From Bacillota bacterium (GTDB lineage Bacteria; Patescibacteriota; Saccharimonadia; Saccharimonadales; UBA4665): a stretch of DNA of 64,000 nucleotides. This document shows, one piece after another, positions 1 to 64,000 of the stretch. The position numbers and the translations under genes were made by a program. The stretch lies in assembly GCA_035478295.1 (NCBI GenBank), contig DATIJU010000014.1, positions 202,911-266,910 of the forward strand. Direction: 5' to 3'. Each line of letters starts with the position of its first letter. The first letter of the stretch is position 1. The notes under the pieces are model-generated. The model saw nothing but the letters and a program-made list of their open reading frames with translations. It was not told the DNA's origin and made no database searches.

Positions 1-32
1 ATAACGCTTTCAGGTAGGTTGCGTACCGCACG

Positions 33-242
33 CTACACCTCGGTAAAGTCAAATTGGTTCATAATGTTGTCGTGAAAAAAGCGACCCTTAGAATCGGCGA
101 TCATTAGCTCCTGATAAAGTGACGGCGGTATTTGCAAATAACGGTACACACTGCCCGACTGAAATTCTACCTCAAGCATCTGCTCCTCAGCGCTGTAGCC
201 AACCGATATCAAGTTAGAAGAATTTACGAGTATTCTATCCAT
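33..242 (-). CDS. Stand-alone KTSC-domain protein (~69 aa)
   Basis: ORF 33..251 starts on GTG. I prefer the ATG at 242 (MDRILVNSSNLISVGY...), which is preceded by GGGGTG. It has the KTSC pattern: N-terminal V-x-SS-x-L-x-S-V-GY and a central Y-x-Y (VYRYLQIP). It lies on the same strand directly downstream of the KTSC-Ham1 gene. Confidence 0.7.
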   Translation of the reverse strand: MDRILVNSSNLISVGYSAEEQMLEVEFQSGSVYRYLQIPPSLYQELMIADSKGRFFHDNIMNQFDFTEV

Positions 243-279
243 AATATACACCCCGCTTTTACGTAAAAATCATTATACC

Positions 280-1074
280 CTAGACGCGCTTTAATCGGCG
301 CTGAAAGACAAACCATTTTGCAAATTCCTGCCACAACGAACCGTCTTGCGCTATAACGTCGTCGGCCTCTACGGCTGCAAGCGAACGGGTATCGCCATCC
401 ATAACTACAGCTTGCCGAAATGTAGTGAGGTCACTGGGCAGTGACTCTAAAACCTTGCCCCAGTGGTCTTTCGTAAAAGCCTTGGCGCGCTTACCGTCGT
501 AGTATACGATCGTTTCGGTGCAGCCTATGGTGCGGTCGTTCTTGCCGGTCAAAAGCGCTAGAAAGTCTTCGGGCCGCAGCCATTTGTCCACGTCTTTCAT
601 GTAGGCGCCCGGGAAGCCGCGCAGCGCTAAAATGTTCCAATACTCATCCATAACCAGCACCGGGCGGCGCGCAAGGCGAAATGCCTCTTTGGCCTTATGC
701 AGCGCAATTTTATGTGCGTTGTTGCCCTGAATTTCGTCCACCGGCAATTCGAGCTGCTCAATCGATATAGCAAGCGGCTCGCACACGGCGCGCAGTTGCT
801 GTAACTTACGCGTATTGCCCGTCACAAAAGCCAATGACCTATCGCTGGCTTGTTCGGGCGCCTTGCCTACCCGCCGATAACGGTATTGGCGATTAATAAA
901 GGCGTAGAAAAACTCACCGTAAGATTCGGTGCGCATAAAACGTTCGTATACATCCGGGGCAACGTCGAAGTACTGATACACACGGTCTTCTTTGAACTCG
1001 ATCTCCAGCACACGTTCTTTAGGATCGTACCCAATTGACACAAGGTCTGACGACTCGACTGCAATCCGTTGCAT
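280..1074 (-). CDS. Fusion protein: N-terminal KTSC domain plus C-terminal Ham1/ITPase-like non-canonical NTP pyrophosphatase
   Basis: 264-aa ORF with an ATG start and an AGAGG Shine-Dalgarno. Residues 1-70 (MQRIAVESSDLVSIGYD...VYQYFDVAP) resemble the 69-aa KTSC protein. The remainder (LAFVTGNTRKLQQL...VDEIQG...VLVMDEYWNILALRGFPGAYMKD...) matches the Ham1/RdgB/ITPA pattern. It starts 23 nt downstream of the lysS stop. Confidence 0.72.
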   Translation of the reverse strand: MQRIAVESSDLVSIGYDPKERVLEIEFKEDRVYQYFDVAPDVYERFMRTESYGEFFYAFINRQYRYRRVGKAPEQASDRSLAFVTGNTRKLQQLRAVCEPLAISIEQLELPVDEIQGNNAHKIALHKAKEAFRLARRPVLVMDEYWNILALRGFPGAYMKDVDKWLRPEDFLALLTGKNDRTIGCTETIVYYDGKRAKAFTKDHWGKVLESLPSDLTTFRQAVVMDGDTRSLAAVEADDVIAQDGSLWQEFAKWFVFQRRLKRV

Positions 1075-1097
1075 GGTAGTTACCTCTTGCTGTTCGG

Positions 1098-3089
1098 CTA
1101 GAACAGCTGGAAATCTTTTGTTACTCTCTGGACATCTTCAGTTTTACCAAAGATAACAACCCCCCAAAAGTCGAGTTCGTCGATTGTTTTATCTTTAACG
1201 ATGGCTATTTCTTCGAGGCTTGGCCCGAGCGTCATGGTTTCGATAAAAACATTGGCGGACAAATGCGCCTGCTGTGCTTTACGGTACGCCTTTTGCAGCT
1301 CTTTGCTGTCGGCGGCGCGCAAGACGATGGTGGGATGGTGGGAGATGACGGCGTCGAATTCGCCGGTCTTATCCCGGTACTCCAGATAATGCAAGGCCTG
1401 TGGGTCAGGAAGCGTACCTATAAGCCCGGAAACGGCATGACTCGCCGCGTTCAGCAGCCGACCATCTTCAACATTTTTGTTCAAAATAACAGCCAGCCGG
1501 TACTCACCTTCTGCTGGCAAGTCCACCGAAGGAGCGCTCAAGTTACGACGCGTTGCACGGCCGGCCGTCGAGAGCTGCAGCTCGGGATAGAGGCCCTTGG
1601 TTACTTCGTCGACCTCGCGCCGAAGCTGCGGGAATATAACTCCTTCGCGGGCGGTTACACCCTCTAGGTACCAAAAGACTCGCTCCGAAAAACCAAAACC
1701 GCATGCTGGCGGCATAGCGTACTCGAGCGCCTCTACGTAGTCGATATCCAGCATCATAGCTTCGTCGTCGCCGGCGTCGCGCATGGCCTGCTGCTCTTTG
1801 AAGCGGTTGAGCTGATCTATAGGGTCGTTTAGTTCAGAATAGGCCTTGCAAAGTTCAGTGCCGCCCAGGAGTAGATTGAACTGCTCAGTGAGCTCTGGGT
1901 TGTTAACTTGCGTCTTGGCTAGCGGCTGCAAAAAAGTCGGGATATCTACCAAAAATGCCGGCCCGGCGAGAGTAGTGCGTACCTTTTTCCAAAGCTTGTC
2001 GATACCCCGCGAGCGATTTTCGGTCTGCTCTACCTCTATGTTGTGCGCGCGTAACTGTTCCTTTACTTCATCGAGCGATGAAGTAAAAACGTCTAGGCCG
2101 TAGTTATCGCGAATAACGTCTACAAAGCTAATACGTGGCCACTCTTGGTTGTCTGGGCCGAGGTCAACCTCCATACCCGTAGCCAGTTTAAACTGACGGG
2201 TGCCCCAGGTACGGTCTGCAACCTGCCTCACCAAACGCTCAGTAAGCTTCATGCCCTGTTGCCAATCGGCATACGCCCAATACCATTCCATGGCTACATG
2301 CTCTGGCAAGTGCTCGTCAGAGTAATTCTCATTACGAAAACGCGGACCAATATCGAATACCTTTTCGTAGCCGCCTACGAGCAGTCGTTTGAGCGGTAAC
2401 TCATGAGAGATACGCAGATAAAAATCTTGGCCGAGGGCGTCCATGTGGGTTACAAAAGGGTTCGCATCAGCACCACCAGTAGTGAGTTCCAATACCGGGA
2501 TGTTAATCTCTACAAAACCCTCGCTCATTAAGAATTCGCGGGTAGACTGCCAAAACATACTGCGGCGCAAAAAACGGCCGTAAACATCCTGATTTACGTT
2601 AGTGTCGACATAACGGCGACGCAAACGCTCCTCTTTGTTTGTGAAGCCCTCCTGCGCACTAGGTAATGGACGCAAGGCTTTAGTAAGTAGGCGCAAACGG
2701 CGTACTTCTATTGATGTCTCGCCGGTCTGAGTTTTGATAACCGGCCCGTGTGCCTCTACAAAATCACCAGAGTCTAGCAGCGGCAATTGCTCAATCCCAA
2801 GCTGGCTATCTTCGGCTTTGAGTGTCTCAACAACGCCCTCACGCAAAAACAGCTGTAGGGTGCCGCTGGCATCCCGGATTACCACAAAGGCGATCTTCCC
2901 AAACTTACGGATATTAACAATCCGCCCCACTACACTCACCTCTTGGCCTTGCAGTTGATCAAATTGCTCGATTATTTGTGCCAGTTTGTGAGTGCGTTCG
3001 GTATTAGCCGGGTACGGGTTAACGCCCAGTTTTTTGAGTTCCTCTAGTTTACGCAGCCGCTCATCGCGGAAATCTTTTAGTGTGGCCAT
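1098..3089 (-). CDS. lysS: Lysyl-tRNA synthetase (class II) with an extra C-terminal DUF2000/PTH2-like domain
   Basis: 663-aa ORF with an ATG start. It has an N-terminal OB anticodon-binding region (VSVVGRIVNIRKFGKIAFVVIRD) and class II core motifs (FRNE, GGTELCKAYSELNDP, PPACGFGFSERV). The core ends near residue ~490. After a linker, residues ~530-663 (nt 1098..1502; YRLAVILNKNVEDGRLLNAASHAVSGL...VVIFGKTEDVQRVTKDFQLF) resemble DUF2000. Confidence 0.9.
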   Translation of the reverse strand: MATLKDFRDERLRKLEELKKLGVNPYPANTERTHKLAQIIEQFDQLQGQEVSVVGRIVNIRKFGKIAFVVIRDASGTLQLFLREGVVETLKAEDSQLGIEQLPLLDSGDFVEAHGPVIKTQTGETSIEVRRLRLLTKALRPLPSAQEGFTNKEERLRRRYVDTNVNQDVYGRFLRRSMFWQSTREFLMSEGFVEINIPVLELTTGGADANPFVTHMDALGQDFYLRISHELPLKRLLVGGYEKVFDIGPRFRNENYSDEHLPEHVAMEWYWAYADWQQGMKLTERLVRQVADRTWGTRQFKLATGMEVDLGPDNQEWPRISFVDVIRDNYGLDVFTSSLDEVKEQLRAHNIEVEQTENRSRGIDKLWKKVRTTLAGPAFLVDIPTFLQPLAKTQVNNPELTEQFNLLLGGTELCKAYSELNDPIDQLNRFKEQQAMRDAGDDEAMMLDIDYVEALEYAMPPACGFGFSERVFWYLEGVTAREGVIFPQLRREVDEVTKGLYPELQLSTAGRATRRNLSAPSVDLPAEGEYRLAVILNKNVEDGRLLNAASHAVSGLIGTLPDPQALHYLEYRDKTGEFDAVISHHPTIVLRAADSKELQKAYRKAQQAHLSANVFIETMTLGPSLEEIAIVKDKTIDELDFWGVVIFGKTEDVQRVTKDFQLF

Positions 3090-3112
3090 ATCTGTCTCAT
3101 CTTATCATAAAC

Positions 3113-3138
3113 GAAACTCCCGCCGATGCAGGAGTTTC
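3113..3138 (-). terminator. Hairpin between greA and lysS (weak terminator or attenuator candidate)
   Basis: 8-bp stem GAAACTCC/GGAGTTTC with a 10-nt loop. On the minus strand it is followed by GTTTATGAT, which is only partly U-rich. Confidence 0.3.
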
Positions 3139-3160
3139 GAAGGTTATTACTTTGTTACCT

Positions 3161-3622
3161 TTAGCTGATGTCGGCGATTTTGTAAGTGGCGGTTTCTACG
3201 GGAGTCTTGATCTCGACTTCGTCGCCTTCCTTCTTACCCATAAGTGCCTTACCGATTGGTGACTCGTCGGAGATCTTGCCATTGAGCGGGTCGGCCTCTA
3301 CCGTGCCTACCACCTGGAACTCTTTGGTTTTACCATCTTCGCTCTTGAGGCGGATAGTAGAGCCCAATACGACTTTACTGTCGCCCTTAGGTGCCGTAAT
3401 CACCTGCACGTTCTTAAGGATGTGCTCGATCTCAGCAACGCGACTCTCGTTACGTTCCTGATCCTGGCGAGCGGCAGTGTATTCCATATTCTCGCCAAGG
3501 TCGCCGAATTCGCGAGCGGTTTTAATACGATCAGCAATCACCGACCTTTGAGCCACGAGCTCTTTTAGCTCTGCTTGTAATTCTTCTACACCTTGCTTGG
3601 TTAAATGGAACAGCTTATTCAT
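3161..3622 (-). CDS. greA: Transcription elongation factor GreA
   Basis: 153 aa with an ATG start and an AAGGAG SD. N-terminal coiled coil (LTKQGVEELQAELKEL...) with acidic tip DLGENMEYTAARQDQ, plus a C-terminal globular domain. Confidence 0.9.
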   Translation of the reverse strand: MNKLFHLTKQGVEELQAELKELVAQRSVIADRIKTAREFGDLGENMEYTAARQDQERNESRVAEIEHILKNVQVITAPKGDSKVVLGSTIRLKSEDGKTKEFQVVGTVEADPLNGKISDESPIGKALMGKKEGDEVEIKTPVETATYKIADIS

Positions 3623-3690
3623 GGTTTTATCGTTCTTACTCCTTAAAATCGTGTCTGGTAATGTTCGCCTTGATGGTCGGATGACAGTTC

Positions 3691-3699
3691 ATTATATCA
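3691..3699 (-). promoter_or_regulatory. Extended -10 promoter element for greA (TGATATAAT on the minus strand)
   Basis: The minus strand reads cTGaTATAAT, about 70 nt upstream of the greA ATG and just after the proS stop. Confidence 0.4.
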
Positions 3700-3705
3700 G
3701 CCCCG

Positions 3706-5427
3706 CTACTTTGCAGCGACCATTTTTATCACGTTGTCTTTTTCGAGCAACTGTGCTTCCTGTGAACTCCTATGTTTCACTTCAAATTGACCATTCTGCA
3801 GGCTACGGTCGCTCACCACTATCCTATACGGTAAACCGATGAGGTCGGCGTCGGCAAATTTTTCACCGGCTCTTGCCGCGTTGCGGTCGTCGTATAGCAC
3901 GGCTACGCCAGCTTTTCTCAAATCTTCGTAGAGACTGTCGGCAGCGGCCAGCACATTCTCGGATTCACCGAGCGGCGCCAAGTACACGGCATACGGCGCA
4001 ACATTGTCGGGCCACAGTATGCCCTTATCATCATGATGCGCTTCGGCAATTGCAGCCAGAGTGCGGCCAATGCCAATACCATAGCAGCCCATGTAATACT
4101 TCTGACGCTTGCCTTGCTCGTCGGTATATTCGGCGTCGTGCATGAGGTTGGTGTAGTGATATCCCAGCTGGAAAATGTTGCCTACCTCAATGCCCTTCTT
4201 TTCGACCAATACCCCACCGTCCGGACCGGTAAAGCCTGGCTGCGCGAGTGCGATGTCAGCCTCGATGTCGGGCTTATAATCGCGGTCGATATTAATATTG
4301 AGCAAGTCTGCGCTTTTCTTGTTGTTACCGCCATACATATTGCGCACGGTACGCAGGCTCTTGTCGCCGACAATAACGACCGGGCGCCCGCTCTTACGCC
4401 CCTTCTTTACAAAGCCCACGGGGCTAATAAAGCCTGGCTCGCTATCTAGGTCTTCGCGAATTTCTTCTTCGGTGGCGGAGCGGAGCTCCCAGGCACCTGC
4501 GACCTGCATAAGCTTGGTCTCGTTCACATCAAAGTCGCCGCGGATAATTGCCAAAATATACCGCTTCGTAGCCTCGTCAAAGAATAAAACGTCTTTGGTC
4601 TGCTGCCACAAGGGTAAATTGTGCAGTTTTACGCCGTCTTCCATGGTCGTGCCACGAACGGCTTCTACCTCTTGCAGGTCGCGTAATTCTTCGTCCATGT
4701 TCTTGTCGTCTACCTTAAAGGTAGCCACGTCTTCGTGAGCGGCATAGCCGCTGGTTTCGTCGATAAAGTAACGGCTTTCGCCTTGGTCGCTCTCGACGAT
4801 AAACTCGTGACAGTATTCGCCACCTATATAGCCGTTATCGGCAGCCACTACATCCACCTTAAGACCCAGCTCAGTAAATATCGCGACATAGGTATCCCAC
4901 ATCTGCTGATACGTTTCCTTAAACTGGACTTCGGTACCGAAGCTGTAAGCGTCCTTCATGACGAACTCACGCACACGCAAAAGTCCGCCGCGGGCACGCA
5001 TTTCGTCGCGAAATTTCATACTGAACTGATATACGTTAAACGGCAAATCTTTGTAGCTCACGTTAAACTTACGCACCAGATCAACAGCCATTTCTTCGGC
5101 CGTGCCGCCGAGTGCAAAGTCGGCACCGCGACGGTCGGTAATTTTCATAAGCTCAAAACCGGTTGTCGTGGTGCGGTTTGTCTCTGCCCAGAGCTCCAGG
5201 GGATGCAGTGTGGGCATGAGCACTTCCTGCGCGCCGGCGTCGTTCATGTGCCTGCGTACAACATCGGTAATTTTGCTGTGCACGACTTGCCCCAGAGGCA
5301 GCATGTAATAACGCCCGGCGGTCGACTCGCGGACAAAGCCACCCTGCACTAGCAGACGGTGTGAGGGACTTTTGTAATCTGCCCCCTCCGTTTTAGAAGT
5401 CCTCCCAAATAATTGTGAGACCCTCAT
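3706..5427 (-). CDS. proS: Prolyl-tRNA synthetase, bacterial type with inserted editing domain
   Basis: 573 aa with an ATG start and an AAGGAG SD. The N-terminus MRVSQLFGRTSK...HRLLVQGGF is typical of ProRS. Class II motifs and a C-terminal anticodon-binding domain are present (APYAVYLAPLG...LYDDR). Confidence 0.92.
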   Translation of the reverse strand: MRVSQLFGRTSKTEGADYKSPSHRLLVQGGFVRESTAGRYYMLPLGQVVHSKITDVVRRHMNDAGAQEVLMPTLHPLELWAETNRTTTTGFELMKITDRRGADFALGGTAEEMAVDLVRKFNVSYKDLPFNVYQFSMKFRDEMRARGGLLRVREFVMKDAYSFGTEVQFKETYQQMWDTYVAIFTELGLKVDVVAADNGYIGGEYCHEFIVESDQGESRYFIDETSGYAAHEDVATFKVDDKNMDEELRDLQEVEAVRGTTMEDGVKLHNLPLWQQTKDVLFFDEATKRYILAIIRGDFDVNETKLMQVAGAWELRSATEEEIREDLDSEPGFISPVGFVKKGRKSGRPVVIVGDKSLRTVRNMYGGNNKKSADLLNINIDRDYKPDIEADIALAQPGFTGPDGGVLVEKKGIEVGNIFQLGYHYTNLMHDAEYTDEQGKRQKYYMGCYGIGIGRTLAAIAEAHHDDKGILWPDNVAPYAVYLAPLGESENVLAAADSLYEDLRKAGVAVLYDDRNAARAGEKFADADLIGLPYRIVVSDRSLQNGQFEVKHRSSQEAQLLEKDNVIKMVAAK

Positions 5428-5479
5428 GATCTACTCCTTAATCTATAAATTGTGTATACGATTACTAAAAAATGGTTGA

Positions 5480-5506
5480 GAAAATAAACTACGGCCGGGG
5501 GGCCGG
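5480..5506 (-). terminator. Candidate intrinsic terminator after the CPBP protease gene
   Basis: The minus strand reads CGGCC-CCCC-GGCCG (5-bp GC stem) followed by TAGTTTATTTTCTC. Confidence 0.35.
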
Positions 5507-5568
5507 GATCATCGGGTGAAGGCTACGGATAGACTGAAAATGCTTCATTTAGGGTCAGTATAACATAC

Positions 5569-6348
5569 CTACTTGCTGATAAAGATAAAAAGGTACAGAT
5601 AGGCGATGCCGTTTTTGAGCATGTGTAGCACGATACTTGCCCACAAACTGCCGGTGTACTCGCGTAAGATACACAGCGCTATAGACAGCAGGAATGTGTC
5701 GATGCCCCCCACCCACAAGAGGCCGCCCTTCCCTTCAAGCAAGTGCGGTATGGCAAACGCAACACTCACGAGCAAGGCTGACCATATAAACGGCAGCTTC
5801 TTGCGGAGTCCGCTAAACAGTACACCCCGAAAAAGCGTCTCTTCTACGAGCGGCGGCAGGATTACTAAGCTTACAAAAGTCAGTATTTTGTCCAGGTTGG
5901 TTGTTACCGTATCGAAGCCGATTTCCTGTTTTTGATCAAGCGGTATATGAGCAAGCCAGCCGGCCAGCACCGTAACGATAATCAGTAAAACGTAGTAAGC
6001 CATGCCCGCTACAATCGCCCAAAGCGGATCGCTCAGGCGCGGACGACGGGTAAACCCAAGCGACTTAAAAGTGATCCGCTTGCGGAGCATAAGCCAAAGC
6101 AACAACACGGTAAAGCCCTCGGCAAGCACAATAAATACAAACTGACCAAAGGTGGAGTTTAGCCAGTGGCGGGCATGGCTGTTGGACATATGGGTAAAGT
6201 AGGTCACAAGCAGGAGCGCCCCAAGTGCGACGAACTGAGCAACAATATATGAAACTACCACGGCAATAAGGCCTCGCACCGGACCCCACTTTACGCCAGC
6301 GTAGGCAGACAACTTGACTAACGGGACGCTAGAAGAATCTTCGGACAT
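5569..6348 (-). CDS. CPBP (CAAX/Abi) family intramembrane metalloprotease
   Basis: Multi-TM protein with the EETLFRG (EExxxR) motif and a later AIPHLLEG His motif. The longest ORF starts on TTG at 6354. The ATG at 6348 is preferred and overlaps the rseP stop by ~20 nt. Confidence 0.78.
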   Translation of the reverse strand: MSEDSSSVPLVKLSAYAGVKWGPVRGLIAVVVSYIVAQFVALGALLLVTYFTHMSNSHARHWLNSTFGQFVFIVLAEGFTVLLLWLMLRKRITFKSLGFTRRPRLSDPLWAIVAGMAYYVLLIIVTVLAGWLAHIPLDQKQEIGFDTVTTNLDKILTFVSLVILPPLVEETLFRGVLFSGLRKKLPFIWSALLVSVAFAIPHLLEGKGGLLWVGGIDTFLLSIALCILREYTGSLWASIVLHMLKNGIAYLYLFIFISK

Positions 6349-7420
6349 CGACAATGGTGATTAAAACGATAAGACCAAGCAGAAATACGAAACTCGATCC
6401 CACAATGCGCTCTTCCATGTCTTTTGTCAGGCGCTTCCCGAATAACCGCGACAGCAAAAGTACATAGAACCGGCCACCGTCCAGTGCCGGTATGGGCAGT
6501 ACGTTCATGATGGCCAAGCTAAGCGATATGAGCCCGATAATAAGCAGCACAAATTGATAGCCGAGCAGGCTGCCGTCGTGCAGCACCACCACAATACCCA
6601 CCGGTCCAGACACCTGCTCGCTCGCTTTGGCGCCGTCGCCATGGAAAATAGCGTTAATAGCCGTGCCCAGGCCCTGGAATGTGACCACCGTAAACTGCTT
6701 AATGAGCCCTAGAGCCTGCAGCGGCGCCGACCAAGTGGCGCGCGTAAGCGAAAACTCTGCCGGCGACAAGCCCAGGTATGCCCCGCTCTTGGCCTGCGCC
6801 TGTGTGCGCAGTCTTGCGTTCGTTACATGGGTTTTGCCGTCGCGTACATATGTAATGGCAACCTTTTGGCCGGCAAATTGCTTCGTGATCCTCGGCAGCT
6901 GCTCGGCACTCGTCACATTTACGCCGCCAAATGAAATAATCTGATCGCGAACCATAAGGTCGGTCGCGGCAGCCGGCGAATGCGGCTCTATGTAGCCAAC
7001 AAAAATCTGCCGCTGCGACGTTTTGGTATCACTTGCAACGTGATACTGGTTCTCGAGCAATTGCGGCATACCTACCCAACCCAAAATCGTAAAGATAACG
7101 AAGGCTGCCAGCAGATTCATGCCTACACCGGCCAGCATAATTTTGGCCTTGGTGCTAAAACGAGCGGCACCAAAGCTACCATGCTCGGTAGCGGCGTCGT
7201 TCTCGCCCTTAAGCTTTACGAAACCACCGATAGGCAGCCAGTTGAGCGTAAACAAAAAACCTTTTTTGGTCTTTTTAGCCCATGCCCGCGGCGGAAAACC
7301 TATGCCAAACTCCTCAACCTCTACCCCGCCCCGCCGAGCAACAATAAAGTGCCCAAATTCGTGCAATACCACGAGGCCGACAAACAGGAGTAGCCCAATA
7401 ATTAGCAAAATGACTGACAT
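6329..7420 (-). CDS. rseP: Site-2 protease RseP/RasP family (M50 zinc metalloprotease with PDZ)
   Basis: 363 aa with an ATG start and an AGGGGG SD. HEFGHFIVA (HExxH) lies in the first TM, followed by a central PDZ-like segment and the NVLPIPALDGG motif near the C-terminus. Confidence 0.87.
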   Translation of the reverse strand: MSVILLIIGLLLFVGLVVLHEFGHFIVARRGGVEVEEFGIGFPPRAWAKKTKKGFLFTLNWLPIGGFVKLKGENDAATEHGSFGAARFSTKAKIMLAGVGMNLLAAFVIFTILGWVGMPQLLENQYHVASDTKTSQRQIFVGYIEPHSPAAATDLMVRDQIISFGGVNVTSAEQLPRITKQFAGQKVAITYVRDGKTHVTNARLRTQAQAKSGAYLGLSPAEFSLTRATWSAPLQALGLIKQFTVVTFQGLGTAINAIFHGDGAKASEQVSGPVGIVVVLHDGSLLGYQFVLLIIGLISLSLAIMNVLPIPALDGGRFYVLLLSRLFGKRLTKDMEERIVGSSFVFLLGLIVLITIVDVRRFF

Positions 7421-7453
7421 AAACCCCCTATTACGTATTTACCCGGCTTACGA

Positions 7454-7540
7454 GGACCTTCATAGCATGGTGCAGTGTGAGTGTATAACGAGCATCGGAG
7501 CGCAGGTATACGCTCGCAATGTGCCGTGCTATGAAGGTCC
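7454..7540 (-). other. 87-nt long-stem inverted repeat in the uppS-rseP spacer (structured RNA candidate)
   Basis: The arms ggaccttcatagcatgg (7454..7470) and ccgtgctatgaaggtcc (7524..7540) pair at 16 of 17 positions. They enclose ~53 nt that contains an inner GAGCG/CGCTC helix. No U-run follows. Confidence 0.45.
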
Positions 7541-7545
7541 AGCCA

Positions 7546-8241
7546 CTAAGCGCCGAAACGGCGTTGGCGGCGATTATACTCTTTAATAATATCGGCCACG
7601 TCGTCTTTTGTCATGTCGGGCCAATACTTCTGCATAAAGTACAGCTCACTATATGCGGCACGCCACAGCATGAAATTGCTCAAGCGATGCTCCCCCGATG
7701 TTCGAACAATCATGTCTACGGGCGGTACATCCGGTACATACAAACGCGCTGCAATTGCTTCTGGAGTGACGTCTTCGGGATCAAGGCCATCAATCACACA
7801 CTGACGCGCTGCGTCAGCAATCTCTTGCTGGCCGCCATAGTTAAAACATACCAGCACCGTACCACCCTTCAGCGAACGTGTTGCTTCTTCGGCTTTATTG
7901 ACGCCCTCAAGCAGTTTGGCGCTAATACCTTCGCGCCGCCCCACGTAACGCACGCGTATACCTTTATCAATAAATCGCTTTAGGTCGGACGTTACGGCTT
8001 TAGTGGCCAGCTTCATAATGTTGTTAACTTCGGACTTATCACGCTTCCAGTTCTCGGTCGAAAACGTATACACGCTGACAAATTCCACACCCAGCTCGAA
8101 TGCACCCTCAATAACCTCGCGCAGCGCGTTATAGCCAGCTAAATGGCCATCGTATTCGGGCAAGCTATGCTGCGTTGCCCAACGGCGATTGCCGTCTACG
8201 ATAAAGCCAAGATGCCTTGGTATGGTAGTAGTTGATTCCAT
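7546..8241 (-). CDS. uppS: Undecaprenyl diphosphate synthase (cis-prenyltransferase)
   Basis: 231 aa with an ATG start. Motifs present: HLGFIVDGNRRWA, FSTENWKR, RTSGEHRLSNFMLW. Confidence 0.92.
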   Translation of the reverse strand: MESTTTIPRHLGFIVDGNRRWATQHSLPEYDGHLAGYNALREVIEGAFELGVEFVSVYTFSTENWKRDKSEVNNIMKLATKAVTSDLKRFIDKGIRVRYVGRREGISAKLLEGVNKAEEATRSLKGGTVLVCFNYGGQQEIADAARQCVIDGLDPEDVTPEAIAARLYVPDVPPVDMIVRTSGEHRLSNFMLWRAAYSELYFMQKYWPDMTKDDVADIIKEYNRRQRRFGA

Positions 8242-8279
8242 CTGGCCAATTATACCTTAGTCGTGAGTAACATAAGCGG

Positions 8280-8831
8280 CTAAACAGTCATTATCTCTGA
8301 CTCTTTGCTCTTGGCCGCCACTTCTACCTCGGTTTTGGCTTTAGCCATAGCCTCGTCCACTTGCTTCTCGAAACGCTTGGCATCGTCTTCACCGACAACC
8401 TTGTCTTTTTTGGCTTTATTGATGGCGTCCATCGCATCGTGACGGATAGCCCTGAGCGCAATCATGGCGTCCTCTACTTTGCCAGACAACACCTTTACAA
8501 ACTCCCGGCGGCGCTCTTCGGTAAGCGCAGGGATGGGCACCCGTACAACGCGGCCGTCGTCCATAGGGTTAAGCCCTAAAGTGGGATTATCGCGGATGGC
8601 GCTGGCGATCGCCTGAATATTATTTGGATCGAACGGCGTAATTTGGATGAGCTGTGCTTCGGGAGCAGTTACATTTGCCACCTGATTAAGCGGCATCGCC
8701 GTGCCGTAAGCAGTTACCGTGACGCCATCAAGCATACTGGCGCTGGCGCGGCCCGTGCGCACCCTTTTGGCGTCTTCCTGAAAGTGCATAACAGCTTGCT
8801 TCATTTTTTCTTCGTATGACTTAATATCCAT
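8280..8831 (-). CDS. frr: Ribosome recycling factor
   Basis: 183 aa with an ATG start. Full-length RRF pattern (RTGRASASMLDGV...VRVPIPALTEERRRE...). Confidence 0.94.
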   Translation of the reverse strand: MDIKSYEEKMKQAVMHFQEDAKRVRTGRASASMLDGVTVTAYGTAMPLNQVANVTAPEAQLIQITPFDPNNIQAIASAIRDNPTLGLNPMDDGRVVRVPIPALTEERRREFVKVLSGKVEDAMIALRAIRHDAMDAINKAKKDKVVGEDDAKRFEKQVDEAMAKAKTEVEVAAKSKESEIMTV

Positions 8832-8865
8832 AAAGTAAATCCTTGTTTCAACTAGTAGTGTACAA

Positions 8866-8896
8866 CAAAAACCGTCCTCCTACGGGACGGTTTTTG
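8866..8896 (-). terminator. Rho-independent terminator between tsf and frr
   Basis: aaaaaccgtcc-tcctac-gggacggttttt forms a GC-containing stem flanked by an A-run and a T-run (bidirectional shape). It lies 18 nt after the tsf stop. Confidence 0.6.
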
Positions 8897-8913
8897 GGGT
8901 GGCCGTTTTAAAG

Positions 8914-9513
8914 TTACTCGGTAACTTCGCCAAGGGCCATGCGCGAGAAGCGGCGAACCAAAATGTTTTCGCCAAGCTTTGCGATGTGCTCTTTGAGGTA
9001 ATCGCCCACTGTTTGGTCGGGGTTCTTTACGAAGGCTTGGTCAAGCAGACACTTCTCGGCGAAGTGCTTCTTGAGCATGCCCTCAACAATTTGGCCAACC
9101 ATGTTCTCGGGCTTGCCTTCTGCCTTTACCTTGTCGGTAAATTCGGCGGTTGCTGCTTCACGGTCGGCAGCGGGAATATCATCGCTGGAAACATACTGCG
9201 GGCTAGTAGCTGCGATGTGCATAGCCAAATCCTTAACGAGGTTCGTAAAAATCTCATTGCGGGCTACAAAGTCGGTTTCGCAGTTAACTTCCACCAGCAC
9301 GCCAATGCGATTGTCGTGGTTGTAGGTGCCGATAACACCGGCACGAGCTTCGCGTTCACCGCGCTTTTCGGCCTTGGTCATGCCCTTCTTGCGCATTTCC
9401 GCCAAAGCCTTATCGAAGTCGCCGTTAGTCTCGTCGAGAGCCTTTTTAGCGTCGGTCATACCTACACCAGTGAGCTCACGGAGGCGCTTAATTTCTTCAA
9501 TGTTTACAGCCAT
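8914..9513 (-). CDS. tsf: Elongation factor Ts (short form, 199 aa)
   Basis: The N-terminal UBA-like domain IKRLRELTGVGMTDAKKAL is typical of EF-Ts. ATG start, 15 nt after the rpsB stop. Confidence 0.9.
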   Translation of the reverse strand: MAVNIEEIKRLRELTGVGMTDAKKALDETNGDFDKALAEMRKKGMTKAEKRGEREARAGVIGTYNHDNRIGVLVEVNCETDFVARNEIFTNLVKDLAMHIAATSPQYVSSDDIPAADREAATAEFTDKVKAEGKPENMVGQIVEGMLKKHFAEKCLLDQAFVKNPDQTVGDYLKEHIAKLGENILVRRFSRMALGEVTE

Positions 9514-9528
9514 TGCTATCGTTCCCTT

Positions 9529-10269
9529 CTACTTCTTTTCTTCTGTTTTTTCGTCTTTGTCTGGAGTTGCCTTGGCCGCCTTAGCCTTGCCAGCTTCTAC
9601 GGCTTGCTTAAGGTACTCAGCAATCAGTTCGATGGTCTTGATGGCGTCATCGTTACAAGGAATAGCGTAATCAACGAGGGTTGGGTCGGCGTTGGTGTCT
9701 ACCAGCGCAACGATCGGCAGACCAAGCTTGCGTGCCTCTTTAAGGGCGTTGCTGTCGGCAACAATGTCGAACACAAACACGGCACCAGGCTTGGCTGACA
9801 TATTCTTAATGCCACCGTAGATGGTGTTCATAGCATCAATTTCTTCTTGGAAACGCTGTACTTCGAGCTTGCTGTACTTGTTTGCCAGCTCGCCGGAAGC
9901 CATTCTTTCTTCAAGATCGTGCAGGCGCTTTACGCGGCCGCTGATAGTAGGCCAGTTAGTAAGCATACCGCCAAGCCAACGCTCGGTAACAAACGGTTGT
10001 TTAACCGATTCGGCCAACGCCGTAACGATGTCCTGTGCCTGGCGCTTAGTAGCTACAAACAGCACTTGCTTGCCAGCACCGGTAGTCTCTGCGATAAAGT
10101 CGAGCGCTTTTTCAAGACCATCAACCGTCTTAGTAAGATCGATGATGTGGCTGCCACCGCGCTTGCTGTGAATAAACGGAGCCATCTTAGGGTGCCAACG
10201 AGCGGTCTTGTGACCAAAGTGAGCACCTGCTTCTAGTAGTTTTTTAATGTCTACATCAACTGTAGCCAT
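9529..10269 (-). CDS. rpsB: 30S ribosomal protein S2
   Basis: 246 aa with an ATG start. LLEAGAHFGHKTARWHPKM and the rest match S2. There is a Lys/Glu-rich C-terminal tail. Confidence 0.95.
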   Translation of the reverse strand: MATVDVDIKKLLEAGAHFGHKTARWHPKMAPFIHSKRGGSHIIDLTKTVDGLEKALDFIAETTGAGKQVLFVATKRQAQDIVTALAESVKQPFVTERWLGGMLTNWPTISGRVKRLHDLEERMASGELANKYSKLEVQRFQEEIDAMNTIYGGIKNMSAKPGAVFVFDIVADSNALKEARKLGLPIVALVDTNADPTLVDYAIPCNDDAIKTIELIAEYLKQAVEAGKAKAAKATPDKDEKTEEKK

Positions 10270-10369
10270 GGGTATTGTCCTTTCTCTTCGGTGGGAGTGC
10301 CTTATATGGCGCCTACGCGGCTAACCAAAAGGAGGATTGTTCTCCAACCTGATTAATAGTTACCTAGTT

Positions 10370-10378
10370 ATTATACCA
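10370..10378 (-). promoter_or_regulatory. Extended -10 element (TGGTATAAT on the minus strand) upstream of rpsB
   Basis: The minus strand reads cTGgTATAAT about 100 nt upstream of the rpsB ATG. The resulting leader contains a GGAG...CTCC hairpin. Confidence 0.4.
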
Positions 10379-10472
10379 GATACCAACAGAGTATGTCTAC
10401 CATCTGGACTTGCGACTTCGACCAGGTGAGATATAACGAGCTGGTCGCTCCCGGATGGCGGTGTCTAGAGGT

Positions 10473-11090
10473 CTACGGTGCGGGAAACTCATGCTCAGCA
10501 CGATACCGCTGCGTATAAGCAATCCAGCCACCCAGCTCAAGGTTAGTGAGCCCCATGCCGTCTATGGCGGGTTCGACACTATCCAGCACGGCCAATTCCC
10601 TTCTGCCGTCAGCATAGGAAACACCTGAGTTAAATTGGCTAAACGGATGTGTCGCACTCACGAAATCGTAACTGTTACGCTGTAGCGGGAACAAACCCTC
10701 CGGCTCCAGCGTTGCCCTAACAAGCAGTTGAGCCGCCGCTCGCCAGCCGGGAGCTTTGGGGAATCTTGTAGCGTCCGTCTCCATGTACTCCGCCAACGCC
10801 CGCGCATCAGGTATAGAGGCTTCATTTATTAGACAAATCGAGTGCATGTTACGGGGCCTAGTGTCCCGGAAGATTATAATACCGGGCGCTAACGAGAGCA
10901 TTAAGAGCCCCGGGCGTCGTGTTGCAAGTCCACAAGCATCGGCGTCGTTAATTGTTTGCTGAGTCATTTCTATAAGACTCCTCCGGACCTCAAGGCCCCC
11001 TACAGCGAAAGGATCTAGATCACTACTCTCATGGCCAATACTCATGAGCGTTAACGTACAATACAAACCCTTTATACCGCAACGGTACAT
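10473..11090 (-). CDS. Hypothetical protein (orphan, no recognisable motif)
   Basis: Open frame 10473..11099 (GTG start). ATG candidates lie at 11090 and 11045. I recognise no family signature. It is called only from ORF length and position between rpsB and rpmE2. Confidence 0.4.
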   Translation of the reverse strand: MYRCGIKGLYCTLTLMSIGHESSDLDPFAVGGLEVRRSLIEMTQQTINDADACGLATRRPGLLMLSLAPGIIIFRDTRPRNMHSICLINEASIPDARALAEYMETDATRFPKAPGWRAAAQLLVRATLEPEGLFPLQRNSYDFVSATHPFSQFNSGVSYADGRRELAVLDSVEPAIDGMGLTNLELGGWIAYTQRYRAEHEFPAP

Positions 11091-11104
11091 AATCGCCACA
11101 ACTC

Positions 11105-11133
11105 TTTACAATATCCAACAAAACAGATACAAT
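11105..11133 (+). promoter_or_regulatory. Sigma-70-like promoter of rpmE2 (TTTACA, 17 nt spacer, TACAAT)
   Basis: -35 TTTACA at 11105..11110, exact 17-nt spacer, -10 TACAAT at 11128..11133. Only 10 nt separate the -10 from the ATG, which implies a very short or absent leader. Confidence 0.5.
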
Positions 11134-11143
11134 ACTTTGGATT

Positions 11144-11503
11144 ATGAAGAAAGACATTCACCCTAACAGCTATCGCCCGGTAGTTTTTGAGGACCTGAAC
11201 AACGGTTTCAAGTTCTTGACTCGTTCTACTGTGGCCTCCGAAGAAACCACTAAATGGGAAGACGGCAACGAATACCCGCTTATTAAAGTGCACATTACGA
11301 GCACCTCTCACCCGTTCTTTACCGGTGAAGAGCGCATCGTAGACATCGAAGGCCGCGTCGACAAGTTTAAGGCTCGTGCTGCTGCTGCCGAAGCCGCCCG
11401 CGAACAGCGCATCAACGCCGCCAAGAAGCAGGCTGCCCGCAAAGCTGCAAAGGCCGAAAAGGCCGACGACAAGAAAGCTCCTGCCGCTAAGTCTGGCCGT
11501 TAG
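11144..11503 (+). CDS. rpmE2: 50S ribosomal protein L31, type B (no zinc ribbon), with Ala/Lys-rich C-terminal extension
   Basis: [15 protein letters not shown]...HPFFTG matches L31 without the CxxC pairs. Residues ~75-119 ([43 protein letters not shown]) are an extra low-complexity tail. Confidence 0.88.
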
Positions 11504-11519
11504 CTCCCTTAGTCCACCT

Positions 11520-11550
11520 AAAACCGCCCGAGTTTTTTCGAGCGGTTTTT
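11520..11550 (+). terminator. Rho-independent terminator after rpmE2
   Basis: aaaaccgcccgag-ttttt-tcgagcggttttt forms a 12-bp stem with one mismatch and ends in a T-run. Confidence 0.6.
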
Positions 11551-11583
11551 CTTATACATCACCCTGTTATACTAAGGAAAGCT

Positions 11584-12642
11584 ATGGAACAAAAAGAAAC
11601 GAACCTGCGTAAGGAATACGACGAATTAGAGACTCGTCTGCAAGACCCGGCGATATTCAGTTCCAAAGAATACCCAAAGCTCGCCAAACGGCATAACGAA
11701 CTTGAATCGGTAGTGGGCCTCTTCGAAGAACGAAAACGGCTGCGAAAAAGCCAAGAAGAAGCCGAAGCTATGAGCCGCGAGTCTGACGCCGAGTTGGCCG
11801 AACTGGCGCAGAGCGAACTGAGTGAACTTGCCGAGAAAGTTGCCGCCAATGATGCTCGCTTGCAGGAAGCGCTCACGCCAAAAGATCCCAACGACGACCG
11901 CGATGTAGTTGTCGAAATCCGGGCTGCAGCTGGCGGCGACGAAGCCAGCCTATTTGCAGCTGAGCTGTACCGCATGTACATTCGTTGGGCCGAACGCAAG
12001 CGTTACAGAGTAGAGCTTATTGATGAAGCCCCTTCTGAGGTTGGCGGGTACAAAGAAGTTATATTCGGCATGCATGGTTTAGACATGTACAAGCAGCTGA
12101 AGTTTGAAGCCGGTGTACACCGCGTGCAGCGTGTGCCAAGCACTGAAAGCCAAGGCCGCATCCACACTTCTACCGTTACCGTAGCCATACTGCCCGAAGC
12201 CGAGGAAACCGACATCGAGATTAGCCCCAACGACCTGCGTATTGACGTCTACCGCAGCAGCGGCCATGGTGGCCAAAGCGTGAACACCACCGACTCAGCC
12301 GTGCGCATTACTCACTTGCCTACTGGTATGGTCGTTACCTGCCAGGACGAAAAATCGCAGATAAAAAACCGCGAAAAAGCTCTGGGCGTACTACGTTCAC
12401 GCTTACTTGCTATCAAAATTGAAGAGGAACAAAAACAGCTGAGTGACGCCCGTAAGAAACTCATCGGCAGTGGCGATCGTTCCGAAAAAATCCGCACTTA
12501 TAACTTCCCCCAGGACCGCATTACTGATCACCGCATCGGCTACTCGCGCAGCAACATCCCCGGAGCACTTAACGGCGAAATCGACGATCTCATGGAACAG
12601 CTACAAGACTACGAACGGCGACTGCTAAACGACGAAGTATGA
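11584..12642 (+). CDS. prfA: Peptide chain release factor 1
   Basis: 352 aa. GGQ motif ([11 protein letters not shown]) and an RF1-type P-S-T tripeptide ([14 protein letters not shown]). Confidence 0.94.
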
Positions 12643-13451
12643 CCCTCGGTGACTTCCTAAAACGTGCAACCCAAGCCCTGCAACAAGCCGGCCTCGAAAG
12701 TGCACGCCTGGACGCCTTATTGCTTCTTGAGGACGCATTACAGCGTGATCGCGCACTTCTGCTAGCACATCCCGAGCTTGAGCTTACCGCTGCCGAGGCA
12801 GCCCTGCTTAATTCTCAGCTCGAGCAGCGCGCCACCCACTTGCCGCTGGCCTACATTAGGGGAAAAAGTATGTTTTATGGACGCATTTTTACCATAACAC
12901 CCCGGGTATTAGTGCCTCGTCCGGAGAGCGAAGCCATGATGAACTTACTACTGGCGATCCGCGACATAAAGCATCTGGCAGACATAGGGACTGGGTCGGG
13001 CTGCCTGGGCATTACTGCTGCTCTCGAATTACCCGAATGCCAGGTGGACTTATACGATATTGATGCTCAGGCACTGGACTGCGCAACTAAAAATGCGCAT
13101 CAGCTTGGCACGAAGGTACGAACGTATCACGAAGACCTGGCATCCAATATATATACGCCCGGCAGGCCCGTCTATGAGACACTTCTGGCGAATTTACCTT
13201 ACGTACCGGACGAACATCATATTAATAAAGCAGCCAGCCACGAACCAAGGCTGGCACTGTTCGGCGGCCCGGACGGCTTGAACATGTACCGACGCATGTT
13301 TGCACAGCTCGCCGTAAGGCCACACCGCCCTATCCATGTTATAACCGAGGCACTCAGCTTTCAGCATCAGCCATTAACCGACATAGCAAAAGCCTCCGGC
13401 TACCAGCAAGCGGCTACCGAAGGCCTCGCGCAGCATTTTATTATCGCCTAA
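12639..13451 (+). CDS. prmC: Release-factor glutamine N5-methyltransferase (PrmC/HemK)
   Basis: The ATG overlaps the prfA stop (ATGA). SAM motif [10 protein letters not shown] and an NPPY-like NLPYV are present. Confidence 0.85.
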
Positions 13452-14689
13452 CCGGTTGGTGCCGAGCCCAGCGTAACGGTGATATTTTGTTGCTTGCCAT
13501 TGCGCAGAATAACGAGACTTACCTTGTCGCCTACTGCGTGTTTGTTGATGAGCGCAGATAGGCTATTAGACTGATCGATGGCGACGTTATCGAGCTTAGT
13601 AATTACGTCGCCTTCTTTAAGCCCTGCTTTGGCAGCCGGTCCGTCGCTAATTACAGTTTCAGAACCCATGGAATCGGTGCTTGGTATGTATGCACCTCGA
13701 CTAACGCTCAAATTGTACTGCTCGGCAACATCGTTGGTAATAGGCACATACATAACCCCCAGGAACGGACGCTCAAGCTTGCCGGTCTGCTCAACAGACT
13801 TAATAAGGCCGCTCACATTGTTAATCGGGATAGAGAAGCCAATGTTCTGAGCGCCGTTGGCCGCCACGGCCGTATTTATACCTATAACTTCACCGTCGAG
13901 ATTTACCAATGGACCGCCAGAATTGCCTTCGTTAATGGCGGCGTCAGTTTGAAACAGATCCTCCAGGTTCTCGCTGCCGCTACCGGAGGCGTCACTCGCC
14001 TGCAAACTGCGTCCATAACCGGAAATAATACCGGAGGTGACCGTATTCTGGAACTGGCCGAGCGCATTGCCGATAGCAACCACCGGGTCGCCCACATTCA
14101 TTTTGGACGAATCGCCAATAGAAGCAGTGGCGAGCTTCTTGCCCTTAGTGTCGCCAATTTTCAGAAAGGCGACGTCCAGGCTGTCGCTCTCGCTAGTGCG
14201 GCCCACCACATTAACGTTGTCAAACTCGGTGCCATCGGATAAGGTTACGGTTACCTTGCTTGTCCCTTGCGGCACTACGTGGCGATTGGTAATAATCAAG
14301 CCATCGCTCGTTAGTATGATCCCTGTGCCCGCGCCTTCTAACTGACTATTCATGCCAAAAATATTCTGCGTAGTTTGGGTAGTAGTAATAGAGACGACGC
14401 TCTGGCCCACATTCTTCGCAATACTGCTTATGAGCTGCCCCTGGGTTTTGAGCACTACCTGCTGCTTCTGCACGGTAACGCTACCGTCTTGCCGATTAGC
14501 CAACCAGCCGCCTAAGAAACCAAACGAAATACTCAATATGACTAACGTAGCCATTGCTAAAAACTTAATGCGCGGACTATCTGGACCAAGGTGAGCGACT
14601 TTTTTGGGAGGCTTGGGTGCCCATTGAGGCGCAAACTTCGTTGGCTCGGGCTGCGACTCTACCGCTTTTGTAGATGGCTCGTTGTTCAT
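13448..14689 (-). CDS. HtrA/DegP-family serine protease with PDZ domain, membrane anchored
   Basis: 413 aa with an ATG start and a GAGGGGGA SD. N-terminal TM segment, His context ITNRHVV, Ser context GNSGGPLVN, and a C-terminal PDZ (GLKEGDVITKLDNVAI). Confidence 0.88.
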   Translation of the reverse strand: MNNEPSTKAVESQPEPTKFAPQWAPKPPKKVAHLGPDSPRIKFLAMATLVILSISFGFLGGWLANRQDGSVTVQKQQVVLKTQGQLISSIAKNVGQSVVSITTTQTTQNIFGMNSQLEGAGTGIILTSDGLIITNRHVVPQGTSKVTVTLSDGTEFDNVNVVGRTSESDSLDVAFLKIGDTKGKKLATASIGDSSKMNVGDPVVAIGNALGQFQNTVTSGIISGYGRSLQASDASGSGSENLEDLFQTDAAINEGNSGGPLVNLDGEVIGINTAVAANGAQNIGFSIPINNVSGLIKSVEQTGKLERPFLGVMYVPITNDVAEQYNLSVSRGAYIPSTDSMGSETVISDGPAAKAGLKEGDVITKLDNVAIDQSNSLSALINKHAVGDKVSLVILRNGKQQNITVTLGSAPTG

Positions 14690-14722
14690 ATTTGTTTCCC
14701 CCTCTTGCTTTCTCTATGACTA

Positions 14723-15490
14723 CTAACGCAACAATGCACGGACAGTGCTAGTCACATTAACCGTTAGCGACACTACAACCGCCACAATAATAGTGCAGGT
14801 GGTAATCATAATTTCTAACCGTACAATTTTGGATAACCTATCGTAGTGATCAAGATAATACAATGCCGCTAGACCATAACCGACAGCTACGAGCAGCAAT
14901 GTTGGCTGGGCAATAAAACCATAGAACAAAAGCCAGTGACACAACACCCATACCAGTGCGCCGCCGAAGTATCCCCACAGGTAGGACAGCAGCTTCGCAT
15001 ACGGCTCGTCAAAGCTGTCAAAGAAATGTCGTGCGGCCATGTAACAAAGAAGTGACGCGGCAAGCACCAGCAAGTACAATGCCCCATCGCCCCAGCCCAA
15101 AAACAACGCAGTGAGCCCTACAAGCAACCCGGTCATTGCCTGGAGCGACACCATAAGTGCGCCCGAAGCCGGCTTAATAACGAGCAGCCACAAGACGTAC
15201 ACTCCTGCCCACAGCAACTGCAGCCACTGTGTGTCGCTATGGACCATAAAGACCAGGAGTGAAACACCGACGATGATATCGACGGCGTTAGCCCTAATAT
15301 TAGCCGGCCAGAATCGTGGACGTACAACAAACATACGCCACTTACTTAACAAAATTATGGCCAAGGCTAGCTGAACAAAATCAATCCTAACAAGCACCAG
15401 CACCAATAATGCCAGGAGTATATTCAGACTAACGTGCGCGAGCCGCGAAAAGCCGCTCGCCGGTTTAATTTTGGCTACTAGCTGCCGCAT
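14723..15490 (-). CDS. Polytopic membrane protein of unknown function
   Basis: 255 aa, with about 7 hydrophobic segments. The ATG start overlaps the 3' end of the LCP gene by 26 nt. No catalytic motif is recognised. Confidence 0.55.
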   Translation of the reverse strand: MRQLVAKIKPASGFSRLAHVSLNILLALLVLVLVRIDFVQLALAIILLSKWRMFVVRPRFWPANIRANAVDIIVGVSLLVFMVHSDTQWLQLLWAGVYVLWLLVIKPASGALMVSLQAMTGLLVGLTALFLGWGDGALYLLVLAASLLCYMAARHFFDSFDEPYAKLLSYLWGYFGGALVWVLCHWLLFYGFIAQPTLLLVAVGYGLAALYYLDHYDRLSKIVRLEIMITTCTIIVAVVVSLTVNVTSTVRALLR

Positions 15491-17186
15491 CCTGTCCTAA
15501 GATTATCACAAAATCGTTGCCTGCGGCTTGGATAGTAGTGTCGGGCAGCTTCTTGACGGCCGTAAGATTGTACCGCTTTTCGAGGTAGTTCTTGGTGTAA
15601 GGCTTTTTGCCGCCGGTCAAATCGACAATAACCGTCTTGGTATAAGCGTGTGTGGGCGCGTCCGCAACCGTGACTACGTTGTAGCCAAACGACTTAAGTT
15701 TGTCGGACTGTGCGGTAGCCAAGCCCGACACATTCGTCCCATTGAGTACCGCTACCGTTGCCTTTTCCTTAGACAAATAAGGATCTTGGAGTGTATTGCG
15801 GATGTAGTTCTGAATTTGGCTGTAGTCGCCAAAACCAGCCGATGGGCGCACTACGGAAGCGCTGCCCACGCTATCGGTAGTTACAAAATTGTTGGGTGGA
15901 TCGGCGAGACCAATGGACACAATGCCATTCCCGGGAATATTTTTGCCGATTTGCATCAGCCGCACAGCATCGGTAATGCTAAAATCGGTTGAAACATGGT
16001 CGCCAAAATCGCTCATTAGCTGCGAAATCTTGAGCGGATTAGTGTAAGTACCCGCTGATAAAATCTTGCCGCTCAACGCCTGTATAAATAACCGCTGACG
16101 CTCAGTACGGTCGAAGTCACCACGCAGGCTAGTGTGTCGCGTGCGCACATACATCAGCGCCCGCAGTCCATCAAAATGCTGATCCCCCGCCGGCACATTC
16201 AAAGTGTATGGCCGGTGTGTTGCTTCGTTATACATGTAATCGGTAACCGAGGCGCTGGCCGGCACATTAAAGTCCACGCCGCCGACCGTATCTACTGCCT
16301 GCTGGAAAGCATGAAAGTCTACAATACCGTAATAATGGATGGGAATGCCGAGTACATCTGTTATGGTTTGCTCGGCGGCGGTGATGCCGGCTGTTTCGGC
16401 CTTGGCCGTGTCTTTCGGCGCGCTATTAAGCGAACGGTACTTGGCGTTAGCATATACTGAGTTAATCTTCATGGAACCGTAAGATGGCACTGTTACCCAA
16501 AGGTCGCGGGGGATACTCACTAGGTCGGCTGATTTATTTACAGGGTCGATGCTGGCAATCAAAATAGTATCAGTAAGGTCTGGGGCTTCATGACCATCGC
16601 CGCCTTTACCGAGCAGCATAACGTTAATACGCCCGTCACCCTCCCCTTTTAGGAGCTCTGGTTTTACGTCAGCCTGCAAGGCTGCAGCTGTACCACCGCC
16701 CTTTAGAACCTTATGAATTTTGGTAAACGCCTTAACGCCTAGAAAGGCGCCACCGATAAGTACCAGCACGCCAAATGCTAGACCGGCTCGTAGGCCCCAA
16801 GTACGAATCTTATACCACTTACCATGGCGAGACATCTTGGCAAGCCGCTTGGCCTTGCGGCGTTCCTTGCGGGTTTTGGTTTCTATTTCCCCGCCAGGCA
16901 GCGTCTTGTGCAGCAGTGAGCCTTCGGCGGAAGGCTTCTTCACGATCTTGGGCAGTGGCCGTGGGCCCGGCTCGGTGCGGGTTGCCATGACGGGCTGCGC
17001 TGCGTGATACCCCTCGGGACGACGGAAATCATCAACACGGCGTCCCGAAGAACGTAGTCCATCCAGATGTAAGGCCTTGCGTCCTTCTGGACGTCCAGTT
17101 GGGGCCTGTTGTCGGGATGGAGCGTTCAGGAAGCCGTCGAGTGCCTGCCGGGGTCCCCGGCCTGTGGATCTTCGAAAATCATGCAT
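15465..17186 (-). CDS. LytR-CpsA-Psr (LCP) family cell-envelope phosphotransferase with a long basic N-terminal region
   Basis: 573 aa. About 130 aa of Arg/Lys/Pro-rich cytoplasmic region, a TM segment, then the LCP core (NVMLLGKGGDGHEAPDLTDTILIASIDP...VSIPRDLWV...RTRHTS...DFDRTERQ) and a LytR_C-like C-terminal domain (VAVLNGTNVSGLA). Confidence 0.85.
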   Translation of the reverse strand: MHDFRRSTGRGPRQALDGFLNAPSRQQAPTGRPEGRKALHLDGLRSSGRRVDDFRRPEGYHAAQPVMATRTEPGPRPLPKIVKKPSAEGSLLHKTLPGGEIETKTRKERRKAKRLAKMSRHGKWYKIRTWGLRAGLAFGVLVLIGGAFLGVKAFTKIHKVLKGGGTAAALQADVKPELLKGEGDGRINVMLLGKGGDGHEAPDLTDTILIASIDPVNKSADLVSIPRDLWVTVPSYGSMKINSVYANAKYRSLNSAPKDTAKAETAGITAAEQTITDVLGIPIHYYGIVDFHAFQQAVDTVGGVDFNVPASASVTDYMYNEATHRPYTLNVPAGDQHFDGLRALMYVRTRHTSLRGDFDRTERQRLFIQALSGKILSAGTYTNPLKISQLMSDFGDHVSTDFSITDAVRLMQIGKNIPGNGIVSIGLADPPNNFVTTDSVGSASVVRPSAGFGDYSQIQNYIRNTLQDPYLSKEKATVAVLNGTNVSGLATAQSDKLKSFGYNVVTVADAPTHAYTKTVIVDLTGGKKPYTKNYLEKRYNLTAVKKLPDTTIQAAGNDFVIILGQDAAASSQN

Positions 17187-17295
17187 AACGAGATGCGTTT
17201 TAGTATACCGTCTTTAGACGAGAGCGTAAACATATGCGTCTTGTGGAAAAAACATTACCGCACCGCAGCCCGGAGCACACCAGGGCTGCTGTATA

Positions 17296-17826
17296 ATGGC
17301 CCACATGGAGCAAGAAGCGTCGGGGGTTTCAAAAGGTAAAATCCGCTATCTAAAGCGCCCTCTTGCTATTGGTTTACTGGCCGCCCTCTGTCTTATCGTA
17401 ATTGGCTTTGCCCTCCGGTACACCCTCCAGCCTAAATCGTTATTTCCAGGTGCGCTGGCCCGGCAAAGCAACCACTTTGTACCCTACTTCTATTTCGACA
17501 AAGTGCCGGCAGGCTACACACTAGACGTATCAAAGAGCAGTGCAAACGACACTGCCCTGCTTATGACACTCACAAAAGCAGGAGAGCCACCGCTGGTGCT
17601 CTCCGAGCAGCAGTTACCTGATCGCCTCTCTCGCGAAGAAATCTTTCAAAACGGCGAAAAAGTTGACGTTGCAAATGGCAGAGCCACGATCAACAGCGTT
17701 GAAGGCCGATTGGTTGGCGCGTACACGCCTTCAGAGCATGATCTCCTCATACTTCTGAATGCCCCTGGACAAGCCAGTAAGGACGATATGAAACTGCTAT
17801 TACAGGCGCTCAAGCCCGTCCGGTAG
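17296..17826 (+). CDS. Small membrane-anchored protein, family member 1 (partner of giant protein 1)
   Basis: 176 aa (alternative ATG at 17305). One N-terminal TM segment, then a ~120-aa ectodomain with FVPYFYFDKVPAGY and VLSEQQLPD. It resembles the proteins at 32608..33174 and 42076..42924. It ends 1 nt from the convergent giant-gene stop. Confidence 0.6.
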   Translation: MAHMEQEASGVSKGKIRYLKRPLAIGLLAALCLIVIGFALRYTLQPKSLFPGALARQSNHFVPYFYFDKVPAGYTLDVSKSSANDTALLMTLTKAGEPPLVLSEQQLPDRLSREEIFQNGEKVDVANGRATINSVEGRLVGAYTPSEHDLLILLNAPGQASKDDMKLLLQALKPVR

Positions 17827-17827
17827 C

Positions 17828-20800
17828 TTAGCGCCGCGTGCCCAGCTGCCCAAGGACATCAAAGTAATCAACATCTATAAAACGGTTAGTTGTTCCGGCG
17901 TTCTTAGTTAGAGAGTTTGCCCAGTTTGTCTGCTGGGTGGACCCGGTTGGTACGGTTGCAACCTGACACTTGCTCACGCCATTAACCTGGAAGTCGGCCG
18001 AAGTACCTGCAGCATTGACCGCTACGGTTAAGTGATACCAAGTATCCACAGCCACCGTTATGGTAGTGTCGCAGGTGGTCGGCGTGCTGGCAGTGGTGCA
18101 TACACCCTGCCACTTACCAGTGTTTACCGTATCGGTATACTTGAAGAAACATCCGTTCGTGGGGTCGGCGCCAGTGCTACCGTCGTTGTTAAAGCCCGCT
18201 CGTACCGTGTAGGTTTGGCCGCTGCCCGACAGGCCAGATGCAGTTCGGATGCGAAGTGCTGTTTCGTAGCGCCAATAGTCACCATTGCCCAGTCGTATTA
18301 TATTTGAACCGCTGGTCCGAGCGAGCGTTGTAATAGTCGACCCTGCACCACCGGTGTTTGTTTCCATCGTCACGATACCGGGGTGGCCAATCTCACCGTT
18401 TACCGATCCGAATGCACCGGCAACACCTGGATCAAAATCGGCACTGGAGTCGGCAGCATTTCCGGTCATATCATTTGTGTAGTGATACGAGGTATTCACG
18501 CTCTCTAAACAGTCGCGCCAATGGTCAAACTCGTAGCAGCGGAATTGTCCCAGAGCACTGTTGTAGTACATGGCACCGGCTACACCTGTTGGGTCGCCAG
18601 CTTGCGCTCCACCAGTGTAGATGGTCTTAACGCCAAGGACTAAGACCATGCCGTTTGTGTCCCCGCCCGATGGGCCGACAACTACCTGATTGTTCAGCGT
18701 GTCTACGTTAAACATACTGGAACCGGCTGCATTTTGGATATTAAAGGCACCCGTGGAGTTGGCGGTGTTGCGAATATTTACCGGTGAGTTAATGACAGCA
18801 TCAAATGCCAGCGTACCGGCACCATATGAGCTTGCGGCGGCTCCAGCTTCCAGACGAACGCCATCAATCCAGAACGTGTGTGCAGTAGCGCCAGTTTGCA
18901 CGATGCGTATATCTGCGGAAGCGGTTGGCGCTGTAGCATCGGTGGTGAAAGTACAGCTAAAGCGTGTCCAGCCGGTGGTGGAAACCGTTTGGAAGCTGGG
19001 CGTACATTCGACAAACGAAGAACCGTTACGCGTGTAACGCGCTTTTATGTCGGTAAAGGTGCCGCTAGAGAGCTTGGCATACCACGACAGCGTGTATTGT
19101 TGTATTTGTATGAGCTTAGTTGGGTTGGTATTGCCTGTATTAAAGGCTGCGCCCGCCAAACCGTTAGCCGTGGTCGTAACCTTAAGAGAGGCGCTGCCCA
19201 CCCATGCCTGTGTAGAATCTTGGCCAACAGTAGCATTTGATGTAGGAGACCAACCAACATCGTTGAGCTCAAAGCTTGGGTTGGTAATGCCATTCGTGGG
19301 ATCTAATGTACCGACACTCATAACGTTGGTAGACGTCGAGGTTTGGATGTTAAAGAGGTCTGTGGTGTTGCTGTTGCCACGCACTAGTAGCGGCGAAGAT
19401 ATAGAACCCTGGAGATCGATTGAGCCATTGCTGTTGTTATCGGTGGTGGTGCTGGTATCAAGCGCGATAAAGAAGTCATCAAAGTACATATCGCGCGTGC
19501 TGGCGTCGGTTTGCTTGACGTAGAAGAACGGCGTGCCGCTGTTAGTGCCCGGTGCGGTTAGCGTACATTCAACGCGCGTCCAGCCGGTTCCCGTGAGGCT
19601 GGTGGTGCTTAAGGAACATGGTGTCGTGTCGGTGCTACCATCCGAGGAGTAGCCGGCGGCCAGCGTAAACATTTGTGCTTCTGACGGCCCAAGACGGGCG
19701 TAGAACGTGATGATGTAGGCTGCGGTAGTAGTGAGTGTGATGTTGTATTTTGCGCCGTCGCCTGCCGCATTACCACCTTCAACATACAGTGCGTCATTAC
19801 CTGAGTGGTGTTGTTGCATTGTGGAGATAAATGTAGGTACACTTCCTCGCTTCGCCCAACCCGAGGTGCCATTTTCAAAGCCGCTGTTCGTAACCAGGTT
19901 AATTCCAGCCGTCGAATCAGAAGTATTGATCGTCAGTATGCTGTTAGCGCTGGAGTTTTGGACCCGGAAGGCACTCGTAGAGTCGGTAGCGTTCTTGAAC
20001 GTAGTTACACCAGTTGAAGAAACGGAAAGTACATTGCCGGTGAAGCTATCGGTGGATCCGGTGGTATAGACCATGTTGACGTCGTAAGACAGCACGCCGG
20101 AGGTGTTTGTAGGCGTACCAAAAGGTGATGGCATAGTGCCGAAAGTGCTGTTTTGGTATGCCGAAGGTCCTGCATTGAAGTAAGGGTAGCGTAGATTGTT
20201 ATCGGATACATCGAAGCCAATCCAGTACTTAGTGCTTGCAGAGATAGCCACACTCGGCATCGAGAACGTGTTCCAACCCTCTACTACGGTCTGCTGCTGG
20301 CTTGTAGAAAGCAGTGCGCCTGGGAGGTTGGAGCCAGTGTCCGCATAGAGAGCGACCTGCGCACTGCCCGTAGGATTCTGGAAGAACACCCTAATAGTAT
20401 TAAGCGTACCCGAGCTAGCACCGCTTGTAATTTGAGAAGCACCTACCTGGTTAGCGTTACCTGCGTCCATATTCGGGAAGTTAGTAGAGTTAAAGCCAGC
20501 GGTAATTGTGCCGCCATTCGCTACGTTTGACGAGAGCTTAAGGCTGCCTCCGTCACTATTGTCGACACCTAGGAATATACTCCCGGCCGTGGTGTTCAGA
20601 TCAACCGTAGCGTCACCAGTACCGCCCTGCAGTAAACGCAGTGCAGGTGCCGTAGTATTGGAGTCATTGGTGGCGATATCCAGGGTGCGGGCTGGTGCGG
20701 CCGTACCGATACCGACGCGTTGGTTGGTGGTATCCACGTCGAGTACGGTGGCCGTAGCGAGAGCATTCTGGATCTGGAAAGCCGTAGCCGAGTTAGATGA

Positions 20801-23800
20801 ATTCTTACTGAGCACAGCGCCGGTGTTGCCAACACTAAACATAAGCGTACCGAGAGTAGTGTCGTTTGCGGCCGTAGCACGAATGTTCAGCAGGTTGGCG
20901 GCGATGCTGCCGCCATTGCTCGTACTCTGATCCTGGATGTCGAGCGTACCGCGAGTACCGTCAAGAATAATCTCTGAAGTACTGCCACCCGTAGAGTTGG
21001 TATACGCGTTCTGTAAGCTCACGAAACCACCACTGGCCGTAATACAGTCAGACCAAGTGCTGTTCTGGTAACAGCGGAACTTACCACTGTTACTGTTGTA
21101 GTACATAGCACCATTTACACCTGTTGGGTCGCCTGCAGTGTTCTTGGTGTCAAAGACAAGGAGCGTACCGTTCGCGTCGGCTGCACCAATTGTTACATTG
21201 CCGGAGCTTAGAATGCTGGTGCCGGCGGAGCCAGATTGCAACGTCAGAGCGCTCGTGCTGTTTGTGGAACCGATAGTAATCCCCTGCACTGCTGCACCGT
21301 TACCGATGTTAATAGTGTGGGCTGTGGCGCCGTTGCCGATATTGATGCCGCCAGTGTTACCTGCCTCAATAGTGACGCTATTGGCAGCAGTAGTAGCGCT
21401 GCCAATAGTTACAAGACTCGTGGAGCTGGCCGTAGCGTTAGTGCCAAGATTAATCGTCTGCGACACTGCGCCGGTGATGTTACCAATCTGAAGCGTGTTA
21501 GCCACGCCGCCGGTGCCTAAGTTAATACCGCCGGTCCCACCGAGCAAGGACAGTGTGCCGCCATTTGATTTGCCGACAGTGATATTCGAGTTGTTAACCG
21601 TACCAATATTGATAGCGCCGTTAGCCGTTGCACCCGTGCCGCCTTCAATGCTAACCGCACCACCGTTGCGCGTGCCTGATGAGCCGGTAGCGTTACCACC
21701 CTGGATGCTCATAACGCCACCGGCACACGCAGTACCACAAGTGTTGCTTGTAGAGTTGCCGGCGGTGAGCGTGAGTGTAGAGCCTGTGCCGTTTGCAGTG
21801 TTGATGGCTGCGGCTAAGACGTCTGATGTCTGCCCGCCGGGCAATGTGACCGCACCTGCTGCAGACACATTAAAGTTAGTGCTGGCAATCGTCAGGGCCT
21901 GGCTACTGGCTGCAGCGATACTGTTAGTGCTCGCTGCGCTAAAGCTCAGCGCACCCGCCGTGAGCGTAGAGGTACCGCCAATGCGAAGTACGCCCCCCGT
22001 AGACATATTGATGTCGCCGCCAACGTCCAGCTTATAGGCCGGCAATACAGAGCCGCCCAAGGCGATACCTACACGGTTATTGCTTGAGTCGACTGTCAAT
22101 AAATTGTTGCCACCATTGTTGTTTATGTCTATAAAGTCAGTACGGTTGACATTTGGCTGCATGAATATATTGCCGTCAATGCCAAAACCTACCAATATGT
22201 TACCCAGACCGCTATTATTTGAAGCACGCAGACTCAAGAAGTTAGCAGAGCTGCCCAATGAAAAGTCAGCATCCTGAATATCAATACCGGCCTGAATGTT
22301 GTCGAGCTTAATCTCCGGAGTGGACCCGCCAGCGGAGAAGCCGTAAGCAGCTTGCAATGTGCCGTTTATGGAGCCACAGTTACCTATGTCTAAACAAATG
22401 GTACCGGTACTATTAGGCAGATAATAGTTACGGTCGCCAGTCAGAAGACTGTTACCTAAGAAATTACCATAATAACCAGTGGCGTTATCTTCGATGGCCA
22501 CTTTACCACCAATACCCACGGCGCTGTTACCCAGGGCGAGCAAACCGTCATTGGTAATGCGGGCTACCGAGTTGGTGTTTAAGCGCTGAACGTCGATAAC
22601 TACATTGCCGCCGTTGCTGGGGGCAATAGCCACAATCGAAGCCTGCGAAGTCGACGGAGCGTTCACTACCAAGTTGTCATTAACCGTAGCCAGGCTCGTA
22701 TTGCTGTCGATTTGGAACAGCGGGCTGCCATTGGAGTCTTGCACCTGGAAAATATCAGCAGTCTGACCAACAGAAGCCTTGAGGATACCCTCGGTGTGGT
22801 CACCATTGCCCTGGATAAAGAAGTTAGCAACTTGGGCTGAGCCGAATTGGTTAGCAATACAACCACTCGTGGCCAGGTTATTACTACAGACAGTGGCATT
22901 GGCGGTAATTGCAGGCATACTCAGCGTGAAGTTACTTGCATTTGGTGTTGTCGGACCTTGCAGCGTGAGGGTACCACTGCCGCCAGAGCCCTTAAAGATG
23001 ATAGCGCCGGTGTTAGAGGTAGAGGTACCGAGCGTGAGGGCGCTTGCACCCTGTATGGCCACCGTACCCGTAAAGGTAGAGGCCGTATTGATAGTTTGAC
23101 CATTAATTGCGCCGGAAGTGCTCACTGTGCCAATGTTCACCAGGTTGCCACCATTGCTAATACGGTCTGTCGAGTCGGTCTGGATTGTGCCGCCTGTAGT
23201 GTTGATGTTGCCGCTTGCGCTCAGGCTTACGGCGGTGATTGCTCCGGCCGCGGTTACGCTGAAATTGGTGCCACTAATCGCGTGTGCGCCAATTGCCAAA
23301 GCGGTGGTGATGTTTGCGCCTGATGCGTCAAAGGCAGTAGTGATGCCGCCACCAGCTGCTGCCTGTACGGAGACACCAATACCCACCACTTCGTCGGTGT
23401 CGTTGTTCTTAACGAGCACCAACTGGCTGGGAGCCGATGGGTTAGCGCCGTTTGCAAGCGAGAAGACACTGGAGCCAGTAGCACCGGCTGCAGATGTCAC
23501 GGTGAAGTTCTGGGCACTGTTCATGGTAAACGCAATATCGTTACCCGTCGTCGAGATAGTGTTGCCTGCTGCATAGGCTTGCTGCAGCGTTACACTGCTG
23601 GGGTTTGCGTTACAGGTCGACAGTACACCAGCGTTAGAACATACTGCCGTGCTGCTGGCTGCTGCAAACGATCCAACGCTTACAGTGCCTGCCGATGCAA
23701 TATTGCCGCTGCCCGTAGTCGAGATATTACCTGGTGTCGAAACGTTACCACTGGTCAGCGTCACGCCGGTCAGGCCAGTGAGTGCGCCACCGGAAGTTAG

Positions 23801-26800
23801 TGCTGCCGTAGGTGTCTTAATAAAGTTGGTGTAGCCGGTGGCCGAAGCGAAGTTTATGCCGTTGGTTTGGTCGGTACCGCCCAATGCACCGCCGGCAGCC
23901 AGATTAATCACATTAAGCACGTTGGTACCGGAGGATGCTGTAGCCGTGTTGGTGGGCGTCAGGTTAATACCTTGGATAATAACGCCTGCACCGGTGTTGG
24001 TGTTAGCAATGGTAATGTTCTGTGCATTACCTGCTGCCGAATTTGTGTACGCCTGTGAGAGCACGCCTGCGCCGCTCGCCAAAGACAAATTCTTGCCAGC
24101 CGCCACAGTCGTATCGCCATTTACGCTCACATTGCCTGTACCGGTCTTAAAGGTGCCACTGCTAGCCGACTGGTCAAAACCGCCCGAGCCGGATGCATAG
24201 GTTAGATCACCGCCAGTACTTAAGGTGAGCTTAGTGGTGCCACTCGTGCGGAAGTTGAGCGGCTGGCCGTCGTTTGTTCCCAGGTCGGCCGCTGCGCTAA
24301 AGCTGTTGCCACCTTGCACGAAGGCTACACCTGAGCCAGTTGTGCTGCACGTGGCAATCTCGTTAGAGCCATTACGGCACAAGAACGTGGAAGTGTTAGC
24401 CGAACCAAGCGTACCAGCGGTAATAATACCGGAGGTAGACAGCGTACTTACGCCAGATACGGCACCGCCGGCGGTAACATTCAGGCCACTAGAAGCGATT
24501 GCGAGACTACCGGTTCCATTACCGATACTGGTATTTGCAGTACCGGTTGCGTTGATGCTGGCGGCGCCTGTTACCGTAAGGCCGCCAGTTCCCTGCAGTA
24601 GCCCAGCTCCCGAGTTTACACCCACGGCAGTAACAGCGCCCGCGCCACTTACACTAAAGTTTGTACCGGCAATAGCGTTTGCACCAATAGACAATGCGTT
24701 AGTAATGTTGGCGCCAGACGCGTCAAAGGCAGTAGTGATGCCGCCGGCAGCTGCCTGCACCGCTATGCCTGCGGCCAAAACCTCGTTTGTGTCATTGTTC
24801 TTAACTAACACCAATTGTGCTGCAGGCGTAGCGTTGGAGCCATTAGCCAACGAGAAGGTCGTAAAGCCAGTAGCGCCAGCGGCGGTAGTAATTGTAAAGT
24901 TGGCGTTTGTACCACCTGTAGCCAAGGTAAAGTCGATGTTGCGTGCGCTCGTGGTACTAATGGTGTTGCCGGCATTGTATGCGGCTTGCAACGTGGAGCT
25001 TGAACCGCTACCGGTACAGTTACCGCTGCTTAGACAGAAGGTGGCCGATGCACTGCCGGGGTCTGGCAGTATAAAGTCTGTTGCCTGCCCAAGTGCGTTC
25101 GACTTAACAGTACCCAGGAAGCCAGAACCACTGTTTGCAAGTGCAAGCCCGCCGCTTTGCGAGCTGGCAACACCCAGTGTGGCCGTACCGCCCTGAATAA
25201 CCAAATTGCCGGTGGTGCTCACCGTGGTACCATTGTCGCTAATCGTGGAATCACCGATAACACTGCCGGTGCCGCTAAATTTCGCTAAGCGATTTGCAGT
25301 GCCACTACCGGTCACACCGCCGCCAGTGCCTGCACAGTTACCCGTGGTCAAACAAATGGTAGCCGTGGCTCCACCGGGGTCTGGCAAAGTATATACCGTA
25401 TCTTGGCCTAATGAGGCGGTTTGTAGCGTGCCGCTATTGGCTGAACCGTCGCTCAGAACCAAAGCACCGCCCTGCGCCGCCGCGCCAAGCGTAAGTGTAC
25501 CACCCTGGAACGTACCGTTGCCGGCCGACAAAACTGCGCCGCTACTGCCAGTTACACTAAAGTTTGTGCCGCTGATGTCATTGAGGCCAAACAAAAGCGC
25601 GGTAACGATGTTCGGATCGGAAACGTCCAATGCATTTGTGATACCTGCTGCGCCGGCGGCAGTAATTTGAAGACCCTTAGCGACAGCGTTTGTGGCATCC
25701 GCGTTGTCGAGGTGCAGCAATGCTTCAGTAACGCCGCTGCCAGTTGCATTCTGCAACAGCGCCACCTGCTGTGCGCCGCCAGTTGTGTTGTTCGTTAGCA
25801 CACTGCTAATTAGGTTAACTGCGCTAGTGCCGGTGGCAGTATTGGTAAGGCTTAAATTCTGTGAGTTAGCGAGCGCCAACGACACGCTGTTATTAAAAGT
25901 GCTGGTAGCATTAAACGTAGCGACGTCTTGCACCACAAGCTGGTTGGCGCCATCAATAATGACATTGTTACCCGCGCCGCTAGATGCAATAGTTACTGCG
26001 CCTGTGCCAGTTACGTTACCGATATTGGTCAGATTGCCGCTGTTATCAACACGCGTAACACTGTTGGTCTGGAGGCCGCCGCCGATGGTGTTGATGTTGC
26101 CAGAGCCAGTGTAGGTTGTGCCGCCAGAAATCGACCCGCTCAGGGCGATAGTGCCGATATTAGATGCGTTACCCGAATTGTCTATACGGGTAGTGTTGTT
26201 TGTCTGGAGAGCACCACTGATGCTGTTGATGTTACTGGTAGCGGCAAGTGTGCCGGTAGTGCTGGCACCGAGGGCGGTAACGGCAAAGTAAGTCGTGCTG
26301 CCATTGTTGCTCTGGACCTCTAGCAGATTAGCCCCCAGCGATGATGCATTGTCGCGTATCGTCAGCGCCCCGCGGGTGGCGTCCAATACAATTTCCGGAT
26401 CTGTAGAGTTATCGTAAGCACCCTGCAAAGAAACGGCCGTACCACTACAGTTGCCGGTGCTTACACAAATGGTAGCGGTGCCAGCGCCAGGGTCCGGCAG
26501 GGTGTAGACGGTATTTTGACCAAGGGCAGCCGTCTGTACGGTGCCGGTATTAGAGGAGCCGTCGCTCAACACTAGCAGACCAGCCTGTGCAGCGGTACCG
26601 ATAGTAACATTGCCCCCTTGGATCGTTGCGTTACCGCTGGCAGTAATGCTGCCAATATTTATGAGATTGCCGCTGTTATCAACACGCGTAACACTGTTGG
26701 TCTGGAGGCCGCCGCCGGTGGTGTTGATGTTGCCAGAGCCAGTGTAGGTTGTGCCGCCAGAAATTGCGCCGGAGAGTGTGGCGCTACCAATATTAGATAA

Positions 26801-29134
26801 GTTACCCGAGTTATCGATACGCGTAATACTATTTGTCTGGATTGTACCGCCAGTGGTATTTATGTTCCCGGCGCTAGTGGTGGTGCCGCCAACGATAACG
26901 CCGGTGCTCGTTACCGCCAAGTAAGTGCTCGCACCGTTATTGCTCTGTACCTCAAACAAGTTTGCGGCGATTGGTGCCACATTATCACGAATGGTAAGGG
27001 CCCCGCGGGTGGCGTCCAATACAATTTCCGGATCTGTAGAGTTAGTGTATGCCGCCTGCAATGTTACCGCTGCGCCACTACAGTTGCCGGTGCTTACACA
27101 AATGGTAGCAGAACCGGCACCAGGGTCCGGCAAAGTGTAGACGGTATTTTGGCCAAGGGCAGCCGTCTGTACGGTGCCGGTATTGCCATTAGTGCTGTTC
27201 ATAAACACCAAACGGCCATCGAGCGTGCTGCTCTGGCCTAAAATTGCCTGGCCGGTGGTAGTGTTCACGCTCAAGACCCGGTTGCCAGAAGCATTCTGGA
27301 CACTGAATGCAAGTGCCGAGTCACTACTGTTCTGAAAGGTATTGGTAGCGCCAGTAAACGTCTGGGTGGCATTCAGCTTGGCGAGGCTAGCGTCGTTGCT
27401 CAAGTTTGCCGAGGAGATTTGCGCACCGTTTATCCGGTACTGGCTGCCCACGGTCAGATTGAGGTTGCCGTTCACTCCTACTGTTCCGCCGCTTTGGCTC
27501 AGGAGCGAGTCGCCGAGGCTCTGAGCGCCCGTAAATACGGGTAGCGTACCACTCGTTCCAGTCCCGGTAATACTGCTGCCAATGCCAACGCAGTTCCCCG
27601 CGGTGGTACAGATAACATACGTATTAGGGGCTGCCGCACGATCAAAGTTATAGTTTACAGCGCCCGTTGGAGTGCCGGTAAAACCAACCGTTGTTGTGCC
27701 GCCACCCCCGGCCGAGACAATTGTACTGGCTGCATTACCCTGCAGCGTAAAGCTCTGCGCACCCGCACCAACCGTCAAGGCTCCCGAAGGAGTAATTGCG
27801 TTAGTATTCACACCGCTGAAGGTAGGAGTTGAAGTTGAACTAATATTTTGTACAGTGTTCACCGCCCCTGTTGTAACGGTAAAGTTAGTAGAGTTAAAGC
27901 TGGCTATGCCCTTTGCTACTGAGGATGCGTCGTTAATCGTTACCACCGAACCGGCGCCCGTAGAGTTGGCGATGGTAAGCGCACCGCTTAGGCCGTCCAA
28001 CGAAGTTACCGTCGAACCTCCCGTACATGAAGCAAAGGCCGGAGCACCGGCCGTTGAAACTAAACAAAGGCCGGGTCCGGCCGCAGTTACCGTACTTATC
28101 GCCGAAGCTCCGTTGCCCAGCAGCACACCATTGGGCGCAAAGGTGTTTGCTCCGGTGCCGCCGCTCGCAACACCCAATGGGCTCGTTAAATTAACGATAC
28201 CAGAAACATTGAGGTTGCCAGTGACGGTTACTGTCGTGCCACTCTGGCTGATAACCGAGTCGCCAATGGTTTGCGCACCGGTAAATACCGCCAGCTGGCC
28301 TGATATGCCGCCGGCGCTTGACACGGTACCCGTGCCCGCACCAACGCTGCTGATCGTCAGGTTCCCATTGCCGTCGTTGGCGATCTGCAGATTCGCCGTT
28401 CCAGGGGTTAAGCTCAAAACGCCTGCGCTTTGCAAGGTGTTACCGGTCATCTTTAGACCGTCACCGACTGTTATGGCGCCGGTCTGACCGCCAAACGATA
28501 ACACACCACCGTTTGCCAGCTGGTTGCCGACCACGCTCAGCCCCCCGCCAAGTATCACATCTCCACTCACACCACCAATACTTTGCACTACGGCACCTGA
28601 GGCGCTTAACGGCACAAAGGCTGTGCCATTGTAATAGGCTAACTGATTAGTGTTTTGATCGAAGTAAATCTGGCCACTCTTGGGGGCGTTTGGCTGTACA
28701 GAGGGCGAAACTATCAAACCGTCATTGAGCTTCAATGAACCGTTGACAATAACACTACTGGAGCCAAAGTTAACCCCTTGTTCGTTGGCGATAAAGCCGC
28801 TCAGCGGAATCTGCACGGTGTTGTACTGACCGGCGATACTGTTGTTGGCAGTGGTAGTCGGCTTTTTCTGTACATTCGCGATAACTAGCCCGATAAGCCC
28901 GATTACGAGTAGCGCAACCAATATAACATCAGCGCGTTTTAAAGCACGCACGATAACACTCGTCTTCGTCTTAGGGTCAGCAGCAGCTACGGCAGGCGGA
29001 GGTTGTGACAGTATTGTTGGGTCGAGTGACAGTGCTCCCATATTTGCTGGATCTAATCCTGCGCCAAGGTTTGACGCTTGCCCAGCGCCACCACCGTCAT
29101 ACGTAACACCCGTGTTTTGGTCTTGGTTTTCCAC
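17828..29134 (-). CDS. Giant surface fibre/adhesin-like protein 1 (3768 aa), N-terminal signal anchor
   Basis: Uninterrupted 11.3-kb ORF with a GTG start. TM anchor at residues 69-87 (nt 28874..28930). Gly/Thr/Ser/Asn/Ala-rich beta-type repeats. Five Y-x-LPDPG...C-x5-C loops. Two CBM4_9-like modules (~19456..19900 and ~18843..19293; NLVTNSGFENGTSGW, NGITNPSFELNDVGW). LamG/ConA-like C-terminus (TWYHLTVAVNAAGTSADFQVNG). Confidence 0.9.
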   Translation of the reverse strand: MENQDQNTGVTYDGGGAGQASNLGAGLDPANMGALSLDPTILSQPPPAVAAADPKTKTSVIVRALKRADVILVALLVIGLIGLVIANVQKKPTTTANNSIAGQYNTVQIPLSGFIANEQGVNFGSSSVIVNGSLKLNDGLIVSPSVQPNAPKSGQIYFDQNTNQLAYYNGTAFVPLSASGAVVQSIGGVSGDVILGGGLSVVGNQLANGGVLSFGGQTGAITVGDGLKMTGNTLQSAGVLSLTPGTANLQIANDGNGNLTISSVGAGTGTVSSAGGISGQLAVFTGAQTIGDSVISQSGTTVTVTGNLNVSGIVNLTSPLGVASGGTGANTFAPNGVLLGNGASAISTVTAAGPGLCLVSTAGAPAFASCTGGSTVTSLDGLSGALTIANSTGAGSVVTINDASSVAKGIASFNSTNFTVTTGAVNTVQNISSTSTPTFSGVNTNAITPSGALTVGAGAQSFTLQGNAASTIVSAGGGGTTTVGFTGTPTGAVNYNFDRAAAPNTYVICTTAGNCVGIGSSITGTGTSGTLPVFTGAQSLGDSLLSQSGGTVGVNGNLNLTVGSQYRINGAQISSANLSNDASLAKLNATQTFTGATNTFQNSSDSALAFSVQNASGNRVLSVNTTTGQAILGQSSTLDGRLVFMNSTNGNTGTVQTAALGQNTVYTLPDPGAGSATICVSTGNCSGAAVTLQAAYTNSTDPEIVLDATRGALTIRDNVAPIAANLFEVQSNNGASTYLAVTSTGVIVGGTTTSAGNINTTGGTIQTNSITRIDNSGNLSNIGSATLSGAISGGTTYTGSGNINTTGGGLQTNSVTRVDNSGNLINIGSITASGNATIQGGNVTIGTAAQAGLLVLSDGSSNTGTVQTAALGQNTVYTLPDPGAGTATICVSTGNCSGTAVSLQGAYDNSTDPEIVLDATRGALTIRDNASSLGANLLEVQSNNGSTTYFAVTALGASTTGTLAATSNINSISGALQTNNTTRIDNSGNASNIGTIALSGSISGGTTYTGSGNINTIGGGLQTNSVTRVDNSGNLTNIGNVTGTGAVTIASSGAGNNVIIDGANQLVVQDVATFNATSTFNNSVSLALANSQNLSLTNTATGTSAVNLISSVLTNNTTGGAQQVALLQNATGSGVTEALLHLDNADATNAVAKGLQITAAGAAGITNALDVSDPNIVTALLFGLNDISGTNFSVTGSSGAVLSAGNGTFQGGTLTLGAAAQGGALVLSDGSANSGTLQTASLGQDTVYTLPDPGGATATICLTTGNCAGTGGGVTGSGTANRLAKFSGTGSVIGDSTISDNGTTVSTTGNLVIQGGTATLGVASSQSGGLALANSGSGFLGTVKSNALGQATDFILPDPGSASATFCLSSGNCTGSGSSSTLQAAYNAGNTISTTSARNIDFTLATGGTNANFTITTAAGATGFTTFSLANGSNATPAAQLVLVKNNDTNEVLAAGIAVQAAAGGITTAFDASGANITNALSIGANAIAGTNFSVSGAGAVTAVGVNSGAGLLQGTGGLTVTGAASINATGTANTSIGNGTGSLAIASSGLNVTAGGAVSGVSTLSTSGIITAGTLGSANTSTFLCRNGSNEIATCSTTGSGVAFVQGGNSFSAAADLGTNDGQPLNFRTSGTTKLTLSTGGDLTYASGSGGFDQSASSGTFKTGTGNVSVNGDTTVAAGKNLSLASGAGVLSQAYTNSAAGNAQNITIANTNTGAGVIIQGINLTPTNTATASSGTNVLNVINLAAGGALGGTDQTNGINFASATGYTNFIKTPTAALTSGGALTGLTGVTLTSGNVSTPGNISTTGSGNIASAGTVSVGSFAAASSTAVCSNAGVLSTCNANPSSVTLQQAYAAGNTISTTGNDIAFTMNSAQNFTVTSAAGATGSSVFSLANGANPSAPSQLVLVKNNDTDEVVGIGVSVQAAAGGGITTAFDASGANITTALAIGAHAISGTNFSVTAAGAITAVSLSASGNINTTGGTIQTDSTDRISNGGNLVNIGTVSTSGAINGQTINTASTFTGTVAIQGASALTLGTSTSNTGAIIFKGSGGSGTLTLQGPTTPNASNFTLSMPAITANATVCSNNLATSGCIANQFGSAQVANFFIQGNGDHTEGILKASVGQTADIFQVQDSNGSPLFQIDSNTSLATVNDNLVVNAPSTSQASIVAIAPSNGGNVVIDVQRLNTNSVARITNDGLLALGNSAVGIGGKVAIEDNATGYYGNFLGNSLLTGDRNYYLPNSTGTICLDIGNCGSINGTLQAAYGFSAGGSTPEIKLDNIQAGIDIQDADFSLGSSANFLSLRASNNSGLGNILVGFGIDGNIFMQPNVNRTDFIDINNNGGNNLLTVDSSNNRVGIALGGSVLPAYKLDVGGDINMSTGGVLRIGGTSTLTAGALSFSAASTNSIAAASSQALTIASTNFNVSAAGAVTLPGGQTSDVLAAAINTANGTGSTLTLTAGNSTSNTCGTACAGGVMSIQGGNATGSSGTRNGGAVSIEGGTGATANGAINIGTVNNSNITVGKSNGGTLSLLGGTGGINLGTGGVANTLQIGNITGAVSQTINLGTNATASSTSLVTIGSATTAANSVTIEAGNTGGINIGNGATAHTINIGNGAAVQGITIGSTNSTSALTLQSGSAGTSILSSGNVTIGAADANGTLLVFDTKNTAGDPTGVNGAMYYNSNSGKFRCYQNSTWSDCITASGGFVSLQNAYTNSTGGSTSEIILDGTRGTLDIQDQSTSNGGSIAANLLNIRATAANDTTLGTLMFSVGNTGAVLSKNSSNSATAFQIQNALATATVLDVDTTNQRVGIGTAAPARTLDIATNDSNTTAPALRLLQGGTGDATVDLNTTAGSIFLGVDNSDGGSLKLSSNVANGGTITAGFNSTNFPNMDAGNANQVGASQITSGASSGTLNTIRVFFQNPTGSAQVALYADTGSNLPGALLSTSQQQTVVEGWNTFSMPSVAISASTKYWIGFDVSDNNLRYPYFNAGPSAYQNSTFGTMPSPFGTPTNTSGVLSYDVNMVYTTGSTDSFTGNVLSVSSTGVTTFKNATDSTSAFRVQNSSANSILTINTSDSTAGINLVTNSGFENGTSGWAKRGSVPTFISTMQQHHSGNDALYVEGGNAAGDGAKYNITLTTTAAYIITFYARLGPSEAQMFTLAAGYSSDGSTDTTPCSLSTTSLTGTGWTRVECTLTAPGTNSGTPFFYVKQTDASTRDMYFDDFFIALDTSTTTDNNSNGSIDLQGSISSPLLVRGNSNTTDLFNIQTSTSTNVMSVGTLDPTNGITNPSFELNDVGWSPTSNATVGQDSTQAWVGSASLKVTTTANGLAGAAFNTGNTNPTKLIQIQQYTLSWYAKLSSGTFTDIKARYTRNGSSFVECTPSFQTVSTTGWTRFSCTFTTDATAPTASADIRIVQTGATAHTFWIDGVRLEAGAAASSYGAGTLAFDAVINSPVNIRNTANSTGAFNIQNAAGSSMFNVDTLNNQVVVGPSGGDTNGMVLVLGVKTIYTGGAQAGDPTGVAGAMYYNSALGQFRCYEFDHWRDCLESVNTSYHYTNDMTGNAADSSADFDPGVAGAFGSVNGEIGHPGIVTMETNTGGAGSTITTLARTSGSNIIRLGNGDYWRYETALRIRTASGLSGSGQTYTVRAGFNNDGSTGADPTNGCFFKYTDTVNTGKWQGVCTTASTPTTCDTTITVAVDTWYHLTVAVNAAGTSADFQVNGVSKCQVATVPTGSTQQTNWANSLTKNAGTTNRFIDVDYFDVLGQLGTRR
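26020..27180 (-). repeat. In-frame tandem duplication, period 633 nt (211 aa), ~1.8 copies, inside giant gene 1
   Basis: cgcgggtggcgtccaatacaatttccggatctgtagagtta occurs at 26371 and at 27004 (offset 633). ~100-nt near-identical tracts occur at 26041.. and 26671... The protein repeat is TVQTAALGQNTVYTLPDPGAG.ATICVSTGNC...PEIVLDATRGALTIRDN... Confidence 0.75.
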
Positions 29135-29182
29135 GACTGTTTTTGTTTTCTCTCTCGTTTATAGAGAGTTCTCCCTGATAGT

Positions 29183-29211
29183 ATCCTATCCGCTTATGTT
29201 AGGCTTGACAA
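29183..29211 (-). promoter_or_regulatory. Candidate promoter of giant gene 1 (TTGTCA, 17 nt spacer, TAGGAT)
   Basis: Minus-strand -35 TTGTCA (29206..29211) and -10 TAGGAT (29183..29188). The aligned position in the paralogous spacer at 41068..41096 has TTGCCT, 17 nt, TACCAT. Confidence 0.4.
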
Positions 29212-29262
29212 GCATTTTTTACTACAAAAATACCGTAGCGCCTGTGGATAACTATGTGCACA

Positions 29263-30105
29263 TTATGTCGTCAATATGAGGTATATGACGATAACCGTGA
29301 ACACAAGGATTCCTACCACTGTTAAACCTATTTCCAAAAGGCTCTTATGCACCGCTTCTTCAGAAAGCGGATTACGCCCGATTGAAATAATGCTGGAGCG
29401 AACCGAAGAGTATAACAAAATAGTAACCACCACAAAGAGCATGAGCACCAGCAATGCCGCAATAAGCACCCGCACGGGCGACACATTATGCCCAGCTACA
29501 CTAGCGGCAAAATCTTGTAACATGGGTGGCAAAAATGAATTGTCGTCTTGAGGGGCCTGATAGAACACCTTATCTACCTGAATAGGTATTGCGCCGATGT
29601 GAACTGATAGCTCCTTACCCTTTTTGTTGGTCACCGTGCGCGTCTGCATAATGCTCGCCGACGAAAAATTAGCTTGGGCGGTGCCAATAACAAGAGTGCT
29701 TGTAGTAGCCTTCATACCAATTCCCGATATTGGCGAAGTCGTCACCTTATCGCCGGTCTTAATTGCGCCATTAATGTCGCTCACCAGTACGGTGGTCGAA
29801 CCGTTTGTCACCACCTGCACTGAACCAACACCATTAGTCAGCTCAATAACCGATTTGTTGCCCACAACACCTAGCAAGCGGTCCACATTGTCCTGCGTAC
29901 CCAGCTCCACCGTATTGGGCGTCCCCTGTTTGAGACTTACGAGCGCACCGACAACCACGTTTGGGTCACTACTCTGAAAACCTTGCGCTATGGAGGAGGC
30001 ACCTTGAGCGTTCAGTGAAGACACACCAAGTACCAGGATAGGCACAGCTAAGCCCAACCCAGCGTATCTTATTCTCTGACCGATCGATCGTCGCTTAAGC
30101 AACAT
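29263..30105 (-). CDS. Giant-protein partner protein A1: signal peptide, beta-rich ectodomain, C-terminal helical hairpin
   Basis: 280 aa with an ATG start. Signal peptide (...GVSSLNAQGA). ~170-aa ectodomain (LLGVVGNKSVIELTNGVGSVQVVTNGSTTVLVSDINGAIKTGDKVTTSPISGIGMK). Two C-terminal TM helices joined by RSSIISIGRNPLSEE. It is a clear paralogue of 41147..41983. Confidence 0.8.
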   Translation of the reverse strand: MLLKRRSIGQRIRYAGLGLAVPILVLGVSSLNAQGASSIAQGFQSSDPNVVVGALVSLKQGTPNTVELGTQDNVDRLLGVVGNKSVIELTNGVGSVQVVTNGSTTVLVSDINGAIKTGDKVTTSPISGIGMKATTSTLVIGTAQANFSSASIMQTRTVTNKKGKELSVHIGAIPIQVDKVFYQAPQDDNSFLPPMLQDFAASVAGHNVSPVRVLIAALLVLMLFVVVTILLYSSVRSSIISIGRNPLSEEAVHKSLLEIGLTVVGILVFTVIVIYLILTT

Positions 30106-30134
30106 AGCAGAGCCTTACTGAATTACTGCTTATG

Positions 30135-30140
30135 ATTATA
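30135..30140 (-). promoter_or_regulatory. -10 box TATAAT of partner gene A1
   Basis: The minus strand reads TATAATCATAAGCA. The paralogous gene has TATAATCGTAAGCA at 42000..42013. Confidence 0.4.
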
Positions 30141-30222
30141 GCTTAGTTGGGGTGAATATCGACAACCGAGACCGCAAGACTAGTGCATAAACAACGATTT
30201 TCGCGTATAGTCATACCTTGTA

Positions 30223-30897
30223 ATGGATGATAAAAAGCTAGCCCCGAGCGGCGCACAAAGCACGCCCGCCGCTCCTGTCACGGACCCGGCACCGGCTCCT
30301 GCGCGCCCTGAGCCACCCAAACATGAGAATCTCAAAAGTATTCTGTCAACGATAGCCATTTTGTTAATCGCCCCGATTATCGCCGTATTCTTAACTGCAT
30401 TCGTGTTTCAATCCTACCAAGTAGATGGTCCCAGCATGCAGACCACACTCCACGACAAAGACCGCCTGATCGTCTGGAAGACGCCACGCACTTGGGCGCG
30501 ACTTACCGGCCACCCTTACGTTCCTAAGCGTGGTGATGTCGTAGTGTTTACTAATCCAAACCTCGCTAACTTTGGCCAAGATCCTAACAAACAGCTCATT
30601 AAACGCGTTATAGGTCTGCCAGGCGACAAAGTTGTCGTGCAAAACAACACACTCACCGTATATAACACTGCCCACCCGAAAGGCTTTCATCCCGACCAAA
30701 CACTGCCTTACGGCCAGGCCATTGTTGGCACCAATATCGATGGTGAATGGACTGTTGCTAAAGGACAGCTGTTTGTATGTGGCGACAACCGCTTCGACTC
30801 GCTCGACTCACGTATTTTCGGGCCAATTGACGCAAACGATATTATCGGCAAACTAGTTGTCCGGGTGCTGCCCCTCAACCAGGCAATGCGCTTCTAG
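30223..30897 (+). CDS. lepB: Signal peptidase I
   Basis: 224 aa. TM anchor, catalytic Ser box GPSMQTTL, Lys box KRVIGLPGD, and box E GDNRFDSLDSR. Confidence 0.9.
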   Translation: MDDKKLAPSGAQSTPAAPVTDPAPAPARPEPPKHENLKSILSTIAILLIAPIIAVFLTAFVFQSYQVDGPSMQTTLHDKDRLIVWKTPRTWARLTGHPYVPKRGDVVVFTNPNLANFGQDPNKQLIKRVIGLPGDKVVVQNNTLTVYNTAHPKGFHPDQTLPYGQAIVGTNIDGEWTVAKGQLFVCGDNRFDSLDSRIFGPIDANDIIGKLVVRVLPLNQAMRF

Positions 30898-31754
30898 GCT
30901 AGTGATCCTAAAATACGTTCTAGGTCATCGTCCGACGTAAAGGCAATTTCGAGCTTGCCGCCTTTGGCAGTACGTCGAATATGTACTGGCACGCCGCCCA
31001 AACGTTTACTTAAACGCTTGGTTGCTGGCGTTTCAGTTTGCATACGCTCTTTGGTGTCTTTTGTTTCCTTAAAGCCTTCTTTTACCGAAACTACAAATTG
31101 TTCTGCCTGGCGTACCGGCCAGCCATATCTGAGAATATGGCTCAGAAGTTCCTGCTGTTTTTCGGGCATGCCCTTGAGGGACAATATAGCTCGGGCATGG
31201 CCTTCGCTAATGTCACCCTTTTGCAGCGCGTCGCGTGCCGCTTCTGGCAACTGAAGCAACCGTACAATGTTATTAACAGTCGAGCTCGCCTTACCGAGCC
31301 GCTTTGCGATCGCTTCGTAAGTCATGTTGAACTGCTGGTGAAGACGCTCAATAGAAACAGCCTGTTCTAACGGCGACAGATCAACACGCTGCACGTTCTC
31401 GACAATGGCAAGTTCCAGACGCTCCAGTTCTTTGGTGGTACGCACAATAGCTGGCACCTTCTCGAGGTGCGCGAGACTGGCCGCACGCCAACGGCGCTCA
31501 CCAGCCACAATAACGTACTTACCCGCGCCATGAGGCGTCACCACAAGTGGCTGAAGAATCCCATGCTCACGAATAGAATCGGCCAGACCGGCTAGCGCAT
31601 CGTCATCAAACAAGGTGCGCGGCTGATAAGGGTTAGGCGTTATGTCGGCAAGTAATAATCGCTGTATGCGATCTTGGTCATCGAAAAGTATAGCCGCATC
31701 GACACTTTTCGGGATTAAGGCATCAAAGCCGCGGCCGAGGCCAGTTTTACCCAT
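30894..31754 (-). CDS. parB: Chromosome partitioning protein ParB/Spo0J
   Basis: GLGRGFDALIP, GILQPLVV, IVAGERRWRAA, and an HTH region. The ATG at 31754 (longest ORF starts on GTG at 31760) overlaps the parA stop. Confidence 0.9.
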   Translation of the reverse strand: MGKTGLGRGFDALIPKSVDAAILFDDQDRIQRLLLADITPNPYQPRTLFDDDALAGLADSIREHGILQPLVVTPHGAGKYVIVAGERRWRAASLAHLEKVPAIVRTTKELERLELAIVENVQRVDLSPLEQAVSIERLHQQFNMTYEAIAKRLGKASSTVNNIVRLLQLPEAARDALQKGDISEGHARAILSLKGMPEKQQELLSHILRYGWPVRQAEQFVVSVKEGFKETKDTKERMQTETPATKRLSKRLGGVPVHIRRTAKGGKLEIAFTSDDDLERILGSLA

Positions 31755-32508
31755 TGACACGTTTCGCTACCTCCTTGGAAAACTGTTTATAGGCGCGAGC
31801 GCCTTTACTCCAGCGGTCGTGCTCAAAAATGGTTTTTCCGAAACTGGGCGCTTCGGCCAAGCGAATATTGCGCGGAATAACTGTTTTAAATAGCTTCTCG
31901 CCAAAGTGATTTTGGAGCTCGCTTGCCACTTGCTCTGATAAGCTAGTACGCTTGTCGTACATTGTCAGCACAACCCCCAGTAGGTCGAGCCCCGGGTTGA
32001 GGCCTTCCTTAACACGTTGCACGGTTGCAAGCAATTGCCCGAGGCCCTCCAGGGCGTAGTATTCAGACTGCACGGGGATCAGTATGCTGTCGGCGGCCGT
32101 TAAGGCATTTATAGTCAGCAAGCCTAACGCCGGCGGGCAGTCGATGATGACGTAGTCGTAAGCGGCATCCTTAAGCGCGCGCCTGAGGGCGTATTCGCGC
32201 TGCAGCTGCCCTACCAGTTCTACCTCGGCCGCAGCTAAGTTAGCGTTTGCCGGCAACAGATAAAAACCTTCCCGGTCTGCTTGACGCACCGCCTGGTCCA
32301 GAGTAGTCCGGCCAAAAAGCACATCGTAGGTGGTGGGCTCAATTTCTTTATCAAGACCCAGGCCGCTCGTGGCGTTACCCTGTGGGTCAAGATCAACCAG
32401 CAGAACGCTGGTTTTGGCGTCTGCGAGCTGTGCTGCCAGATTGGTTGCGGTGGTCGTCTTGCCCACCCCGCCTTTCTGGTTGATGACCGCAATAATTGTT
32501 TGTTTCAT
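31747..32508 (-). CDS. parA: Chromosome partitioning ATPase ParA/Soj
   Basis: Deviant Walker A (NQKGGVGKTTT). The ATG at 32508 is preceded by GAGGGA. The longest ORF extends to a GTG at 32538. Confidence 0.92.
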   Translation of the reverse strand: MKQTIIAVINQKGGVGKTTTATNLAAQLADAKTSVLLVDLDPQGNATSGLGLDKEIEPTTYDVLFGRTTLDQAVRQADREGFYLLPANANLAAAEVELVGQLQREYALRRALKDAAYDYVIIDCPPALGLLTINALTAADSILIPVQSEYYALEGLGQLLATVQRVKEGLNPGLDLLGVVLTMYDKRTSLSEQVASELQNHFGEKLFKTVIPRNIRLAEAPSFGKTIFEHDRWSKGARAYKQFSKEVAKRVNG

Positions 32509-32607
32509 CAGTTCCCTCTTCAGGTCAAAGTATATCACCCCTTGGGTAGCGCTGACAAAAACGAAAAGCGTAAGGAGTAACTAGCCTTATACGGCTACTG
32601 CTCCCGC

Positions 32608-33174
32608 TTGCCCGTGCATGCGCGGTGGACTACAGTAGCTTACATGAACGAGCAGCAACCCGAAGCAGCCAAAACCCAAAGCCACGTCCGCTCCAAACGA
32701 GGCTTGCTGCGCATGGGACTAGCCATACTAGTGCTCCTTGTTGTGGCAGGCGGCAGCCTGCTCATCAGCCTCCGCCCCACTCCAAGTCCAATTCCGCGAT
32801 CTATTCGTGAGCAGGCAGGATACCCTCTGTACTACCCGACAGAGCTTGTTGGCGACTACCGGATTGACCGTGGCTCGATGTCTCTCTCGTCACAAATTGT
32901 CAGCTTTGTGGCTAAAGATACCAGTGGCCACACTATGAATTTTACACTGCAACCCCGCCCCCGAGACTTCGACTATGCTAGCTTTTATAACAAGTCCCTG
33001 CTGCATTCATTTGTCTTTGCTGCACCGGAAGGTCAAGCAGCCATCGGCAAAGGCGACCAGCTTATGATTGGTAGCTTATTAAGCGACACCACACTCGTAC
33101 TTATATCCGGTGACAGCAGCCAGCTTACATCCGGGGAGCTCCAGACCGTTATTACCCATCTAAAGAAAGACTAG
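32608..33174 (+). CDS. Small membrane-anchored protein, family member 2 (partner of giant protein 2)
   Basis: 188 aa from a TTG at 32608 (the ATG at 32644 is perhaps the true start). One TM segment, then an ectodomain (YPLYYPTELVGDY...) of the same architecture as 17296..17826. It ends 4 nt from the convergent giant-gene stop. Confidence 0.6.
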   Translation: MPVHARWTTVAYMNEQQPEAAKTQSHVRSKRGLLRMGLAILVLLVVAGGSLLISLRPTPSPIPRSIREQAGYPLYYPTELVGDYRIDRGSMSLSSQIVSFVAKDTSGHTMNFTLQPRPRDFDYASFYNKSLLHSFVFAAPEGQAAIGKGDQLMIGSLLSDTTLVLISGDSSQLTSGELQTVITHLKKD

Positions 33175-33178
33175 CACG

Positions 33179-36100
33179 CTAGAGATCAACTCCGGTGTCG
33201 CCGACGTCCACTCCCTGGTCCACCACCCACATATCAAAGTTACCGGCGTCAGCAAGCCAGGTAGACGTACCTGACCCCAAGGTGCGAATACCGCTAAGGA
33301 GCAAGCTGGCATTTGTCGTATCGGCCGTCGCCGTGAATGCGGTGCCACAAGTCATAGATCGCTGATCCGGTTCTTCAGCATAAATAAGAGCCGTGGACGA
33401 AGTTGTTGCCGTGCCGGATTGGTTCAGACGCAAGCGCATGGCAGTAATATCGGTGTCCACCGTAGAATCAAATCGTGACGGCGAACAATATACGGCGTAG
33501 CGACGGCCATTTACTAATGTCATGTTATCAATGCGGAGTATACCCACTTCAGTACCGGTTATACTTCCCTTATTGGTGGTGCGATTTGCCCGCGCAATGA
33601 TACCGCCGCTTAGACAGTTAACCCAGACGCCATTCTGGTAGCAGCGGAAGGCCTTGGACAAGGCATTATAGTAGATAGCCCCGTTAGTGCCATAGGACGG
33701 GTCAGCGGTGCTAGTATCTTTGGTGTCAAAAACAGCAAGCGTTGGCGTACCACCGCCAAGGCCGGCACCGAATGTTACAAGCGGTCCATTCAGCGTAGGA
33801 TCGCCACGCAGGAAGGTGTATTGCGTGCCGGAACCAAATGCCGTGCCACTCCAGCCAGACCACCACATGCTGCCGGGTCCGGTTCCACCGGCAGACTCTA
33901 TATCTATGCCTGAACCGTCAGTACGGAAGCGTAAGCCTTTAGTTGAGTTGCTTGTACTGTCGGTAAGCAAAAAGCGAGACATAACAGCCTGATTGTTTAC
34001 GGTATCCACTTGGAATGCCGGTACGCCCGCCGCACTAAAGACCTGGAAAGCGCCTGTCGAATTATTGGACGGCTGAACCGTTAGCTGACCGTTAATGGCG
34101 CTGCTACTAAAATCGAGTGTACCCGAGTAGTATGCGCCATTGTCGGTGGTTGACTGCGTAAGCTGCGCATTGTCGATCCAGAAGGTAGCCGGAGAGCTAA
34201 CCGCCGGATTTTCAATGTAGATGTAGGGGCTGCCACTAGGAGCGCCCGCCACAAAAGTACAACTAAAACGCATCCAGCCAGTAGTGTAAAAAGTGGGGTA
34301 ATTACTGACGCAGTCATTTTCGCCGGCGAAAGCCCCTGTATTTGAATAACCCGCGTCTACTGTCGTGCCGCCGCTGGACGATTTGATATAGAACGACAAC
34401 GTATACGACTGGCCGTTAGTAAGCGAAATGGGATATTTAGCCCCTGCATATTGCGGGTTAGTCGTGATCGTTACCTGCATCGAACCCAAACCGGCATAAG
34501 GCGCAGTGGTAACACGCGACAAACTAATAGTACCGGGGTTAACAATCGCCCACGGGGCTGTGGTATTTGTTTCAAAACCGGGATTCGTGAGCAGATTCGT
34601 CTTCGCGACCGTCGACATATTGAATAAAACGTCGTTGGAGCTATTTTGCACCTGCACAGCCGCCGTTGAATTACCGGCAGCAGTGGAGCGGAAGAGTGCA
34701 CCAGCAGAAGTTGAACTGCTGGAGAACGTGAGCGTACCGCCCTGCAGTGTCGTACTGTTGGCCGTGTTATTTGTCGAACCAATAACAACAGATTGTGTAC
34801 CGGTTGCGTTGGTGGTGTTAGCAATATTAACGGTGCTGCTTACTGTCGATGAACCCGTAGCGCCAATATTGGTTGTACCCCCACTCGAACCTAGGCTGAG
34901 TGCGTTTGCCGCCCAATCCGTCTGGAAGTAATTGCGGAAGTTTGTGCCGTCGTAACCATACAGCCACAGATCGGTGTTATTAGCCCGCTTGGAGATTGTA
35001 TACTGAATATTGCTGGCGCTGAGGACGGAACCGCTCTGTATAAATATGCCACTATCCGTACCGCTCTTCGTACTTAAGAACAACGTCGTAACGCCGGTAG
35101 TTGCCGTGCCGACATAGAGGCCGCCCGTACCGCTTGTAGTATCAACCCGCAAGATAGACTGGCCGCCCGAATCCTGTACCTGGAAGGCGTTTGTTGAGTT
35201 AGTGTCACTCTGCGCGATAACACTGCCTGACGAAGAGTTGCTTTGGAGCGTTACGGTGTTGCCCTGTATTGTCGTACTGTTGGCCGTGTTGGACACAGAA
35301 CCAATAGTAACCGCTTGCGTACCGGTGGCGTCGGTAGTGTCCGCAATATGAATCGTCGAACCAGTCGTGGCCGTTCCGATAGAACCAATATTTACGCCGC
35401 CGGTGGTGCCGCTGCGGATGGTGACCGTATTGGCTGCCTTGGCGCTCGAACCGATAGCAACCGTCTGCGTACCCGTAGCGTCGGTGGTATTAGCAATGTT
35501 GACCAGCGAAGCATTGGTAAAGTTGCTCGTAGAACCAATGTTAACGCCGCCAGAAGATCCGCCACGCAGGTTCAGCTGGTTGCTGATATTCGACAGGCTA
35601 CCAATGTTAAGGGTTTGTGTGCCAGTGCCGTCGGTTGTAGATGCGATATTAATTACCGAGCTAAAGGTATCGGTAATCGTGGGGCCTAGGTTTATGGAGC
35701 TACTAGGGCCACTCAGCAAAACTATCTTACTTGTTGTAGTTGTCGAACCGATGGTTACTACTTGAGCCGCAGTACCAGTACCGATGTTTATGCTCCGCGC
35801 CTGGTTGCCGGCGCCGATGTTAATACTGCCAGTGCCGGAGTCAATGCTGACCGATGGGTTAGAGGTGTTGTTGCCGATCTGAAGTGCCTTGGCATTGGTA
35901 CCGCCCAAATTAACGGTTGGCGTACCGCTGCTGGTGCTCCCGGTATCGATGAGTATATCACCCGCCTTGCCAGTCGACGAGTTACCACTCTGAAGGGTCA
36001 TATTGCCGCTTGCGCCTGAAGTATCCTGGCCAAAAAGCGAAATACCGTTTGGCCCAAGCAGCTTCAGCACACCGGTAGTGCGCGTAATGTCGGCAGTGGT

Positions 36101-39100
36101 TGTTGCCGAGCCAAACGAAATGCCGTTCGTAAGCGTACCGCCAAAGAGTATACCCGTACCGAGCGTACCCAGCGATTGCGTAATATTAATACCATTAGTG
36201 AGCGTACCGCCGGTACCATTACGGTTTATCAACAATCCGTTAGTTACGGCTGCCGAGGTGTTTGTGACGTTGATCTGTACCGTGTCACTTGGATTATTGG
36301 TATTGGCCTGATTAAAGATAGCCGCTGCGGCTGTCGTTGCGTTACTTGTAGCGTTGACCGTCAGACCCACCACACCTGCCGCCGTGGGGGTAATAGTGTT
36401 GATTGCTGTAGTGCCGGGTACCTGAATCAGATAGCTGCCCGATGCCTGATACCCAGCACAAACGCTGTTTGTAGTACAAACCGTAGCATTTGCCGTAATT
36501 ACCGGCAGCGAAAGCGTAAAATTACCCACATTCGGAATTGCTGGTCCGGACAAGGTTAATGTTCCGGCACCACCCGAGCCTTTAAGGATAATTGCACCGG
36601 TGCTCGTGTTTGAGACGCCGAGTGTAAGCGCGTTTGATCCTTGGACGGTAAGCGTGCCACCAATGGTGGCATCGTTCGTCACACTCAAAGCCGTACCGCT
36701 GGCGCTAAAGGTAGACGCACCAGTAAAGGTGTTGGCTGTTGCGCCGCTCTGCGTATAGCCACCACTGGTTGTTATACCGGCTACCCCAGTTAATATGCCA
36801 CCGGTAGATATGTTTACACCATTAGAAGTCACCTGGAACGTACCCGTAGCGTTACCTATGGCGGTGTTGGCGGTGCCGGTTGTGTTTAGACTTGTAGCGC
36901 CCGCTACGGTCAATGCGCCGAGCGTACCTACGCCGGTAATATTGCCATACGAACCACTAGAGAGATCAATATTTGCGATGGTGCCGTCAGCGATCTTACC
37001 GCTGGTAACAGCACCCGTCTGAATAGTAGCCACCGCAGCGGAGCTCAGAGCTATGTCGCCGCCGATACTCTGGTTTACCCAAGCCGAACCGTTGTACTGC
37101 AAAATATTACCGCTGGCTACCGAGCTAATAGTAAGTGTGCCTCCCTGAAGCTTGGCGATGGCAGGGTTGGGATAGCTACCGGTGAGGTCACCGCCCGCAC
37201 TGCCGGCAGCAGTACAGTTGCCCGTGCTTAAGCAAATGTTTGCCGTGCCGCCCACGCCAGGATCGGGTAGCGTGTAGGTGCTTGGCTGCCCTAAATTAGC
37301 CACCTGCAAACTGCCTGCGCTCCCGGCTCCGGTCAATACCAGAAGCGGTGTAGTAACACTAGTGCCAAACGTGGGATTATTGACAGTACTCAGTGCACCG
37401 CAGGTACCGCCAGTACCCAGTGTAATGCTCGTGCCACCGCCGGTGAGATTGCCGCTACCGCTTGGACAAGTAAGCGTAACATTGCCTTGGACGGCAGTAT
37501 TCGCCGAGCTACCATATGCAACGCTCAGTGTTGGCGTGCTTCCTTCGCCTGTGTTGCCCGTGGCAGAAAGGCCGGTAAGCGTACCTAATGTAGCAACATA
37601 ATTACCAGTAGTGTCGGTGCCAAGGGCGACCGAGTTAGGCTGAATGGCAGTAACGCCAGTATTCGAAACGCTTACGTCGCCGCTAAAGCTAACAAATGTG
37701 GGCACGCCAGAAGCGTTGGCAATAAGCACTTGGCCGCCCGTACCAGCAGTCGTAACTCCTATAGCGCTCGTCCCATTGCCAAACAAAACACCATTAGCTG
37801 AAAGTGTGTTAGCGCCGGTACCGCCATTACCTACCGACAGCTGCGTGTTAAGTAAGAGATCACCCGCAATGGTAATCGTTGTACCGCTCTGGGTGACAAT
37901 CGAATTACCGATAGATGAAGTACCGGTAAATACCGGGATAGTTCCGCTACTGCCGGTGCCGGTGACTGCACCACCGGCACCGCCGTCATCATCAGCACAG
38001 CTAAGTACTCCGGAGCTATTAGTAGTTAAGGCGCCACCATTTGCGAACGTCGTACAATTTAGCCCGCTAAACGTCACCGTTCCGGACGTTGCAATACCGG
38101 TTGCCGCCGTAATAGCGCCACCGGAGCTAATTTGGAAGGCGTTACTCGTGCCGCTCGCAAATGACGCCGATACGTCCAGGCTGCCAGTTACATTTACACT
38201 ATCCTGCAATTCAATCGTGGTGCCTGCGTCTATGGCTACAATCTGGCCAGCAGCGCTGCTCATAGTAAGCGCCCCGGAGCTTTGCAAAATCGGCGTAGTA
38301 ACACTAGTGCTAAACGTTGGGTTATTAACAGTAGCTATCGTAAAGTTACCATTGGCACCCGCATCGGTAAACGATATGTTGGCACCCGCGCTTAAGGAAC
38401 GTTCATTGCTCAAACTGCCGTGCAATGTAGTTACCAGGTAGGTTGCATCGCTTGGTGCGCCACCACCGCCGCCGCCAATACAATTACCTGTGCTCAAACA
38501 GAAGCTAGCTGGACCGCCGGCATCTGGCAACGTGTATACACGGTCGGCACTTAATCCAGCCGTCACAATCGAAACAGTGTTAGAGGAACCATCGCTAATA
38601 GCAAGCGTCCCCGACTGCGAGAGCGTACCGAATGTGCTCGTGCCGCCTTGCACTACCAAGTTGGCCGTACCATTCACGGTTACCGTTGTGCCGTCGTCGG
38701 AAATAGTCGAATCACCCAGTGCCTGCGCGCCGGTAAATTTGCTGACGCGATCTGTAGTGCCACCACTAGTCGTTACGCCAGTACCACTGCCGGCACAGTT
38801 ACCCGTAGTCAAACAAACAGTTGCCGCGCCTACACCCGGATCGGGTAGCGTGTATATCGTGTCTTGACCAAGAGCTGCGGTCTTCAGCGTACCAATATTA
38901 GATGAACCATCGTTCAAAACAACACTACCTTGCTGAATAGTTGTTCCAATTGTGGCCGTAGCGCCCTGGACGGCCAGTGTTCCAGTAAACGTGGGACTAT
39001 TGGCAACATTAAGCGTCACCGTACCACCAGCCCCCAAAGTAATACTGCCACCTCCCGTTAGATTAGTGCCGGCGCTTACCGAGATGGTAGTGTTGCCCTG

Positions 39101-41014
39101 GACAGCCGTGCCCGAGGTATTGCCATACAGCACACTTACCGTAGGTGTCCAACCCTCGCCCGCAACGCCTGTAACGCTTGTACCGGCGCCCGCCGTCAGG
39201 CCCAGCACGTAATTACCGGTGGTGTCGGCACCAAGGGCGACCGAGTTAGGCTGAATGCTCGCAACACCGATGTCAGTAATAGTTATGTCGCCACTGAGGG
39301 TGTGATTTTCCCAGGCATTATTCGCGCCGTTATACACAAGTACATGGCCTCCCGCCGGAGTGCTAATGGTGAGCGTACCGCCCTGCAGCTTCGCAATAGT
39401 CGGGTTAGGATACGTGCCGGTAAGGTCACCGCCAGCCGCGCCGGCCGCTGTACAGTTAGCAGCCGTAGTACAAACTGTATAGGTGCCGGCGGTAGCTGCG
39501 CGGTCAAAATTGTAAGTAACTGCCCCTGTTGGCGAGCCACTAAAGCCAACACTCGTATTCTGACCGCCACCGCTTACCGTAATTTTAGAACTGGCATTAC
39601 CCGAAAGCGTAAACGCTTGCAATGCCGAACCAACTGTCATAGAACTGCTCGGTGTAATCGTATTTGTATTCACTCCCGTAAAGGTCGGCGTAGAGCCTGT
39701 GCTGATGTTTTGCACAGTATTCACTGCGCCGCCCGTCACCGTAAAGTTAGTGCTGTTAAAGCTCGCTATGCCCTTATTCGTAGCGCTCGCATCATCAATG
39801 GTGATGGTATTTACTGAACTGGTTGCATTGGCGAGCGTGAGGTTGCCATTCAAGCCATTGAGACTCGTGACGCCACTCCCGCTTACGCAAGATTGGAATA
39901 CTGGTGCACCGCCGGTGGACACTAAACAAAGGCCAGGGCTTGCCGCAGTGACGCCACTCAGGGATGCGGCGCCGCTGCCCACTATGACACTATTAGCCGG
40001 GAAACTACTGGCACCGGTGCCACCGCTCGCAGTCGCCAGTGCAGAGCCCAAGGTCAACCCCCCGGTTACGCCCAAGTTGCCGTTCGCCGTAACGGTACCG
40101 CCGCTTTCGCTCAATATCGAGTCTTCTATGTCCTGCACGCCGGTAAATTTAGCTATGCGGCCCGCAGTGCCACCGGCGCTCGTAACCGTACCACTTCCAC
40201 CTCCGACGTTACTGATGGTAAGGTTACCGTTTCCGTCATTCGCGACAACCAAGTTTGGCGTACCGGCAGTTACACTTATGACGCCTGTATTCTGAATGTT
40301 GTTACCGATGATAGCTAAGCCGCCGCCCAAGCTTATGGCGCCGTCAACCTCGGCAATAGAGGTAACGCCGGTTGCTGGCGCCGGGAATGCAGCAGTTAAC
40401 TGATTACCAATGATGCTCAAGCCGCCGCCAAGCGTAATATCACCGCTCGCACCACCCAGATGCTGCACTACTGCACTCTCTTGTGCAAGCGCAACGTAGT
40501 CCGTTCCGTTGTAGTACGCCAGCTGATTCGTATTTTGATCGTAGTACAGTTGGCCGGCAGTCGATGCATTAGGCTGCACAGAGGGCGACACAACAACGCC
40601 GCCGTTTAATTTAAGCGGCCCGTTAATAGTTACGCTGCCCGTATCCAGCTTTATGCCATCTTCGGTAGCAACAAACTCGCTCAGGGGCAGTTGTACTGTA
40701 GAAAATTGATCAGAGATATTACTGGTAACGTTCGCTGCCGGCGTGCGGTGCTTGTGCCATGCCGTACCGACCACCAAACTCGCGGCGCCCAGCACCAAGA
40801 GTGCGAGCAGCACAACGTCAACCCGCCGCAGGAGAAGATTAGGTAAACTCGTCCGGGCAACGTGCATAACTTGAGGTGAGCTAGCCAGAGGCTCAGCTTG
40901 AAGCGATAGCGCGTTCGACTCATCCTGCCGAACTGAGCCGCCACCAACAGAAATGAGAGAGCCCCCACTCATATCAGCAGATTGATTACTAGTGCTTTGG
41001 TTTTTATTTTTCAC
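33179..41014 (-). CDS. Giant surface fibre/adhesin-like protein 2 (2611 aa), N-terminal signal anchor
   Basis: Uninterrupted 7.8-kb ORF with a GTG start. TM anchor (VVLLALLVLGAASLVVG). The N-terminal ~200 aa are homologous to giant 1 (VSPSVQPNA..GQ.Y.DQNTNQLAYYNGT). Three Y-x-LPDxG...C-x5-C loops. GDLTG.YPNP.IAKLQGG modules. One CBM4_9-like module (~34154..34597; NLLTNPGFETNTTAPW). Unique ~140-aa C-terminal domain. Confidence 0.9.
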   Translation of the reverse strand: MKNKNQSTSNQSADMSGGSLISVGGGSVRQDESNALSLQAEPLASSPQVMHVARTSLPNLLLRRVDVVLLALLVLGAASLVVGTAWHKHRTPAANVTSNISDQFSTVQLPLSEFVATEDGIKLDTGSVTINGPLKLNGGVVVSPSVQPNASTAGQLYYDQNTNQLAYYNGTDYVALAQESAVVQHLGGASGDITLGGGLSIIGNQLTAAFPAPATGVTSIAEVDGAISLGGGLAIIGNNIQNTGVISVTAGTPNLVVANDGNGNLTISNVGGGSGTVTSAGGTAGRIAKFTGVQDIEDSILSESGGTVTANGNLGVTGGLTLGSALATASGGTGASSFPANSVIVGSGAASLSGVTAASPGLCLVSTGGAPVFQSCVSGSGVTSLNGLNGNLTLANATSSVNTITIDDASATNKGIASFNSTNFTVTGGAVNTVQNISTGSTPTFTGVNTNTITPSSSMTVGSALQAFTLSGNASSKITVSGGGQNTSVGFSGSPTGAVTYNFDRAATAGTYTVCTTAANCTAAGAAGGDLTGTYPNPTIAKLQGGTLTISTPAGGHVLVYNGANNAWENHTLSGDITITDIGVASIQPNSVALGADTTGNYVLGLTAGAGTSVTGVAGEGWTPTVSVLYGNTSGTAVQGNTTISVSAGTNLTGGGSITLGAGGTVTLNVANSPTFTGTLAVQGATATIGTTIQQGSVVLNDGSSNIGTLKTAALGQDTIYTLPDPGVGAATVCLTTGNCAGSGTGVTTSGGTTDRVSKFTGAQALGDSTISDDGTTVTVNGTANLVVQGGTSTFGTLSQSGTLAISDGSSNTVSIVTAGLSADRVYTLPDAGGPASFCLSTGNCIGGGGGGAPSDATYLVTTLHGSLSNERSLSAGANISFTDAGANGNFTIATVNNPTFSTSVTTPILQSSGALTMSSAAGQIVAIDAGTTIELQDSVNVTGSLDVSASFASGTSNAFQISSGGAITAATGIATSGTVTFSGLNCTTFANGGALTTNSSGVLSCADDDGGAGGAVTGTGSSGTIPVFTGTSSIGNSIVTQSGTTITIAGDLLLNTQLSVGNGGTGANTLSANGVLFGNGTSAIGVTTAGTGGQVLIANASGVPTFVSFSGDVSVSNTGVTAIQPNSVALGTDTTGNYVATLGTLTGLSATGNTGEGSTPTLSVAYGSSANTAVQGNVTLTCPSGSGNLTGGGTSITLGTGGTCGALSTVNNPTFGTSVTTPLLVLTGAGSAGSLQVANLGQPSTYTLPDPGVGGTANICLSTGNCTAAGSAGGDLTGSYPNPAIAKLQGGTLTISSVASGNILQYNGSAWVNQSIGGDIALSSAAVATIQTGAVTSGKIADGTIANIDLSSGSYGNITGVGTLGALTVAGATSLNTTGTANTAIGNATGTFQVTSNGVNISTGGILTGVAGITTSGGYTQSGATANTFTGASTFSASGTALSVTNDATIGGTLTVQGSNALTLGVSNTSTGAIILKGSGGAGTLTLSGPAIPNVGNFTLSLPVITANATVCTTNSVCAGYQASGSYLIQVPGTTAINTITPTAAGVVGLTVNATSNATTAAAAIFNQANTNNPSDTVQINVTNTSAAVTNGLLINRNGTGGTLTNGINITQSLGTLGTGILFGGTLTNGISFGSATTTADITRTTGVLKLLGPNGISLFGQDTSGASGNMTLQSGNSSTGKAGDILIDTGSTSSGTPTVNLGGTNAKALQIGNNTSNPSVSIDSGTGSINIGAGNQARSINIGTGTAAQVVTIGSTTTTSKIVLLSGPSSSINLGPTITDTFSSVINIASTTDGTGTQTLNIGSLSNISNQLNLRGGSSGGVNIGSTSNFTNASLVNIANTTDATGTQTVAIGSSAKAANTVTIRSGTTGGVNIGSIGTATTGSTIHIADTTDATGTQAVTIGSVSNTANSTTIQGNTVTLQSNSSSGSVIAQSDTNSTNAFQVQDSGGQSILRVDTTSGTGGLYVGTATTGVTTLFLSTKSGTDSGIFIQSGSVLSASNIQYTISKRANNTDLWLYGYDGTNFRNYFQTDWAANALSLGSSGGTTNIGATGSSTVSSTVNIANTTNATGTQSVVIGSTNNTANSTTLQGGTLTFSSSSTSAGALFRSTAAGNSTAAVQVQNSSNDVLFNMSTVAKTNLLTNPGFETNTTAPWAIVNPGTISLSRVTTAPYAGLGSMQVTITTNPQYAGAKYPISLTNGQSYTLSFYIKSSSGGTTVDAGYSNTGAFAGENDCVSNYPTFYTTGWMRFSCTFVAGAPSGSPYIYIENPAVSSPATFWIDNAQLTQSTTDNGAYYSGTLDFSSSAINGQLTVQPSNNSTGAFQVFSAAGVPAFQVDTVNNQAVMSRFLLTDSTSNSTKGLRFRTDGSGIDIESAGGTGPGSMWWSGWSGTAFGSGTQYTFLRGDPTLNGPLVTFGAGLGGGTPTLAVFDTKDTSTADPSYGTNGAIYYNALSKAFRCYQNGVWVNCLSGGIIARANRTTNKGSITGTEVGILRIDNMTLVNGRRYAVYCSPSRFDSTVDTDITAMRLRLNQSGTATTSSTALIYAEEPDQRSMTCGTAFTATADTTNASLLLSGIRTLGSGTSTWLADAGNFDMWVVDQGVDVGDTGVDL

Positions 41015-41067
41015 AGGTTTTTGTTTTGACCCCTGCAGTGGCAGAGGTGGTATGTCCCGTAATTATC

Positions 41068-41096
41068 ATGGTACGCGGCTTAGGAGTCACAGGCAA
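41068..41096 (-). promoter_or_regulatory. Candidate promoter of giant gene 2 (TTGCCT, 17 nt spacer, TACCAT)
   Basis: Minus-strand -35 at 41091..41096 and -10 at 41068..41073. It is positionally equivalent to the element upstream of giant gene 1. Confidence 0.4.
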
Positions 41097-41146
41097 GCGC
41101 TAACTGATCACAATAAGAACTTTTAGCGAAACTGTGGAAAACTCTG

Positions 41147-41983
41147 TTACACCGTTAAAATCAAATACACGATCATGATAGTGAAAGCCAGGGTGCCAAC
41201 CGTCGTAAGGCCTACTTGAAACAAACTCTTGCGTACCGCCGGTTCGCTCAGCGGGTTGCGGCCAATCGCGATAATGCTGGAGCGTACCGCCGAATATAGC
41301 AGCATGGCAATAGCTACAAACAGCAGCATGGTCAAGAAGCCCGCGACCAAAACTCGCACCGGCGACACAGTATGCCCGGCAAGATTGCTCACAAAATCCT
41401 GTACGGCCGACGGCACAATCGACGGCGCGGCGGGTGCCTGAAAAAATCCCGGCGCCACCAAAACGCCAATCGAACCAATATGCACAATGCGATCTTTGCC
41501 GTTCTTGTCTGTGAGTGTTCGCGTTTGCGCAGCGTTCACATCGAAGTCCGCCTGAGCACTCCCGACAATTGTCGAAGATTGCGTCGTCTTCATGCCCACG
41601 CCGTCAATTGGAGATGCGGCAATTCTATCACCAGCTTTTACAACTCCGTTAATGTCACTAACCAGCATTGGTGTCGTACCTCTTGTGACCACTTGGATAG
41701 CGCTGCCGTTAGATAGTTCAATGAGCGAGCCAGCGCCGACCACCCCTAAGATGTGCCGTGAATTACTCACCGTCGTCAGCTCCACCACATTGCCGCTCTT
41801 AGCCTGCAAACTCACCATCGCCCCAGATACAATTCCCGGGCCGGCCGCCTGAAAACTTTGGGCTATAGCCGAGCCCGCACTCACACTCGATGGCAAGAAT
41901 GCGCAGCCCAGCAGCGCCACTGTGGCGAAACCAAAGGCTGTACCACGTATATGCAACGACCAATTACGCGATTTAACCTTCAC
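41147..41983 (-). CDS. Giant-protein partner protein A2 (paralogue of 29263..30105)
   Basis: 278 aa with a GTG start preceded by GGGGA. Same architecture as A1 and collinear similarity throughout (ILGVVGAGSLIELSNGSAIQVVTRGTTPMLVSDINGVVKAGDRIAASPIDGVGMK; RSSIIAIGRNPLSEP; C-terminal YLILTV). Confidence 0.8.
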   Translation of the reverse strand: MKVKSRNWSLHIRGTAFGFATVALLGCAFLPSSVSAGSAIAQSFQAAGPGIVSGAMVSLQAKSGNVVELTTVSNSRHILGVVGAGSLIELSNGSAIQVVTRGTTPMLVSDINGVVKAGDRIAASPIDGVGMKTTQSSTIVGSAQADFDVNAAQTRTLTDKNGKDRIVHIGSIGVLVAPGFFQAPAAPSIVPSAVQDFVSNLAGHTVSPVRVLVAGFLTMLLFVAIAMLLYSAVRSSIIAIGRNPLSEPAVRKSLFQVGLTTVGTLAFTIMIVYLILTV

Positions 41984-42007
41984 TGGGTCCCCATCTTTAT
42001 GCTTACG

Positions 42008-42013
42008 ATTATA
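42008..42013 (-). promoter_or_regulatory. -10 box TATAAT of partner gene A2
   Basis: The minus strand reads GGGTATAATCGTAAGCA, about 25 nt upstream of the GTG start. Confidence 0.4.
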
Positions 42014-42028
42014 CCCTCAAATATTGAA

Positions 42029-42048
42029 TAAAAAACGAGCAATTGCTC
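42029..42048 (-). terminator. Candidate terminator after the 282-aa anchored-protein gene
   Basis: The minus strand reads GAGCAATTGCTC (self-complementary) followed by GTTTTTTATTC. A second 8-bp hairpin, aactagcc/ggctagtt, lies at 42056..42077. Confidence 0.45.
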
Positions 42049-42075
42049 AGGTACAAACTAGCCTTTTAAGGCTAG

Positions 42076-42924
42076 TTACTCGAGATCATCAATGTAATCC
42101 CCCCAAGACAACTCATTTACGAGGCTGGTGGAACGTATTAAAACGAGCAGTTGTTTCTTAGCAAAAATGACCGATCCCGCCCCATTGCTTGCAGTGCCAG
42201 TGTACGCCGTTATGCCACCCCTGCTCTGGATCTTTTTCGTGGAGCCGAATTGCTTTGCAACCTGCCGCACATGCGAATCAATGCTACCAGAGAAACTATC
42301 CGGCATCTGTTGCTCACTCACCACAATATGAACACCACCCAACTGATCCGAATAGGCAAATACGGGATCGCTACTTGGTGGGCTCACTCGCCCCCAGCCG
42401 CCGAGGTCTTCAATGGTTTTATTAGCAGGCAGAATAGTCGTAAATTCCGGCTTCTCATCGCTGTTGGTTGTAGCGGTAGCGCCGGAAACCGCAGACCCAC
42501 CTGTATGCGCAGAACTGGCGGGCTTATCGGACTTGTCATACATTCCCCGAGTGCCGATAACAAAAACAGCGAGCAAGCCCGCAGCCAAAGCAGTCGCCCA
42601 TTGCTTCCGGCTCAATTTTGGCAATCTGATACGGTGCAACTTATCGGCTAGGTGCAGCTTGGGCAGGCTAATCTTTATCTCAATCTCTTTAGGAGCACCG
42701 GGCGCAGTCGGCGCTGCCTGGCTGCCAAACATTCCAAAACGTCGCTTCTGTTTCTTCTCCGCCTTACGCCTGTCCCGCTCTATGGCATCAGCTAGCCGGA
42801 TACGATCGCGCTCCGCCCAAATATCAGCAACATCCACATCTCCACTCGCCGCCCTAAGGCTGCCGTCGGCGGCGCGCCGCAAAACAGGCCGTGGCCGTTT
42901 TATCTGCCGTTCTACTTCCCTCAT
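42076..42924 (-). CDS. Small membrane-anchored protein, family member 3 (long basic N-terminus)
   Basis: The longest ORF starts on TTG at 42939. The ATG at 42924 is preferred (MREVERQIKRP...). ~110-aa Arg/Lys-rich cytoplasmic region, one TM segment (WATALAAGLLAVFVIG), and an ectodomain with VVSEQQMPDSF that resembles VLSEQQLPD in 17296..17826. Confidence 0.6.
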   Translation of the reverse strand: MREVERQIKRPRPVLRRAADGSLRAASGDVDVADIWAERDRIRLADAIERDRRKAEKKQKRRFGMFGSQAAPTAPGAPKEIEIKISLPKLHLADKLHRIRLPKLSRKQWATALAAGLLAVFVIGTRGMYDKSDKPASSAHTGGSAVSGATATTNSDEKPEFTTILPANKTIEDLGGWGRVSPPSSDPVFAYSDQLGGVHIVVSEQQMPDSFSGSIDSHVRQVAKQFGSTKKIQSRGGITAYTGTASNGAGSVIFAKKQLLVLIRSTSLVNELSWGDYIDDLE

Positions 42925-42965
42925 AACTAAAGTATACAAGAGTTAAACTTGTACTTAAATCAGAC

Positions 42966-45900
42966 TTACAATTTTAGATCAAGCCCCTGCTGAGTCTGGT
43001 CGCGGAAGTCCTGACCGTGCAACAGACGCTTGCTGGGAGGCGGCGAATAGTGCAGACCGTACTGGAAGATTGTGGGCTGGTTCGCATCGGTAAAAGAGAA
43101 GCTCTGTTCCATGTTGATGTCGAACGACAAGAAGAACCATCTGGAGATAACCTTATCAACTGCGCTGTTATCCAGTGCACTTACTGAATAAGCCTGTTCA
43201 TTCACTAATGGCGAAACTGCTGTCGTTACCCCCCACAGATTGGCCGCTTCCCTGCTGGACTTATATGTCAAACGCCACAGTTCAATATCCACACCGTTAT
43301 TAACGGCATTGGTAAGATAAATGACAAGCTTCTGCGGCCTGCCGTCACCATTCAGGTCGGCATACTTTGAGAAAACCGCCTTCATAGCCTGCGACTGCTC
43401 ACCGCCATACTGTATTACGTTACTGCTGATAACATTAGTGCAGTCATCACCGCCGGCTACATAGTAATACCCGTTATAGAATGCTCCACCAGACCCAAAT
43501 CGAGCAGTTGTAAACTTATTAGCCCCCTGAGACCAACTACTTAATATACCGGTATTATTAACCGATGCTATCCAGGTCGTCGCCGAGCATGTCGTGCTGG
43601 CTGTTCTGCCGCCAGATAAGTAGATATATCCATTTGCTGCAAAAACCGTTTGCTGCTGTACAGCATTCGGGAGATCACCGCTATTTGCCCAGCTGCCGGT
43701 TGGAGCGCCAGTACTCGGGTTAAGTTGAATAAACTGGACGTCCATAAGATATGTGCTGCCTGTATAACCAGCCAAGATGTACAAATAGCCAGCGGATATG
43801 ACCGCTGAGTGATTATAGCGTGCCGTCGTGAAACCAGTACCAAAAGCCGTCCAGCCGCTTATAGTACCGCCAGCCGACATGTCTGGGCTATAGTACACCA
43901 AGGTCTGGGCCGTACCACCAGTATTAGCACCACCGGTCGTGTAAATATGTCCGTTAAACGTGTCGCAACTAAGACCGCTCAATGCCGTCGTCAAGGCCGT
44001 TGTTGTATTCCAGGTCCCGGGCAGTCCACTAGCACCTATCTGGCTATAGTACACCGTGCCCACTGTCGTACCGGTGCTGTCCTTGCCGCCAATTGCATAT
44101 AGATAGCCACCTACCCCTACAATGCAATTATCCATAATTGAGGCGCCCAGGATGCCGCCCGATGCCCAAGCGCCAATGGAACCGTCAGGGTTAAGTTGCG
44201 CGTAGTAGACAGTATTTAAGTAGTTACCGGCGGCCGCACAGACCGACGTTGCAACGGTATACGTATTACACCCTCCAGCCACATACAAATAACCGTTATA
44301 TGCGGTTGCAGCTGCGGCCGTGCGGTTACCAGTGTAGACGTTCGTGGCATTTGTCCATGCGCTCGTACCCTTGTTACCGGCATTATATAACTCAAAGAAC
44401 TCATTCTTCGTCGTAACCGATGAACAAGCGGCCGCAGGGTTGCCGGCTGCGCAGCCACCACTCACATAGATGTAGCCGTTAGAGAAAGCAACTCGCTCAT
44501 CCCATCGTGCGGTTATAGTGGTCACCGAGGGTGCGAGGTTACTCGTAATATTACCCGTGCTAAGATTGATCTTTCCGACTTGAACCGTATTCCATGTAGT
44601 ATTTGTGCTGCCGTCGTGGCCACCAATAACATATAGGTAGCCGTTCATAGCGTATGCATCTGTACGTCGTAAGGTTAATGCAGTGCTACCATTTGTAGTC
44701 ATAATGCCCGTTGCAGTAGACCAACTGGTGATATCATTTGTCGACTGTATCTTGGCGTATTGTATAGTGCTGGTTTGCCCTCCGGCATTCTGCCCGGCCC
44801 CGCCAGCAAGGTACACGTACCCATTATAGATAGTCGCCCCCATAACCGCTTCGGCCGTCGTAGCAGAGTTGGGCAAGTTAGCCGTGGCCGATGTCCACGC
44901 ACCAGGTGCACCAGCCGCGCCAATAGTAGACTTATAGACATTGGCATAGTATGTGGAACAGCCAGTTTGGTTAGCACCCGCGGTGCAACCCCCGAATACG
45001 TACAACACGCCACGATAGGCTACGGCCGAAGAGTAATATCTAGCATTGGCAGCCGTAACGTAGTTGTTGGCGCTCGTACTCCATGAAGGTATCGTACCGG
45101 TACTGCTCGTTAGACCGTAGTAAATAGTGTTAACGGCTGATCCATTCGAGGTAGCCGTGTAATCGTAGCCACCTAAGACATATATATAATTATTATAAAC
45201 CGTAACGGCAAATGCCGATAAGGCCAGGGGTATCGACGTTGTGGCATTCCAGCTCCCGGTTGAGCCATCGGCATTCAGCTGAGCCGACCTAACGACAGCC
45301 GTAAGATCTGCGGTACCTGTCTGGCAACTATTCGTAATACAGCCACCAATAACGTATAGATAACCCTGGCTCACCGCCATCCCGTGTCCCCACACTGCCG
45401 TTGTTAATGCTGGCGTATCGGTCGGAGATGTTTTAAGCGGGCCGATCTGACCAGGTGCAGCTATGGAATCGTACTTTTGGGCATTGAGTGCTGTTGTGCA
45501 TTGGACGGCACCGGCGTTCATAGCCGAGCATCCCGCAAAAACATAAATACTGCCACGCCAAAATACTAAATTGCCGCCAACTTGTGAATACGTTGCAACC
45601 GCAGTAGCAACGTTCGACCAGTTTCCAAGCGTGCCATCGGCATTTATTTGGGCAACTTCGATGTCACTTTGCAATGCCGTACATGTCTGACTAGCGTTGA
45701 GGGTCGCACAACCACCCTCAACATACATAAAGCCGTCATTCACAACAGCAAGCGTACCTCCCATCGCAGTACGTGCTGTTACCAGGTTTGTCGCGGTTCT
45801 CCATGTTAGAGAGCCGGCCCCGCCAAACAACGACCCGTCGGACGAGTTTAACGCTGCCACCAGCACCGTATTCGTGGGCGTGCCGGCTAACGTGCCGGCA

Positions 45901-47585
45901 ACTATATAGGCATAGCCGTTATATACCTTTAGGTCGGCATCGTATCGGGCGGCGGGCAATGTTGAGTCCTCGGTAGTAAAAGTGCCGATGCTTCCGTCGG
46001 GATTAACCGTGGCGTAGGCAGTAAAGGTACTGCCAGTGCTCGTAGCGGCACCCGTTCGGCCGCCAGCAATATAAAGCACCCCGTTATATATAGCCGCACC
46101 CAAACCACAGGAACCGGCACCTGATCCTACCGGCAAGGTCACCGAGTTAGTTGTCCAGTTGGCGCTCAATTGGCCGTTAGTCTGGATGCGATTGAAGTAA
46201 ATATTACTGTTGACGCTCGTACAAGTAGTGTCAGTTGCCGAGCCGCCAATAGCGTACATGTAACCGTTGTACACTATCAGCTGAAAACGAGATAATGCCG
46301 CCGGCAGGGCTGTAGTGGTAGCCCACGCGCCGATCGACGAATTAACCTTACTCACAGCAGCATATTCGACAGTCGAGATGTTAGAGGTACTACCCGCCGC
46401 AGCGCCTCCCGCCACATAGGCATAGTCATCATATATTGCTGCACCATTTAAAAATCGAGCCGTGCCTAGGTTATTTGCGTTTGTCGTCCAGCTAGTAGTT
46501 ACAACACCACCAGTCACAACACCGCGCGAAATATTGCCGGTAGTGGCGTTAAAGTCGACATTTGATTCTGCATTCGTATCACGGAATAAATCAGATGTGC
46601 TAATAACGGTAACTGCTGGGTCAACCGTAAGTGGAAAAACTGCTTTTTTTAGGCCGGTGGTTACCGACGTCAGAACATTGTCTTTTACTTCAAAGAACGT
46701 TTTAGCCGAGGACACCCTATGTTCGCTCTGGTATACCACCGGAGCCGGCAGTGAAAAAAGATATTTGTCTTTCTTTGAATGCTGGCGTGCCTTTTGCAAC
46801 AAGGCAGCATCCTTATCATTTCCAGTCGAGACCGAACCGTTAATAGGCAAGCTGCTGCCGTAAATGCCGACCGAGCCATCCACCTGCTGATGCGCTTCTA
46901 GCCCTTGCGACTCTAGATCCATCTCGAAATCCAATTTCATAGTGTTGCCGCGAGCGTGATCGAGAAGAATATCTTCCTTAACCCCTGTAGCCTGCATTGT
47001 ATACACAAGCCAACCCGTACCATTAGCCAACGGGTAGACTACCCTGTTAGCGTCCTGTCTCCCCCGCAACAACCCAAACTTTGGTTTGATCTTAAAAGAA
47101 ACTGAGGACATGGGGTCAGTTACCTCTACCCCCTCTGCCGGGTCTTCCTTAACGACTGCTTTGATCCTCGGGCCACCGCTCGTTTCGGTGCCACCAGTGG
47201 CCGGATTGTAATTACCGTTAAAGCTAAACGATTTCTTGACTGTGTCGTGAACTAGTTTGTCGCCTAGAAATGTATCCTTTGCCTGTAAGAGTGTCTCGGA
47301 CCTGCCCAGCGCATAGCTATGTTGGGCAAAGTATGGCTGAAGAATTGGTATCGCATCGGCTGCAAGAACAATCGCCACCAAAAGTACAAAAGCAGTTCGT
47401 ACTCGCATATCGCGTAAAAAACGCAAGCGATGTCTCAAAACCGGATTGAAGTAGAATCTAGGCAACGACGGTCGTTTGATACGTATCCTGAATGTAACAT
47501 CGTGTTGCGGGCGCATAGGAGTAACGCTCGACACCGACCGCGAGACGCTCCCCCGCTCTGATACTCGTTTTTTTATATCATCCAC
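42966..47585 (-). CDS. Membrane-anchored 18-blade Kelch-repeat (beta-propeller) protein, 1539 aa
   Basis: Uninterrupted ORF. The first possible start is the GTG at 47585, because an in-frame TAA lies 15 nt upstream; the true start is uncertain. TM segment at residues ~64-82, a ~280-aa unique region, 18 Kelch-like blades, and a 144-aa unique C-terminus. Confidence 0.87.
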   Translation of the reverse strand: MDDIKKRVSERGSVSRSVSSVTPMRPQHDVTFRIRIKRPSLPRFYFNPVLRHRLRFLRDMRVRTAFVLLVAIVLAADAIPILQPYFAQHSYALGRSETLLQAKDTFLGDKLVHDTVKKSFSFNGNYNPATGGTETSGGPRIKAVVKEDPAEGVEVTDPMSSVSFKIKPKFGLLRGRQDANRVVYPLANGTGWLVYTMQATGVKEDILLDHARGNTMKLDFEMDLESQGLEAHQQVDGSVGIYGSSLPINGSVSTGNDKDAALLQKARQHSKKDKYLFSLPAPVVYQSEHRVSSAKTFFEVKDNVLTSVTTGLKKAVFPLTVDPAVTVISTSDLFRDTNAESNVDFNATTGNISRGVVTGGVVTTSWTTNANNLGTARFLNGAAIYDDYAYVAGGAAAGSTSNISTVEYAAVSKVNSSIGAWATTTALPAALSRFQLIVYNGYMYAIGGSATDTTCTSVNSNIYFNRIQTNGQLSANWTTNSVTLPVGSGAGSCGLGAAIYNGVLYIAGGRTGAATSTGSTFTAYATVNPDGSIGTFTTEDSTLPAARYDADLKVYNGYAYIVAGTLAGTPTNTVLVAALNSSDGSLFGGAGSLTWRTATNLVTARTAMGGTLAVVNDGFMYVEGGCATLNASQTCTALQSDIEVAQINADGTLGNWSNVATAVATYSQVGGNLVFWRGSIYVFAGCSAMNAGAVQCTTALNAQKYDSIAAPGQIGPLKTSPTDTPALTTAVWGHGMAVSQGYLYVIGGCITNSCQTGTADLTAVVRSAQLNADGSTGSWNATTSIPLALSAFAVTVYNNYIYVLGGYDYTATSNGSAVNTIYYGLTSSTGTIPSWSTSANNYVTAANARYYSSAVAYRGVLYVFGGCTAGANQTGCSTYYANVYKSTIGAAGAPGAWTSATANLPNSATTAEAVMGATIYNGYVYLAGGAGQNAGGQTSTIQYAKIQSTNDITSWSTATGIMTTNGSTALTLRRTDAYAMNGYLYVIGGHDGSTNTTWNTVQVGKINLSTGNITSNLAPSVTTITARWDERVAFSNGYIYVSGGCAAGNPAAACSSVTTKNEFFELYNAGNKGTSAWTNATNVYTGNRTAAAATAYNGYLYVAGGCNTYTVATSVCAAAGNYLNTVYYAQLNPDGSIGAWASGGILGASIMDNCIVGVGGYLYAIGGKDSTGTTVGTVYYSQIGASGLPGTWNTTTALTTALSGLSCDTFNGHIYTTGGANTGGTAQTLVYYSPDMSAGGTISGWTAFGTGFTTARYNHSAVISAGYLYILAGYTGSTYLMDVQFIQLNPSTGAPTGSWANSGDLPNAVQQQTVFAANGYIYLSGGRTASTTCSATTWIASVNNTGILSSWSQGANKFTTARFGSGGAFYNGYYYVAGGDDCTNVISSNVIQYGGEQSQAMKAVFSKYADLNGDGRPQKLVIYLTNAVNNGVDIELWRLTYKSSREAANLWGVTTAVSPLVNEQAYSVSALDNSAVDKVISRWFFLSFDINMEQSFSFTDANQPTIFQYGLHYSPPPSKRLLHGQDFRDQTQQGLDLKL
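43401..46508 (-). repeat. 18 Kelch-type blade repeats (protein-level repeat, ~57 aa each)
   Basis: I counted 18 occurrences of the [YFVSH]-[AMLIVY]-Y-[VAILT]-x-[GA]-G blade core (YAYVAGG, YMYAIGG, VLYIAGG, YAYIVAG, FMYVEGG, SIYVFAG, YLYVIGG, YIYVLGG, VLYVFGG, YVYLAGG, YLYVIGG, YIYVSGG, YLYVAGG, YLYAIGG, HIYTTGG, YLYILAG, YIYLSGG, YYYVAGG). Most are preceded by a W-containing strand. Confidence 0.8.
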
Positions 47586-47626
47586 GCCAGGCCTGAACTC
47601 TTACAGGGACTCCCCTAATGCTTAAT

Positions 47627-47635
47627 ATTGTACCA
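47627..47635 (-). promoter_or_regulatory. Extended -10 element (TGGTACAAT on the minus strand) between giant gene 3 and the Kelch gene
   Basis: The minus strand reads gTGgTACAAT, 21 nt after the giant-3 stop and ~40 nt before the first possible Kelch start. Confidence 0.35.
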
Positions 47636-47656
47636 CGCCGACCTTCTAGGTCACTC

Positions 47657-50600
47657 CTATTGGTTTGTATACGAGAAGTTCAGATTCTCTACATACACGT
47701 TGGCGTTACTCTGGGACTTAACATTTATCTTAAAGATAACGTTATTGCCGCCAGCAAAGGCGCAGCTGCTATTCTCGTTGCCGTTAATAGCAACCGTGCT
47801 CCAGACATTAGCCCCACCAGAGGTTGTGACATCGGTAGCCGTTCCACAGGCTGTAATCGCAGAGCCTGTACTCTTAAACATTTCGTAGGTCACAATTCCG
47901 TTCGTAGTGTTGTCTGTACGCGCAGTCAGCGTAACAGTGCTGTCGCTCACGAAATTCTTAAATGTCGTTGGGAGCTTATAAGTAACGTACATACTATAGA
48001 TCTGCTGCGTGCTCTGAGGCGTTGTCCACTTATAGAAGTTGCGGGCGTCGTTGCTGCCACAAAGCGAGCCAACAGTGAGGGCAGCTGAATTTGCGCAAAA
48101 GTCAGAGGTCAGCGTTCCAATACCCGTGCCGTTCAAAACGGCGCCAGTATACTCTGGCGTGAGTGTAATGATGCTGTTCGGCGCAGCGCCGCAAGCCCCC
48201 CAGGTAGTGCCATCGTAACACTGTATCTTAGCCTGGCTAGTATCGAAGTACATCGAGCCAGCAAGCGCTGCATTGGAGCCTGTAAACGGTATTGCAGCAT
48301 ACGAGTCGAGCGTAAGAAGCGTCAGGCCCTGGCTTATTGCGCCACCAACCCTCAGGTTACCTACGTCAGAGGTACCAGTGCTGTTCTGCTGCACGACACT
48401 CATGTTATCGATATCAATAACCCGGCTTACACCTGGTGCGTCTGTCTGACGCACAATCAGTAGCGCAGTTGTAACTGTGGTGCTGCCCGGAATAAATGTA
48501 CAGGTTATCTTTGTCCAGGCGGTTGTCGAAAGCGCTTGCGTACTGTAGTTACTGCAGGTTGCCGTGAGCGTTGTGCCATTATCCGGTGAGTATACCACCT
48601 GTAGCGTGCTGGCCATGGCCGTACCAGACACTTGCTTGGCACTAAATGAGACGATGTAGTTAACGGTTGTACTGGCCGTTGGGGCGGTCGCAAAGTTTAT
48701 CTTTACGCCGGCATTAGTCGAGGTGCCGAAGGTTACCTTAGCCGACTGCGAACCGCTCGCCGCATCGGTAGAGGTGCCGGTGGCAACCGAGCTACCAGTA
48801 CCCTGGGCAGCCCAACCAGTAGGCGGCGAACCAGTTTCAGCGCCACCGTTGCTGATGAGATTAAGACTGGCTGCCGTATTAGACGGATCAACAGTAAGCA
48901 GGCTCGCGCCCAGTGCGTTCTGTACTTGGAACGACCCTTGGGTACCCGTTCCTGTTGATGAACCCAGTATGGCTACGATGTTGCCGCCGTTATTGTTACC
49001 GCTACCGCCGGCGTTGCCAGCATTGATGGTAATGTTACCTCCCGTGCCGCCCGTGCCCGTGGCCGAACCGTTACCGCTTGCTACTACTACCGCACCTCCG
49101 TTGGAACCGGCCGTTGCAGCCGCCGTGCCACCCTGCAGCGTTGCCGTACCGCCGGCAGTCGCACCTTTGGCGGTACCGCCTTGTAACGTCGCGTTACCGC
49201 CCGCGCCACTAGTTGCACCGCCGGTACCACCGGTGATTGTAATGGCACCGCCAGCGCCTGTTGCTCCGCCGATACCACCATTGACGGTAATTGCGCCACC
49301 AGCCTGGGTGCCAGTTCCCTGGCCACCCGTAACCGCAACCGCACCACCTACTTGGTTCGTACCCGCCGCCGTGCCACCTTGCAAGTTCAACTGACCGCCA
49401 GCGCCGGTGGTGTTAGCCAGGCCCGCCTGTAGCGTTAGGTTAGCACCGCTGCCGCTGACTGGGTTTTGGTTGATACCAATCGTGCGGTTAGCGCCGCCGC
49501 CAAGGGACAGATCAAAGCTGGATATTTCACCGGCGTTCAAGGCGATTCCCACGCGGTTGTTGGTCGTGTCTGCACTTAAAGCCGTGTTCGTAGTGGTAGC
49601 ATTCTGTATCATAAATGCTGCTGTAGAGTTGCTGGAATTCTTAAAGGTAGCCTGGCCGCTTTGGCCTAAGACAAAGAGCGCATTGGTGTTTGAGTCGGTA
49701 AACGAACTAGTTTGTGTCACTGTGGCTTGGATGTTGAACGAACAAGTTGAGGTATTGAGAGCTGGAGCGCCCCAAGCGCTTACATTAGCCCAAACACCAT
49801 TTGTAATACCAGCATAATACTGACACTTGCTGCCGGCAGGCAGACCGCCGGCACTTGCAAACTGTGCGTTACCGCTCGTATTAAAGGCTAGCCAATAAGT
49901 GGTACCGTTGGTAACTGGTATTGGTGAAGTTACAATGACATTTGAGTTGTGGCCAAGGGCGTTAGGCGCCGAAATAGACTGCAGAGAGCTATAACCTATC
50001 GGCGTTCCACTAGGGAACGTACCAGAGCCGTTGTCCGCATATACCGCGACCGTGAATGTATTGGGGGTTGTGGGGGTCGTTCCGGCGGTACCGAAATCAA
50101 CTATCATGGAGTTAATATTTCCGGTCATCGTAGCAGTAAAGTTGCTTATCTGCACGTAATTCCCGTTGGTGTCCGGATTCGTACCGGCAAGCTGGCCAAA
50201 GGTACCCGTGGTGGTAGTGGTGGTAGCCGCAGTGTAGGAGTTAATAGTAAAGGCATTACCATTCGAAGCATCAACATTAACATAGAAGTTGTTGTTGGCG
50301 CTTGCAGTCTTCAGCTCAATACCGGCATCGCCCGTGCCCGCCTGCTGCACTATGACCGGCAGCGCGTTCACGGCGCTATTGTTTACAGACACGTCTAGAG
50401 TACGCGTAGCGACGTTTGTGTTAATGCCTACGAGGGCGTTCCCGGTATTGCCGTTACTGTTCGTGACGGTAAAGAGCGCGTTGCCCAGACCACTAGTGCC
50501 CACCCCTGCGCGGACAGCCAGCAACGGTACACTCGAACCAAGACCGCCATTTATATCCTGAATGTCGATTGCTGCACGTGAGGCATCCAAAGTTATCTCA

Positions 50601-53600
50601 GGAGTGGAGCTCCCTGCGCTGTTCGTATAGTCATTTTGGAGTGTGGCCGAGTCTGCGCCAGCACCAGTCCAGGCGCTACCCGTCCATAGAAGGGTAGCTG
50701 TTGCGCCTGGACTAAGCGATAAACTGCTGCCCGCAGTCAATACGAACGAATTTGAGCCGTTATTAGTGACATACAGCAGACGGCCAGCCTGAGAAGCACC
50801 GTTGGTTGGGCTTGGCACGGTAAAGGTCAGGCCCGGATTTGTGGCCGTAGCTAAGATTGCCGAGAACGAGTCAACCGTAGCCTGTGTAATTGTGGATGTA
50901 GCACCACTAGAATACGTGCCGGTCGTAAAGTACGTGCCACCATTAAGCTGAATAAGCCCCTTCGCGCCGCTTGCAGCTAAGGTGCCACCCTGGATGGTTA
51001 CGTTACCACCGTTACTTGCGCCAGTACCGTTGGCAGTACCACCCTGAATCAGCACATTGCCTCCTGTGGCGGCCGCGCCAGTACCACTTCCACCACCCTG
51101 GATTGTAGTTAGACCACCGGCTTGCGTACCACTGCCCGCACCGGAGATAAAGGTCAACGCTCCACCAATGACATTGCCCGTGTTGGCGGCCGTACCAGAG
51201 ACCGTAAAGTTGTTGGGGGCGCTAGCTGCGGAGCCGTTACCCAGGTACAGGTTGTTGCTAGTATCGAAGGTAGCGCGCACATTCGGACCGCTCGAACCGG
51301 TTACAATTTGCAGGCTGTTAGCGTCGGTGGTGCCGAGGACAGCAGTAGTGCCGAAGTTGTTGCCACCTTGCAAGAATGGCGTGCCGTTCGCAGTACCACT
51401 TCCACAAGTAATAAGGCTACCTGTGGAGCTATCGCGACAAACAGCGATAGCACTGGTTGTCGACGAACCGAGGGCACCCAGCTTCACTACACTAGTCCCG
51501 CCACCTAAGGTAACTTGGTTGTTGTTTACCGTACCTACTGTTATAACGCCCGACGTCGCAGCCTGAATAGAGACAGCACCATTACCCGTACTCGTGTTGC
51601 CACCTTGGATAGTCGTTACGTTTCCGGTACTCGCAATTGAGCCCACCGTCACCGTGTTCGTGCCGGCCGGCGTTCCATCGCCAATGTGGATAACCTTTGC
51701 ACCAGTGCCCACCGTGTTGCCGGTACCTATATTTATAGTGTCGGTGATACCCGTAGGCGTGTTGCCGCTAAAGGCAAAGAGTGTGCGGTTGGCGTCCGAT
51801 GCCACGTTACCTATATCTACCTGCGTAACGCGGTCATTGTTGGCCAGTTTTAGGCTTGCAGTACCGCTGTTGCCCGCCGTACCAGATAGAATGTTTACGT
51901 TAATTGTGCTGCCAGCGATGGTTTGCGCGCCGTTGCCAATATTAATTGTCTGAGTGTTAGCGGCGGTAAAGTCGGCGCTGCCCACATTAATGATATTGGT
52001 TGACGACGACTGCCCTAGCGTCAACGTACCAGTGCTCGCCGTACTGCCGACCGTAATAACGTTAGAGGCATTCGTGCCGATGCTGATGGTACCCGATGCA
52101 AGCGCTTGCAGCTGAACAGCTGAGGCACCGTTGCCGCCCTGAACGAGCACGGTTGTACCGTTTGCAGCCGAACCCGCAGTAGTAGAGCCAATGTTAACTG
52201 TTTGTGTGGCTCCAGTAGAAGTCGCTACGTTTACGGTACTTGCCTGGGCGGTCGCACCCGTTACTCCCAGGTTAACCGTCGGCGTATTAGTGTCTATGCC
52301 AAGCAGCGACGTACCGCCAGTGTTTAACACCTGGAACGCTGTGCTGGAGTTGTTGTAGTTCTGGAATTGCGCCTGACCAATGTTACTCAGGGTGAATAGT
52401 GAGTTAGAGCCAAACGTATCCGTCGTAGTATTCAGAGAATACGTAGCGTAGATGTTATAGTTCTGCACGCCCACGCCACCCGTACAGGTGCCATACGGTG
52501 ATGCAAAACCGAGCGCAAACGTCCGAGATATAAAACAGGAGGTGCCTGTATTGGTGAAACGCATATCGGCAGTAGGGTCGTTCGTATTAAAAGCTAACCA
52601 GTAGTTGGTGCCCGGAGACAGGCCGGCCGTAACAGGCGCCGTATTTAGAGCACCGGGTGTGATTGACTGGCTTGCGCTGGCAGCTATGAGTGAGCCCGGT
52701 ACGCCCGCATTGTCAGCGTATAGTGCAACCGCATACGAGTTAGCCGACGATCCGCCAACAATGAAGACCGAGATGCTGCTCATCGTGCCGGCAGTCCCAC
52801 CCATAGTGAACATGCTGGCATTTTGAAAATTCTGGTCGCCAGAGTCCGTAGTACAGCTTACACATGTCGTGCGGCCCATAGTATTGATTGAACCTGCCGC
52901 AACCGAAGAAGAAATCTTAAACTTGCCCCCGTCGCTAGTATCCACACCAGTATAGAAGCTACCGCCCGTACTCTTGTATTCCATGCTGGGGTCACCTGCA
53001 CCTAGTTGCTCGATAAGTAACGGACCGCCACTGGTGGTACTGTTGTTAACCGATAGGTGCAGCGGGCGTGTTGCCGTCTCAACACCAATGCCTACCAGCG
53101 GAGTGCCGCTGTTACCGCCGCTGTTCGTAACCGTAAGGAGCGGGTTGCCCTTACCACTGCCTGCGCCCGCCCGAACTGCCAGCAACTGAGCATTGCTCCC
53201 TACGTAGCCGCCATTGGCATCCTGGATGTCGACACCGCCGCGAGTGGCATCAAGTATTATCTCCGGGGTAGTAGTACCAGTTGAGTTATTGTAGGCATTT
53301 TGCAGGGCGCTCGAATCTACGCCGGCGCCCGTCCATGCGCTGCCGCTATAAATTAAAGTGGCTGTGCTACCTGGATTTAGCGAGATATTCGAAGATGCAA
53401 AACTTAATATAAAGCTGTTGCTGCCGACGTTTGTAATGTACATAACCCGGCCGGCCTGGCTAGCACCGTTCGTAGGTGTGGGTAGCGTAAAGGTCGAGCC
53501 GCCGGCAGTGGCCGTAACGAGTATGGCCGAATTAGAGTCAACAACACTCTGTGTGATAGTTGCGCTAGCACTACCGCTCGAGAAGCTGCCCGTCGTAAAG

Positions 53601-56600
53601 TACGTTCCGCCATTGAGCTGGATAAGCCCCTTTACCCCGCCGGCTGCGGCTGTACCACCTTGGATTATAACGTTACCGCCGTTACTAGCCCCGGTACCAT
53701 TGGCCGTACCACCCTGGATCGTTACATTGCCCCCACTTACTGCCGCGCCGCCGCCGCTAGCGCCACCCTGAATAGCTATCGCGCCACCATTACCAGTAGA
53801 GCCGGAGGTTTGTCCGGTTATATTCAGGTCGTTGCCGCCAGCCGCAGCAGCCGCAGCAAAGTTAATATTTGCCGCTTGATTCGCCTGGAAGCCCAAGGAC
53901 GTATTAATAGCAACACTCGTCAGGTTAGACAGTGAAGTATTGGCGTAGTTACCCGCCGTTTGGTAGCCAGCGCAAGCCGTATTTTCGGTACACACCGCAC
54001 GTACAGTCCCACCTTCAATTGTCGTCAGCTTACTAAGGCCGGAATTATAGAAGAGGCCACCATTAAGCGACGCTAAGTTAGTTGCAGGTACAGTAGCAGC
54101 ATCATCCAACTGCAAAATGGTCGTGTCCACATCCGTACCGGTCGAGTCGCCAATCTTAATAACATTTCCGGCCGTGCCACTCGCGCGGGTAACCGTATTC
54201 ACCGTCAATAAGGTATCAGCACCCGTAGCCGACTGCACCCGGAACGCACTGGCGCCATTAGTCTCATTGCGGAACAGTGCAGCACCGCCGTTAGCAACCG
54301 TCACTACTGCGGTAGAGTTATCGCTAAACACCGCTATGTTACCGGTCGAGGTAGAGTTGCTCACATTTAATGCGTCTCCAGTGGTCGCACCCGTCAAAGT
54401 TGTGAGCCCGCTTGCAACACGAATGGCAGTGCCCGTGCTGGCAGCAGTGGCTATATTAAGAGCCGTACCTGTACTTAAGCTAGTGGCCTGAATATTTACC
54501 ACAGTGCCGGCTGTCGTCGCATTCGCAGCAACGTTCAATAAACCGGCATTCGAAGTTGAAGTGTAGTTACCGCTGGCATTCAGCGAAATGATACCGTTAG
54601 TGGCCACCACATCTGCAGTAGAAGACGAAACCTTAAGTAGTGATCCGCTTGTCAGGTTAGCGCCAGTGCTATTTATGTTTACCCCCACACCCGTAGTCAA
54701 CGCGTTAGCCGTCACGTTCAAGCCGTTACCGGCCGTAGTGTTCACAGCAGAGATATTTACAGTGTTCCCCGTTCCTGTAGTGCTGGAGCCGGTGAAGTTA
54801 ACGAAGTTGCCGGTAAAGCCGGTCGTTGTACCAGACTGTACGACGTTGAGGGCGGTCGAGGTTGTCTGTGTTGCAAATGAGTTGGCGATGTTGACCAGCG
54901 TACCGGCAGCGCTAGCAGTCGCACTCACATTAAGAAGTCCAGCCGTGTTAGCAGTCGTGGTGAAGTTTTGGTTGGAGCTAATGACTGCTAAGCCACCGGT
55001 AGTAAATGCATCTACAGCTGTTGAGGAAACTTTTAATAGTGCACCGGTGGTTAGCACCGAGGTAGCATGTTGTAGATTTGCTCCTACACCCGTAGTGATG
55101 CCATTTGCCGTCAAGTTCAGGCCGTTGCCGGCGGTTGTGTTCACGGTGGTAATGTTCACCACGTTGCCGGTGCCTGTCGTGCTTGAACCAGTAAAGTTCA
55201 CAAAGTTACCCGTAAAGCCGGTGGTCGTGCCAGACTGCACGACGTTGAGGGCGGTCGAGGTTGTCTGTGTTGCAAATGAGTTGGCGATGTTCACAAGTGT
55301 ACCGGCAGCCGTAGCCGTGGCGCTGACGTTAAGAAGGCCTGCCGTGTTAGCAGTAGTGGTAAAGTTTTGGTTCGATGAGATTACGGCGAGGCCACCCGTA
55401 GTGAAAGCGTCTACGGCGGTAGAAGAAACTTTCAGTAAGGCGCCGGTAGTCAGGACCGCCGTTGCATGCTGTAAGTTAGCGCCTACGCCAGTTGTAATAC
55501 CGTTGGCAGTAAGGTTCAGGCCGTTACCAGCGGTTGTGTTCACGGTGGTAATGTTCACCACGTTGCCGGTGCCTGTCGTGCTGGAGCCGGTGAAGTTGAC
55601 GAAGTTGCCGGTAAAGCCGGTCGTTGTACCAGACTGTACGACATTCAAAGCTGTAGAGGTCGTTTGTGTGGCGAACGAGTTAGCGATGTTAACTAACGTA
55701 CCGGCAGCGCTTGCCGTCGCGCTGACGTTTAAAAGGCCGGCGGTATTGGCGGTGGTTGTGAAGTTTTGGTTCGATGAGATTACGGCGAGGCCACCCGTAG
55801 TGAAAGCGTCTACGGCGGTAGAAGAAACTTTAAGGAGTGCGCCCGTGGTTAGCACGGAGGTAGTATGTTGCAAGTTAGCACCAACACCCGTAGTGATGCC
55901 ATTTGCCGTCAGGTTCAGACCATTGCCGGCAGTCGTGTTGGCAGTGGTAATGTTCAGAACATTGCCAGCGCCGGTTGTACTCGTGCCCGTGAGATTTACT
56001 AGATTACCAGTGTAGCCCGTTGTAGTGTTGGACTGAGTAATATTCAGAGCTGTGGCCGTAGTTTGCGAAGCAGCCGACAGACTGAGGTCGAGTAAGTTGC
56101 CGGTAGTGGTTCCGCTAGAGCTTATTGTAGCTAAGGTACCAGTATACGCACCGTTATTCAGAACCTGCACCAGCCCAGCGCCTGCCGAATATGCCGTTGC
56201 ACCCGAACCTCTTACGCGCAAACCACCGCCAGTCGTTACGGTGCTAGCCGTAGTAACGTCCAGTGCAAATCCGCTCGTCAGCGAGTTTGCCGTTATGTCG
56301 GTTGCATTGCTCGTTGTAGCAGTGCTCGTCACAACCACAGCCGCCGCTTGCAGCGTGGCGGCTGTACCTGTCCCGTCAATCCAAAAGTTCGCCGACGTTT
56401 GGGCGCTGGCGTCCTGGTTTTGAATATAACTGTTCGCCGTTCCCGTAAGGAAACCACAAGTTGATGAGGTCTGAACACACAATGTACCCGACTCGGCAGG
56501 CAGATGTAAAACATTTGTTCCGCTCGGCGTGCCCGCATCCAGAATGGTAGAGTTGGTACTACCTCCGCCCCCAAGCGTTCCGGCACGGAACGCGTAGGGT

Positions 56601-57079
56601 ACGCTCGTTAGTTGCAGACGCGGGCTCATTTCGCCGTCCCACGATGGGCTGGCCGCGGTACCGCCGATGTTCATGGTCAACCAAAGCTGTTGGTCCCAGT
56701 TGATCGTGCTCGGAAAAGCGGTATTAGTCCCCAGGCTAACCGTCAGATATCCGTTGGCTACACGAACGCCCGCACCGCTCACCAAATAATCTTCGGTCCA
56801 CTTACAGTGGGTGTCACCTGCACAACTGCCTTGAGAAGAGCCAGAAGACGATAGCTGATCGTACAGTTTGAATTCAACGTTGTAAAAGTTATCAGGGACA
56901 ATACTGCCAGCCCCAGTCATCAGGCGTGCCTGAAAGTTTATCGTACCATTCGTAGCAGCGTGAGCCTTGCCGCCAAAGTAACTCGTAACCATACCCATGG
57001 ACAAAACCACGGCCATAATCAACAGCCCTAGCAGTTGATGCCGGAATAAGATCCCAGACGATCGCGGTTTTTGTCGCAT
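47657..57079 (-). CDS. Giant surface fibre/adhesin-like protein 3 (3140 aa), cleavable signal peptide
   Basis: Uninterrupted 9.4-kb ORF with an ATG start. Signal peptide ending ...GGKAHA/ATNG. Unique N-terminal domain (INFQARL...LTSVPYAFRAG). 133-aa tandem repeats. A duplicated ~480-aa supermodule. A Gly-rich tract. One CBM4_9-like module (~48386..48862; NLISNGGAETGSPPTGW). Unique ~175-aa C-terminal domain. No C-terminal anchor motif is seen. Confidence 0.9.
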   Translation of the reverse strand: MRQKPRSSGILFRHQLLGLLIMAVVLSMGMVTSYFGGKAHAATNGTINFQARLMTGAGSIVPDNFYNVEFKLYDQLSSSGSSQGSCAGDTHCKWTEDYLVSGAGVRVANGYLTVSLGTNTAFPSTINWDQQLWLTMNIGGTAASPSWDGEMSPRLQLTSVPYAFRAGTLGGGGSTNSTILDAGTPSGTNVLHLPAESGTLCVQTSSTCGFLTGTANSYIQNQDASAQTSANFWIDGTGTAATLQAAAVVVTSTATTSNATDITANSLTSGFALDVTTASTVTTGGGLRVRGSGATAYSAGAGLVQVLNNGAYTGTLATISSSGTTTGNLLDLSLSAASQTTATALNITQSNTTTGYTGNLVNLTGTSTTGAGNVLNITTANTTAGNGLNLTANGITTGVGANLQHTTSVLTTGALLKVSSTAVDAFTTGGLAVISSNQNFTTTANTAGLLNVSATASAAGTLVNIANSFATQTTSTALNVVQSGTTTGFTGNFVNFTGSSTTGTGNVVNITTVNTTAGNGLNLTANGITTGVGANLQHATAVLTTGALLKVSSTAVDAFTTGGLAVISSNQNFTTTANTAGLLNVSATATAAGTLVNIANSFATQTTSTALNVVQSGTTTGFTGNFVNFTGSSTTGTGNVVNITTVNTTAGNGLNLTANGITTGVGANLQHATSVLTTGALLKVSSTAVDAFTTGGLAVISSNQNFTTTANTAGLLNVSATASAAGTLVNIANSFATQTTSTALNVVQSGTTTGFTGNFVNFTGSSTTGTGNTVNISAVNTTAGNGLNVTANALTTGVGVNINSTGANLTSGSLLKVSSSTADVVATNGIISLNASGNYTSTSNAGLLNVAANATTAGTVVNIQATSLSTGTALNIATAASTGTAIRVASGLTTLTGATTGDALNVSNSTSTGNIAVFSDNSTAVVTVANGGAALFRNETNGASAFRVQSATGADTLLTVNTVTRASGTAGNVIKIGDSTGTDVDTTILQLDDAATVPATNLASLNGGLFYNSGLSKLTTIEGGTVRAVCTENTACAGYQTAGNYANTSLSNLTSVAINTSLGFQANQAANINFAAAAAAGGNDLNITGQTSGSTGNGGAIAIQGGASGGGAAVSGGNVTIQGGTANGTGASNGGNVIIQGGTAAAGGVKGLIQLNGGTYFTTGSFSSGSASATITQSVVDSNSAILVTATAGGSTFTLPTPTNGASQAGRVMYITNVGSNSFILSFASSNISLNPGSTATLIYSGSAWTGAGVDSSALQNAYNNSTGTTTPEIILDATRGGVDIQDANGGYVGSNAQLLAVRAGAGSGKGNPLLTVTNSGGNSGTPLVGIGVETATRPLHLSVNNSTTSGGPLLIEQLGAGDPSMEYKSTGGSFYTGVDTSDGGKFKISSSVAAGSINTMGRTTCVSCTTDSGDQNFQNASMFTMGGTAGTMSSISVFIVGGSSANSYAVALYADNAGVPGSLIAASASQSITPGALNTAPVTAGLSPGTNYWLAFNTNDPTADMRFTNTGTSCFISRTFALGFASPYGTCTGGVGVQNYNIYATYSLNTTTDTFGSNSLFTLSNIGQAQFQNYNNSSTAFQVLNTGGTSLLGIDTNTPTVNLGVTGATAQASTVNVATSTGATQTVNIGSTTAGSAANGTTVLVQGGNGASAVQLQALASGTISIGTNASNVITVGSTASTGTLTLGQSSSTNIINVGSADFTAANTQTINIGNGAQTIAGSTINVNILSGTAGNSGTASLKLANNDRVTQVDIGNVASDANRTLFAFSGNTPTGITDTINIGTGNTVGTGAKVIHIGDGTPAGTNTVTVGSIASTGNVTTIQGGNTSTGNGAVSIQAATSGVITVGTVNNNQVTLGGGTSVVKLGALGSSTTSAIAVCRDSSTGSLITCGSGTANGTPFLQGGNNFGTTAVLGTTDANSLQIVTGSSGPNVRATFDTSNNLYLGNGSAASAPNNFTVSGTAANTGNVIGGALTFISGAGSGTQAGGLTTIQGGGSGTGAAATGGNVLIQGGTANGTGASNGGNVTIQGGTLAASGAKGLIQLNGGTYFTTGTYSSGATSTITQATVDSFSAILATATNPGLTFTVPSPTNGASQAGRLLYVTNNGSNSFVLTAGSSLSLSPGATATLLWTGSAWTGAGADSATLQNDYTNSAGSSTPEITLDASRAAIDIQDINGGLGSSVPLLAVRAGVGTSGLGNALFTVTNSNGNTGNALVGINTNVATRTLDVSVNNSAVNALPVIVQQAGTGDAGIELKTASANNNFYVNVDASNGNAFTINSYTAATTTTTTGTFGQLAGTNPDTNGNYVQISNFTATMTGNINSMIVDFGTAGTTPTTPNTFTVAVYADNGSGTFPSGTPIGYSSLQSISAPNALGHNSNVIVTSPIPVTNGTTYWLAFNTSGNAQFASAGGLPAGSKCQYYAGITNGVWANVSAWGAPALNTSTCSFNIQATVTQTSSFTDSNTNALFVLGQSGQATFKNSSNSTAAFMIQNATTTNTALSADTTNNRVGIALNAGEISSFDLSLGGGANRTIGINQNPVSGSGANLTLQAGLANTTGAGGQLNLQGGTAAGTNQVGGAVAVTGGQGTGTQAGGAITVNGGIGGATGAGGAITITGGTGGATSGAGGNATLQGGTAKGATAGGTATLQGGTAAATAGSNGGAVVVASGNGSATGTGGTGGNITINAGNAGGSGNNNGGNIVAILGSSTGTGTQGSFQVQNALGASLLTVDPSNTAASLNLISNGGAETGSPPTGWAAQGTGSSVATGTSTDAASGSQSAKVTFGTSTNAGVKINFATAPTASTTVNYIVSFSAKQVSGTAMASTLQVVYSPDNGTTLTATCSNYSTQALSTTAWTKITCTFIPGSTTVTTALLIVRQTDAPGVSRVIDIDNMSVVQQNSTGTSDVGNLRVGGAISQGLTLLTLDSYAAIPFTGSNAALAGSMYFDTSQAKIQCYDGTTWGACGAAPNSIITLTPEYTGAVLNGTGIGTLTSDFCANSAALTVGSLCGSNDARNFYKWTTPQSTQQIYSMYVTYKLPTTFKNFVSDSTVTLTARTDNTTNGIVTYEMFKSTGSAITACGTATDVTTSGGANVWSTVAINGNENSSCAFAGGNNVIFKINVKSQSNANVYVENLNFSYTNQ
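49600..53830 (-). repeat. Two copies of a ~1.45-kb (~480-aa) supermodule offset by 2670 nt inside giant gene 3
   Basis: gtcgtaaagtacgt.cc.ccatt.agctg.ataagcccctt occurs at 53592 and at 50922 (offset 2670 = 890 codons). The protein copies begin GGNV.IQGGTANGTGASNGGNV.IQGGT...GLIQLNGGTYFTTG and run through PEI.LDA.R..DIQD, VGI...ATR.L..SVNNS and ..VA.YADN.. modules. Boundaries are approximate. Confidence 0.6.
54454..56050 (-). repeat. Tandem in-frame repeat, period 399 nt (133 aa): three near-identical protein copies plus one degenerate copy
   Basis: Unit starts (A of ALN[IV]..Q) lie at 56050, 55651, 55252 and 54853. ggcggtcgaggttgtctgtgttgcaaatgagttggcgatgtt occurs at 54851 and 55250 (offset 399). 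Units 2 and 3 differ by 1 aa in protein but diverge substantially in DNA. Confidence 0.88.
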
Positions 57080-57340
57080 TGTTTTGTTTGTTTGGTTTGT
57101 TGGATTTGGTTATTTGTTTCCGGCCTACCCGTGGGTAGACTTTGGATCACCCTAACATTATCTGTCCAACAGATAAGACCGAACAAGGTATAAAACAGAT
57201 AAAATAAGATGGCATGCTATGCAATATAGTGCTTATTGCGTCTATAGTTTACTATTGTTACAATTACAACCATTAGCAATTAACACCGCCAACTCGCAAA
57301 ACCGTGTATTTTTAAACAGTTATAAGATCAAAATAACGAT
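57080..57340 (-). promoter_or_regulatory. AT-rich promoter and 5'-leader region of giant gene 3
   Basis: It follows the rplU terminator. It contains TTGTAA-17-TATAGA and other -35/-10-like pairs (not resolvable by eye). Two leader hairpins are present (ttatctgt-cca-acagataa at 57158..57176; ctacc-cgtg-ggtag at 57125..57138). A 40-nt C/A-rich, G-poor tract lies directly before the ATG. Confidence 0.35.
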
Positions 57341-57341
57341 G

Positions 57342-57373
57342 TAAAAAAAGCAGCGACGTTTTTGGCGTCGCTG
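57342..57373 (-). terminator. Rho-independent terminator after rplU
   Basis: The minus strand reads CAGCGACG-CCAAAAA-CGTCGCTG followed by CTTTTTTTAC. It lies 28 nt after the rplU stop. Confidence 0.65.
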
Positions 57374-57400
57374 ACTTTTCCACAGGCTTCGTTATTAAAG

Positions 57401-57709
57401 CTAGGCGATTTTGGTAATTTTGATTGTGGTCTGGTGTTGGCGGTGACCGCGCACTTTATGTACCCGCTTCTTTGCCTTGTAACGAATTGAGGTTACTTTG
57501 TCGGCTTGTACGTCGTCAGCGATAATTTCTGCTGCGACCTTAACCTTCTCAACCATCGGAGTGCCGACACTAATCGTGTCGCCATCGATGACGAGCAGCG
57601 GTTCAAAAGCGGCCGTCTTACCCTCGGCTTTTAGAAGCTCGACTTGCAAAGTTTCACCTTCGCTCACGAGATACTGCTTGCCGCCAGTGACGATAACTGC
57701 TTTTTTCAT
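57401..57709 (-). CDS. rplU: 50S ribosomal protein L21
   Basis: 102 aa with an ATG start and an AGGAAG SD. MKKAVIVTGGKQYLVSEGETL...KKRVHKVRGHRQ matches L21. No rpmA follows. Confidence 0.93.
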   Translation of the reverse strand: MKKAVIVTGGKQYLVSEGETLQVELLKAEGKTAAFEPLLVIDGDTISVGTPMVEKVKVAAEIIADDVQADKVTSIRYKAKKRVHKVRGHRQHQTTIKITKIA

Positions 57710-57742
57710 ATTTTACTTCCTAATAGAATTAGCTACCGATAG

Positions 57743-57771
57743 ATAGTAACAGATCAGCGCCCATCTGTAAA
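57743..57771 (-). promoter_or_regulatory. Sigma-70-like promoter of rplU (TTTACA, 17 nt spacer, TACTAT)
   Basis: Minus-strand -35 TTTACA (57766..57771), 17-nt spacer, -10 TACTAT (57743..57748). The -35 hexamer is the same as in the rpmE2 promoter. Confidence 0.5.
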
Positions 57772-57788
57772 GTCAGCAAAGACTCGCT

Positions 57789-60713
57789 TTACTTAGCTTT
57801 TTCTAGTGATACCGTTAGGGGTGCACCGTCAACGCTACCGGCGGTCTCGTATTGGTATGTTTTATCAAATACCAGGCTCCGCGCCAGGGTCTCTCCACAA
57901 ATTACTTCAGTGTGCTCTTCAATAGCTTTGCGGAGGGTTTCGTCGGTCGTCGAGAGACTCAAATTAATGTGATCATCAACTTCTAAACCAGCTGTTTTAC
58001 GAGCGTTCTGGACACTCCTCACAACTTCACGCATCATACCCTCACGCTTCAAAGCAGGCGTGAGTTTGGTGTTGAGCTCCGTAAGCGGCTGCGATGTCGC
58101 CCGCTGCCCCACGCTTGATGCTCCGGCGACACCCAATTCCACCTCTTTGAGGTTAAGCTCTTCCTTAACCATGTCAATATACTGCGCCATACGCTCCGGC
58201 GGCGCCTCTCGGCGCACGTAGAGCTTAGCGTAAGCTAAAGGCTGGCGAACCTTAATACCGGCAGCAGCACGAGCAGATAGCCCTTGTTCAATGCCCATAC
58301 GTATGTCTGCCATCTCCTCGATTACGAGCTCATTCACCTCGCCCGCAGCCGGCCAGTCGCGCAAGTGTACCGATTCACCATTCGTAAGCTTCTGGTAAAG
58401 CTCCTCGGCAAGGAACGGCGTAATCGGCGCCATGATGTGGCTCAGGCGCACCAACACATAGTGTAATGTCCGATAAGCGGATTGCTTGTCTCCATCGTCT
58501 TCACTCTTCCAAAAACGGCGACGCGAACGGCGCACATACCAGTTGCTAGCATCCTCAATAAACGGCAAGATAGGTTTGATGGCGTTCGGGATGTCATAGC
58601 GCTCCATATGATTCTCAACTTCAGCGGTCAGCTGATGTACTCGCGAAACAATCCAAATATCGAGTGGATTTTTCAACTCGTCGAGCGGGTCGTCGTAACT
58701 ACCCTGCCATTCCCAGCCATCCACGTCCGCATACAGGGTAAAGAAATCATACATATTCCAGACCATATTGAGCTTACGGAATACGTCAGCCACATCCTTA
58801 TCGATGAGCGAAAAATCTTCGGCATTCATAAGCGGCGAACTCATGAGCAAAAAGCGTAGTGCATCGGCCGAATATTGATCCATAAGCTCGTTCGGATCGG
58901 TATAGTTACCAAAACTCTTGCTCATCTTGCGGCCATCATTGCCGGCAAGCGTACCGGTAGTAATAACGTTTTTAAAAGCGTGCTTGCCGAACAGCCCAAC
59001 GTTTACTGCATGCACGTAGTAGAACCACGCGCGCACCTGCCCCACATACTCAACAATAAAGTCACCCGGAAAATTCTGTTCAAATTTCTCGACGTTCTCA
59101 AATGGGTAGTGGAACTGCGCGAATGGCATTGACCCGCTCTCAAACCAGCAATCAAGCACCTTTTCGATACGCTTATACTCTACACCGTCGACAGTAAACG
59201 TAACGTCGTCGATCCATGGACGGTGATAATCGTCCAGTTCCTTACCGGAAAGCTCCTTGAGCTCGGCGTAGCTTCCCACCACCTTTACATGTTCCTTGCC
59301 CGCTTTATCTACACCCTTCCAAACTGGCATAGCAGTCGCCCAAAAACGATCACGACTGAGGTTCCAATCGGGTGCGCTCTCGACGGTCTTTGCAAAACGA
59401 CCGTGCTTAAGGTGCTCGGGGAACCAATTGATGCCGCCATTCTCCTCAAGCATCAATTCACGCTGTCCATCGATGTCCATAAACCAACTAGGGTGAGCGC
59501 GGTAAAGCAGCTTGGTACCACAGCGATGACAGTGCGGGTAGCTGTGACGAATATACTCGACACGCAGCGCCTTGCCCTTTGCGACAAATGTTTTTGCGAT
59601 TTCTTTATTTGCGTCCCAAACGTTTTGCCCCTTCCAGGCTGTTTCCGTAAAGATACCGCTGTCGTCCAGTATAGAAACAGTATCTATACCGGCAGCCTTA
59701 AGCAATGTAAAGTCTTCTTCACCATAGGCCGGCGACATCGAAACAATACCGGTGCCTTCTTCAACACTAATCGCGTCCGAGCCTAGAACTATATGGGCAG
59801 CAGGTCCACGGTCCACCTCAAAAGGTTCATATTCCAGCCCCACCAGCTCTTTGCCCTTGTAGGTTTTAACCACTTCAAAAGGTAGTGTCTCGTGCTTTTC
59901 GTTCTGCAGCGCGCGGTTAAGGAGGTTCTTCGCTAAGATATAGTGCTGGCCATCCTGCTCCAGCACTACTTCGACGTACTCTTCTTTAGGGTGCAGGGCC
60001 AGCGCCGCGTTTGCCAGCGTGGTCCATGCCATAGTAGTCCAGGCCAGCATATAGGCGTCTTTTGTCTTAAGCTTAAACTTTATATATACGGAAGGATCAG
60101 TGTCATCCTGATAAGAGTTGTCCATAGAAACTTCTGCCTTAGAAATAGGTGTCGCATCGCGGGGACAATATAGCAGCACTTTTTCACCTTCGTAGATCTT
60201 ACCCTTCTCGTACAATTGCTTAAAAGCCCACCACACACTCTCCATGTAGGGCTTGTCCATCGTTCTATATGCACCCTTAAAGTCTACCCAGCGGCCAATA
60301 CGATCGATAGTATCTTCCCAGAGACTGCCGGTGCTCACCATATTCTCACGGCAGGTCGTTATATACTCCTCAAGTGTAATCTTAGTACCGATGTCACGCT
60401 TGTCCTGAATGCCCAACTTCTTCTCGGTAAAAACTTCTGCCGGCAAGCCATGGCAATCCCAACCCCATACCCGGTCTACTCGTTTGCCTTTCATCGTCCA
60501 AAAGCGAGGCACAACGTCCTTGGCGATCGAGCTCAAGAGCGTGCCTTGGTGTGGGACGCCAGTAATGAAGGGCGGCCCATCATAAAATACGTACTGGTCA
60601 CTCTTTGGACGGCGTTCAATCGACTTTTCAAACGTCTCATGCTGCTTCCAGTGATGTACTAAAGCTTTCTCGTATTCTTTTGGGGTGCGGCGTGTGCCTT
60701 TTTTGAACTTCAT
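57789..60713 (-). CDS. ileS: Isoleucyl-tRNA synthetase, type 2 (eukaryote-like) form
   Basis: 974 aa with an ATG start and an AAGGAG SD. YDGPPFITGVPHQGTLL (HIGH region, here H-Q-G-T), GWDCHGLPAE, and KMSKS (GRKMSKSFGNY). There is no C-terminal Zn-finger. It is preceded by a T-box leader containing AUC codons. Confidence 0.9.
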   Translation of the reverse strand: MKFKKGTRRTPKEYEKALVHHWKQHETFEKSIERRPKSDQYVFYDGPPFITGVPHQGTLLSSIAKDVVPRFWTMKGKRVDRVWGWDCHGLPAEVFTEKKLGIQDKRDIGTKITLEEYITTCRENMVSTGSLWEDTIDRIGRWVDFKGAYRTMDKPYMESVWWAFKQLYEKGKIYEGEKVLLYCPRDATPISKAEVSMDNSYQDDTDPSVYIKFKLKTKDAYMLAWTTMAWTTLANAALALHPKEEYVEVVLEQDGQHYILAKNLLNRALQNEKHETLPFEVVKTYKGKELVGLEYEPFEVDRGPAAHIVLGSDAISVEEGTGIVSMSPAYGEEDFTLLKAAGIDTVSILDDSGIFTETAWKGQNVWDANKEIAKTFVAKGKALRVEYIRHSYPHCHRCGTKLLYRAHPSWFMDIDGQRELMLEENGGINWFPEHLKHGRFAKTVESAPDWNLSRDRFWATAMPVWKGVDKAGKEHVKVVGSYAELKELSGKELDDYHRPWIDDVTFTVDGVEYKRIEKVLDCWFESGSMPFAQFHYPFENVEKFEQNFPGDFIVEYVGQVRAWFYYVHAVNVGLFGKHAFKNVITTGTLAGNDGRKMSKSFGNYTDPNELMDQYSADALRFLLMSSPLMNAEDFSLIDKDVADVFRKLNMVWNMYDFFTLYADVDGWEWQGSYDDPLDELKNPLDIWIVSRVHQLTAEVENHMERYDIPNAIKPILPFIEDASNWYVRRSRRRFWKSEDDGDKQSAYRTLHYVLVRLSHIMAPITPFLAEELYQKLTNGESVHLRDWPAAGEVNELVIEEMADIRMGIEQGLSARAAAGIKVRQPLAYAKLYVRREAPPERMAQYIDMVKEELNLKEVELGVAGASSVGQRATSQPLTELNTKLTPALKREGMMREVVRSVQNARKTAGLEVDDHINLSLSTTDETLRKAIEEHTEVICGETLARSLVFDKTYQYETAGSVDGAPLTVSLEKAK

Positions 60714-60726
60714 TTTTTCTCCTTAT

Positions 60727-60938
60727 ATAGAAAAAATCACTACTTCTGTCACCGGAACCCGTAAACGGGCGGTACCATCCGGTTTCCAAAAGAAGTGATT
60801 CTTTGGCGCTTGGTTAGTCGCTGTGTCGGCGCGTTCCCGGCGAGTTCTACTCTCGTTATTACGATTTCTTCCCGCTGCTTGTGGTTGATAGCCACTTATT
60901 CGTGCATGCACGAAACGCATGTTGTTACTTTGGTAACA
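60727..60938 (-). promoter_or_regulatory. T-box riboswitch leader of ileS (transcription attenuation type)
   Basis: The minus strand contains GGAUGGUACCGCC (compare T-box consensus GGGUGGUACCGCG; ggtacc at 60771..60776). This lies inside a long terminator helix (AAUCACUUCUUUUGGAAACCGG...CCGGUGACAGAAGUAGUGAUU, 60735..60800) followed by UUUUUU, then AAGGAG and the ATG. Upstream hairpins include GUGG-CUAUCAA-CCAC (60881..60895), which displays AUC-A. Confidence 0.65.
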
Positions 60939-60944
60939 GTTTTT

Positions 60945-60973
60945 ATGATATCCTAGCTTACAGATTATCGCAA
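60945..60973 (-). promoter_or_regulatory. Candidate promoter of the ileS T-box leader (TTGCGA, 17 nt spacer, TATCAT)
   Basis: Minus-strand -35 at 60968..60973 and -10 at 60945..60950. This gives a ~225-nt leader. Confidence 0.45.
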
Positions 60974-60977
60974 GAGG

Positions 60978-61256
60978 TCAGCTGTTGCTGTATGCATAAC
61001 CAGCAACTTCATTCATGAGCGGCAGCGGCACACCTTGCCACAAATTAAGTATCGAACCATTATCGGCGAGTGCAAGAATAGCCGGATAGTTCATTACGTC
61101 GTACAGACTTGCCGTTGCAGCCCCATCTCGGGTATTGAGACTCACCAGCTCAATCTTTCGGCCGGTCTCAAACTGATGCTGAAAATCACGCACAAACGAC
61201 TCGACGTCTGTCGAGTGTTCGGAGTCTGGTCTGTAAAGGATAAGCAGCTTCACCAT
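60978..61256 (-). CDS. Small thioredoxin/glutaredoxin-fold-like protein lacking cysteines (92 aa)
   Basis: I trimmed ORF 60978..61391 to the ATG at 61256 (MVKLLILYRPDSEHSTDV...). The upstream part overlaps the nrdJ 3' end and its terminator. The pattern is a beta strand, then SEHS where redoxins carry CxxC, then a later YPAIL (cis-Pro-like). The assignment is tentative. Confidence 0.5.
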   Translation of the reverse strand: MVKLLILYRPDSEHSTDVESFVRDFQHQFETGRKIELVSLNTRDGAATASLYDVMNYPAILALADNGSILNLWQGVPLPLMNEVAGYAYSNS

Positions 61257-61296
61257 CCGAGCATAGCATATTCGTTTTGCTCGCCACAACGCGAAC

Positions 61297-61331
61297 AAAA
61301 ACCGTCCCTGCATATTACAGGGACGGTTTTT
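61297..61331 (-). terminator. Rho-independent terminator after the ribonucleotide reductase gene
   Basis: aaaaaccgtccctg-catatta-cagggacggttttt forms a perfect 9-bp GC-rich stem flanked by an A-run and a T-run. It lies 20 nt after the stop at 61351. Confidence 0.72.
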
Positions 61332-61350
61332 AGACATACTGTAACTAGAT

Positions 61351-64000
61351 TTAGCTACAACCAGTAGTAGAACCGCAGCTGGTACAGACATAGCAGCTGC
61401 CTGCGCGCTGCGTCTGATTACCGCAGCTATAGCACAGCGGTGCGTGACTATCAGCTTGAGGTGCTTTTGCGCTTTGCGCAGGCCCTTGAGCGGTTACAGT
61501 GACAGGCGCCGCAACCTCAGCCTTTGCCGGCTGCTCATGCTTTTCGACCAAGTGACCGTCTACTGATTGATCGTCGGTGAGCAGACTCGTCTGTGCTTCG
61601 GGCATATCCTCCAGAGAAGCTAGGCCAAGTTCCAAACGATCGTCAAAGCTCAGGTAATCGAGGGCTAGGCGGCGAGCAATGTAATCCGTAATCGAGCTTG
61701 CAGTGCGAACTTCAGGGTCATCTGTAATGCCTGATGGTGCAAAGCTAGTACTCATCATTGCCCGTACAAAACTCTTGAGCGGCACGCCGTACTGCAAACC
61801 ATGGCTCACCGATATAGCAAAGGAATCCATAAGCCCCGAAATAGTAGACCCTTGCTTGGCAACGCTCACGAATAGCTCACATGGCGTGCCATCTTCATAT
61901 TCGCTCACCGTAAAGAAGCCTTTTAGATCGGATATACGGAACTTGTAGGTCTGACTGTTACGACGGCGCGGAGGCAGACGACGCACAGCGCCCTTTACGA
62001 CAATACGATCATTCAAGCTCTCGACTGCCGCTACTGGTGTTGTGGCAACTGCCGCGGGCACGTCCTTCTTCTCAGCGTTCTTGTCGGTCGACGACAGTGG
62101 CTGGGCAACCTTACAGTTATCACGGTAGATGGCAATGGCCTTGATACCCATATTCCATGCGTCGATGTGCAGCTGCTCAACATCCTCAACCGTTACATCT
62201 TCAGGCATATTTACGGTCTTACTAATGGCCCCCGAGAGGAACGGCTGTACAGCCGCCATCATCTTCACGTGGCCAAGATAGTGAATGGCGTTGTCGCCAA
62301 CGGCGCAAGCAAATACGTCCATATGCTCAGGTTTCAGGTGCGGCGCACCCTTAATCGTGCTGTTGTCGTGGATGTGCGCCACAATGTCATCGCTCTGCTC
62401 TTTGGTATACCCAAGAGCCTTGAGTGCGCGTGGAACTGTCTGGTTGACGATAACCATACTGCCGCCGCCCACCATATCCTTGTACTTAATAAGGGCGAAG
62501 TCCGGTTCAATACCAGTGGTGTCGCAGCCCATCATAAAGCCGATGGTGCCAGTGGGAGCAAGCACGCTCGCCTGAGAGTTACGCACACCGTACAGCTCAC
62601 CGAGCTCAACAGCTTCGTCCCAAGCCGCCGCTGCGGCACTCAGCAATTCCTCAGACACTAGGCTTGGATCAATCTTAGAGACTTCAGCGCGGTGCATGCG
62701 CAGCACCTTAAGCATGCCTTCACGGTCCTTGCGGTAGCCGGCAAATGGACCAACTCGACGCGCCATCTTGGCACTTGAGGCGTAGGCGTGGCCGGTCATA
62801 AGCGCTGTAATAGCTGCGGCAATGGTGCGGCCTTCCTCTGAGTCGTAAGGCAGCCCCATGGCCATCAACAGCGCGCCCAAGTTTGCATATCCGAGACCAA
62901 GCTCACGGTAAGCCTTGCCATTCTTGGTGATAGATTCAGTTGGATAAGAACTGTAGCCCACTAGGATTTCCTGAGCAGTAAATACCAATTCTACAGTGTG
63001 CTTAAAGGCCTCAACGTCAAAACGAGTGTCATCCCAGAACTTCAGCAGGTTAATGCTAGCTAGGTTACAGGGTGAATTGTCCAGGTGCATGTATTCACTA
63101 CAGGGGTTGCTGGCGTTAATACGGCCAGCATTCGGTGCCGTGTGCCACTTGTTGATCGTAGTATCAAACTGCATACCGGGGTCGGCACACTCCCATGCGG
63201 CCTCAGCAATCTGGCGAAACAAACGGCGAGCCTTCATGGTCTTAACCGTTTTTCCAGTAGTAACCGACTTAAGATCCCAGTCTTGATCGTTTACGACGGC
63301 CTTCATAAAGTCATCGGTTACCCGAACAGAGTTGTTGGCATTCTGGTACTGTACCGAGAATATATCCTTACCATCGAGCGACATGTCAAAGCCGGCTTGC
63401 TGTAATACGCGCGCCTTGCGTTCTTCAATTGCCTTAGCCCAAATAAATTCTTCAACATCAGGATGTGTATCGTTCAGGATAACCATCTTGGCGGCTCGGC
63501 GGGTTTTGCCGCCGCTCTTGATAGCCCCTGCCGACGAGTCGGCGCCACGCATAAAACTGAGCGGGCCAGACGCTGTCCCGGCACTCTTTCCAAGTGGTTC
63601 TACGGAGGAACGAATAACACTCAAGTTAACACCGGAGCCAGAGCCGCCCTTAAATATCATGCCTTCTTCGCGGTACCAGTTTAAAATAGATTCCATCGTG
63701 TCTTCGACACCCAGGATAAAACAAGCGCTTGCCTGTTGGGCGCGTCCTGGTGCACCGATGTTAAACCATACCGGAGAATTAAATGCAGCCCGCTGTGTAG
63801 CGAGTACAAACTTCAGCTCTTCGCGGAAGTCTTCGGCCTCGATGTCATTTTCAAAGTACCCCTCTTGCTTACCTTGGCGGGTTACCGTATCGACAACGCG
63901 ATCGATAAGTTCCTTCAGAGAGCTCTCACGTTCCGAGGTACCGGGAGTACCAGTAAAATACTTCTGTGCAACGATGTTAATAGAGTTAAGCGACCACCCT
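61351..64000 (-). CDS. nrdJ: Ribonucleoside-diphosphate/triphosphate reductase, class II (adenosylcobalamin-dependent), 5'-truncated by the window edge
   Basis: The frame stays open upstream of the first in-window ATG (63696): ...FNSPVWFNIGAPGRAQQASACFILGVEDT-MESILNWYREEGMIFKGGSGSGVN. Active-site SNPCSEYMHLDNSPCNLASINL. C-terminal Cys-rich tail CYSCGNQTQRAGSCYVCTSCGSTTGC. Confidence 0.87.
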   Translation of the reverse strand, partial: GWSLNSINIVAQKYFTGTPGTSERESSLKELIDRVVDTVTRQGKQEGYFENDIEAEDFREELKFVLATQRAAFNSPVWFNIGAPGRAQQASACFILGVEDTMESILNWYREEGMIFKGGSGSGVNLSVIRSSVEPLGKSAGTASGPLSFMRGADSSAGAIKSGGKTRRAAKMVILNDTHPDVEEFIWAKAIEERKARVLQQAGFDMSLDGKDIFSVQYQNANNSVRVTDDFMKAVVNDQDWDLKSVTTGKTVKTMKARRLFRQIAEAAWECADPGMQFDTTINKWHTAPNAGRINASNPCSEYMHLDNSPCNLASINLLKFWDDTRFDVEAFKHTVELVFTAQEILVGYSSYPTESITKNGKAYRELGLGYANLGALLMAMGLPYDSEEGRTIAAAITALMTGHAYASSAKMARRVGPFAGYRKDREGMLKVLRMHRAEVSKIDPSLVSEELLSAAAAAWDEAVELGELYGVRNSQASVLAPTGTIGFMMGCDTTGIEPDFALIKYKDMVGGGSMVIVNQTVPRALKALGYTKEQSDDIVAHIHDNSTIKGAPHLKPEHMDVFACAVGDNAIHYLGHVKMMAAVQPFLSGAISKTVNMPEDVTVEDVEQLHIDAWNMGIKAIAIYRDNCKVAQPLSSTDKNAEKKDVPAAVATTPVAAVESLNDRIVVKGAVRRLPPRRRNSQTYKFRISDLKGFFTVSEYEDGTPCELFVSVAKQGSTISGLMDSFAISVSHGLQYGVPLKSFVRAMMSTSFAPSGITDDPEVRTASSITDYIARRLALDYLSFDDRLELGLASLEDMPEAQTSLLTDDQSVDGHLVEKHEQPAKAEVAAPVTVTAQGPAQSAKAPQADSHAPLCYSCGNQTQRAGSCYVCTSCGSTTGCS

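Follow-up and report, generated by a model that had tools for sequence, protein, structure and literature searches.

We know of no post-transfer editing domain in canonical lysyl-tRNA synthetase (LysRS), to our knowledge the textbook case of a class II synthetase that lacks hydrolytic editing. The class I and class II forms of LysRS have structurally unrelated folds. The closest functional model for a deacylase tethered to such an enzyme is the AlaX-type domain, a member of a known deacylase family and one of the AlaX-/ThrRS-type editing domains (tRNA_SAD, PF07973), which are either attached to class II synthetases or freed from them. The DUF2000 family (PF09391) includes Atu0240 of Agrobacterium tumefaciens (2gax), a free protein of 135 aa; we know of no enzyme activity for any DUF2000 protein, and a literature search found no mention of the family. 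NTP pyrophosphatases of the Ham1/ITPase family include Mj0226 (1b78), human ITPA (2j4e) and E. coli RdgB (2q16). The KTSC domain (PF13619) was named as the C-terminal domain of some LysRS (Pfam description quoted in PMC8541194), a name that invites a LysRS reading.

We analyzed a lysS locus in the genome of a soil Saccharibacteria in which LysRS is fused to a DUF2000 domain and followed by two KTSC genes. The window (the whole stretch of DNA analyzed, 64,000 nucleotides) carries on its minus strand, in this order, proS, greA, lysS, a KTSC-Ham1 fusion gene and a small KTSC gene, with the following features.

3706..5427, minus strand: proS, encoding ProRS with an INS editing domain (Pfam tRNA-synt_2b, tRNA_edit and HGTP_anticodon)
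3161..3622, minus strand: greA (Pfam GreA_GreB_N and GreA_GreB)
3112..3139, minus strand: hairpin of 12 bp with a T-rich tail behind it, past the greA stop and ahead of the lysS ATG (terminator-like scan)
1098..3089, minus strand: lysS, 663 aa (open reading frame; Pfam, NCBIfam)
1614..3089, minus strand: class II LysRS core, OB anticodon-binding plus catalytic domain, residues 1-492 (Pfam, NCBIfam)
1500..1613, minus strand: linker of about 38 residues, residues 493-530, bounded by the NCBIfam match (up to 492) and the Pfam DUF2000 match (from 531)
1101..1499, minus strand: DUF2000 domain with PTH2 fold, residues 531-663, an in-frame extension of LysRS (Pfam PF09391, structure model, Foldseek)
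1083..1088, minus strand: AAGAGG, Shine-Dalgarno/ribosome-binding site ahead of the KTSC-Ham1 ATG (read from the sequence)
280..1074, minus strand: KTSC-Ham1 fusion gene, 264 aa (open reading frame; Pfam)
868..1074, minus strand: KTSC domain of the fusion, residues 1-69 (Pfam PF13619, 68.6 bits; structure match)
283..834, minus strand: divergent Ham1/ITPase-like NTP pyrophosphatase domain, residues 81-264 (Pfam PF01725, 53.1 bits; structure match)
272..277, minus strand: TATAAT box just past the KTSC-Ham1 stop, 29 nt ahead of the small KTSC ATG (read from the sequence)
33..242, minus strand (open reading frame 33..251): stand-alone KTSC gene, 69 aa from ATG 242 or 72 aa from GTG 251 (Pfam PF13619, 81.5 bits, 3.5e-23)

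The first gene, proS, opens a proS-greA-lysS string whose synteny is kept in relatives, and greA lies upstream of lysS in all relatives with flanking sequence. The gap between lysS and KTSC-Ham1 measures 23 nt (1075-1097) and contains the Shine-Dalgarno sequence, and the gap between KTSC-Ham1 and the small KTSC gene measures 28 nt from the GTG start or 37 nt from the ATG start, the latter being the one favored by homologues. These coordinates agree with the initial annotation, which had placed the genes on the same strand with gaps of 23 and about 37 nt. Both KTSC genes are probably co-transcribed with lysS. The hairpin, which matched no Rfam family, may be a greA terminator or a lysS leader, and the TATAAT box, which a consensus promoter scan did not call, is a possible internal promoter.

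The synthetase core is that of a class II LysRS, matching the Pfam families tRNA_anti-codon (PF01336, 1.4e-12) and tRNA-synt_2 (PF00152, 3.5e-58) and clearing, with 477.9 bits, the 468-bit cut-off of the NCBIfam lysine--tRNA ligase model PRK00484; TIGR00499 scored 422.5, just below its cut-off of 427.6. It is the sole LysRS of the genome, a search of which found neither a class I LysRS nor a second class II LysRS. Pfam found no KTSC domain in the protein itself, as had been noted beforehand, and tRNA_SAD is likewise absent from it. Beyond the core, the end of the linker (LysRS residues 522-529, residues 1-8 of the domain model) has neither helix nor strand, and the first 10 residues of that model have a mean pLDDT of 72.

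The assignment of the C-terminal domain to DUF2000, made by eye in the initial annotation, is borne out by Pfam (PF09391, 2.6e-22; 79.6 bits, where 25 is the cut-off), with residues 531-662 covering model positions 2-131 of 133. The predicted structure (pLDDT 90.7) has the fold of Atu0240 (2gax; Foldseek E 3.5e-11, TM 0.80/0.83, TM 0.80 over 136 columns), which a profile search also recovered at 2.4e-27; the two differ in that Atu0240 is free, while the window domain, about 20% identical to it, sits behind a complete LysRS. The proposed likeness to Pth2 also holds at the level of fold: human PTRH2/Bit1 (1q7s), the archaeal 1xty, 2zv3, 1wn2 and 3erj, and 1rlk were all matched by Foldseek with probability 1.0 and target TM values of 0.66-0.78, in keeping with a shared alpha/beta fold. 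Between the two families, an N-terminal strand-helix motif that contains a conserved His can be aligned, as can a C-terminal strand motif; in the fused domains N-A-x-x-H-A falls, in a weak alignment, on the S-H-A region of human Pth2, and L-T-K-x-x-Q-L falls on the Pth2 C-terminal end. In sequence, by contrast, DUF2000 is only about 12-17% identical to Pth2, the matches of its profile to the PDB Pth2 chains are marginal and not significant (E 0.08-0.16), and no PTH2 match to LysRS was found in Pfam at E ≤ 0.01. Asn547, His551 and an acidic residue close to 617 are retained in the clades with LysRS-fused DUF2000; when fused and free DUF2000 domains are taken together, the Asn alone is invariant.

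The same C-terminal position of LysRS varies among related Saccharibacteria, where it holds an AlaX-type editing domain, DUF2000 or nothing. An AlaX-like domain (tRNA-synt_2c C-terminal end plus tRNA_SAD), with a fold unrelated to that of DUF2000, occupies this slot in five sister loci (L006, L012, L015, L024 and L073), and DUF2000 occupies it in 10 of 80 related lysS loci, most relatives lacking the domain. In a wider sample, LysRS-DUF2000 was present in 7 of 401 Saccharimonadia genomes. On a tree of 81 LysRS cores the state of the slot changed at least 14 times, with each of the three states represented among cores sharing more than 80% identity. Judged from these sequences, DUF2000 is freely gained and lost and, being often lost, is dispensable.

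We consider it moderately probable that the gene string holds two separate things, namely a tethered hydrolase or binder of tRNA(Lys) esters, DUF2000, and an accessory nucleotide-sanitizing unit, the KTSC genes. Tethered to LysRS by its flexible linker of about 38 residues, DUF2000 would hydrolyze, or at least bind, the esterified 3' end of tRNA(Lys); it would clear away an incorrect acyl or peptidyl group and let the neighboring synthetase charge the tRNA again. We infer the hydrolase activity and its substrate, reading the domain as a tRNA-ester hydrolase because DUF2000 alternates in its slot with an AlaX-type editing domain. The LysRS tail is probably a tRNA clean-up module. The suggestion that the domain might serve as a cis-acting hydrolase or editing module has two indirect supports, the PTH2 fold and the AlaX-type domain at the same position in sister lineages.

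In the best-surviving alternative, DUF2000 would be a non-catalytic tRNA-binding appendage that grips the acceptor end and raises affinity for tRNA(Lys), comparable to the RNA-binding domains of eukaryotic synthetases. With a single invariant residue and no clear catalytic set, the family may be a binder instead of a catalyst, and the marginal sequence match to Pth2, the free gain and loss of the domain and the presence of a canonical Pth1 in the genome (208 bits) are all compatible with binding. The other occupant of the slot, however, belongs to a family of deacylases, and the fused clades conserve an Asn, a His and an acidic residue at positions aligned with the Pth2 N-terminal motif, so that we regard a purely binding role as unlikely, if still credible.

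The second part of our preferred reading, the nucleotide-sanitizing unit, concerns the genes behind lysS. Pfam and structure comparison agree with the earlier description of one KTSC gene fused to a Ham1/ITPase-like domain. In this fusion KTSC (3.9e-19, residues 7-64) and Ham1p_like (4.9e-14, residues 82-210) score well above the Pfam cut-offs of 25 and 22.5 bits, respectively, and the model (pLDDT 92.6) places the KTSC domain at TM 0.94 to 7x8c and 4rgi and the Ham1 domain at TM 0.82 to 1b78, with which it aligns end to end. The latter domain shares with the Ham1/ITPase family the fold, the TGNxxK, DE, K and D phosphate/metal-binding motifs and FPGxY; the catalytic K90, E114, K127 and D143 each reach a conservation of 90% or more among 44 members of its subfamily. 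It differs in being fused to KTSC and in the replacement of the C-terminal base-recognition motifs, the SHR position reading SLW and the G-Y-D-type loop missing in the alignment to 1b78. Against the NCBIfam RdgB/HAM1 equivalog models it stays far below the cut-offs (TIGR00042, 53.4 against 145.35; NF011396, 71.9 against 203). The domain is divergent yet looks catalytically intact. A separate canonical Ham1 (125 bits) is encoded in the same genome.

The KTSC-Ham1 fusion is a genuine family, with over 100 clusters (90% identity) that carry the name Saccharimonadales, and the same Ham1 subfamily is also fused to NUDIX and HD/YfbR-like domains. The small gene is, as the initial annotation had it, a second, stand-alone KTSC gene, its score again far above the family cut-off of 25 bits, and its PDB matches are 7x8c, 4rgi and the C-terminal end of the HerA of SIR2-HerA (8wiv). 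Orthologues 66-75% identical to it follow KTSC-Ham1 in L140 and L141. In L155 and L157 a free KTSC gene, which shares 62% identity with the small gene of the window, has a MazG-like pyrophosphohydrolase directly behind it and a Ham1-like gene 1 kb beyond that. In these neighborhoods the recurrent partner of KTSC is a predicted nucleotide pyrophosphatase, Ham1-like or MazG-like, and the KTSC proteins of this clade differ from the eponymous LysRS-KTSC fusion in being joined to, or adjoining, NTP pyrophosphatases.

We propose that KTSC-Ham1 and the free KTSC protein would form a nucleotide-sanitizing unit, the KTSC domain being a predicted nucleic-acid binder fused to a Ham1-like NTP pyrophosphatase. 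Saccharibacteria scavenge nucleotides, which makes sanitation of the nucleotide pool a sensible role for such a unit.

The gene order had been read earlier as Rosetta-stone support for an interaction between LysRS and KTSC. The linkage itself extends beyond this genome: lysS lies upstream of KTSC-Ham1 at all 18 fusion loci with upstream flank and is directly adjacent at 14 of them. The lysS gene at these loci is of class II in 7 and of class I in 11, class I-linked and class II-linked copies are interspersed on the KTSC-Ham1 tree, and adjacency persists through at least three class swaps, which could reflect selection for co-expression with LysRS instead of neutral synteny. All of the lysS-linked loci come from relatives within a single Saccharibacteria clade, so they count as essentially one event in evolution. 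DUF2000 has no part in the linkage. Among the genome loci examined, it is paired with KTSC-Ham1 only in the window; a KTSC gene was found at 0 of 10 other LysRS-DUF2000 loci, DUF2000 at none of the other KTSC-Ham1 loci, and the closest LysRS-DUF2000 relative (L001) cleanly lacks both KTSC genes.

These distributions bear on a model in which KTSC docks onto LysRS, KTSC-Ham1 is recruited to hydrolyze a nucleotide that LysRS makes, for instance Ap4A or a similar adenylate by-product, and DUF2000 adds editing in cis. The naming of KTSC after a LysRS domain, the constant position behind lysS with short gaps and a Shine-Dalgarno sequence, and the Ham1-like genes without KTSC directly behind class I lysS in L158, L160 and L161 speak for it. 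We nevertheless judge it improbable. Two unrelated classes of LysRS make docking onto one fold unlikely and one shared docking surface implausible, the loci trace to a single clade, and in L134, L138, L149 and L150 lysS and KTSC-Ham1 are kept apart by inserted unrelated genes, one to four in number (APH, GH6, abhydrolase). Elsewhere in Saccharimonadia and other Patescibacteria, lysS was within about 1.5 kb of 0 of 20 KTSC loci (19 small stand-alone genes and one KTSC-Ham1 copy, G265, with a class I lysS 4.6 kb away). No LysRS-KTSC fusion was found among the 80 Saccharibacteria lysS loci, in samples of 401 Saccharimonadia and 401 Patescibacteria genomes, where the KTSC frames besides KTSC-Ham1 fusions were all 71-174 aa, or among 120 longer KTSC proteins among the matches listed; the Pfam description (PMC8541194) is the one source from which the fused form is known. 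We know of no Ham1-family enzyme that cleaves Ap4A, and the Ap4A idea for KTSC-Ham1 is pure speculation. As stated, the Rosetta-stone argument is weak and finds no support, and a specific physical KTSC-LysRS complex is unlikely because the synteny is independent of DUF2000 and survives replacement of class II by class I LysRS. The KTSC unit appears to be a neighbor of lysS rather than a proven partner, its place there being a synteny of one clade; any functional tie would run via tRNA(Lys), nucleotides or mere co-expression.

Two further readings keep DUF2000 catalytic. In one, the domain would serve recycling instead of editing, freeing tRNA(Lys) from dropped-off peptidyl-tRNA for the synthetase, as its PTH2 fold would permit; in E. 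coli, loss of Pth is reportedly limiting via tRNA(Lys) starvation (Heurgue-Hamard et al. 1996, EMBO J). We find this doubtful: with the canonical Pth1 kept in the genome, peptidyl-tRNA hydrolase is not missing, the alternation with AlaX points to aminoacyl and not peptidyl esters, and most relatives do without DUF2000. In the other, which seems to us about as doubtful, the C-terminus of LysRS would be a plug-in slot for interchangeable tRNA-ester hydrolases, and the KTSC/Ham1-like unit, retained behind lysS across repeated class I/class II swaps, would be a second clean-up arm whose target is a nucleotide or tRNA linked to lysine charging. That the KTSC genes belong to an anti-phage or mobile module is very improbable, since PADLOC returned 0 matches for all three proteins, no SIR2, HerA, KomA or KomC partner lies nearby and their syntenic position in a housekeeping string is stable, even though KTSC occurs in SIR2-HerA and in phage PHROGs families, the Ham1-like KomB of the Kongming system was matched in the PDB (8zsg, 9v0g) and both genes are cleanly present or absent relative to L001.

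For the KTSC family, our results amount to a correction: the name invites a LysRS reading, and the steady partner in this clade is a nucleotide pyrophosphatase. Among close relatives, class I and class II lysS replace each other in place, which offers a clean natural case of non-orthologous displacement. If the plug-in slot were real, DUF2000 would become a new family of aminoacyl-/peptidyl-tRNA hydrolases. More generally, repeated gain of either kind of domain, AlaX-type editor or PTH2 fold, at one position of LysRS would give DUF2000 its first testable function, and the same pattern would point to a tRNA(Lys)-specific problem of fidelity or recycling in these ultra-small, host-dependent bacteria.

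The Saccharibacteria (TM7) genome that holds the window measures 1.43 Mb and is 98% complete, and the left end of the window carries a string of five minus-strand genes:

3706-5427, minus strand, proS
3161-3622, minus strand, greA
1098-3089, minus strand, lysS, encoding a lysyl-tRNA synthetase (LysRS) of 663 aa with a C-terminal DUF2000 domain
280-1074, minus strand, KTSC-Ham1 fusion, 264 aa
33-251, minus strand, small KTSC gene, 69 aa counted from the ATG at 242

All domains first named by eye were supported by Pfam, namely DUF2000 in LysRS residues 531-662 (2.6e-22), KTSC in both the fusion (3.9e-19) and the small gene (3.5e-23), and Ham1p_like in the fusion (4.9e-14). The LysRS core is named lysine--tRNA ligase by NCBIfam and belongs to the sole LysRS of the genome, in which we found no class I LysRS and, as the only further class IIb synthetase, a 442-aa frame. 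The spacers are short (23 nt between lysS and KTSC-Ham1, 28/37 nt between KTSC-Ham1 and the small KTSC gene), and an AAGAGG ribosome-binding site was read 5' of the KTSC-Ham1 ATG. The 72 nt that separate the greA stop from the lysS ATG contain a strong hairpin of 12 bp (3112-3139, minus strand) ending in a T-rich tail, a possible terminator or leader; an Rfam search 5' of lysS, this hairpin included, matched no regulatory RNA family. A perfect TATAAT (272-277, minus strand), directly past the KTSC-Ham1 stop and 29 nt 5' of the small KTSC ATG, is a possible internal promoter.

The predicted structure of LysRS residues 522-663 is confident (pLDDT 90.7), and its best structural match is Atu0240 (2gax), the DUF2000 structure (E 3.5e-11, TM 0.80), followed in second rank by archaeal and human Pth2 (probability 1.0). 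Sequence similarity to Pth2 is marginal (E 0.08-0.16 in profile comparison). A single Asn is the sole residue invariant across fused and free DUF2000 domains; the LysRS-fused clades also retain N-A-x-x-H-A and a C-terminal L-T-K-x-x-Q-L, both of which align with conserved Pth2 motifs. The fusion is not confined to this genome, being found in 10 of 80 related lysS loci, in seven of 401 sampled Saccharimonadia genomes (the window's own included) spread over six families, and in 21 protein clusters. No mention of DUF2000 was found in the literature searched, and no stand-alone DUF2000 gene was seen adjoining lysS in the Saccharimonadia sample. In G265, a sampled genome whose only LysRS is of class I, a 141-aa DUF2000 of the LysRS-fused type is encoded as a free protein (L094, G265:C28), on a different contig from lysS.

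DUF2000 does not appear to replace an enzyme that the genome has lost. Replacement of an absent Pth was ruled out by the canonical Pth1 present in the genome. No gene for the D-aminoacyl-tRNA deacylase DTD (Tyr_Deacylase, PF02580) turned up in the window's genome, in five further fusion-bearing genomes or among all 101 sampled Saccharimonadia genomes (the window's own and 100 others), with or without DUF2000, and its absence is thus uncorrelated with the domain.

The C-terminal position on LysRS is occupied interchangeably. In five related loci (L006, L012, L015, L024, and L073) LysRS is ~770 aa long, and the place of DUF2000 is taken by an AlaX-type editing domain, from a known deacylase family, that consists of the tRNA-synt_2c C-terminal end and tRNA_SAD. 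LysRS cores more than 80% identical to that of the window end in DUF2000, in AlaX or in no tail at all, and on an 81-row tree of LysRS cores the tail state changed at least 14 times, with well-supported branches alone requiring at least six DUF2000 changes and at least four AlaX changes. This alternation of DUF2000 with a deacylase at one tethered position provides the strongest argument so far for DUF2000 acting at the esterified end of tRNA(Lys), from which we infer a hydrolase activity and its substrate. A serious rival is that DUF2000 is a non-catalytic tRNA-binding domain. The role of tRNA hydrolase or editing module proposed in the initial annotation is nonetheless reasonable and now better grounded, in the Pth2 fold and the AlaX alternation, with activity and substrate its conjectural part.

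The initial annotation also read the gene order as a Rosetta-stone indication that LysRS and KTSC interact. An alignment query retrieved 20 KTSC-Ham1 loci (a single-protein query retrieved only one), and in all 18 that have upstream flank lysS lies upstream on the same strand, which at first sight fits that idea. The synthetase is of class II in seven of these loci and of class I (PF01921) in 11:

Class I lysS between greA and KTSC-Ham1: L134-L136, L138, L139, L141, L142, L147, L149-L151
Class II lysS between greA and KTSC-Ham1: window 1098-3089; L133, L143-L146, L148, L152

Class I and class II LysRS have no common fold, which makes it unlikely that KTSC docks on a conserved LysRS surface. 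On the KTSC-Ham1 tree, loci of both classes are interspersed (e.g., class I L135 is sister to class II L152, support 99/97), so lysS has been swapped at this site several times, with greA and KTSC-Ham1 retained. Three sampled genomes (G265, G295, and G401) have LysRS of class I only, and in G265 the KTSC-Ham1 gene (L118, G265:C16) lies 4.6 kb downstream of the class I lysS. One class I locus (L117/L134) sits on a 557-kb contig labelled Nevskiaceae (DATLCF010000002.1), from a 1.1 Mb genome; its Saccharibacteria synteny, proS-greA-lysS-...-msrA, makes the label look wrong, and a heliorhodopsin gene adjoins msrA on it.

The neighborhood is real but limited to one clade; it occurs with either LysRS class and does not depend on DUF2000, and the Rosetta-stone inference was mostly not borne out. 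lysS directly adjoins KTSC-Ham1 in 14 of the 18 flanked loci, with one to four unrelated genes intervening in L134, L138, L149, and L150, and all 18 are close kin (GreA 74-92% identical), such that the KTSC-Ham1 loci would amount to roughly one evolutionary event. KTSC genes were found in 0 of 10 other LysRS-DUF2000 loci and DUF2000 in none of the other KTSC-Ham1 loci; in the nearest LysRS-DUF2000 relative (L001, 81% identical), the stretch from lysS to the next ORF common to both is missing precisely the two KTSC genes. Judging by its length, a probable sister contig (NCBI, 25,790-bp) may encode a 663-aa LysRS-DUF2000 (P0002) together with an 81%-identical KTSC-Ham1 (P0273). KTSC is rare (11/401 Saccharimonadia and 13/401 Patescibacteria genomes), occurs outside KTSC-Ham1 fusions only as small frames in both samples, and had lysS within ~1.5 kb at none of 20 other KTSC loci from Saccharimonadia and other Patescibacteria. 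The premise that LysRS-KTSC fusions exist comes from the Pfam description as quoted in PMC8541194. No such fusion was found by a single-sequence search for longer proteins (one match), by genome scans or by a profile search, in which the longer KTSC proteins listed were KTSC-Ham1, HerA-KTSC, and KTSC-repeat/Sel1 only. Because a Ham1-like gene persists behind lysS with or without KTSC (without it in L158, L160, and L161), we retain a slim chance that this gene is functionally tied to LysRS through nucleotides or tRNA(Lys).

The KTSC-Ham1 model (pLDDT 92.6) has three parts, a KTSC domain (TM 0.94 to 7x8c and 4rgi), a soft linker and a Ham1 domain (TM 0.82 to Mj0226, 1b78). Among 44 subfamily members, K90, E114, K127, and D143, which belong to the phosphate/metal site, each show at least 90% conservation. 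The C-terminal base-recognition motifs of canonical Ham1 are replaced (SHR by SLW), and the protein scores far under the NCBIfam RdgB/HAM1 equivalog cut-offs. Three genes of the Ham1 family are present in the window's genome: besides KTSC-Ham1 (54 bits) there is a canonical gene (125 bits) and a divergent one encoding 206 aa (73 bits), and these two lie at:

G000:C9:41333-41851
G000:C28:16241-16780

Given this separate canonical Ham1 and a third paralogue, KTSC-Ham1 would be specialised and would not serve as the housekeeping ITPase. The copy in the complete genome CP025011 (L005/L145, 6546-7346) is substituted at the TGNxxK, D-E, and D motifs, sits on a long branch and is possibly inactivated or repurposed.

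Published KTSC papers give no function beyond predicted DNA or RNA binding (PMC9503650, PMC7824862) and a C-terminal arm of the SIR2-HerA helicase (PMC11472057). A defence-system reading of the KTSC genes found no support (0 PADLOC matches for LysRS and the two KTSC proteins). L141 repeats the trio of lysS (there of class I), KTSC-Ham1, and free KTSC, and L140, which has no upstream flank, has KTSC-Ham1 followed by free KTSC as in the window; these free KTSC proteins are 66-75% identical to the window's. In two further loci, with no lysS nearby, a MazG-like NTP pyrophosphohydrolase gene comes immediately after a free KTSC gene (62% identical to the window's), with a stand-alone Ham1-like gene 1 kb beyond:

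L157 4781-6552, KTSC-MazG-like-Ham1-like cluster
L155 504-2317, KTSC-MazG-like-Ham1-like cluster

Between the MazG-like and Ham1-like genes lie a small ORF and, in reverse orientation, a zinc-ribbon ORF, and a HAD hydrolase is upstream. An exhaustive profile search of 1.84 billion representatives placed the fusion in only about four 50%-identity clusters, beside ~140 strong stand-alone relatives (185-aa), and found the same Ham1 subfamily fused also to NUDIX and to HD/YfbR-like 5'-nucleotidase domains; a word-based search gave more than 100 KTSC-Ham1 clusters at 90% identity, named Saccharimonadales. Together, the MazG-like and Ham1-like neighbors and the NUDIX and HD fusions point to nucleotide pyrophosphatases, and thus to a putative role in pool sanitation, as the steady association of KTSC.

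Follow-up and report, generated by a model that had tools for sequence, protein, structure and literature searches.

The giant proteins encoded in this window, a 64-kb stretch of DNA, belong to a conserved linkage that suggests an unrecognised ATP-powered surface apparatus in Saccharibacteria. The organism is an environmental member of the Saccharimonadia (TM7) with a soil-type Saccharibacteria genome, and Saccharibacteria are tiny cells living attached to other bacteria. With slightly better than even confidence, we propose that the giant fibres, the partner protein A and the small anchored family sm are the surface part of an envelope apparatus coupled to an F1-like ATPase, a coupling that we infer from the linkage. 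Genes for A recur at the head of an F1-like ATPase operon, and giants follow this operon in relatives.

An island of giant surface proteins

Four giant ORFs (3768, 2611, 3140 and 1539 aa) and five small partner genes cover 36,828 nt, or 57.5% of the window (Table 1). They are interrupted only by lepB, parB and parA, the Pfam families of the syntenic genes having been checked. The ORFs, sizes, coordinates and fill of about 57% reported in the initial annotation were all recovered. The island sits at two sites in a housekeeping backbone. This backbone is present in the oral Southlakia, where the island is absent. No ATPase gene lies within the 64-kb window.

Table 1. Features of the island, in window coordinates.
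Feature	Positions	Strand	Description
sm1	17296-17826	+	N-terminal TM helix, residues 22-40; ectodomain of ~137 aa; 1-nt gap to convergent G1
G1	17828-29134	-	3768 aa; cytoplasmic tail, TM aa 70-88, modular ectodomain rich in Gly/Ala/Ser/Thr/Asn
G1 conserved N-terminal region, aa 1-520	27575-29134	-	55% identity with G2
CBM_4_9 carbohydrate-binding module of G1, aa 3079-3206	19517-19900	-	
A1	29263-30105	-	Signal peptide, beta-rich ectodomain, C-terminal two-helix hairpin
A1 cytoplasmic loop SSIISIGRNPLS, aa 237-248	29362-29397	-	Near-invariant
sm2	32608-33174	+	Small anchored family; 4-nt gap to convergent G2
G2	33179-41014	-	2611 aa; N-terminal TM aa 67-85; N-terminal domain as in G1
A2	41147-41983	-	A1 paralogue, 51% identity
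A2 loop SSIIAIGRNPLS	41246-41281	-	
sm3	42076-42939	-	Long form of the small anchored family
K	42966-47585	-	1539 aa; N-terminal anchor TM aa 64-82; Kelch repeats at ~aa 337-1380
G3	47657-57079	-	3140 aa; signal-peptide-like N-terminus, no TM anchor; modules in common with G1
G3 in-frame tandem array	54687-55956	-	Period 399 nt = 133 aa, 3.2 copies, 80% matches

In G1, G2 and K, a single N-terminal TM helix follows a tail of ~60 aa, which agrees with the anchoring first proposed for G1 and G2. The G3 N-terminus, read by eye from the sequence, resembles a signal peptide ending AHA↓A, in line with the earlier reading of a putative cleavable signal, and G3 has no TM anchor. Residues 1-510 of G1 and G2 are 55% identical, with scattered modules also in common, and G1 and G3 have ~400-aa modules in common at 35% identity. 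The membrane-proximal N-terminus of the giants is constant, while length and distal modules vary, which fits the idea of exchangeable fibres. Motifs in the G1 N-terminal region look like those of tail fibres, a putative resemblance. A weak homologue of this region (E 7e-4) bears the annotation 'trimeric autotransporter adhesin', and the structure model of the G1 N-terminus is too poor for use (pLDDT 55). Modules resembling the A ectodomain occur within giants of other loci in relatives. Intact giants of 1,369-5,766 aa occupy the same positions in relatives, and the evidence to date indicates that the giants are genuine. Certain protein-level repeat copies in G3 are up to 96% identical, and the copy number of its tandem array could be mis-assembled.

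The partner genes had been described as paralogous families that could not be named, and both points were borne out. Over their whole length, A1 and A2 share 51% identity, and none of the partners could be named from a Pfam or NCBIfam family. BLAST detected no relationship among sm1, sm2 and sm3; iterative HMM searches united them, and profile-profile comparison of their ectodomains with TM segments removed gave 96.4% probability (E 1.3e-9). By these profiles, the three are a single distant family. In sm3, a basic cytoplasmic N-terminal region of ~110 aa precedes the TM helix, and the ectodomain shares homology with the ectodomains of sm1 and sm2. Many Saccharimonadia genomes repeat the order A, giant, convergent sm, and likewise the order G3, Kelch, sm3. 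These recurring orders favour the original view of one apparatus over three unrelated adhesins, and as far as we searched, no such system had been described.

Protein A leads an accessory F1-like ATPase operon

To place A in its genomic context, 83 A-family genes in 82 related loci were surveyed. The next gene after A encodes a b-like protein in 48 of the 83 cases and a giant in 27. The distance from the A stop to the b-like start falls between -19 and +19 nt for 47 of the 48 pairs, with a 4-nt overlap in fifteen; such overlaps and very short gaps indicate one operon. Its order is A, b-like, delta-like, alpha, gamma, beta, epsilon, with neither a c-like ORF nor a consistently placed a-like multi-TM ORF nearby. 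Pfam matches for the operon at locus L032 were ATP-synt_ab at 2.6e-63 (alpha-like) and 2.6e-65 (beta-like), ATP-synt gamma at 3e-30, ATP-synt_DE_N at 7e-12, and a faint OSCP. All four subunits scored below the NCBIfam equivalog cut-offs (atpA 388 vs 484, atpD 457 vs 463, gamma 90 vs 194, epsilon 43 vs 67). Aside from the faint OSCP match, neither Pfam nor NCBIfam models recognised the b- and delta-like proteins. The epsilon-like protein consists of the beta-sandwich domain only, at 87-109 aa vs 143 aa in canonical epsilon; in F1Fo, this domain binds the rotor ring.

A neighbour-joining tree of A with midpoint rooting places the ATPase-linked proteins on the deep branches and the giant-linked ones in three derived clades. 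The ancestral role of A is that of lead gene of an accessory F1-like ATPase operon. Giants are absent within 10 kb of many ATPase-linked A loci, among them those of many deep-branching lineages. The initial annotation had treated the partners as dedicated to the fibres and called for a census of their linkage to giants, with scattered, unlinked partners counting against it. For A, that dedication is partly contradicted, because 48 of the 83 genes lead an ATPase operon and many of these lack a nearby giant; the recurring cassettes, as parts of a wider apparatus, are upheld.

Giants at the ATPase operon of relatives

Six loci were reached from the beta-like protein, independently of A; all belong to a single clade (>=76% identity). 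In all six, a giant of 1731-5766 aa directly follows epsilon. BLAST was applied to three of these loci, L083-L085, and found the G1/G2 N-terminal domain in their giants at 31-54% identity; Kelch giants are linked to the operon at L059 and L084. L083 encodes A, six ATPase genes, a 3086-aa giant and then a convergent sm gene (E 3e-17), the one locus with sm after the giant at an ATPase operon. At L085, A lies between epsilon and a 5766-aa giant. No A precedes G3 or certain fibres of relatives. The most fitting interpretation of the window cassettes is that they supply the A, giant and sm components of a larger module whose ATPase genes lie elsewhere.

A close relative with a complete genome and window-like synteny, Candidatus Teamsevenus rhizospherense (CP025011.1, L013), carries both a canonical and a divergent ATPase operon in its gene table (PMC6031116 supplement), which marks the F1-like ATPase as accessory. 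The canonical atpB-E-F-H-A-G-D-C operon lies at 1.009-1.016 Mb, with a beta subunit of 465 aa and a KO score of 875 (PMC6031116). The divergent operon at 380-386 kb is headed by a 273-aa membrane protein, a candidate member of the A family, followed by proteins of 59, 206 and 195 aa and then by alpha (513 aa), gamma (286 aa, 'questionable'), beta (436 aa, KO score 521) and epsilon (109 aa) (PMC6031116). The genome scan kept a single A locus for this genome, and its A is 70% identical to A1. By extrapolation from this one relative with a complete genome, the organism of the window would also carry an F1-like operon.

Anatomy of protein A

The most conserved part of A is the cytoplasmic loop between its two C-terminal helices. 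The loop SIISIGRNP is >=95% conserved among 85 A sequences whose overall identity falls to 35%, and its mean conservation is 0.84 against 0.52-0.60 in other mature regions. In its structure model, A folds into a two-helix hairpin plus a beta core (pLDDT 70-87). By structural modelling, the ectodomain resembles phage fibre or appendage domains. The beta core matched viral appendage and fibre proteins in BFVD (E 7e-5 to 6.5e-3), including a 'preneck appendage protein' (E 3.3e-4), with likenesses to the base of the phi29 head fibre gp8.5, the pre-neck appendage gp12, tail fibres and DUF2190 decoration proteins. PDB 6qyy was matched at a probability of 0.87-0.94, yet with E 0.2-0.3, and the Pfam XM1_gp53 minor capsid protein matched at E 4e-4, below the family cut-off.

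Several features of A recall the c subunit of F1Fo. A occupies the atpE position, directly upstream of the b gene, and ends in a two-helix hairpin with a predicted topology of N-terminus out and loop in. Its invariant G-R-N-P loop is like that of the c-ring, whose R-Q/N-P loop contacts gamma and epsilon; mitochondrial c subunits carry A/S-R-N-P-S. Unlike the c subunit, A bears a signal peptide and a ~175-aa extracellular domain, lacks the TM2 carboxylate and the TM1 glycine motif (GxGxGxG), and has no a subunit beside it. A profile search against PDB sequences gave no match. Aligned by hhalign with c-subunit sequences, the loops fell in register, but at 3% probability (P 0.014), and Foldseek matches to c subunits had E ~1. 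Homology to c subunits could not be demonstrated for the hairpin, whose two-helix fold is simple.

Comparison with known systems

Mycoplasma mobile glides with the F1-like G1-ATPase (MMOB1660/1670) and the giant proteins Gli123, Gli349 and Gli521, as outlined in PMC8406192 and PMC11864180. In both systems, a host-attached bacterium that is wall-reduced or ultrasmall has, besides its normal ATP synthase, a second F1-derived ATPase associated with surface proteins several thousand residues long. Sequence scores place the alpha- and beta-like proteins of this operon nearer to true F1 than to the G1-ATPase: the beta-like subunit scored 384 bits against F1 beta and 300 bits against the G1-ATPase beta chain 9io5_A, and the alpha- and beta-like proteins reached 306 vs 600 and 341 vs 850 against the curated cut-offs of glide_MMOB1660 and glide_MMOB1670. 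Unlike that of M. mobile, the operon here keeps gamma, epsilon, delta-like and b-like genes, is headed by A, which has no Mycoplasma counterpart, and has the fibres encoded in or beside it. The giants gave no match to Gli proteins in Pfam, NCBIfam or PDB searches.

The Mollicutes Type 3 'F1-like X0' is similar in having an accessory operon of alpha, beta, gamma and epsilon with unknown membrane proteins replacing Fo, but its membrane partners and phylum differ, and scores here were below the NCBIfam cut-offs (375 vs 570 for MSC_0618, 260 vs 520 for MSC_0619). The ATPase-fibre neighbourhood of the CPR pam pilus operon is probably the same module; the preprint took the ATPase as a metabolic ATP synthase and did not describe A, sm or the giants (bioRxiv 10.64898/2026.03.03.709456).

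Proposed apparatus and alternatives

In the arrangement we favour, the island would supply the extracellular portion of an apparatus in the cell envelope, one specific to environmental Saccharimonadia. G1 and G2 would be tail-fibre-like giants held in the cell membrane by their single N-terminal helix, and G3 a secreted giant encoded alongside the membrane-anchored Kelch protein K. Each unit would have its own anchored protein of the sm family, and G1 and G2 would each be preceded by a copy of A, the putative lead membrane subunit of an accessory F1-like ATPase that exists beside the ordinary ATP synthase. Sister lineages would keep the order A, ATPase, giant, sm, whereas in the window lineage the ATPase operon would lie elsewhere in the chromosome, with extra copies of A directly before the fibres. 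A may oligomerise in the membrane, its SIISIGRNP loop touching a gamma/epsilon-like shaft in the manner of the c-ring R-Q/N-P loop and its ectodomain gripping the membrane-proximal base of the fibre. ATP hydrolysis in the cytoplasm would then cause movement or tension of the fibre outside, for host-cell contact or movement on the host.

An export or assembly machine is an unlikely, if credible, alternative. An F1-like ATPase with a b/delta-like stalk and a gamma-like shaft, similar to the FliH/FliI/FliJ complex of flagellar and type III export, would energise fibre export, unfolding or assembly through or beside a membrane platform of A, with A and sm as dedicated assembly factors that transmit no force. 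FliH, FliI and FliJ likewise pair an F1-related ATPase and stalk- or shaft-like partners with a surface filament system. The alpha- and beta-like subunits also score on FliI/SctN models, the putative substrates of 1,700-5,800 aa are encoded directly downstream, and each window giant is counted with its own copy of A (G3 having none upstream); dedicated chaperones are usually arranged one copy per substrate. However, the FliI/SctN scores are far below the F1 scores, and the full F1 set with its epsilon beta-sandwich and separate alpha and beta is unlike a homohexameric export ATPase. No export-gate homologue was seen, nor is an export-gate-like polytopic protein conserved nearby. The ordinary signal-anchor helices of G1, G2 and K and the signal-peptide-like N-termini of G3 and A point to the Sec pathway. 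Static adhesins or surface-layer fibres, anchored or matured by A and sm with no role for the ATPase, are a distinctly unlikely explanation, in which adjacency reflects co-regulation or hitch-hiking. The tight A-to-b junctions, the placement of A at L085 and a linkage that persists down to 35% identity among A proteins all count against it. The cytoplasmic loop of A is unchanged in giant-linked copies, which a purely extracellular anchoring role hardly explains. Such a passive role would suit the 27 A genes beside giants in loci that, like the window, contain no ATPase gene, and the binding modules on the giants (CBM_4_9 in G1, Kelch propellers in K); the pam-pilus preprint also read the co-localisation as metabolic coupling (bioRxiv 10.64898/2026.03.03.709456).

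It is very improbable that A serves the ordinary ATP synthase, as a subunit or assembly factor, with incidental giants nearby, even though public annotations label the genes downstream of it 'F0F1 ATP synthase subunit beta' or 'F-type H+-transporting ATPase' and A sits at the atpE position. Teamsevenus has a separate and complete canonical operon, a and c included, with a KO score about twice as high; Southlakia has a canonical operon and lacks both A and giants at this backbone site; the Pfam and NCBIfam models fail to recognise the b- and delta-like proteins; and A persists beside giants where no ATPase is present. Tail-fibre-like motifs, viral structural matches of the A ectodomain, internal repeats, and the slightly higher G+C and reversed GC skew of the giants could indicate a prophage remnant, mobile island or assembly artefact, which we rate as highly improbable. 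No integrase, capsid, terminase or tRNA gene was found in the window. Unlike phage fibres, these proteins are cellular and membrane-anchored, at a fixed chromosomal site without virion genes. In many genomes, complete ones included, these chromosomal positions are likewise occupied, and orthologous giants are intact in independent assemblies.

Organization of the Island

The surface-fiber island comprises three giant ORFs (G1–G3), a Kelch protein (K), two paralogous partner genes (A1 and A2), and three genes for small membrane-anchored proteins (sm1–sm3). The ORF table matched every coordinate that the initial annotation had assigned to these genes. Together, the nine genes span 36,828 nt, or 57.5% of the window, and are interrupted only by lepB, parB, and parA.

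Island genes in the window, from the ORF table
Gene	Position	Strand	Product length
G1	17828-29134	(-)	3768 aa
G2	33179-41014	(-)	2611 aa
K	42966-47585	(-)	1539 aa
G3	47657-57079	(-)	3140 aa
A1	29263-30105	(-)	
A2	41147-41983	(-)	
sm1	17296-17826	(+)	
sm2	32608-33174	(+)	
sm3	42076-42939	(-)	

A repeated cassette of partner, giant, and convergent small anchored protein had been proposed from the sequence, and the measured intergenic gaps were consistent with it. A1 and A2 are separated from G1 and G2 by 128 and 132 nt, respectively; on the opposite strand, 1 and 4 nt lie between the ends of sm1 and sm2 and the stop codons of these giants. G3, K, sm3, A2, and G2 form a co-directional array with gaps of 71, 26, 92, and 132 nt. 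Identical arrangements were found on megabase contigs of relatives.

The flanks of the island are housekeeping genes: ileS, L21, parA, parB, lepB, an LCP-family gene, a gene for a 255-aa membrane protein, HtrA, PrmC, RF1, ProRS, RseP, and ribonucleotide reductase. In the oral species Southlakia epibionticum, the backbone order is identical (ileS, L21, parA, parB, lepB, LCP, a hypothetical gene of 780 nt, and an HtrA-like gene), and no giant, A, or sm gene lies between those genes (supplementary table, PMC10633639). The island therefore sits at two sites, L21/parA and lepB/LCP. Either it is specific to larger-genome environmental lineages, or the oral lineage has lost it. A promoter and terminator scan returned sites no more numerous than in shuffled controls, and Rfam and tRNA scans of the window gave no matches.

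Partner A Heads an F1-like Operon in Relatives

Homologues of A1 occur in Candidatus Saccharimonadales and other Patescibacteria at 60–95% identity, all annotated as hypothetical; A1 and A2 are 51% identical to each other. At the 50% identity level, the family comprises 452 clusters (E 1e-30 or better) among 1.84 billion representative proteins, with a uniform length of about 270–290 aa. No Pfam or NCBIfam family was assigned to A1 or A2, and the single sub-threshold match of A1 was to a phage minor capsid protein family.

For a census, 80 genomic loci around A homologues were fetched and their genes mapped. Close relatives carry A after lepB and before a giant, as in the window. Among the 83 A genes mapped, 48 are the first gene of a tight operon whose downstream genes encode products of about 200, about 160, 475–515, 285, 435, and 90–105 aa, and the distance from the A stop to the next start is between -19 and +19 nt in 47 of these 48 cases. 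Pfam searches of one such locus, L032, identified an alpha-like protein (ATP-synt_ab, 2.6e-63), a gamma-like protein (3e-30), a beta-like protein (ATP-synt_ab, 2.6e-65), and an epsilon-like N-terminal beta-sandwich (7e-12), so homologues of alpha, beta, gamma, and epsilon are encoded together. This pattern was repeated in six further loci (L083–L088). The delta-like product of about 160 aa matches OSCP faintly, and that of about 200 aa resembles subunit b, with one N-terminal transmembrane (TM) helix followed by a coiled coil; neither was recognized by Pfam or NCBIfam.

The operon is divergent from ordinary ATP synthases. Its subunits scored under the canonical NCBIfam equivalog cut-offs for atpA (388 vs 484), atpD (457.4 vs 462.85), atpG (90 vs 194), and atpC (42.8 vs 67), and also under those of the alternate F1F0 NCBIfam families. 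An ORF listing of the complete genome CP064960.1 (locus L062), a c-subunit HMM, a multi-TM scan of the loci, and the Pfam families of neighboring genes revealed no gene for subunit a (atpB) or c (atpE) in the operon; nearby, there was no c-like ORF and no consistently placed a-like polytopic protein. The window itself contains no ATPase gene. In a midpoint-rooted neighbor-joining tree of 85 A proteins, built without support values, the deep branches are ATPase-linked, and the giant-linked genes fall into three derived clades, namely the A1 clade (lepB site), the A2 clade, and a third clade.

Several of these loci showed further features. Divergently transcribed immediately upstream of ATPase-linked A genes is a conserved gene (L032 9292-9864, minus strand, with an equivalent gene in 34 other loci) that may be an additional module component; its product, of about 190 aa, has a single TM helix and carries the motif QAVFLTNGQVYFGK. 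The deep-branching locus L081 has two divergent A genes, at 4315-5160 and 10105-10935, flanking the F1-like operon. In CP064960.1, the alpha-like gene is broken into two ORFs of 248 and 236 aa (L062 11822-13322), and an unrelated 390-aa ORF (14223-15395) sits between the gamma- and beta-like genes; the operon may be decaying there.

A Second ATPase beside the Canonical One

The complete genome of Candidatus Teamsevenus rhizospherense (CP025011.1) shows synteny like that of the window, with an A protein 70% identical to A1. The gene table of this one genome lists two ATPase operons (PMC6031116 supplement). The canonical operon, on the minus strand at 1,008,673-1,015,596, encodes in order a 90-aa protein, atpB (264 aa), atpE (72 aa), atpF (178 aa), atpH (132 aa), atpA (517 aa), a 111-aa protein, atpG (290 aa), atpD (465 aa), and atpC (143 aa), with KO scores of 775, 318, 875, and 118 for atpA, atpG, atpD, and atpC, respectively (PMC6031116). 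The second operon, at 380,320-386,514, starts with a 273-aa membrane protein that has no hit (380,320-381,138) and continues with proteins of 59, 206 (membrane), and 195 aa, followed by alpha (513 aa), gamma (286 aa), beta (436 aa), and epsilon (109 aa). Its KO scores are 442 for alpha, 96 for gamma ("questionable"), 521 for beta, and 58 for epsilon ("questionable") (PMC6031116).

The gene sizes of this second operon agree with those of the A-linked operon. Since it stands alongside a canonical one, the divergent ATPase is a paralogous F1-like system beside the normal ATP synthase. By gene sizes and annotation in this one genome, the divergent ATPase occupies a separate chromosomal place in at least one window-type genome. 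When the beta-like protein was used to look for the F1-like operon in window-type relatives, none of the 120 matches listed lay on their megabase contigs; the list was dominated by one clade.

Giants Follow the ATPase Genes in Many Relatives

In the A-based census, 13 ATPase-linked loci run past epsilon into a giant with an N-terminus matching G1 and G2, and one further locus continues into a 716-aa protein of the same N-terminal type. Independently of A, all six loci reached from the beta-like protein have the identical ATPase gene order followed by at least one giant. The giants in L083, L085, L087, and L088 are 3086, 5766, at least 3375, and 1731 aa, respectively; L084 encodes a 715-aa protein and then a 2197-aa Kelch giant, and L086 a 2279-aa protein and then one of at least 1605 aa. 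L083 reads A, six ATPase genes, giant, and a convergent sm-family gene (E 3e-17), which is the cassette grammar of the window with the ATPase inserted. In L085, the ATPase is followed by an A gene (51% identical to A1) and the 5766-aa giant, so A is able to travel with the fiber inside the operon. In L059, a G3-like giant and a Kelch protein come immediately before A and the ATPase. Fibers, A, sm, and the F1-like ATPase constitute one conserved genetic module, in which the ATPase is an extra copy.

Two short proteins with a G1-type N-terminus (P0137 and P0142) have no adjoining ATPase. The site after L21 in the complete genome CP065013.1 (L090 10001-14915) encodes a short protein of 866 aa whose N-terminus is of the G1 type, followed by one of 778 aa, a convergent gene for 176 aa, and a further giant exceeding 3000 aa. 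No A gene lies upstream, so some fibers of this family have no adjacent A.

Anatomy of the Giants, A, and sm Proteins

Gly, Ala, Ser, Thr, and Asn make up 57–64% of G1, G2, and G3, and charged residues are nearly absent. The three proteins are mosaics of repeated modules common to one another. Searches against Pfam, NCBIfam, and PDB sequences returned nothing besides one CBM_4_9 module in G1. Giants of the G1/G2 type, whether A-adjacent or post-ATPase, have a single common N-terminal layout: an M-(E/D)-N start, a variable and often proline-rich cytoplasmic tail, one TM helix, and a conserved juxtamembrane domain containing the motif GQ(I/L)Y(F/Y)D...N.L.YYNG..F. No LPXTG sortase motif with a hydrophobic tail was found near the C-terminus of any giant; in G1, G2, and K, the anchor is an N-terminal TM helix and not a sortase signal. 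K consists almost entirely of Kelch repeats, with Pfam matches above gathering score (PF24681, 111 bits vs 50; PF01344, 74.9 vs 20.1). A monomer model of G1 residues 1–520, built with 24 sequences, reached a pLDDT of 55, too poor for structure search; an obligate multimer would fit such a value, which by itself shows nothing. Sequence motifs and one source annotation are the sole pointers to kinship of the giants with phage tail fibers or trimeric fibers.

An in-frame tandem array in G3 (window 54687-55956) repeats a 399-nt unit 3.2 times at 80% matches. At the protein level, identity between some copies reaches 96%, which makes the copy number of this array the likeliest spot for an assembly error. 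The essential "adhesins" of Southlakia from the 2023 Cell paper, SEML1_0890 and SEML1_0891, were considered as homologues and rejected, being 195- and 565-aa proteins at a different locus.

In A proteins, a signal peptide precedes an ectodomain of about 175 aa, and a pair of helices forms the C-terminal end. The structure model has a pLDDT of 63 overall and is confident at the beta core (100–177) and the hairpin (210–244/249–279). Between the helices, the loop SIISIGRNP is at least 95% conserved across 85 sequences whose overall identity falls to 35%, with a mean conservation of 0.84 vs 0.52–0.60 in the remaining mature regions. Both A1 and A2 keep this loop, and G-R-N-P is invariant in a 29-sequence alignment of the hairpin. 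Judging from the signal peptide, the loop would lie on the cytoplasmic face and the N-terminus outside. The beta core matched viral fiber and appendage proteins in BFVD (best E 7e-5; "preneck appendage protein", E 3.3e-4). Matches in the PDB were weaker, with the phi29 head-fiber base at a probability of about 0.9 and E 0.2–0.3, and the A1 model had no PDB structure match at E 0.001 or better.

Giant or large surface proteins of other Saccharimonadia loci also contain modules homologous to the A ectodomain: L084 14203-20796 (product residues 1895–2014), L014 4226-7432, and L021 2-2173. The modules were detected by BLAST at E 5e-7 and, in L014, at an HMM domain E of 2.5e-14. The giants of the window have no such module at E 0.01 or better.

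The small anchored proteins sm1, sm2, and sm3 have no mutual BLAST similarity. Iterative HMM searches over related loci gathered them into one family, profile-profile comparison of the ectodomains, trimmed of their TM helices, gave 96.4% probability (E 1.3e-9), and all three have the motif (I/V)-S-E-Q-x-L-P. The initial annotation was therefore right to call sm3 a third small anchored protein. Weak DUF4245 matches in 3 of 15 members (best E 6e-4, below gathering score) are the sole external hint for the family; scanned singly against Pfam, sm1, sm2, and sm3 gave no DUF4245 match, and the family had no match in the PDB.

Comparison of the A Hairpin with Subunit c

The A gene occupies the position of atpE, upstream of the b gene, and A ends in a two-helix hairpin with an R-N-P loop, as does ATP synthase subunit c, its topology here being deduced from the signal peptide. 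Several differences stand against this likeness. Helix 2 of A lacks a conserved ion-binding carboxylate, the residue after SLL being E, Q, R, T, V, H, or N, and helix 1 lacks the GxGxG packing motif. The hairpin gave no Pfam match to subunit c (PF00137), and its profile had zero matches to PDB sequences up to E 10. In hhalign comparisons with seven c subunits, the loops were in register at a non-significant probability of 3%. Foldseek matches to c subunits had E of about 1. Given the non-significant profile and hhalign results, homology of the A hairpin with subunit c is not claimed.

Proposed Coupling and Alternatives

A would act as a transmembrane adaptor. Its near-invariant cytoplasmic loop would be the likeliest contact for the conserved gamma/epsilon-like shaft, and its fiber-like ectodomain the likeliest contact for the conserved fiber base, so that ATP hydrolysis may be coupled to the fibers. 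The epsilon-like protein retains the beta-sandwich alone, the domain that in F1Fo is seated on the rotor ring. On balance, we lean toward the fibers, A, and sm being the surface part of an F1-like-ATPase-coupled apparatus.

A variant in which the ATPase serves export is a lesser but appreciable prospect. Slightly behind it comes the view of the fibers as passive adhesins, with which the ATPase-free window agrees; the recurrence of giants directly after the ATPase genes speaks for the coupled apparatus. That the divergent operon is a housekeeping ATP synthase is very improbable: a canonical operon exists beside it in CP025011.1. Equally improbable is a prophage or an artefact; the viral matches of A point that way, and the recurrence of the arrangement on relatives' contigs points to a genuine chromosomal locus.

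The coupled apparatus might, more speculatively, be a new type of ATP-driven rotary machine in environmental Saccharimonadia, a possibility we hold only tentatively. An F1-like motor would turn or strain a membrane ring of A, whose ectodomains would carry or engage the tail-fiber-like giants, and host-contact fibers would be moved, put under tension, or retracted by energy carried across the single membrane. It would be a second independent recruitment of an F1-ATPase for cell-surface mechanics after Mycoplasma mobile gliding, and the window would be the fiber-bearing end, diversified by duplication of the A–fiber–sm cassette.

Relation to Known Systems and Significance

The nearest functional analogue is the gliding machinery of Mycoplasma mobile, in which an F1-like ATPase is paired with giant leg proteins (PMC8406192, PMC11864180). 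The A-linked operon differs from it, scoring under the glide_MMOB1660 and glide_MMOB1670 cut-offs of the gliding G1-ATPase (306.5 vs 600 and 341.4 vs 850, respectively), and the membrane and surface parts appear unrelated. It also falls under the cut-offs of the Mollicutes type 3 F1-like ATPase (MSC_0619_alpha, 260.2 vs 520; MSC_0618_beta, 375.4 vs 570). The system is of a known kind, accessory F1-like ATPases tied to surface machinery, with a substantial chance of something more novel. A literature search found no description of A, sm, or their link with giants and the ATPase.

Attachment to host bacteria is the way of life of Saccharibacteria and other Patescibacteria. To our knowledge, how they find, hold, and move on these hosts is largely unexplained apart from type IV pili. 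The island fills over half of a 64-kb window, a large outlay for a small genome, those of close relatives being about 1.2–1.45 Mb. With its partner gene linked to an accessory F1-like ATPase, the "unknown giant adhesins" give way to a hypothesis open to test, an energized surface apparatus, and the current annotation of the divergent operon as an ordinary ATP synthase is corrected. If force coupling were true, this would be only the second F1-type motor in surface mechanics and the first with a ring-position subunit bearing an extracellular domain. The module is probably present in the cultivable Mycosynbacter amalyticus. A pam-pilus study reported "ATP synthase" and "tail fibre-like" genes co-localized near the pilus operon and read this as metabolic coupling (bioRxiv 10.64898/2026.03.03.709456); the ATPase–fiber module, probably the one seen there, would explain that co-localization.

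Additional Observations in the Window

GC skew on the plus strand is positive over long stretches of the giants (18000-28000, 34000-36000, and 54000-56000), where G+C is 2–4 points higher, and negative over other minus-strand genes. Both shifts probably reflect Thr/Ser/Ala/Asn-rich coding composition and not foreign origin.

In the ribonucleotide reductase ORF (61351-63696), the start corresponds to position 12 of the barrel-domain profile, and the N-terminal domain present in the relative L090 (922-aa protein with Ribonuc_red_2_N) is missing. A 137-aa ORF of no family (60978-61391) overlaps the 3' end of the gene; close to the window edge, a split, a frameshift, or a wrongly assigned start may have affected it. 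At 1098-3089, a D/K/N-type class II aminoacyl-tRNA synthetase carries a fused C-terminal DUF2000 domain. Between the LCP and HtrA genes, the 255-aa polytopic membrane protein (14723-15490) belongs to no family. SEML1_0187 of Southlakia (780 nt, hypothetical), at the equivalent position, is essential in the published Tn-seq table and, from position only, would be its orthologue.

What the first reader, a model, noticed from the sequence alone, without database searches (positions are those of the whole stretch)
29263..30105. Duplicated ~280-aa partner protein with a conserved R-S-S-I-I-x-I-G-R-N-P-L-S-E hairpin loop
29263..30105 and 41147..41983 are collinear paralogues. Both have a signal peptide and a beta-rich ectodomain with a shared core (GVVG....IEL.NG....VVT.G.T..LVSD.NG..K.GD....SPI.G.GMK). 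Both end in two C-terminal TM helices joined by the near-identical loop RSSII[SA]IGRNPLSE, with the tail YLILT[TV]. Each sits immediately upstream of a giant gene. Each has its own homologous -10 region (TATAATC[AG]TAAGCA). By eye, the TM, G-R-N-P loop, TM arrangement is reminiscent of the R-Q-P loop hairpin of rotary-ATPase c subunits. That resemblance is my pattern recognition only and may be superficial. Inference: the protein is a membrane-embedded base, chaperone or oligomeric collar for the giant fibre.
Basis: partly seen in the sequence, partly recalled or inferred. Interest (0 to 1): 0.7.

Follow-up and report, generated by a model that had tools for sequence, protein, structure and literature searches.

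The report
Membrane partner of giant Saccharibacteria fibres
Two paralogous genes encode an uncharacterised Saccharibacteria membrane protein: a phage-decoration-like outer domain on a two-helix hairpin. It is inherited together with tail-fibre-like surface giants, and in related genomes it heads an ATP-synthase operon that has no a or c subunit gene nearby.

Summary
29263..30105 and 41147..41983 (both on the - strand) are full-length paralogues (51% identity, E 2e-94). Each has an N-terminal signal-like helix, a beta domain and a C-terminal TM hairpin with the loop RSSII[SA]IGRNPLSE. Each has a specific TATAATC[AG]TAAGCA -10 element and lies about 130 nt upstream of a giant gene.

The family is large (4523 clusters at 50% identity), has no curated family or name, and was found only in Saccharimonadia/Patescibacteria. 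G-R-N-P is invariant. A confident AF2 model (pLDDT 88.8) shows an ectodomain like phage capsid-decoration and head-fibre-base proteins.

Across 81 related copies, 41 are followed directly by a type-II-anchored fibre that shares the giants' N-terminal module. Another 12 are followed by b-delta-alpha-gamma-beta-epsilon and then that fibre, and 17 by the ATPase genes alone. No a or c subunit gene lies within 10 kb of any of these operons. Similarity of the hairpin to c subunits is suggestive but not significant, and the ion-binding carboxylate is absent.

Best reading: a cognate membrane socket or anchor for the fibres. Its invariant cytoplasmic loop may dock a divergent F1-type ATPase. The function is untested.

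The parts
29263..30105 (-). Partner 1 CDS (280 aa): signal-like helix, phage-decoration-like beta ectodomain, juxtamembrane helix, TM hairpin
   Evidence: ORF and translation; 51% identical paralogue of partner 2; AF2 pLDDT 88.8; at least 791 homologous clusters, all named hypothetical
30001..30105 (-). Partner 1 residues 1-35: basic N-terminus, hydrophobic helix and LNAQG|A site (predicted Sec signal peptide, or an uncleaved N-terminal TM)
   Evidence: Sequence; helix 6-29 in the AF2 model; conserved A-x-G before the invariant SSIAQGF. Cleavage is inferred.
29551..30000 (-). Partner 1 residues 36-185: beta-rich ectodomain with invariant G79, T100, G113, D119, S124-P125, G128, G130-M131
   Evidence: Alignment A2. 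Foldseek against PDB: phage BB1 outer-shell decoration 8pkh E 3e-5, Pam3 8hdt_G, T1 9kzj_H, phi29 head fibre 6qvk_1e. BFVD 'preneck appendage protein barrel' E 3e-9. Sub-threshold Pfam PF23982.
29401..29478 (-). Partner 1 TM helix 1 (about residues 210-235)
   Evidence: Hydrophobic stretch VRVLIAALLVLMLFVVVTILLYSSV; AF2 helix 210-244
29332..29400 (-). Partner 1 cytoplasmic loop region (residues 236-258), RSSIISIGRNPLSEEAVHKSLLE, with invariant G-R-N-P
   Evidence: The positive-inside rule, with the ectodomain outside, places it in the cytoplasm (inference).
29266..29331 (-). Partner 1 TM helix 2 (residues 259-280), ending YLILTT
   Evidence: No conserved acidic residue within the membrane span.
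30127..30140 (-). Extended -10 element TATAATCATAAGCA of partner 1
   Evidence: Conserved in 20 of 81 orthologous loci from clades C, D and one from A.
29243..29251 (-). TTATCCACA element 12 nt after the partner 1 stop codon, in the partner-giant spacer
   Evidence: TT[AT]TCCACA(G) lies within 160 nt of the stop codon in 15 of 81 copies, all clade D. Background is 109 sites in 1.87 Mb counting both strands.
17828..29134 (-). Giant 1 (3768 aa): cytoplasmic tail, single N-terminal TM (type II anchor), conserved N-module, long fibre, CBM_4_9
41147..41983 (-). Partner 2 CDS (278 aa), paralogue of partner 1
   Evidence: 100% identical to a deposited MAG protein, VLI54_05965.
41216..41284 (-). Partner 2 cytoplasmic loop region (residues 234-256), RSSIIAIGRNPLSEPAVRKSLFQ
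42000..42013 (-). Extended -10 element TATAATCGTAAGCA of partner 2, preceded by a terminator-like hairpin at 42036..42049
41133..41141 (-). TTTTCCACA element 6 nt after the partner 2 stop codon
33179..41014 (-). Giant 2 (2611 aa), same N-terminal architecture as giant 1
   Evidence: The N-module is 66% identical to that of giant 1.

Best explanation
The two genes encode members of a large, unnamed, Saccharimonadia-restricted family of membrane proteins. After Sec export, a phage-decoration or head-fibre-base-like beta domain sits outside the cell. It is held by a C-terminal two-helix hairpin whose short, invariant loop (SIGRNPL) faces the cytoplasm. I propose that the protein oligomerises into a membrane socket or collar for its cognate tail-fibre-like surface protein. 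That fibre is encoded next door and is anchored by a single N-terminal TM helix followed by a conserved module. The ectodomain would grip that membrane-proximal module, much as related viral domains fasten fibres and cement proteins onto capsids. The hairpin would pack against the fibre's TM helix.

Shown here: the architecture, the fold similarity, the invariance of the loop, the conserved gene pairing and the joint duplication.

Inferred: oligomerisation, direct contact with the fibre, and the cytoplasmic binding partner of the loop. The best candidate for that partner is the gamma/epsilon foot of the divergent F1-type ATPase, which is encoded between partner and fibre in the sister clade.
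For: Both paralogues precede giants that share an N-terminal module. Of 81 related copies, 41 have such a fibre directly downstream and 12 have it after an ATPase block. An independent metagenome sample, taken with a distant query, gives about 36 of 43 loci with partner followed by fibre. The partner tree and the fibre N-module tree resolve the same clades, with Mantel r 0.70 and 0 of 2000 permutations reaching it. Duplications always carry partner and fibre together (window, L006, L010; clade B coexists with clade C or D in the same assemblies). The ectodomain resembles phage decoration, head-fibre-base and 'preneck appendage barrel' domains, which in BFVD often sit at the N-terminus of very long fibre-like proteins (weak PF23982). 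The giants' N-module hits a phage family, phrog_8309. A partner-specific promoter element is conserved across clades, so the partner heads the transcription unit. No terminator lies between partner 1 and giant 1.
Against: No interaction or oligomer was modelled or measured; both structure-prediction jobs went on monomers. Clade A (17 copies) has the ATPase operon but no recognisable N-module fibre within 10 kb. The fibres' cytoplasmic tails are low-complexity and poorly conserved, so they cannot explain the invariant cytoplasmic loop. By raw identity, the N-modules of giant 1 and giant 2 are closer to each other (66%) than giant 2 is to its presumed orthologue in L006 (52%), so the paralogue-level co-divergence is not clean. 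The Mantel correlation is inflated by shared phylogeny.
Confidence: 0.5

Rival explanations
1. The protein is primarily a lineage-specific membrane subunit of the Saccharimonadia F-type ATPase. On this view its hairpin derives from subunit c, with the RNP loop docking gamma/epsilon, and has lost ion binding. It would act as rotor, rotor cap or assembly/anchoring subunit. Adjacency to fibres would be secondary.
For: In at least 29 loci of the genome sample and 5 of the metagenome sample, the gene lies immediately upstream of an atpF-like gene. The next ORF opens -7 to +16 nt from the partner's stop codon. That gene is followed by delta, alpha, gamma, beta and epsilon, which is the canonical position of atpE. 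No c subunit (and the c HMM) and no a subunit lies within 10 kb of any of 34 such operons. The topology and R-N-P loop are as in c subunits. The second-best hit of a hairpin profile in all PDB sequences is the Chloroflexus aurantiacus c subunit, collinear, with loop AIGRNPE. Foldseek retrieves c subunits as the only TM-hairpin family (9itt_I: target-normalised TM-score 0.81, rmsd 1.7 A, 21% identity). The invariant cytoplasmic loop needs a conserved cytoplasmic ligand.
Against: None of the similarity scores is significant: hhalign probability 3.6%, E 0.98, E 1.4-2.8, and Pfam ATP-synt_C in 1 of 53 hairpins at E 0.012. There is no conserved carboxylate in TM2 and no glycine packing motif in TM1. 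In the window itself, and throughout clades B and D, the gene is not next to ATPase genes. Paralogues multiply with fibres, not with ATPase genes. Split atp operons are common, so a and c may simply be encoded elsewhere. Published surveys report complete or nearly complete F-ATPases in Saccharimonadia (PMC12592800; 10.1101/2022.02.13.480300), and Southlakia has a canonical AtpZ-a-c-b-delta... operon (PMC10633639 supplement).
Confidence: 0.22
2. The protein is an autonomous surface protein, such as an adhesin, a receptor or an envelope organiser. Its gene would be co-located with fibre, pilus and ATPase genes only because these are co-regulated envelope genes, with no physical complex.
For: The same neighbourhood also holds pam-pilus-like secreted proteins and other fibre-like genes (Troman et al., bioRxiv 10.64898/2026.03.03.709456). 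The downstream content differs between clades A to D. Putative separate promoters precede the giants.
Against: Tight, same-strand, first-gene position, with overlapping stop and start codons in the ATPase clades. Joint duplication with the fibre, and congruent trees. An invariant cytoplasmic loop is hard to explain for a purely extracellular function.
Confidence: 0.15
3. The protein is a domesticated or resident prophage protein, such as a decoration or minor capsid protein or a superinfection-exclusion factor, unrelated to host physiology.
For: The ectodomain fold and the weak PF23982 hit are viral.
Against: No PHROG hit. The window context is housekeeping chromosome: parAB, signal peptidase, tRNA synthetases, RF-1 and RNR. 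Relatives occur in 262 species genomes at conserved chromosomal positions. The signal peptide and TM hairpin are foreign to capsid proteins.
Confidence: 0.03

Closest known systems
Phage capsid decoration, cement and head-fibre-base proteins (Pfam PF23982 XM1_gp53 minor capsid; Borrelia phage BB1 outer shell 8pkh; cyanophage Pam3 8hdt chain G; T1 9kzj chain H; phi29 gp8.5 6qvk)
   Same: The fold of the roughly 150-residue beta ectodomain matches (Foldseek probability 1.0, E 3e-5 against PDB and 3e-9 against BFVD). In viruses this module fastens fibres or cement proteins to a surface, and it is often the N-terminal part of very long fibre-like proteins.
   Different: Here it is cellular, carries a signal peptide, is fused to a two-helix membrane hairpin, and is encoded separately from the fibre. 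The Pfam score is below the gathering threshold for the window proteins (20.6 against 27 bits). No PHROG hit.
F-type ATP synthase subunit c (Pfam PF00137), especially R-N-P-loop forms such as Chloroflexus aurantiacus (AIGRNPE) and mitochondrial (ARNPS)
   Same: Helical hairpin of the same length and topology, with an R-N-P turn facing the cytoplasm. Orthologues occupy the gene position directly upstream of the b-subunit gene. c subunits are the best TM-hairpin structural matches.
   Different: No significant sequence or profile similarity. No ion-binding Glu/Asp in helix 2, and no GxGxGxG in helix 1. A roughly 200-residue extracellular domain precedes the hairpin. No subunit a gene is nearby.
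Mycoplasma F1-like ATPases coupled to surface machinery: M. mobile gliding motor MMOB1660/1670 with giant leg proteins, and MSC_0618/0619 type clusters (PMC8406192, PMC11864180)
   Same: In sister clades the partner and the giant fibre flank an F1-type alpha/beta/gamma set that lacks Fo a and c genes in the cluster. All of its subunits score below the NCBIfam equivalog cut-offs, and alpha and beta also match the Mycoplasma F1-like models. The cells are tiny, host-dependent and carry giant surface proteins.
   Different: The Saccharimonadia set keeps b, delta (OSCP) and epsilon, and is still closest to true F1 (beta 449 against a cut-off of 463 bits). Whether it is a second, specialised ATPase or the cell's only one is unknown. 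No functional link is shown. The window itself carries no ATPase genes.
pam pilus neighbourhood of Ca. Mycosynbacter amalyticus (Troman et al. 2026, bioRxiv 10.64898/2026.03.03.709456)
   Same: [quoted passage not shown] Clade A loci here show ATPase genes followed by secreted beta-rich proteins.
   Different: The parts of that preprint I read (section 8 in full and keyword passages from other sections) do not describe this 280-aa protein. The Pam chaperones have one C-terminal TM helix and Ig-like folds, not this architecture.

Membership tests
ATP synthase subunit c (PF00137) | Two-TM helical hairpin with both termini outside and a polar loop in the cytoplasm | tested here: met
   AF2 helices 210-244 and 246-279, pLDDT about 90. 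The ectodomain with its signal peptide places the N-side outside. The loop carries R236, R244 and K254.
ATP synthase subunit c (PF00137) | Loop motif R-(Q/N)-P | tested here: met
   G-R-N-P is invariant in A2 (105 sequences) and A3 (53 hairpins at 62% identity or less); G[RK]NP is present in 424 of 427 homologues.
ATP synthase subunit c (PF00137) | Conserved ion-binding Glu/Asp in the middle of helix 2 | tested here: not met
   Helix 2 has no conserved acidic residue. The only frequent E/Q/D position (LL[EQD]VG) lies at the cytoplasmic boundary and is variable.
ATP synthase subunit c (PF00137) | Glycine-rich packing motif (GxGxGxG) in helix 1 | tested here: not met
   Helix 1 is bulky and aliphatic (VRVLIAALLVLMLFVVVTILLY); there is no conserved Gly motif.
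ATP synthase subunit c (PF00137) | Significant sequence or profile similarity to the family | tested here: not met
   Pfam: no hit for the window hairpin at E<=1, and 1 of 53 hairpins at E 0.012. hhalign probability 3.6%. PDB profile search: c subunit 9itj_H at E 0.98. A local c-subunit HMM does not hit partners.
ATP synthase subunit c (PF00137) | Structural superposition on c subunits | tested here: inconclusive
   c subunits are the only TM-hairpin family retrieved (9itt_I: target-normalised TM-score 0.81, rmsd 1.7 A, probability 0.91), but E is 1.4-2.8, as expected for any short helical hairpin.
ATP synthase subunit c (PF00137) | Gene lies between atpB and atpF in an atp operon | tested here: inconclusive
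   It lies directly upstream of an atpF-like gene in 34 related loci, but no atpB is present. In the window it is not in an atp operon at all.
Phage decoration / minor capsid (PF23982-like) | Score above the Pfam gathering threshold | tested here: not met
   Partner 1 scores 20.6 bits against a cut-off of 27; partner 2 has no hit. A few homologues carry precomputed PF23982 hits.
Phage decoration / minor capsid (PF23982-like) | Shared fold of the beta domain | tested here: met
   Foldseek probability 1.0 to 8pkh, 8hdt_G, 9kzj_H and 6qvk_1e, and to 50 BFVD models at E<=1e-3.
Phage decoration / minor capsid (PF23982-like) | Virion component encoded in a phage or prophage | tested here: not met
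   Housekeeping chromosomal context; conserved cellular synteny in 262 species genomes; no PHROG hit.
   No such hit in Pfam or NCBIfam at E<=0.1. The architecture is also reversed: here the beta domain is N-terminal and extracellular.
F1-like ATPase surface machines (Mycoplasma type) | An alpha/beta/gamma cluster without Fo a/c, alongside a separate canonical F1Fo in the same genome | not testable with these tools
   Absence of a and c within 10 kb is shown. Whole genomes could not be read, so the presence of a second, canonical operon is unknown.
F1-like ATPase surface machines (Mycoplasma type) | Physical or functional coupling of the ATPase to giant surface proteins | not testable with these tools
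   Only synteny is available: partner-b-delta-alpha-gamma-beta-epsilon-giant on one strand with minimal spacers in 12 loci.

The most novel reading that the evidence does not exclude
Partner, fibre and the a/c-less, divergent F1-type ATPase (b-delta-alpha-gamma-beta-epsilon) form one envelope machine. In it, a ring or cluster of c-like hairpins carries phage-type fibre sockets on the outside. This ring replaces the proton-conducting Fo and couples ATP hydrolysis in the cytoplasm to assembly, tensioning or movement of giant host-contacting fibres. That would be a second, independent conversion of a rotary ATPase into a surface motor, after the Mycoplasma mobile gliding apparatus. It would also bear on why ATP synthase is retained in fermentative epibionts.
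Probability: 0.15. Interest if true: 0.92.

Novelty: categorically new. Interest (0 to 1): 0.72.

Why it matters
Saccharibacteria and other Patescibacteria live attached to host bacteria. Their giant surface proteins are prime candidates for host contact, yet how such fibres are anchored and assembled in a wall-bearing, outer-membrane-less cell is unknown. This work identifies a conserved, fibre-specific membrane partner built from a viral fibre-attachment fold.

It also shows that the same gene heads an ATP-synthase operon lacking a and c genes in many relatives. That turns two open questions into concrete experiments. The first is what the giant genes need in order to function. The second is why fermentative epibionts keep an ATP synthase that was found dispensable for growth on the host in Southlakia, although that organism carries a canonical operon rather than the partner-headed one.

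The family is large (thousands of clusters at 50% identity) and has no curated model, so defining it would improve the annotation of a major branch of microbial dark matter.

Tried and rejected
- **Pfam, NCBIfam and PHROGs on both proteins.** No family above threshold.
- **Profile search of the full-length family against PDB sequences.** Nothing found.
- **First AF2 run with 29 sequences.** The ectodomain was unusable (pLDDT 62). I reused this model only to expose the hairpin to Foldseek.
- **Hairpin versus c subunits.** None was significant, so I do not file the protein as a c subunit.
- **Search for a and c subunit genes around 34 partner-linked ATPase operons.** The c HMM found nothing. All ORFs with four or more hydrophobic segments were listed, and the plausible ones turned out to be ZIP, MFS, CarS or antisense artefacts.
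- **Iterated fibre N-module profile.** It drifted into fibre repeats by iteration 4, so I used the iteration-3 table.
- **Raw-identity test of paralogue co-divergence.** The result was ambiguous, possibly because of concerted evolution of the two giants' N-modules.
- **Literature searches for missing a or c subunits in Saccharimonadia.** No statement either way.
- **Rejected readings.** Lipoprotein: the LLGC in partner 2 is not conserved. NfeD-like: no hit. Prophage gene: the context is housekeeping.
Full report
**1. Observation**

The window holds two ORFs on the minus strand at the stated coordinates: 29263..30105 (280 aa, ATG) and 41147..41983 (278 aa, GTG). BLASTP aligns them end to end at 51% identity and 70% positives, E 2e-94.

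Both begin with a basic stretch and a hydrophobic helix followed by a conserved A-x-G and then SSIAQGF. They continue with a beta-rich region that carries the quoted motifs. They end in two hydrophobic helices joined by RSSII[SA]IGRNPLSE, with the tail YLILT[TV].

Each lies about 130 nt upstream of a giant ORF on the same strand: 17828..29134 (3768 aa) and 33179..41014 (2611 aa).

The 14-mer TATAATC[AG]TAAGCA occurs only at 30127..30140 and 42000..42013, against 0.03 expected by chance. The first site is part of a 10-of-12 sigma-70-like match.

**2. Organism and family**

The surrounding genes are housekeeping: ParA, ParB, signal peptidase I, three aminoacyl-tRNA synthetases, RF-1, HtrA-like and RseP-like proteases, an LCP protein and ribonucleotide reductase.

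Partner 2 is 100% identical to a protein of a deposited MAG labelled 'Bacillota bacterium'. All relatives, however, come from Saccharimonadales, Saccharibacteria or Patescibacteria assemblies.

The family is large. Word-indexed searches return 791, 468 and 1697 clusters. An exhaustive profile search returns 4523 representatives at 50% identity with E<=1e-3, 524 of them at E<=1e-30.

Every source name is 'hypothetical' or 'membrane protein of unknown function'. No Pfam, NCBIfam or PHROG model reaches threshold. The only hint is a sub-threshold match to PF23982 (XM1 gp53 minor capsid protein), which a few homologues also carry as precomputed hits.

In a 105-sequence alignment reaching 34% identity, two blocks of positions are invariant:
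- an ectodomain set: G79, T100, G113, D119, S124-P125, G128, G130-M131;
- S238 and G243-R244-N245-P246 in the loop.

G[RK]NP is present in 424 of 427 collected homologues.

**3. Structure**

AF2 with 29 sequences failed on the ectodomain (pLDDT 62). With 105 sequences the model is confident (pLDDT 88.8, pTM 0.63). It shows:
- helix 6-29;
- a beta domain at 39-182;
- a short juxtamembrane helix at 194-204;
- a hairpin of two roughly 35-residue helices that turns at GRNP.

Foldseek places the beta domain with phage capsid decoration, cement and head-fibre-base proteins. The PDB matches are Borrelia phage BB1 outer shell 8pkh (E 3e-5), cyanophage Pam3 8hdt_G, T1 9kzj_H and the phi29 head fibre 6qvk_1e.

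In BFVD there are 50 matches at E<=1e-3. The best is annotated 'preneck appendage protein' (E 3e-9). Many are the N-terminal part of proteins of 400-1500 aa annotated as tail, collar or collagen-like.

My own knowledge is that phi29 gp8.5 and lambda-type decoration proteins are trimers that seat on capsid three-fold positions. I use this only as a lead for oligomerisation.

**4. Genomic context elsewhere**

A pattern scan of 185,579 species genomes found relatives in 262; 78 loci were fetched. I identified 81 full-length copies with a family HMM and classified what lies downstream:

| Downstream content | Copies |
|---|---|
| Fibre with the giants' N-terminal TM and module, directly downstream (sizes 172 to more than 3300 aa, the smallest cut by contig ends) | 41 |
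| ATPase block, then such a fibre | 12 |
| ATPase block only | 17 |
| Other | 6 |
| Not assessable | 5 |

The ATPase block was verified by Pfam on L073. In order, it contains:
- a 203-aa protein with one N-terminal TM helix and a long coiled coil (b-like);
- OSCP/delta;
- alpha;
- gamma;
- beta;
- an 88-aa epsilon.

The b-like ORF opens -7 to +16 nt from the partner's stop codon in most of these loci.

A second, independent sample came from metagenome contigs, using a distant four-sequence query. It gave about 36 of 43 loci of at least 4 kb with partner followed by fibre, and 5 with partner followed by b-delta-alpha-gamma-beta-epsilon.

**5. Evolution of the module**

An NJ tree of the 81 partners resolves four clades:
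- A: ATPase only;
- B: short fibres of 600-850 aa;
- C: ATPase then giant;
- D: giant directly downstream. This clade contains both window copies, in separate subclades.

C and D are sisters. The same assembly often holds one C or D copy plus one B copy, but never C plus D in this sample. Clade D therefore looks like the orthologue of C with the six ATPase genes removed from between partner and giant.

The tree of fibre N-modules recovers the same groupings. Partner and fibre distances correlate (Mantel r 0.70; 0 of 2000 permutations). Shared phylogeny contributes to this. At the level of raw identity the two window giants' N-modules are closer to each other than expected (66%), perhaps through concerted evolution.

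The partner-specific element TATAATC[AG]TAAG is conserved upstream of the gene in 20 of 81 loci from clades C, D and one from A. The partner therefore heads the transcription unit whatever follows it.

**6. The c-subunit question**

- Pfam finds no ATP-synt_C in the window hairpins, and finds it in only 1 of 53 diverse hairpins at E 0.012.
- hhalign against a small c-subunit alignment gives 3.6% probability, although it does align the loops in register.
- Helix 2 has no conserved acidic residue, and helix 1 has no glycine motif.

Three things nevertheless point the same way:
- A hairpin profile searched against all PDB sequences returns as its second hit the Chloroflexus aurantiacus c subunit. 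The alignment is collinear over 63 residues with loop AIGRNPE, at E 0.98.
- Foldseek was run on the model in which only the hairpin is folded. It retrieves c subunits (Chloroflexus, chloroplast, Polytomella, Acetobacterium) and no other TM-hairpin family. The best is 9itt_I: target-normalised TM-score 0.81, rmsd 1.7 A, 21% identity, E 1.6.
- In clades A and C the gene sits precisely where atpE sits.

No canonical c subunit was found in roughly 1.9 Mb of fetched loci, and no a subunit within 10 kb of 34 ATPase-type loci.

The linked ATPase is divergent. Every subunit scores below its NCBIfam equivalog cut-off: alpha 400 against 554, beta 449 against 463, gamma 73 against 194, delta 23 against 57, epsilon 42 against 67, and b not recognised. 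Alpha and beta also match the Mycoplasma F1-like models. Beta is still most similar to true F1 beta in the PDB.

By contrast, cultivated Southlakia has a canonical AtpZ-a-c-b-delta-alpha-gamma-beta-epsilon operon. Its gamma matches Pfam at 3.5e-82, and the operon is dispensable for growth on the host (PMC10633639 and its supplement).

Published surveys describe Saccharimonadia F-ATPases as complete or nearly complete (10.1101/2022.02.13.480300, PMC12592800). Unlinked a and c genes therefore remain the conservative expectation. I could not read whole genomes to settle this.

**7. Interpretation**

The strongest and most general signal is the cognate pairing of this protein with a type-II-anchored, tail-fibre-like protein. 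The two are adjacent, are duplicated together and diverge together. The partner's outer domain belongs to a viral fold whose job is to fasten fibres and cement proteins onto a surface.

I therefore favour a membrane socket or anchor for the fibre (confidence 0.5).

That model does not explain the invariant cytoplasmic loop, because the fibres' cytoplasmic tails are poorly conserved. A conserved cytoplasmic ligand is needed.

The synteny partner-b-delta-alpha-gamma-beta-epsilon-fibre, on one strand with minimal spacers, makes the gamma/epsilon foot of that ATPase the obvious candidate.

This leads to two further readings. The rival is that the protein is mainly an ATPase subunit (0.22). The most novel is that it belongs to an ATP-driven fibre machine (0.15), for which the Mycoplasma mobile gliding motor is the precedent (PMC8406192, PMC11864180).

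Troman et al. [quoted passage not shown] The passages I read do not describe this protein.

**8. Verdict**

This is a real, strongly conserved and uncharacterised family. Its architecture and gene context have no described counterpart that I could find.

The c-subunit resemblance is unproven, but it can no longer be dismissed as superficial.

Interest is 0.72.

Noticed in passing
window 29243..29251 (-) and 41133..41141 (-); also L002, L004, L006-L008, L010-L013, L015, L038: A DnaA-box-like element TT[AT]TCCACA(G) sits a few nucleotides after the partner stop codon, in the partner-giant spacer. It is present in 15 of 81 copies, all clade D, against a background of 109 sites in 1.87 Mb counting both strands. 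It lies upstream of the promoter-like sites of the giants. parAB lie between the two modules in the window.
   Followed up: partly
L073 10848..15931; L016 10751..15678; L126, L132, L148, L150, L154: The partner-linked ATP synthase operons (b-delta-alpha-gamma-beta-epsilon) have no a or c gene within 10 kb. Epsilon is truncated to about 88 aa (beta-sandwich only). All subunits score below the NCBIfam equivalog cut-offs, and alpha and beta also match the Mycoplasma F1-like ATPase models.
   Followed up: partly
window 42966..47585 (-) and 47657..57079 (-): Two further large ORFs (1539 and 3140 aa) lie upstream of partner 2 on the same strand. Homologues lie in the same relative position upstream of the partner in L001, L005 and L035, so the whole array of giants is syntenic. 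Neither carries the fibre N-module.
   Followed up: partly
window 42076..42939 (-): A 287-aa ORF lies between the 1539-aa giant and partner 2. It has a basic N-terminus, one TM helix and no Pfam or NCBIfam hit. It is followed by a terminator-like hairpin at 42036..42049.
   Followed up: no
window 41147..41983 / protein P0121: The identical deposited protein (VLI54_05965) is labelled 'Bacillota bacterium'. Several related MAG contigs are labelled Magnetospirillaceae, Pristimantibacillus, Nanoarchaeia or Woesebacteria, although all close relatives are Saccharimonadales. These are probably taxonomic mislabels or bin contamination.
   Followed up: no
L073 15989..17035 (-), 17124..20352 (+): Directly after epsilon in clade A loci lies a convergent 348-aa type-II-anchored, fibre-like protein, not detectably homologous to the giants' N-module. 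Three secreted beta-rich proteins (257, 378 and 380 aa) follow it. These may correspond to the pam pilus operon described by Troman et al.
   Followed up: partly
L132 2..2797 (+); L108 490..1341 (+): In L132 a 932-aa ORF that also matches the partner HMM precedes the regular partner gene. In L108 the partner is split into two ORFs (139 and 144 aa), which suggests a frameshift or pseudogene.
   Followed up: no
window 27035..29134 (-) and 38915..41014 (-), giant residues about 140-189: The motif SVQPNA..GQ.Y[FY]DQNTNQLAYYNG in both giants matches phage family phrog_8309 (unknown function, E 2e-6 to 4e-6). The fibre's membrane-proximal module therefore also has viral relatives.
   Followed up: no
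L005 about 10840..10970: In one orthologous locus a long inverted repeat (GTCTTGCTAACCAAG...CTTGGTTAGCAAGAC) is inserted between the partner stop codon and the TTATCCACA element.
   Followed up: no
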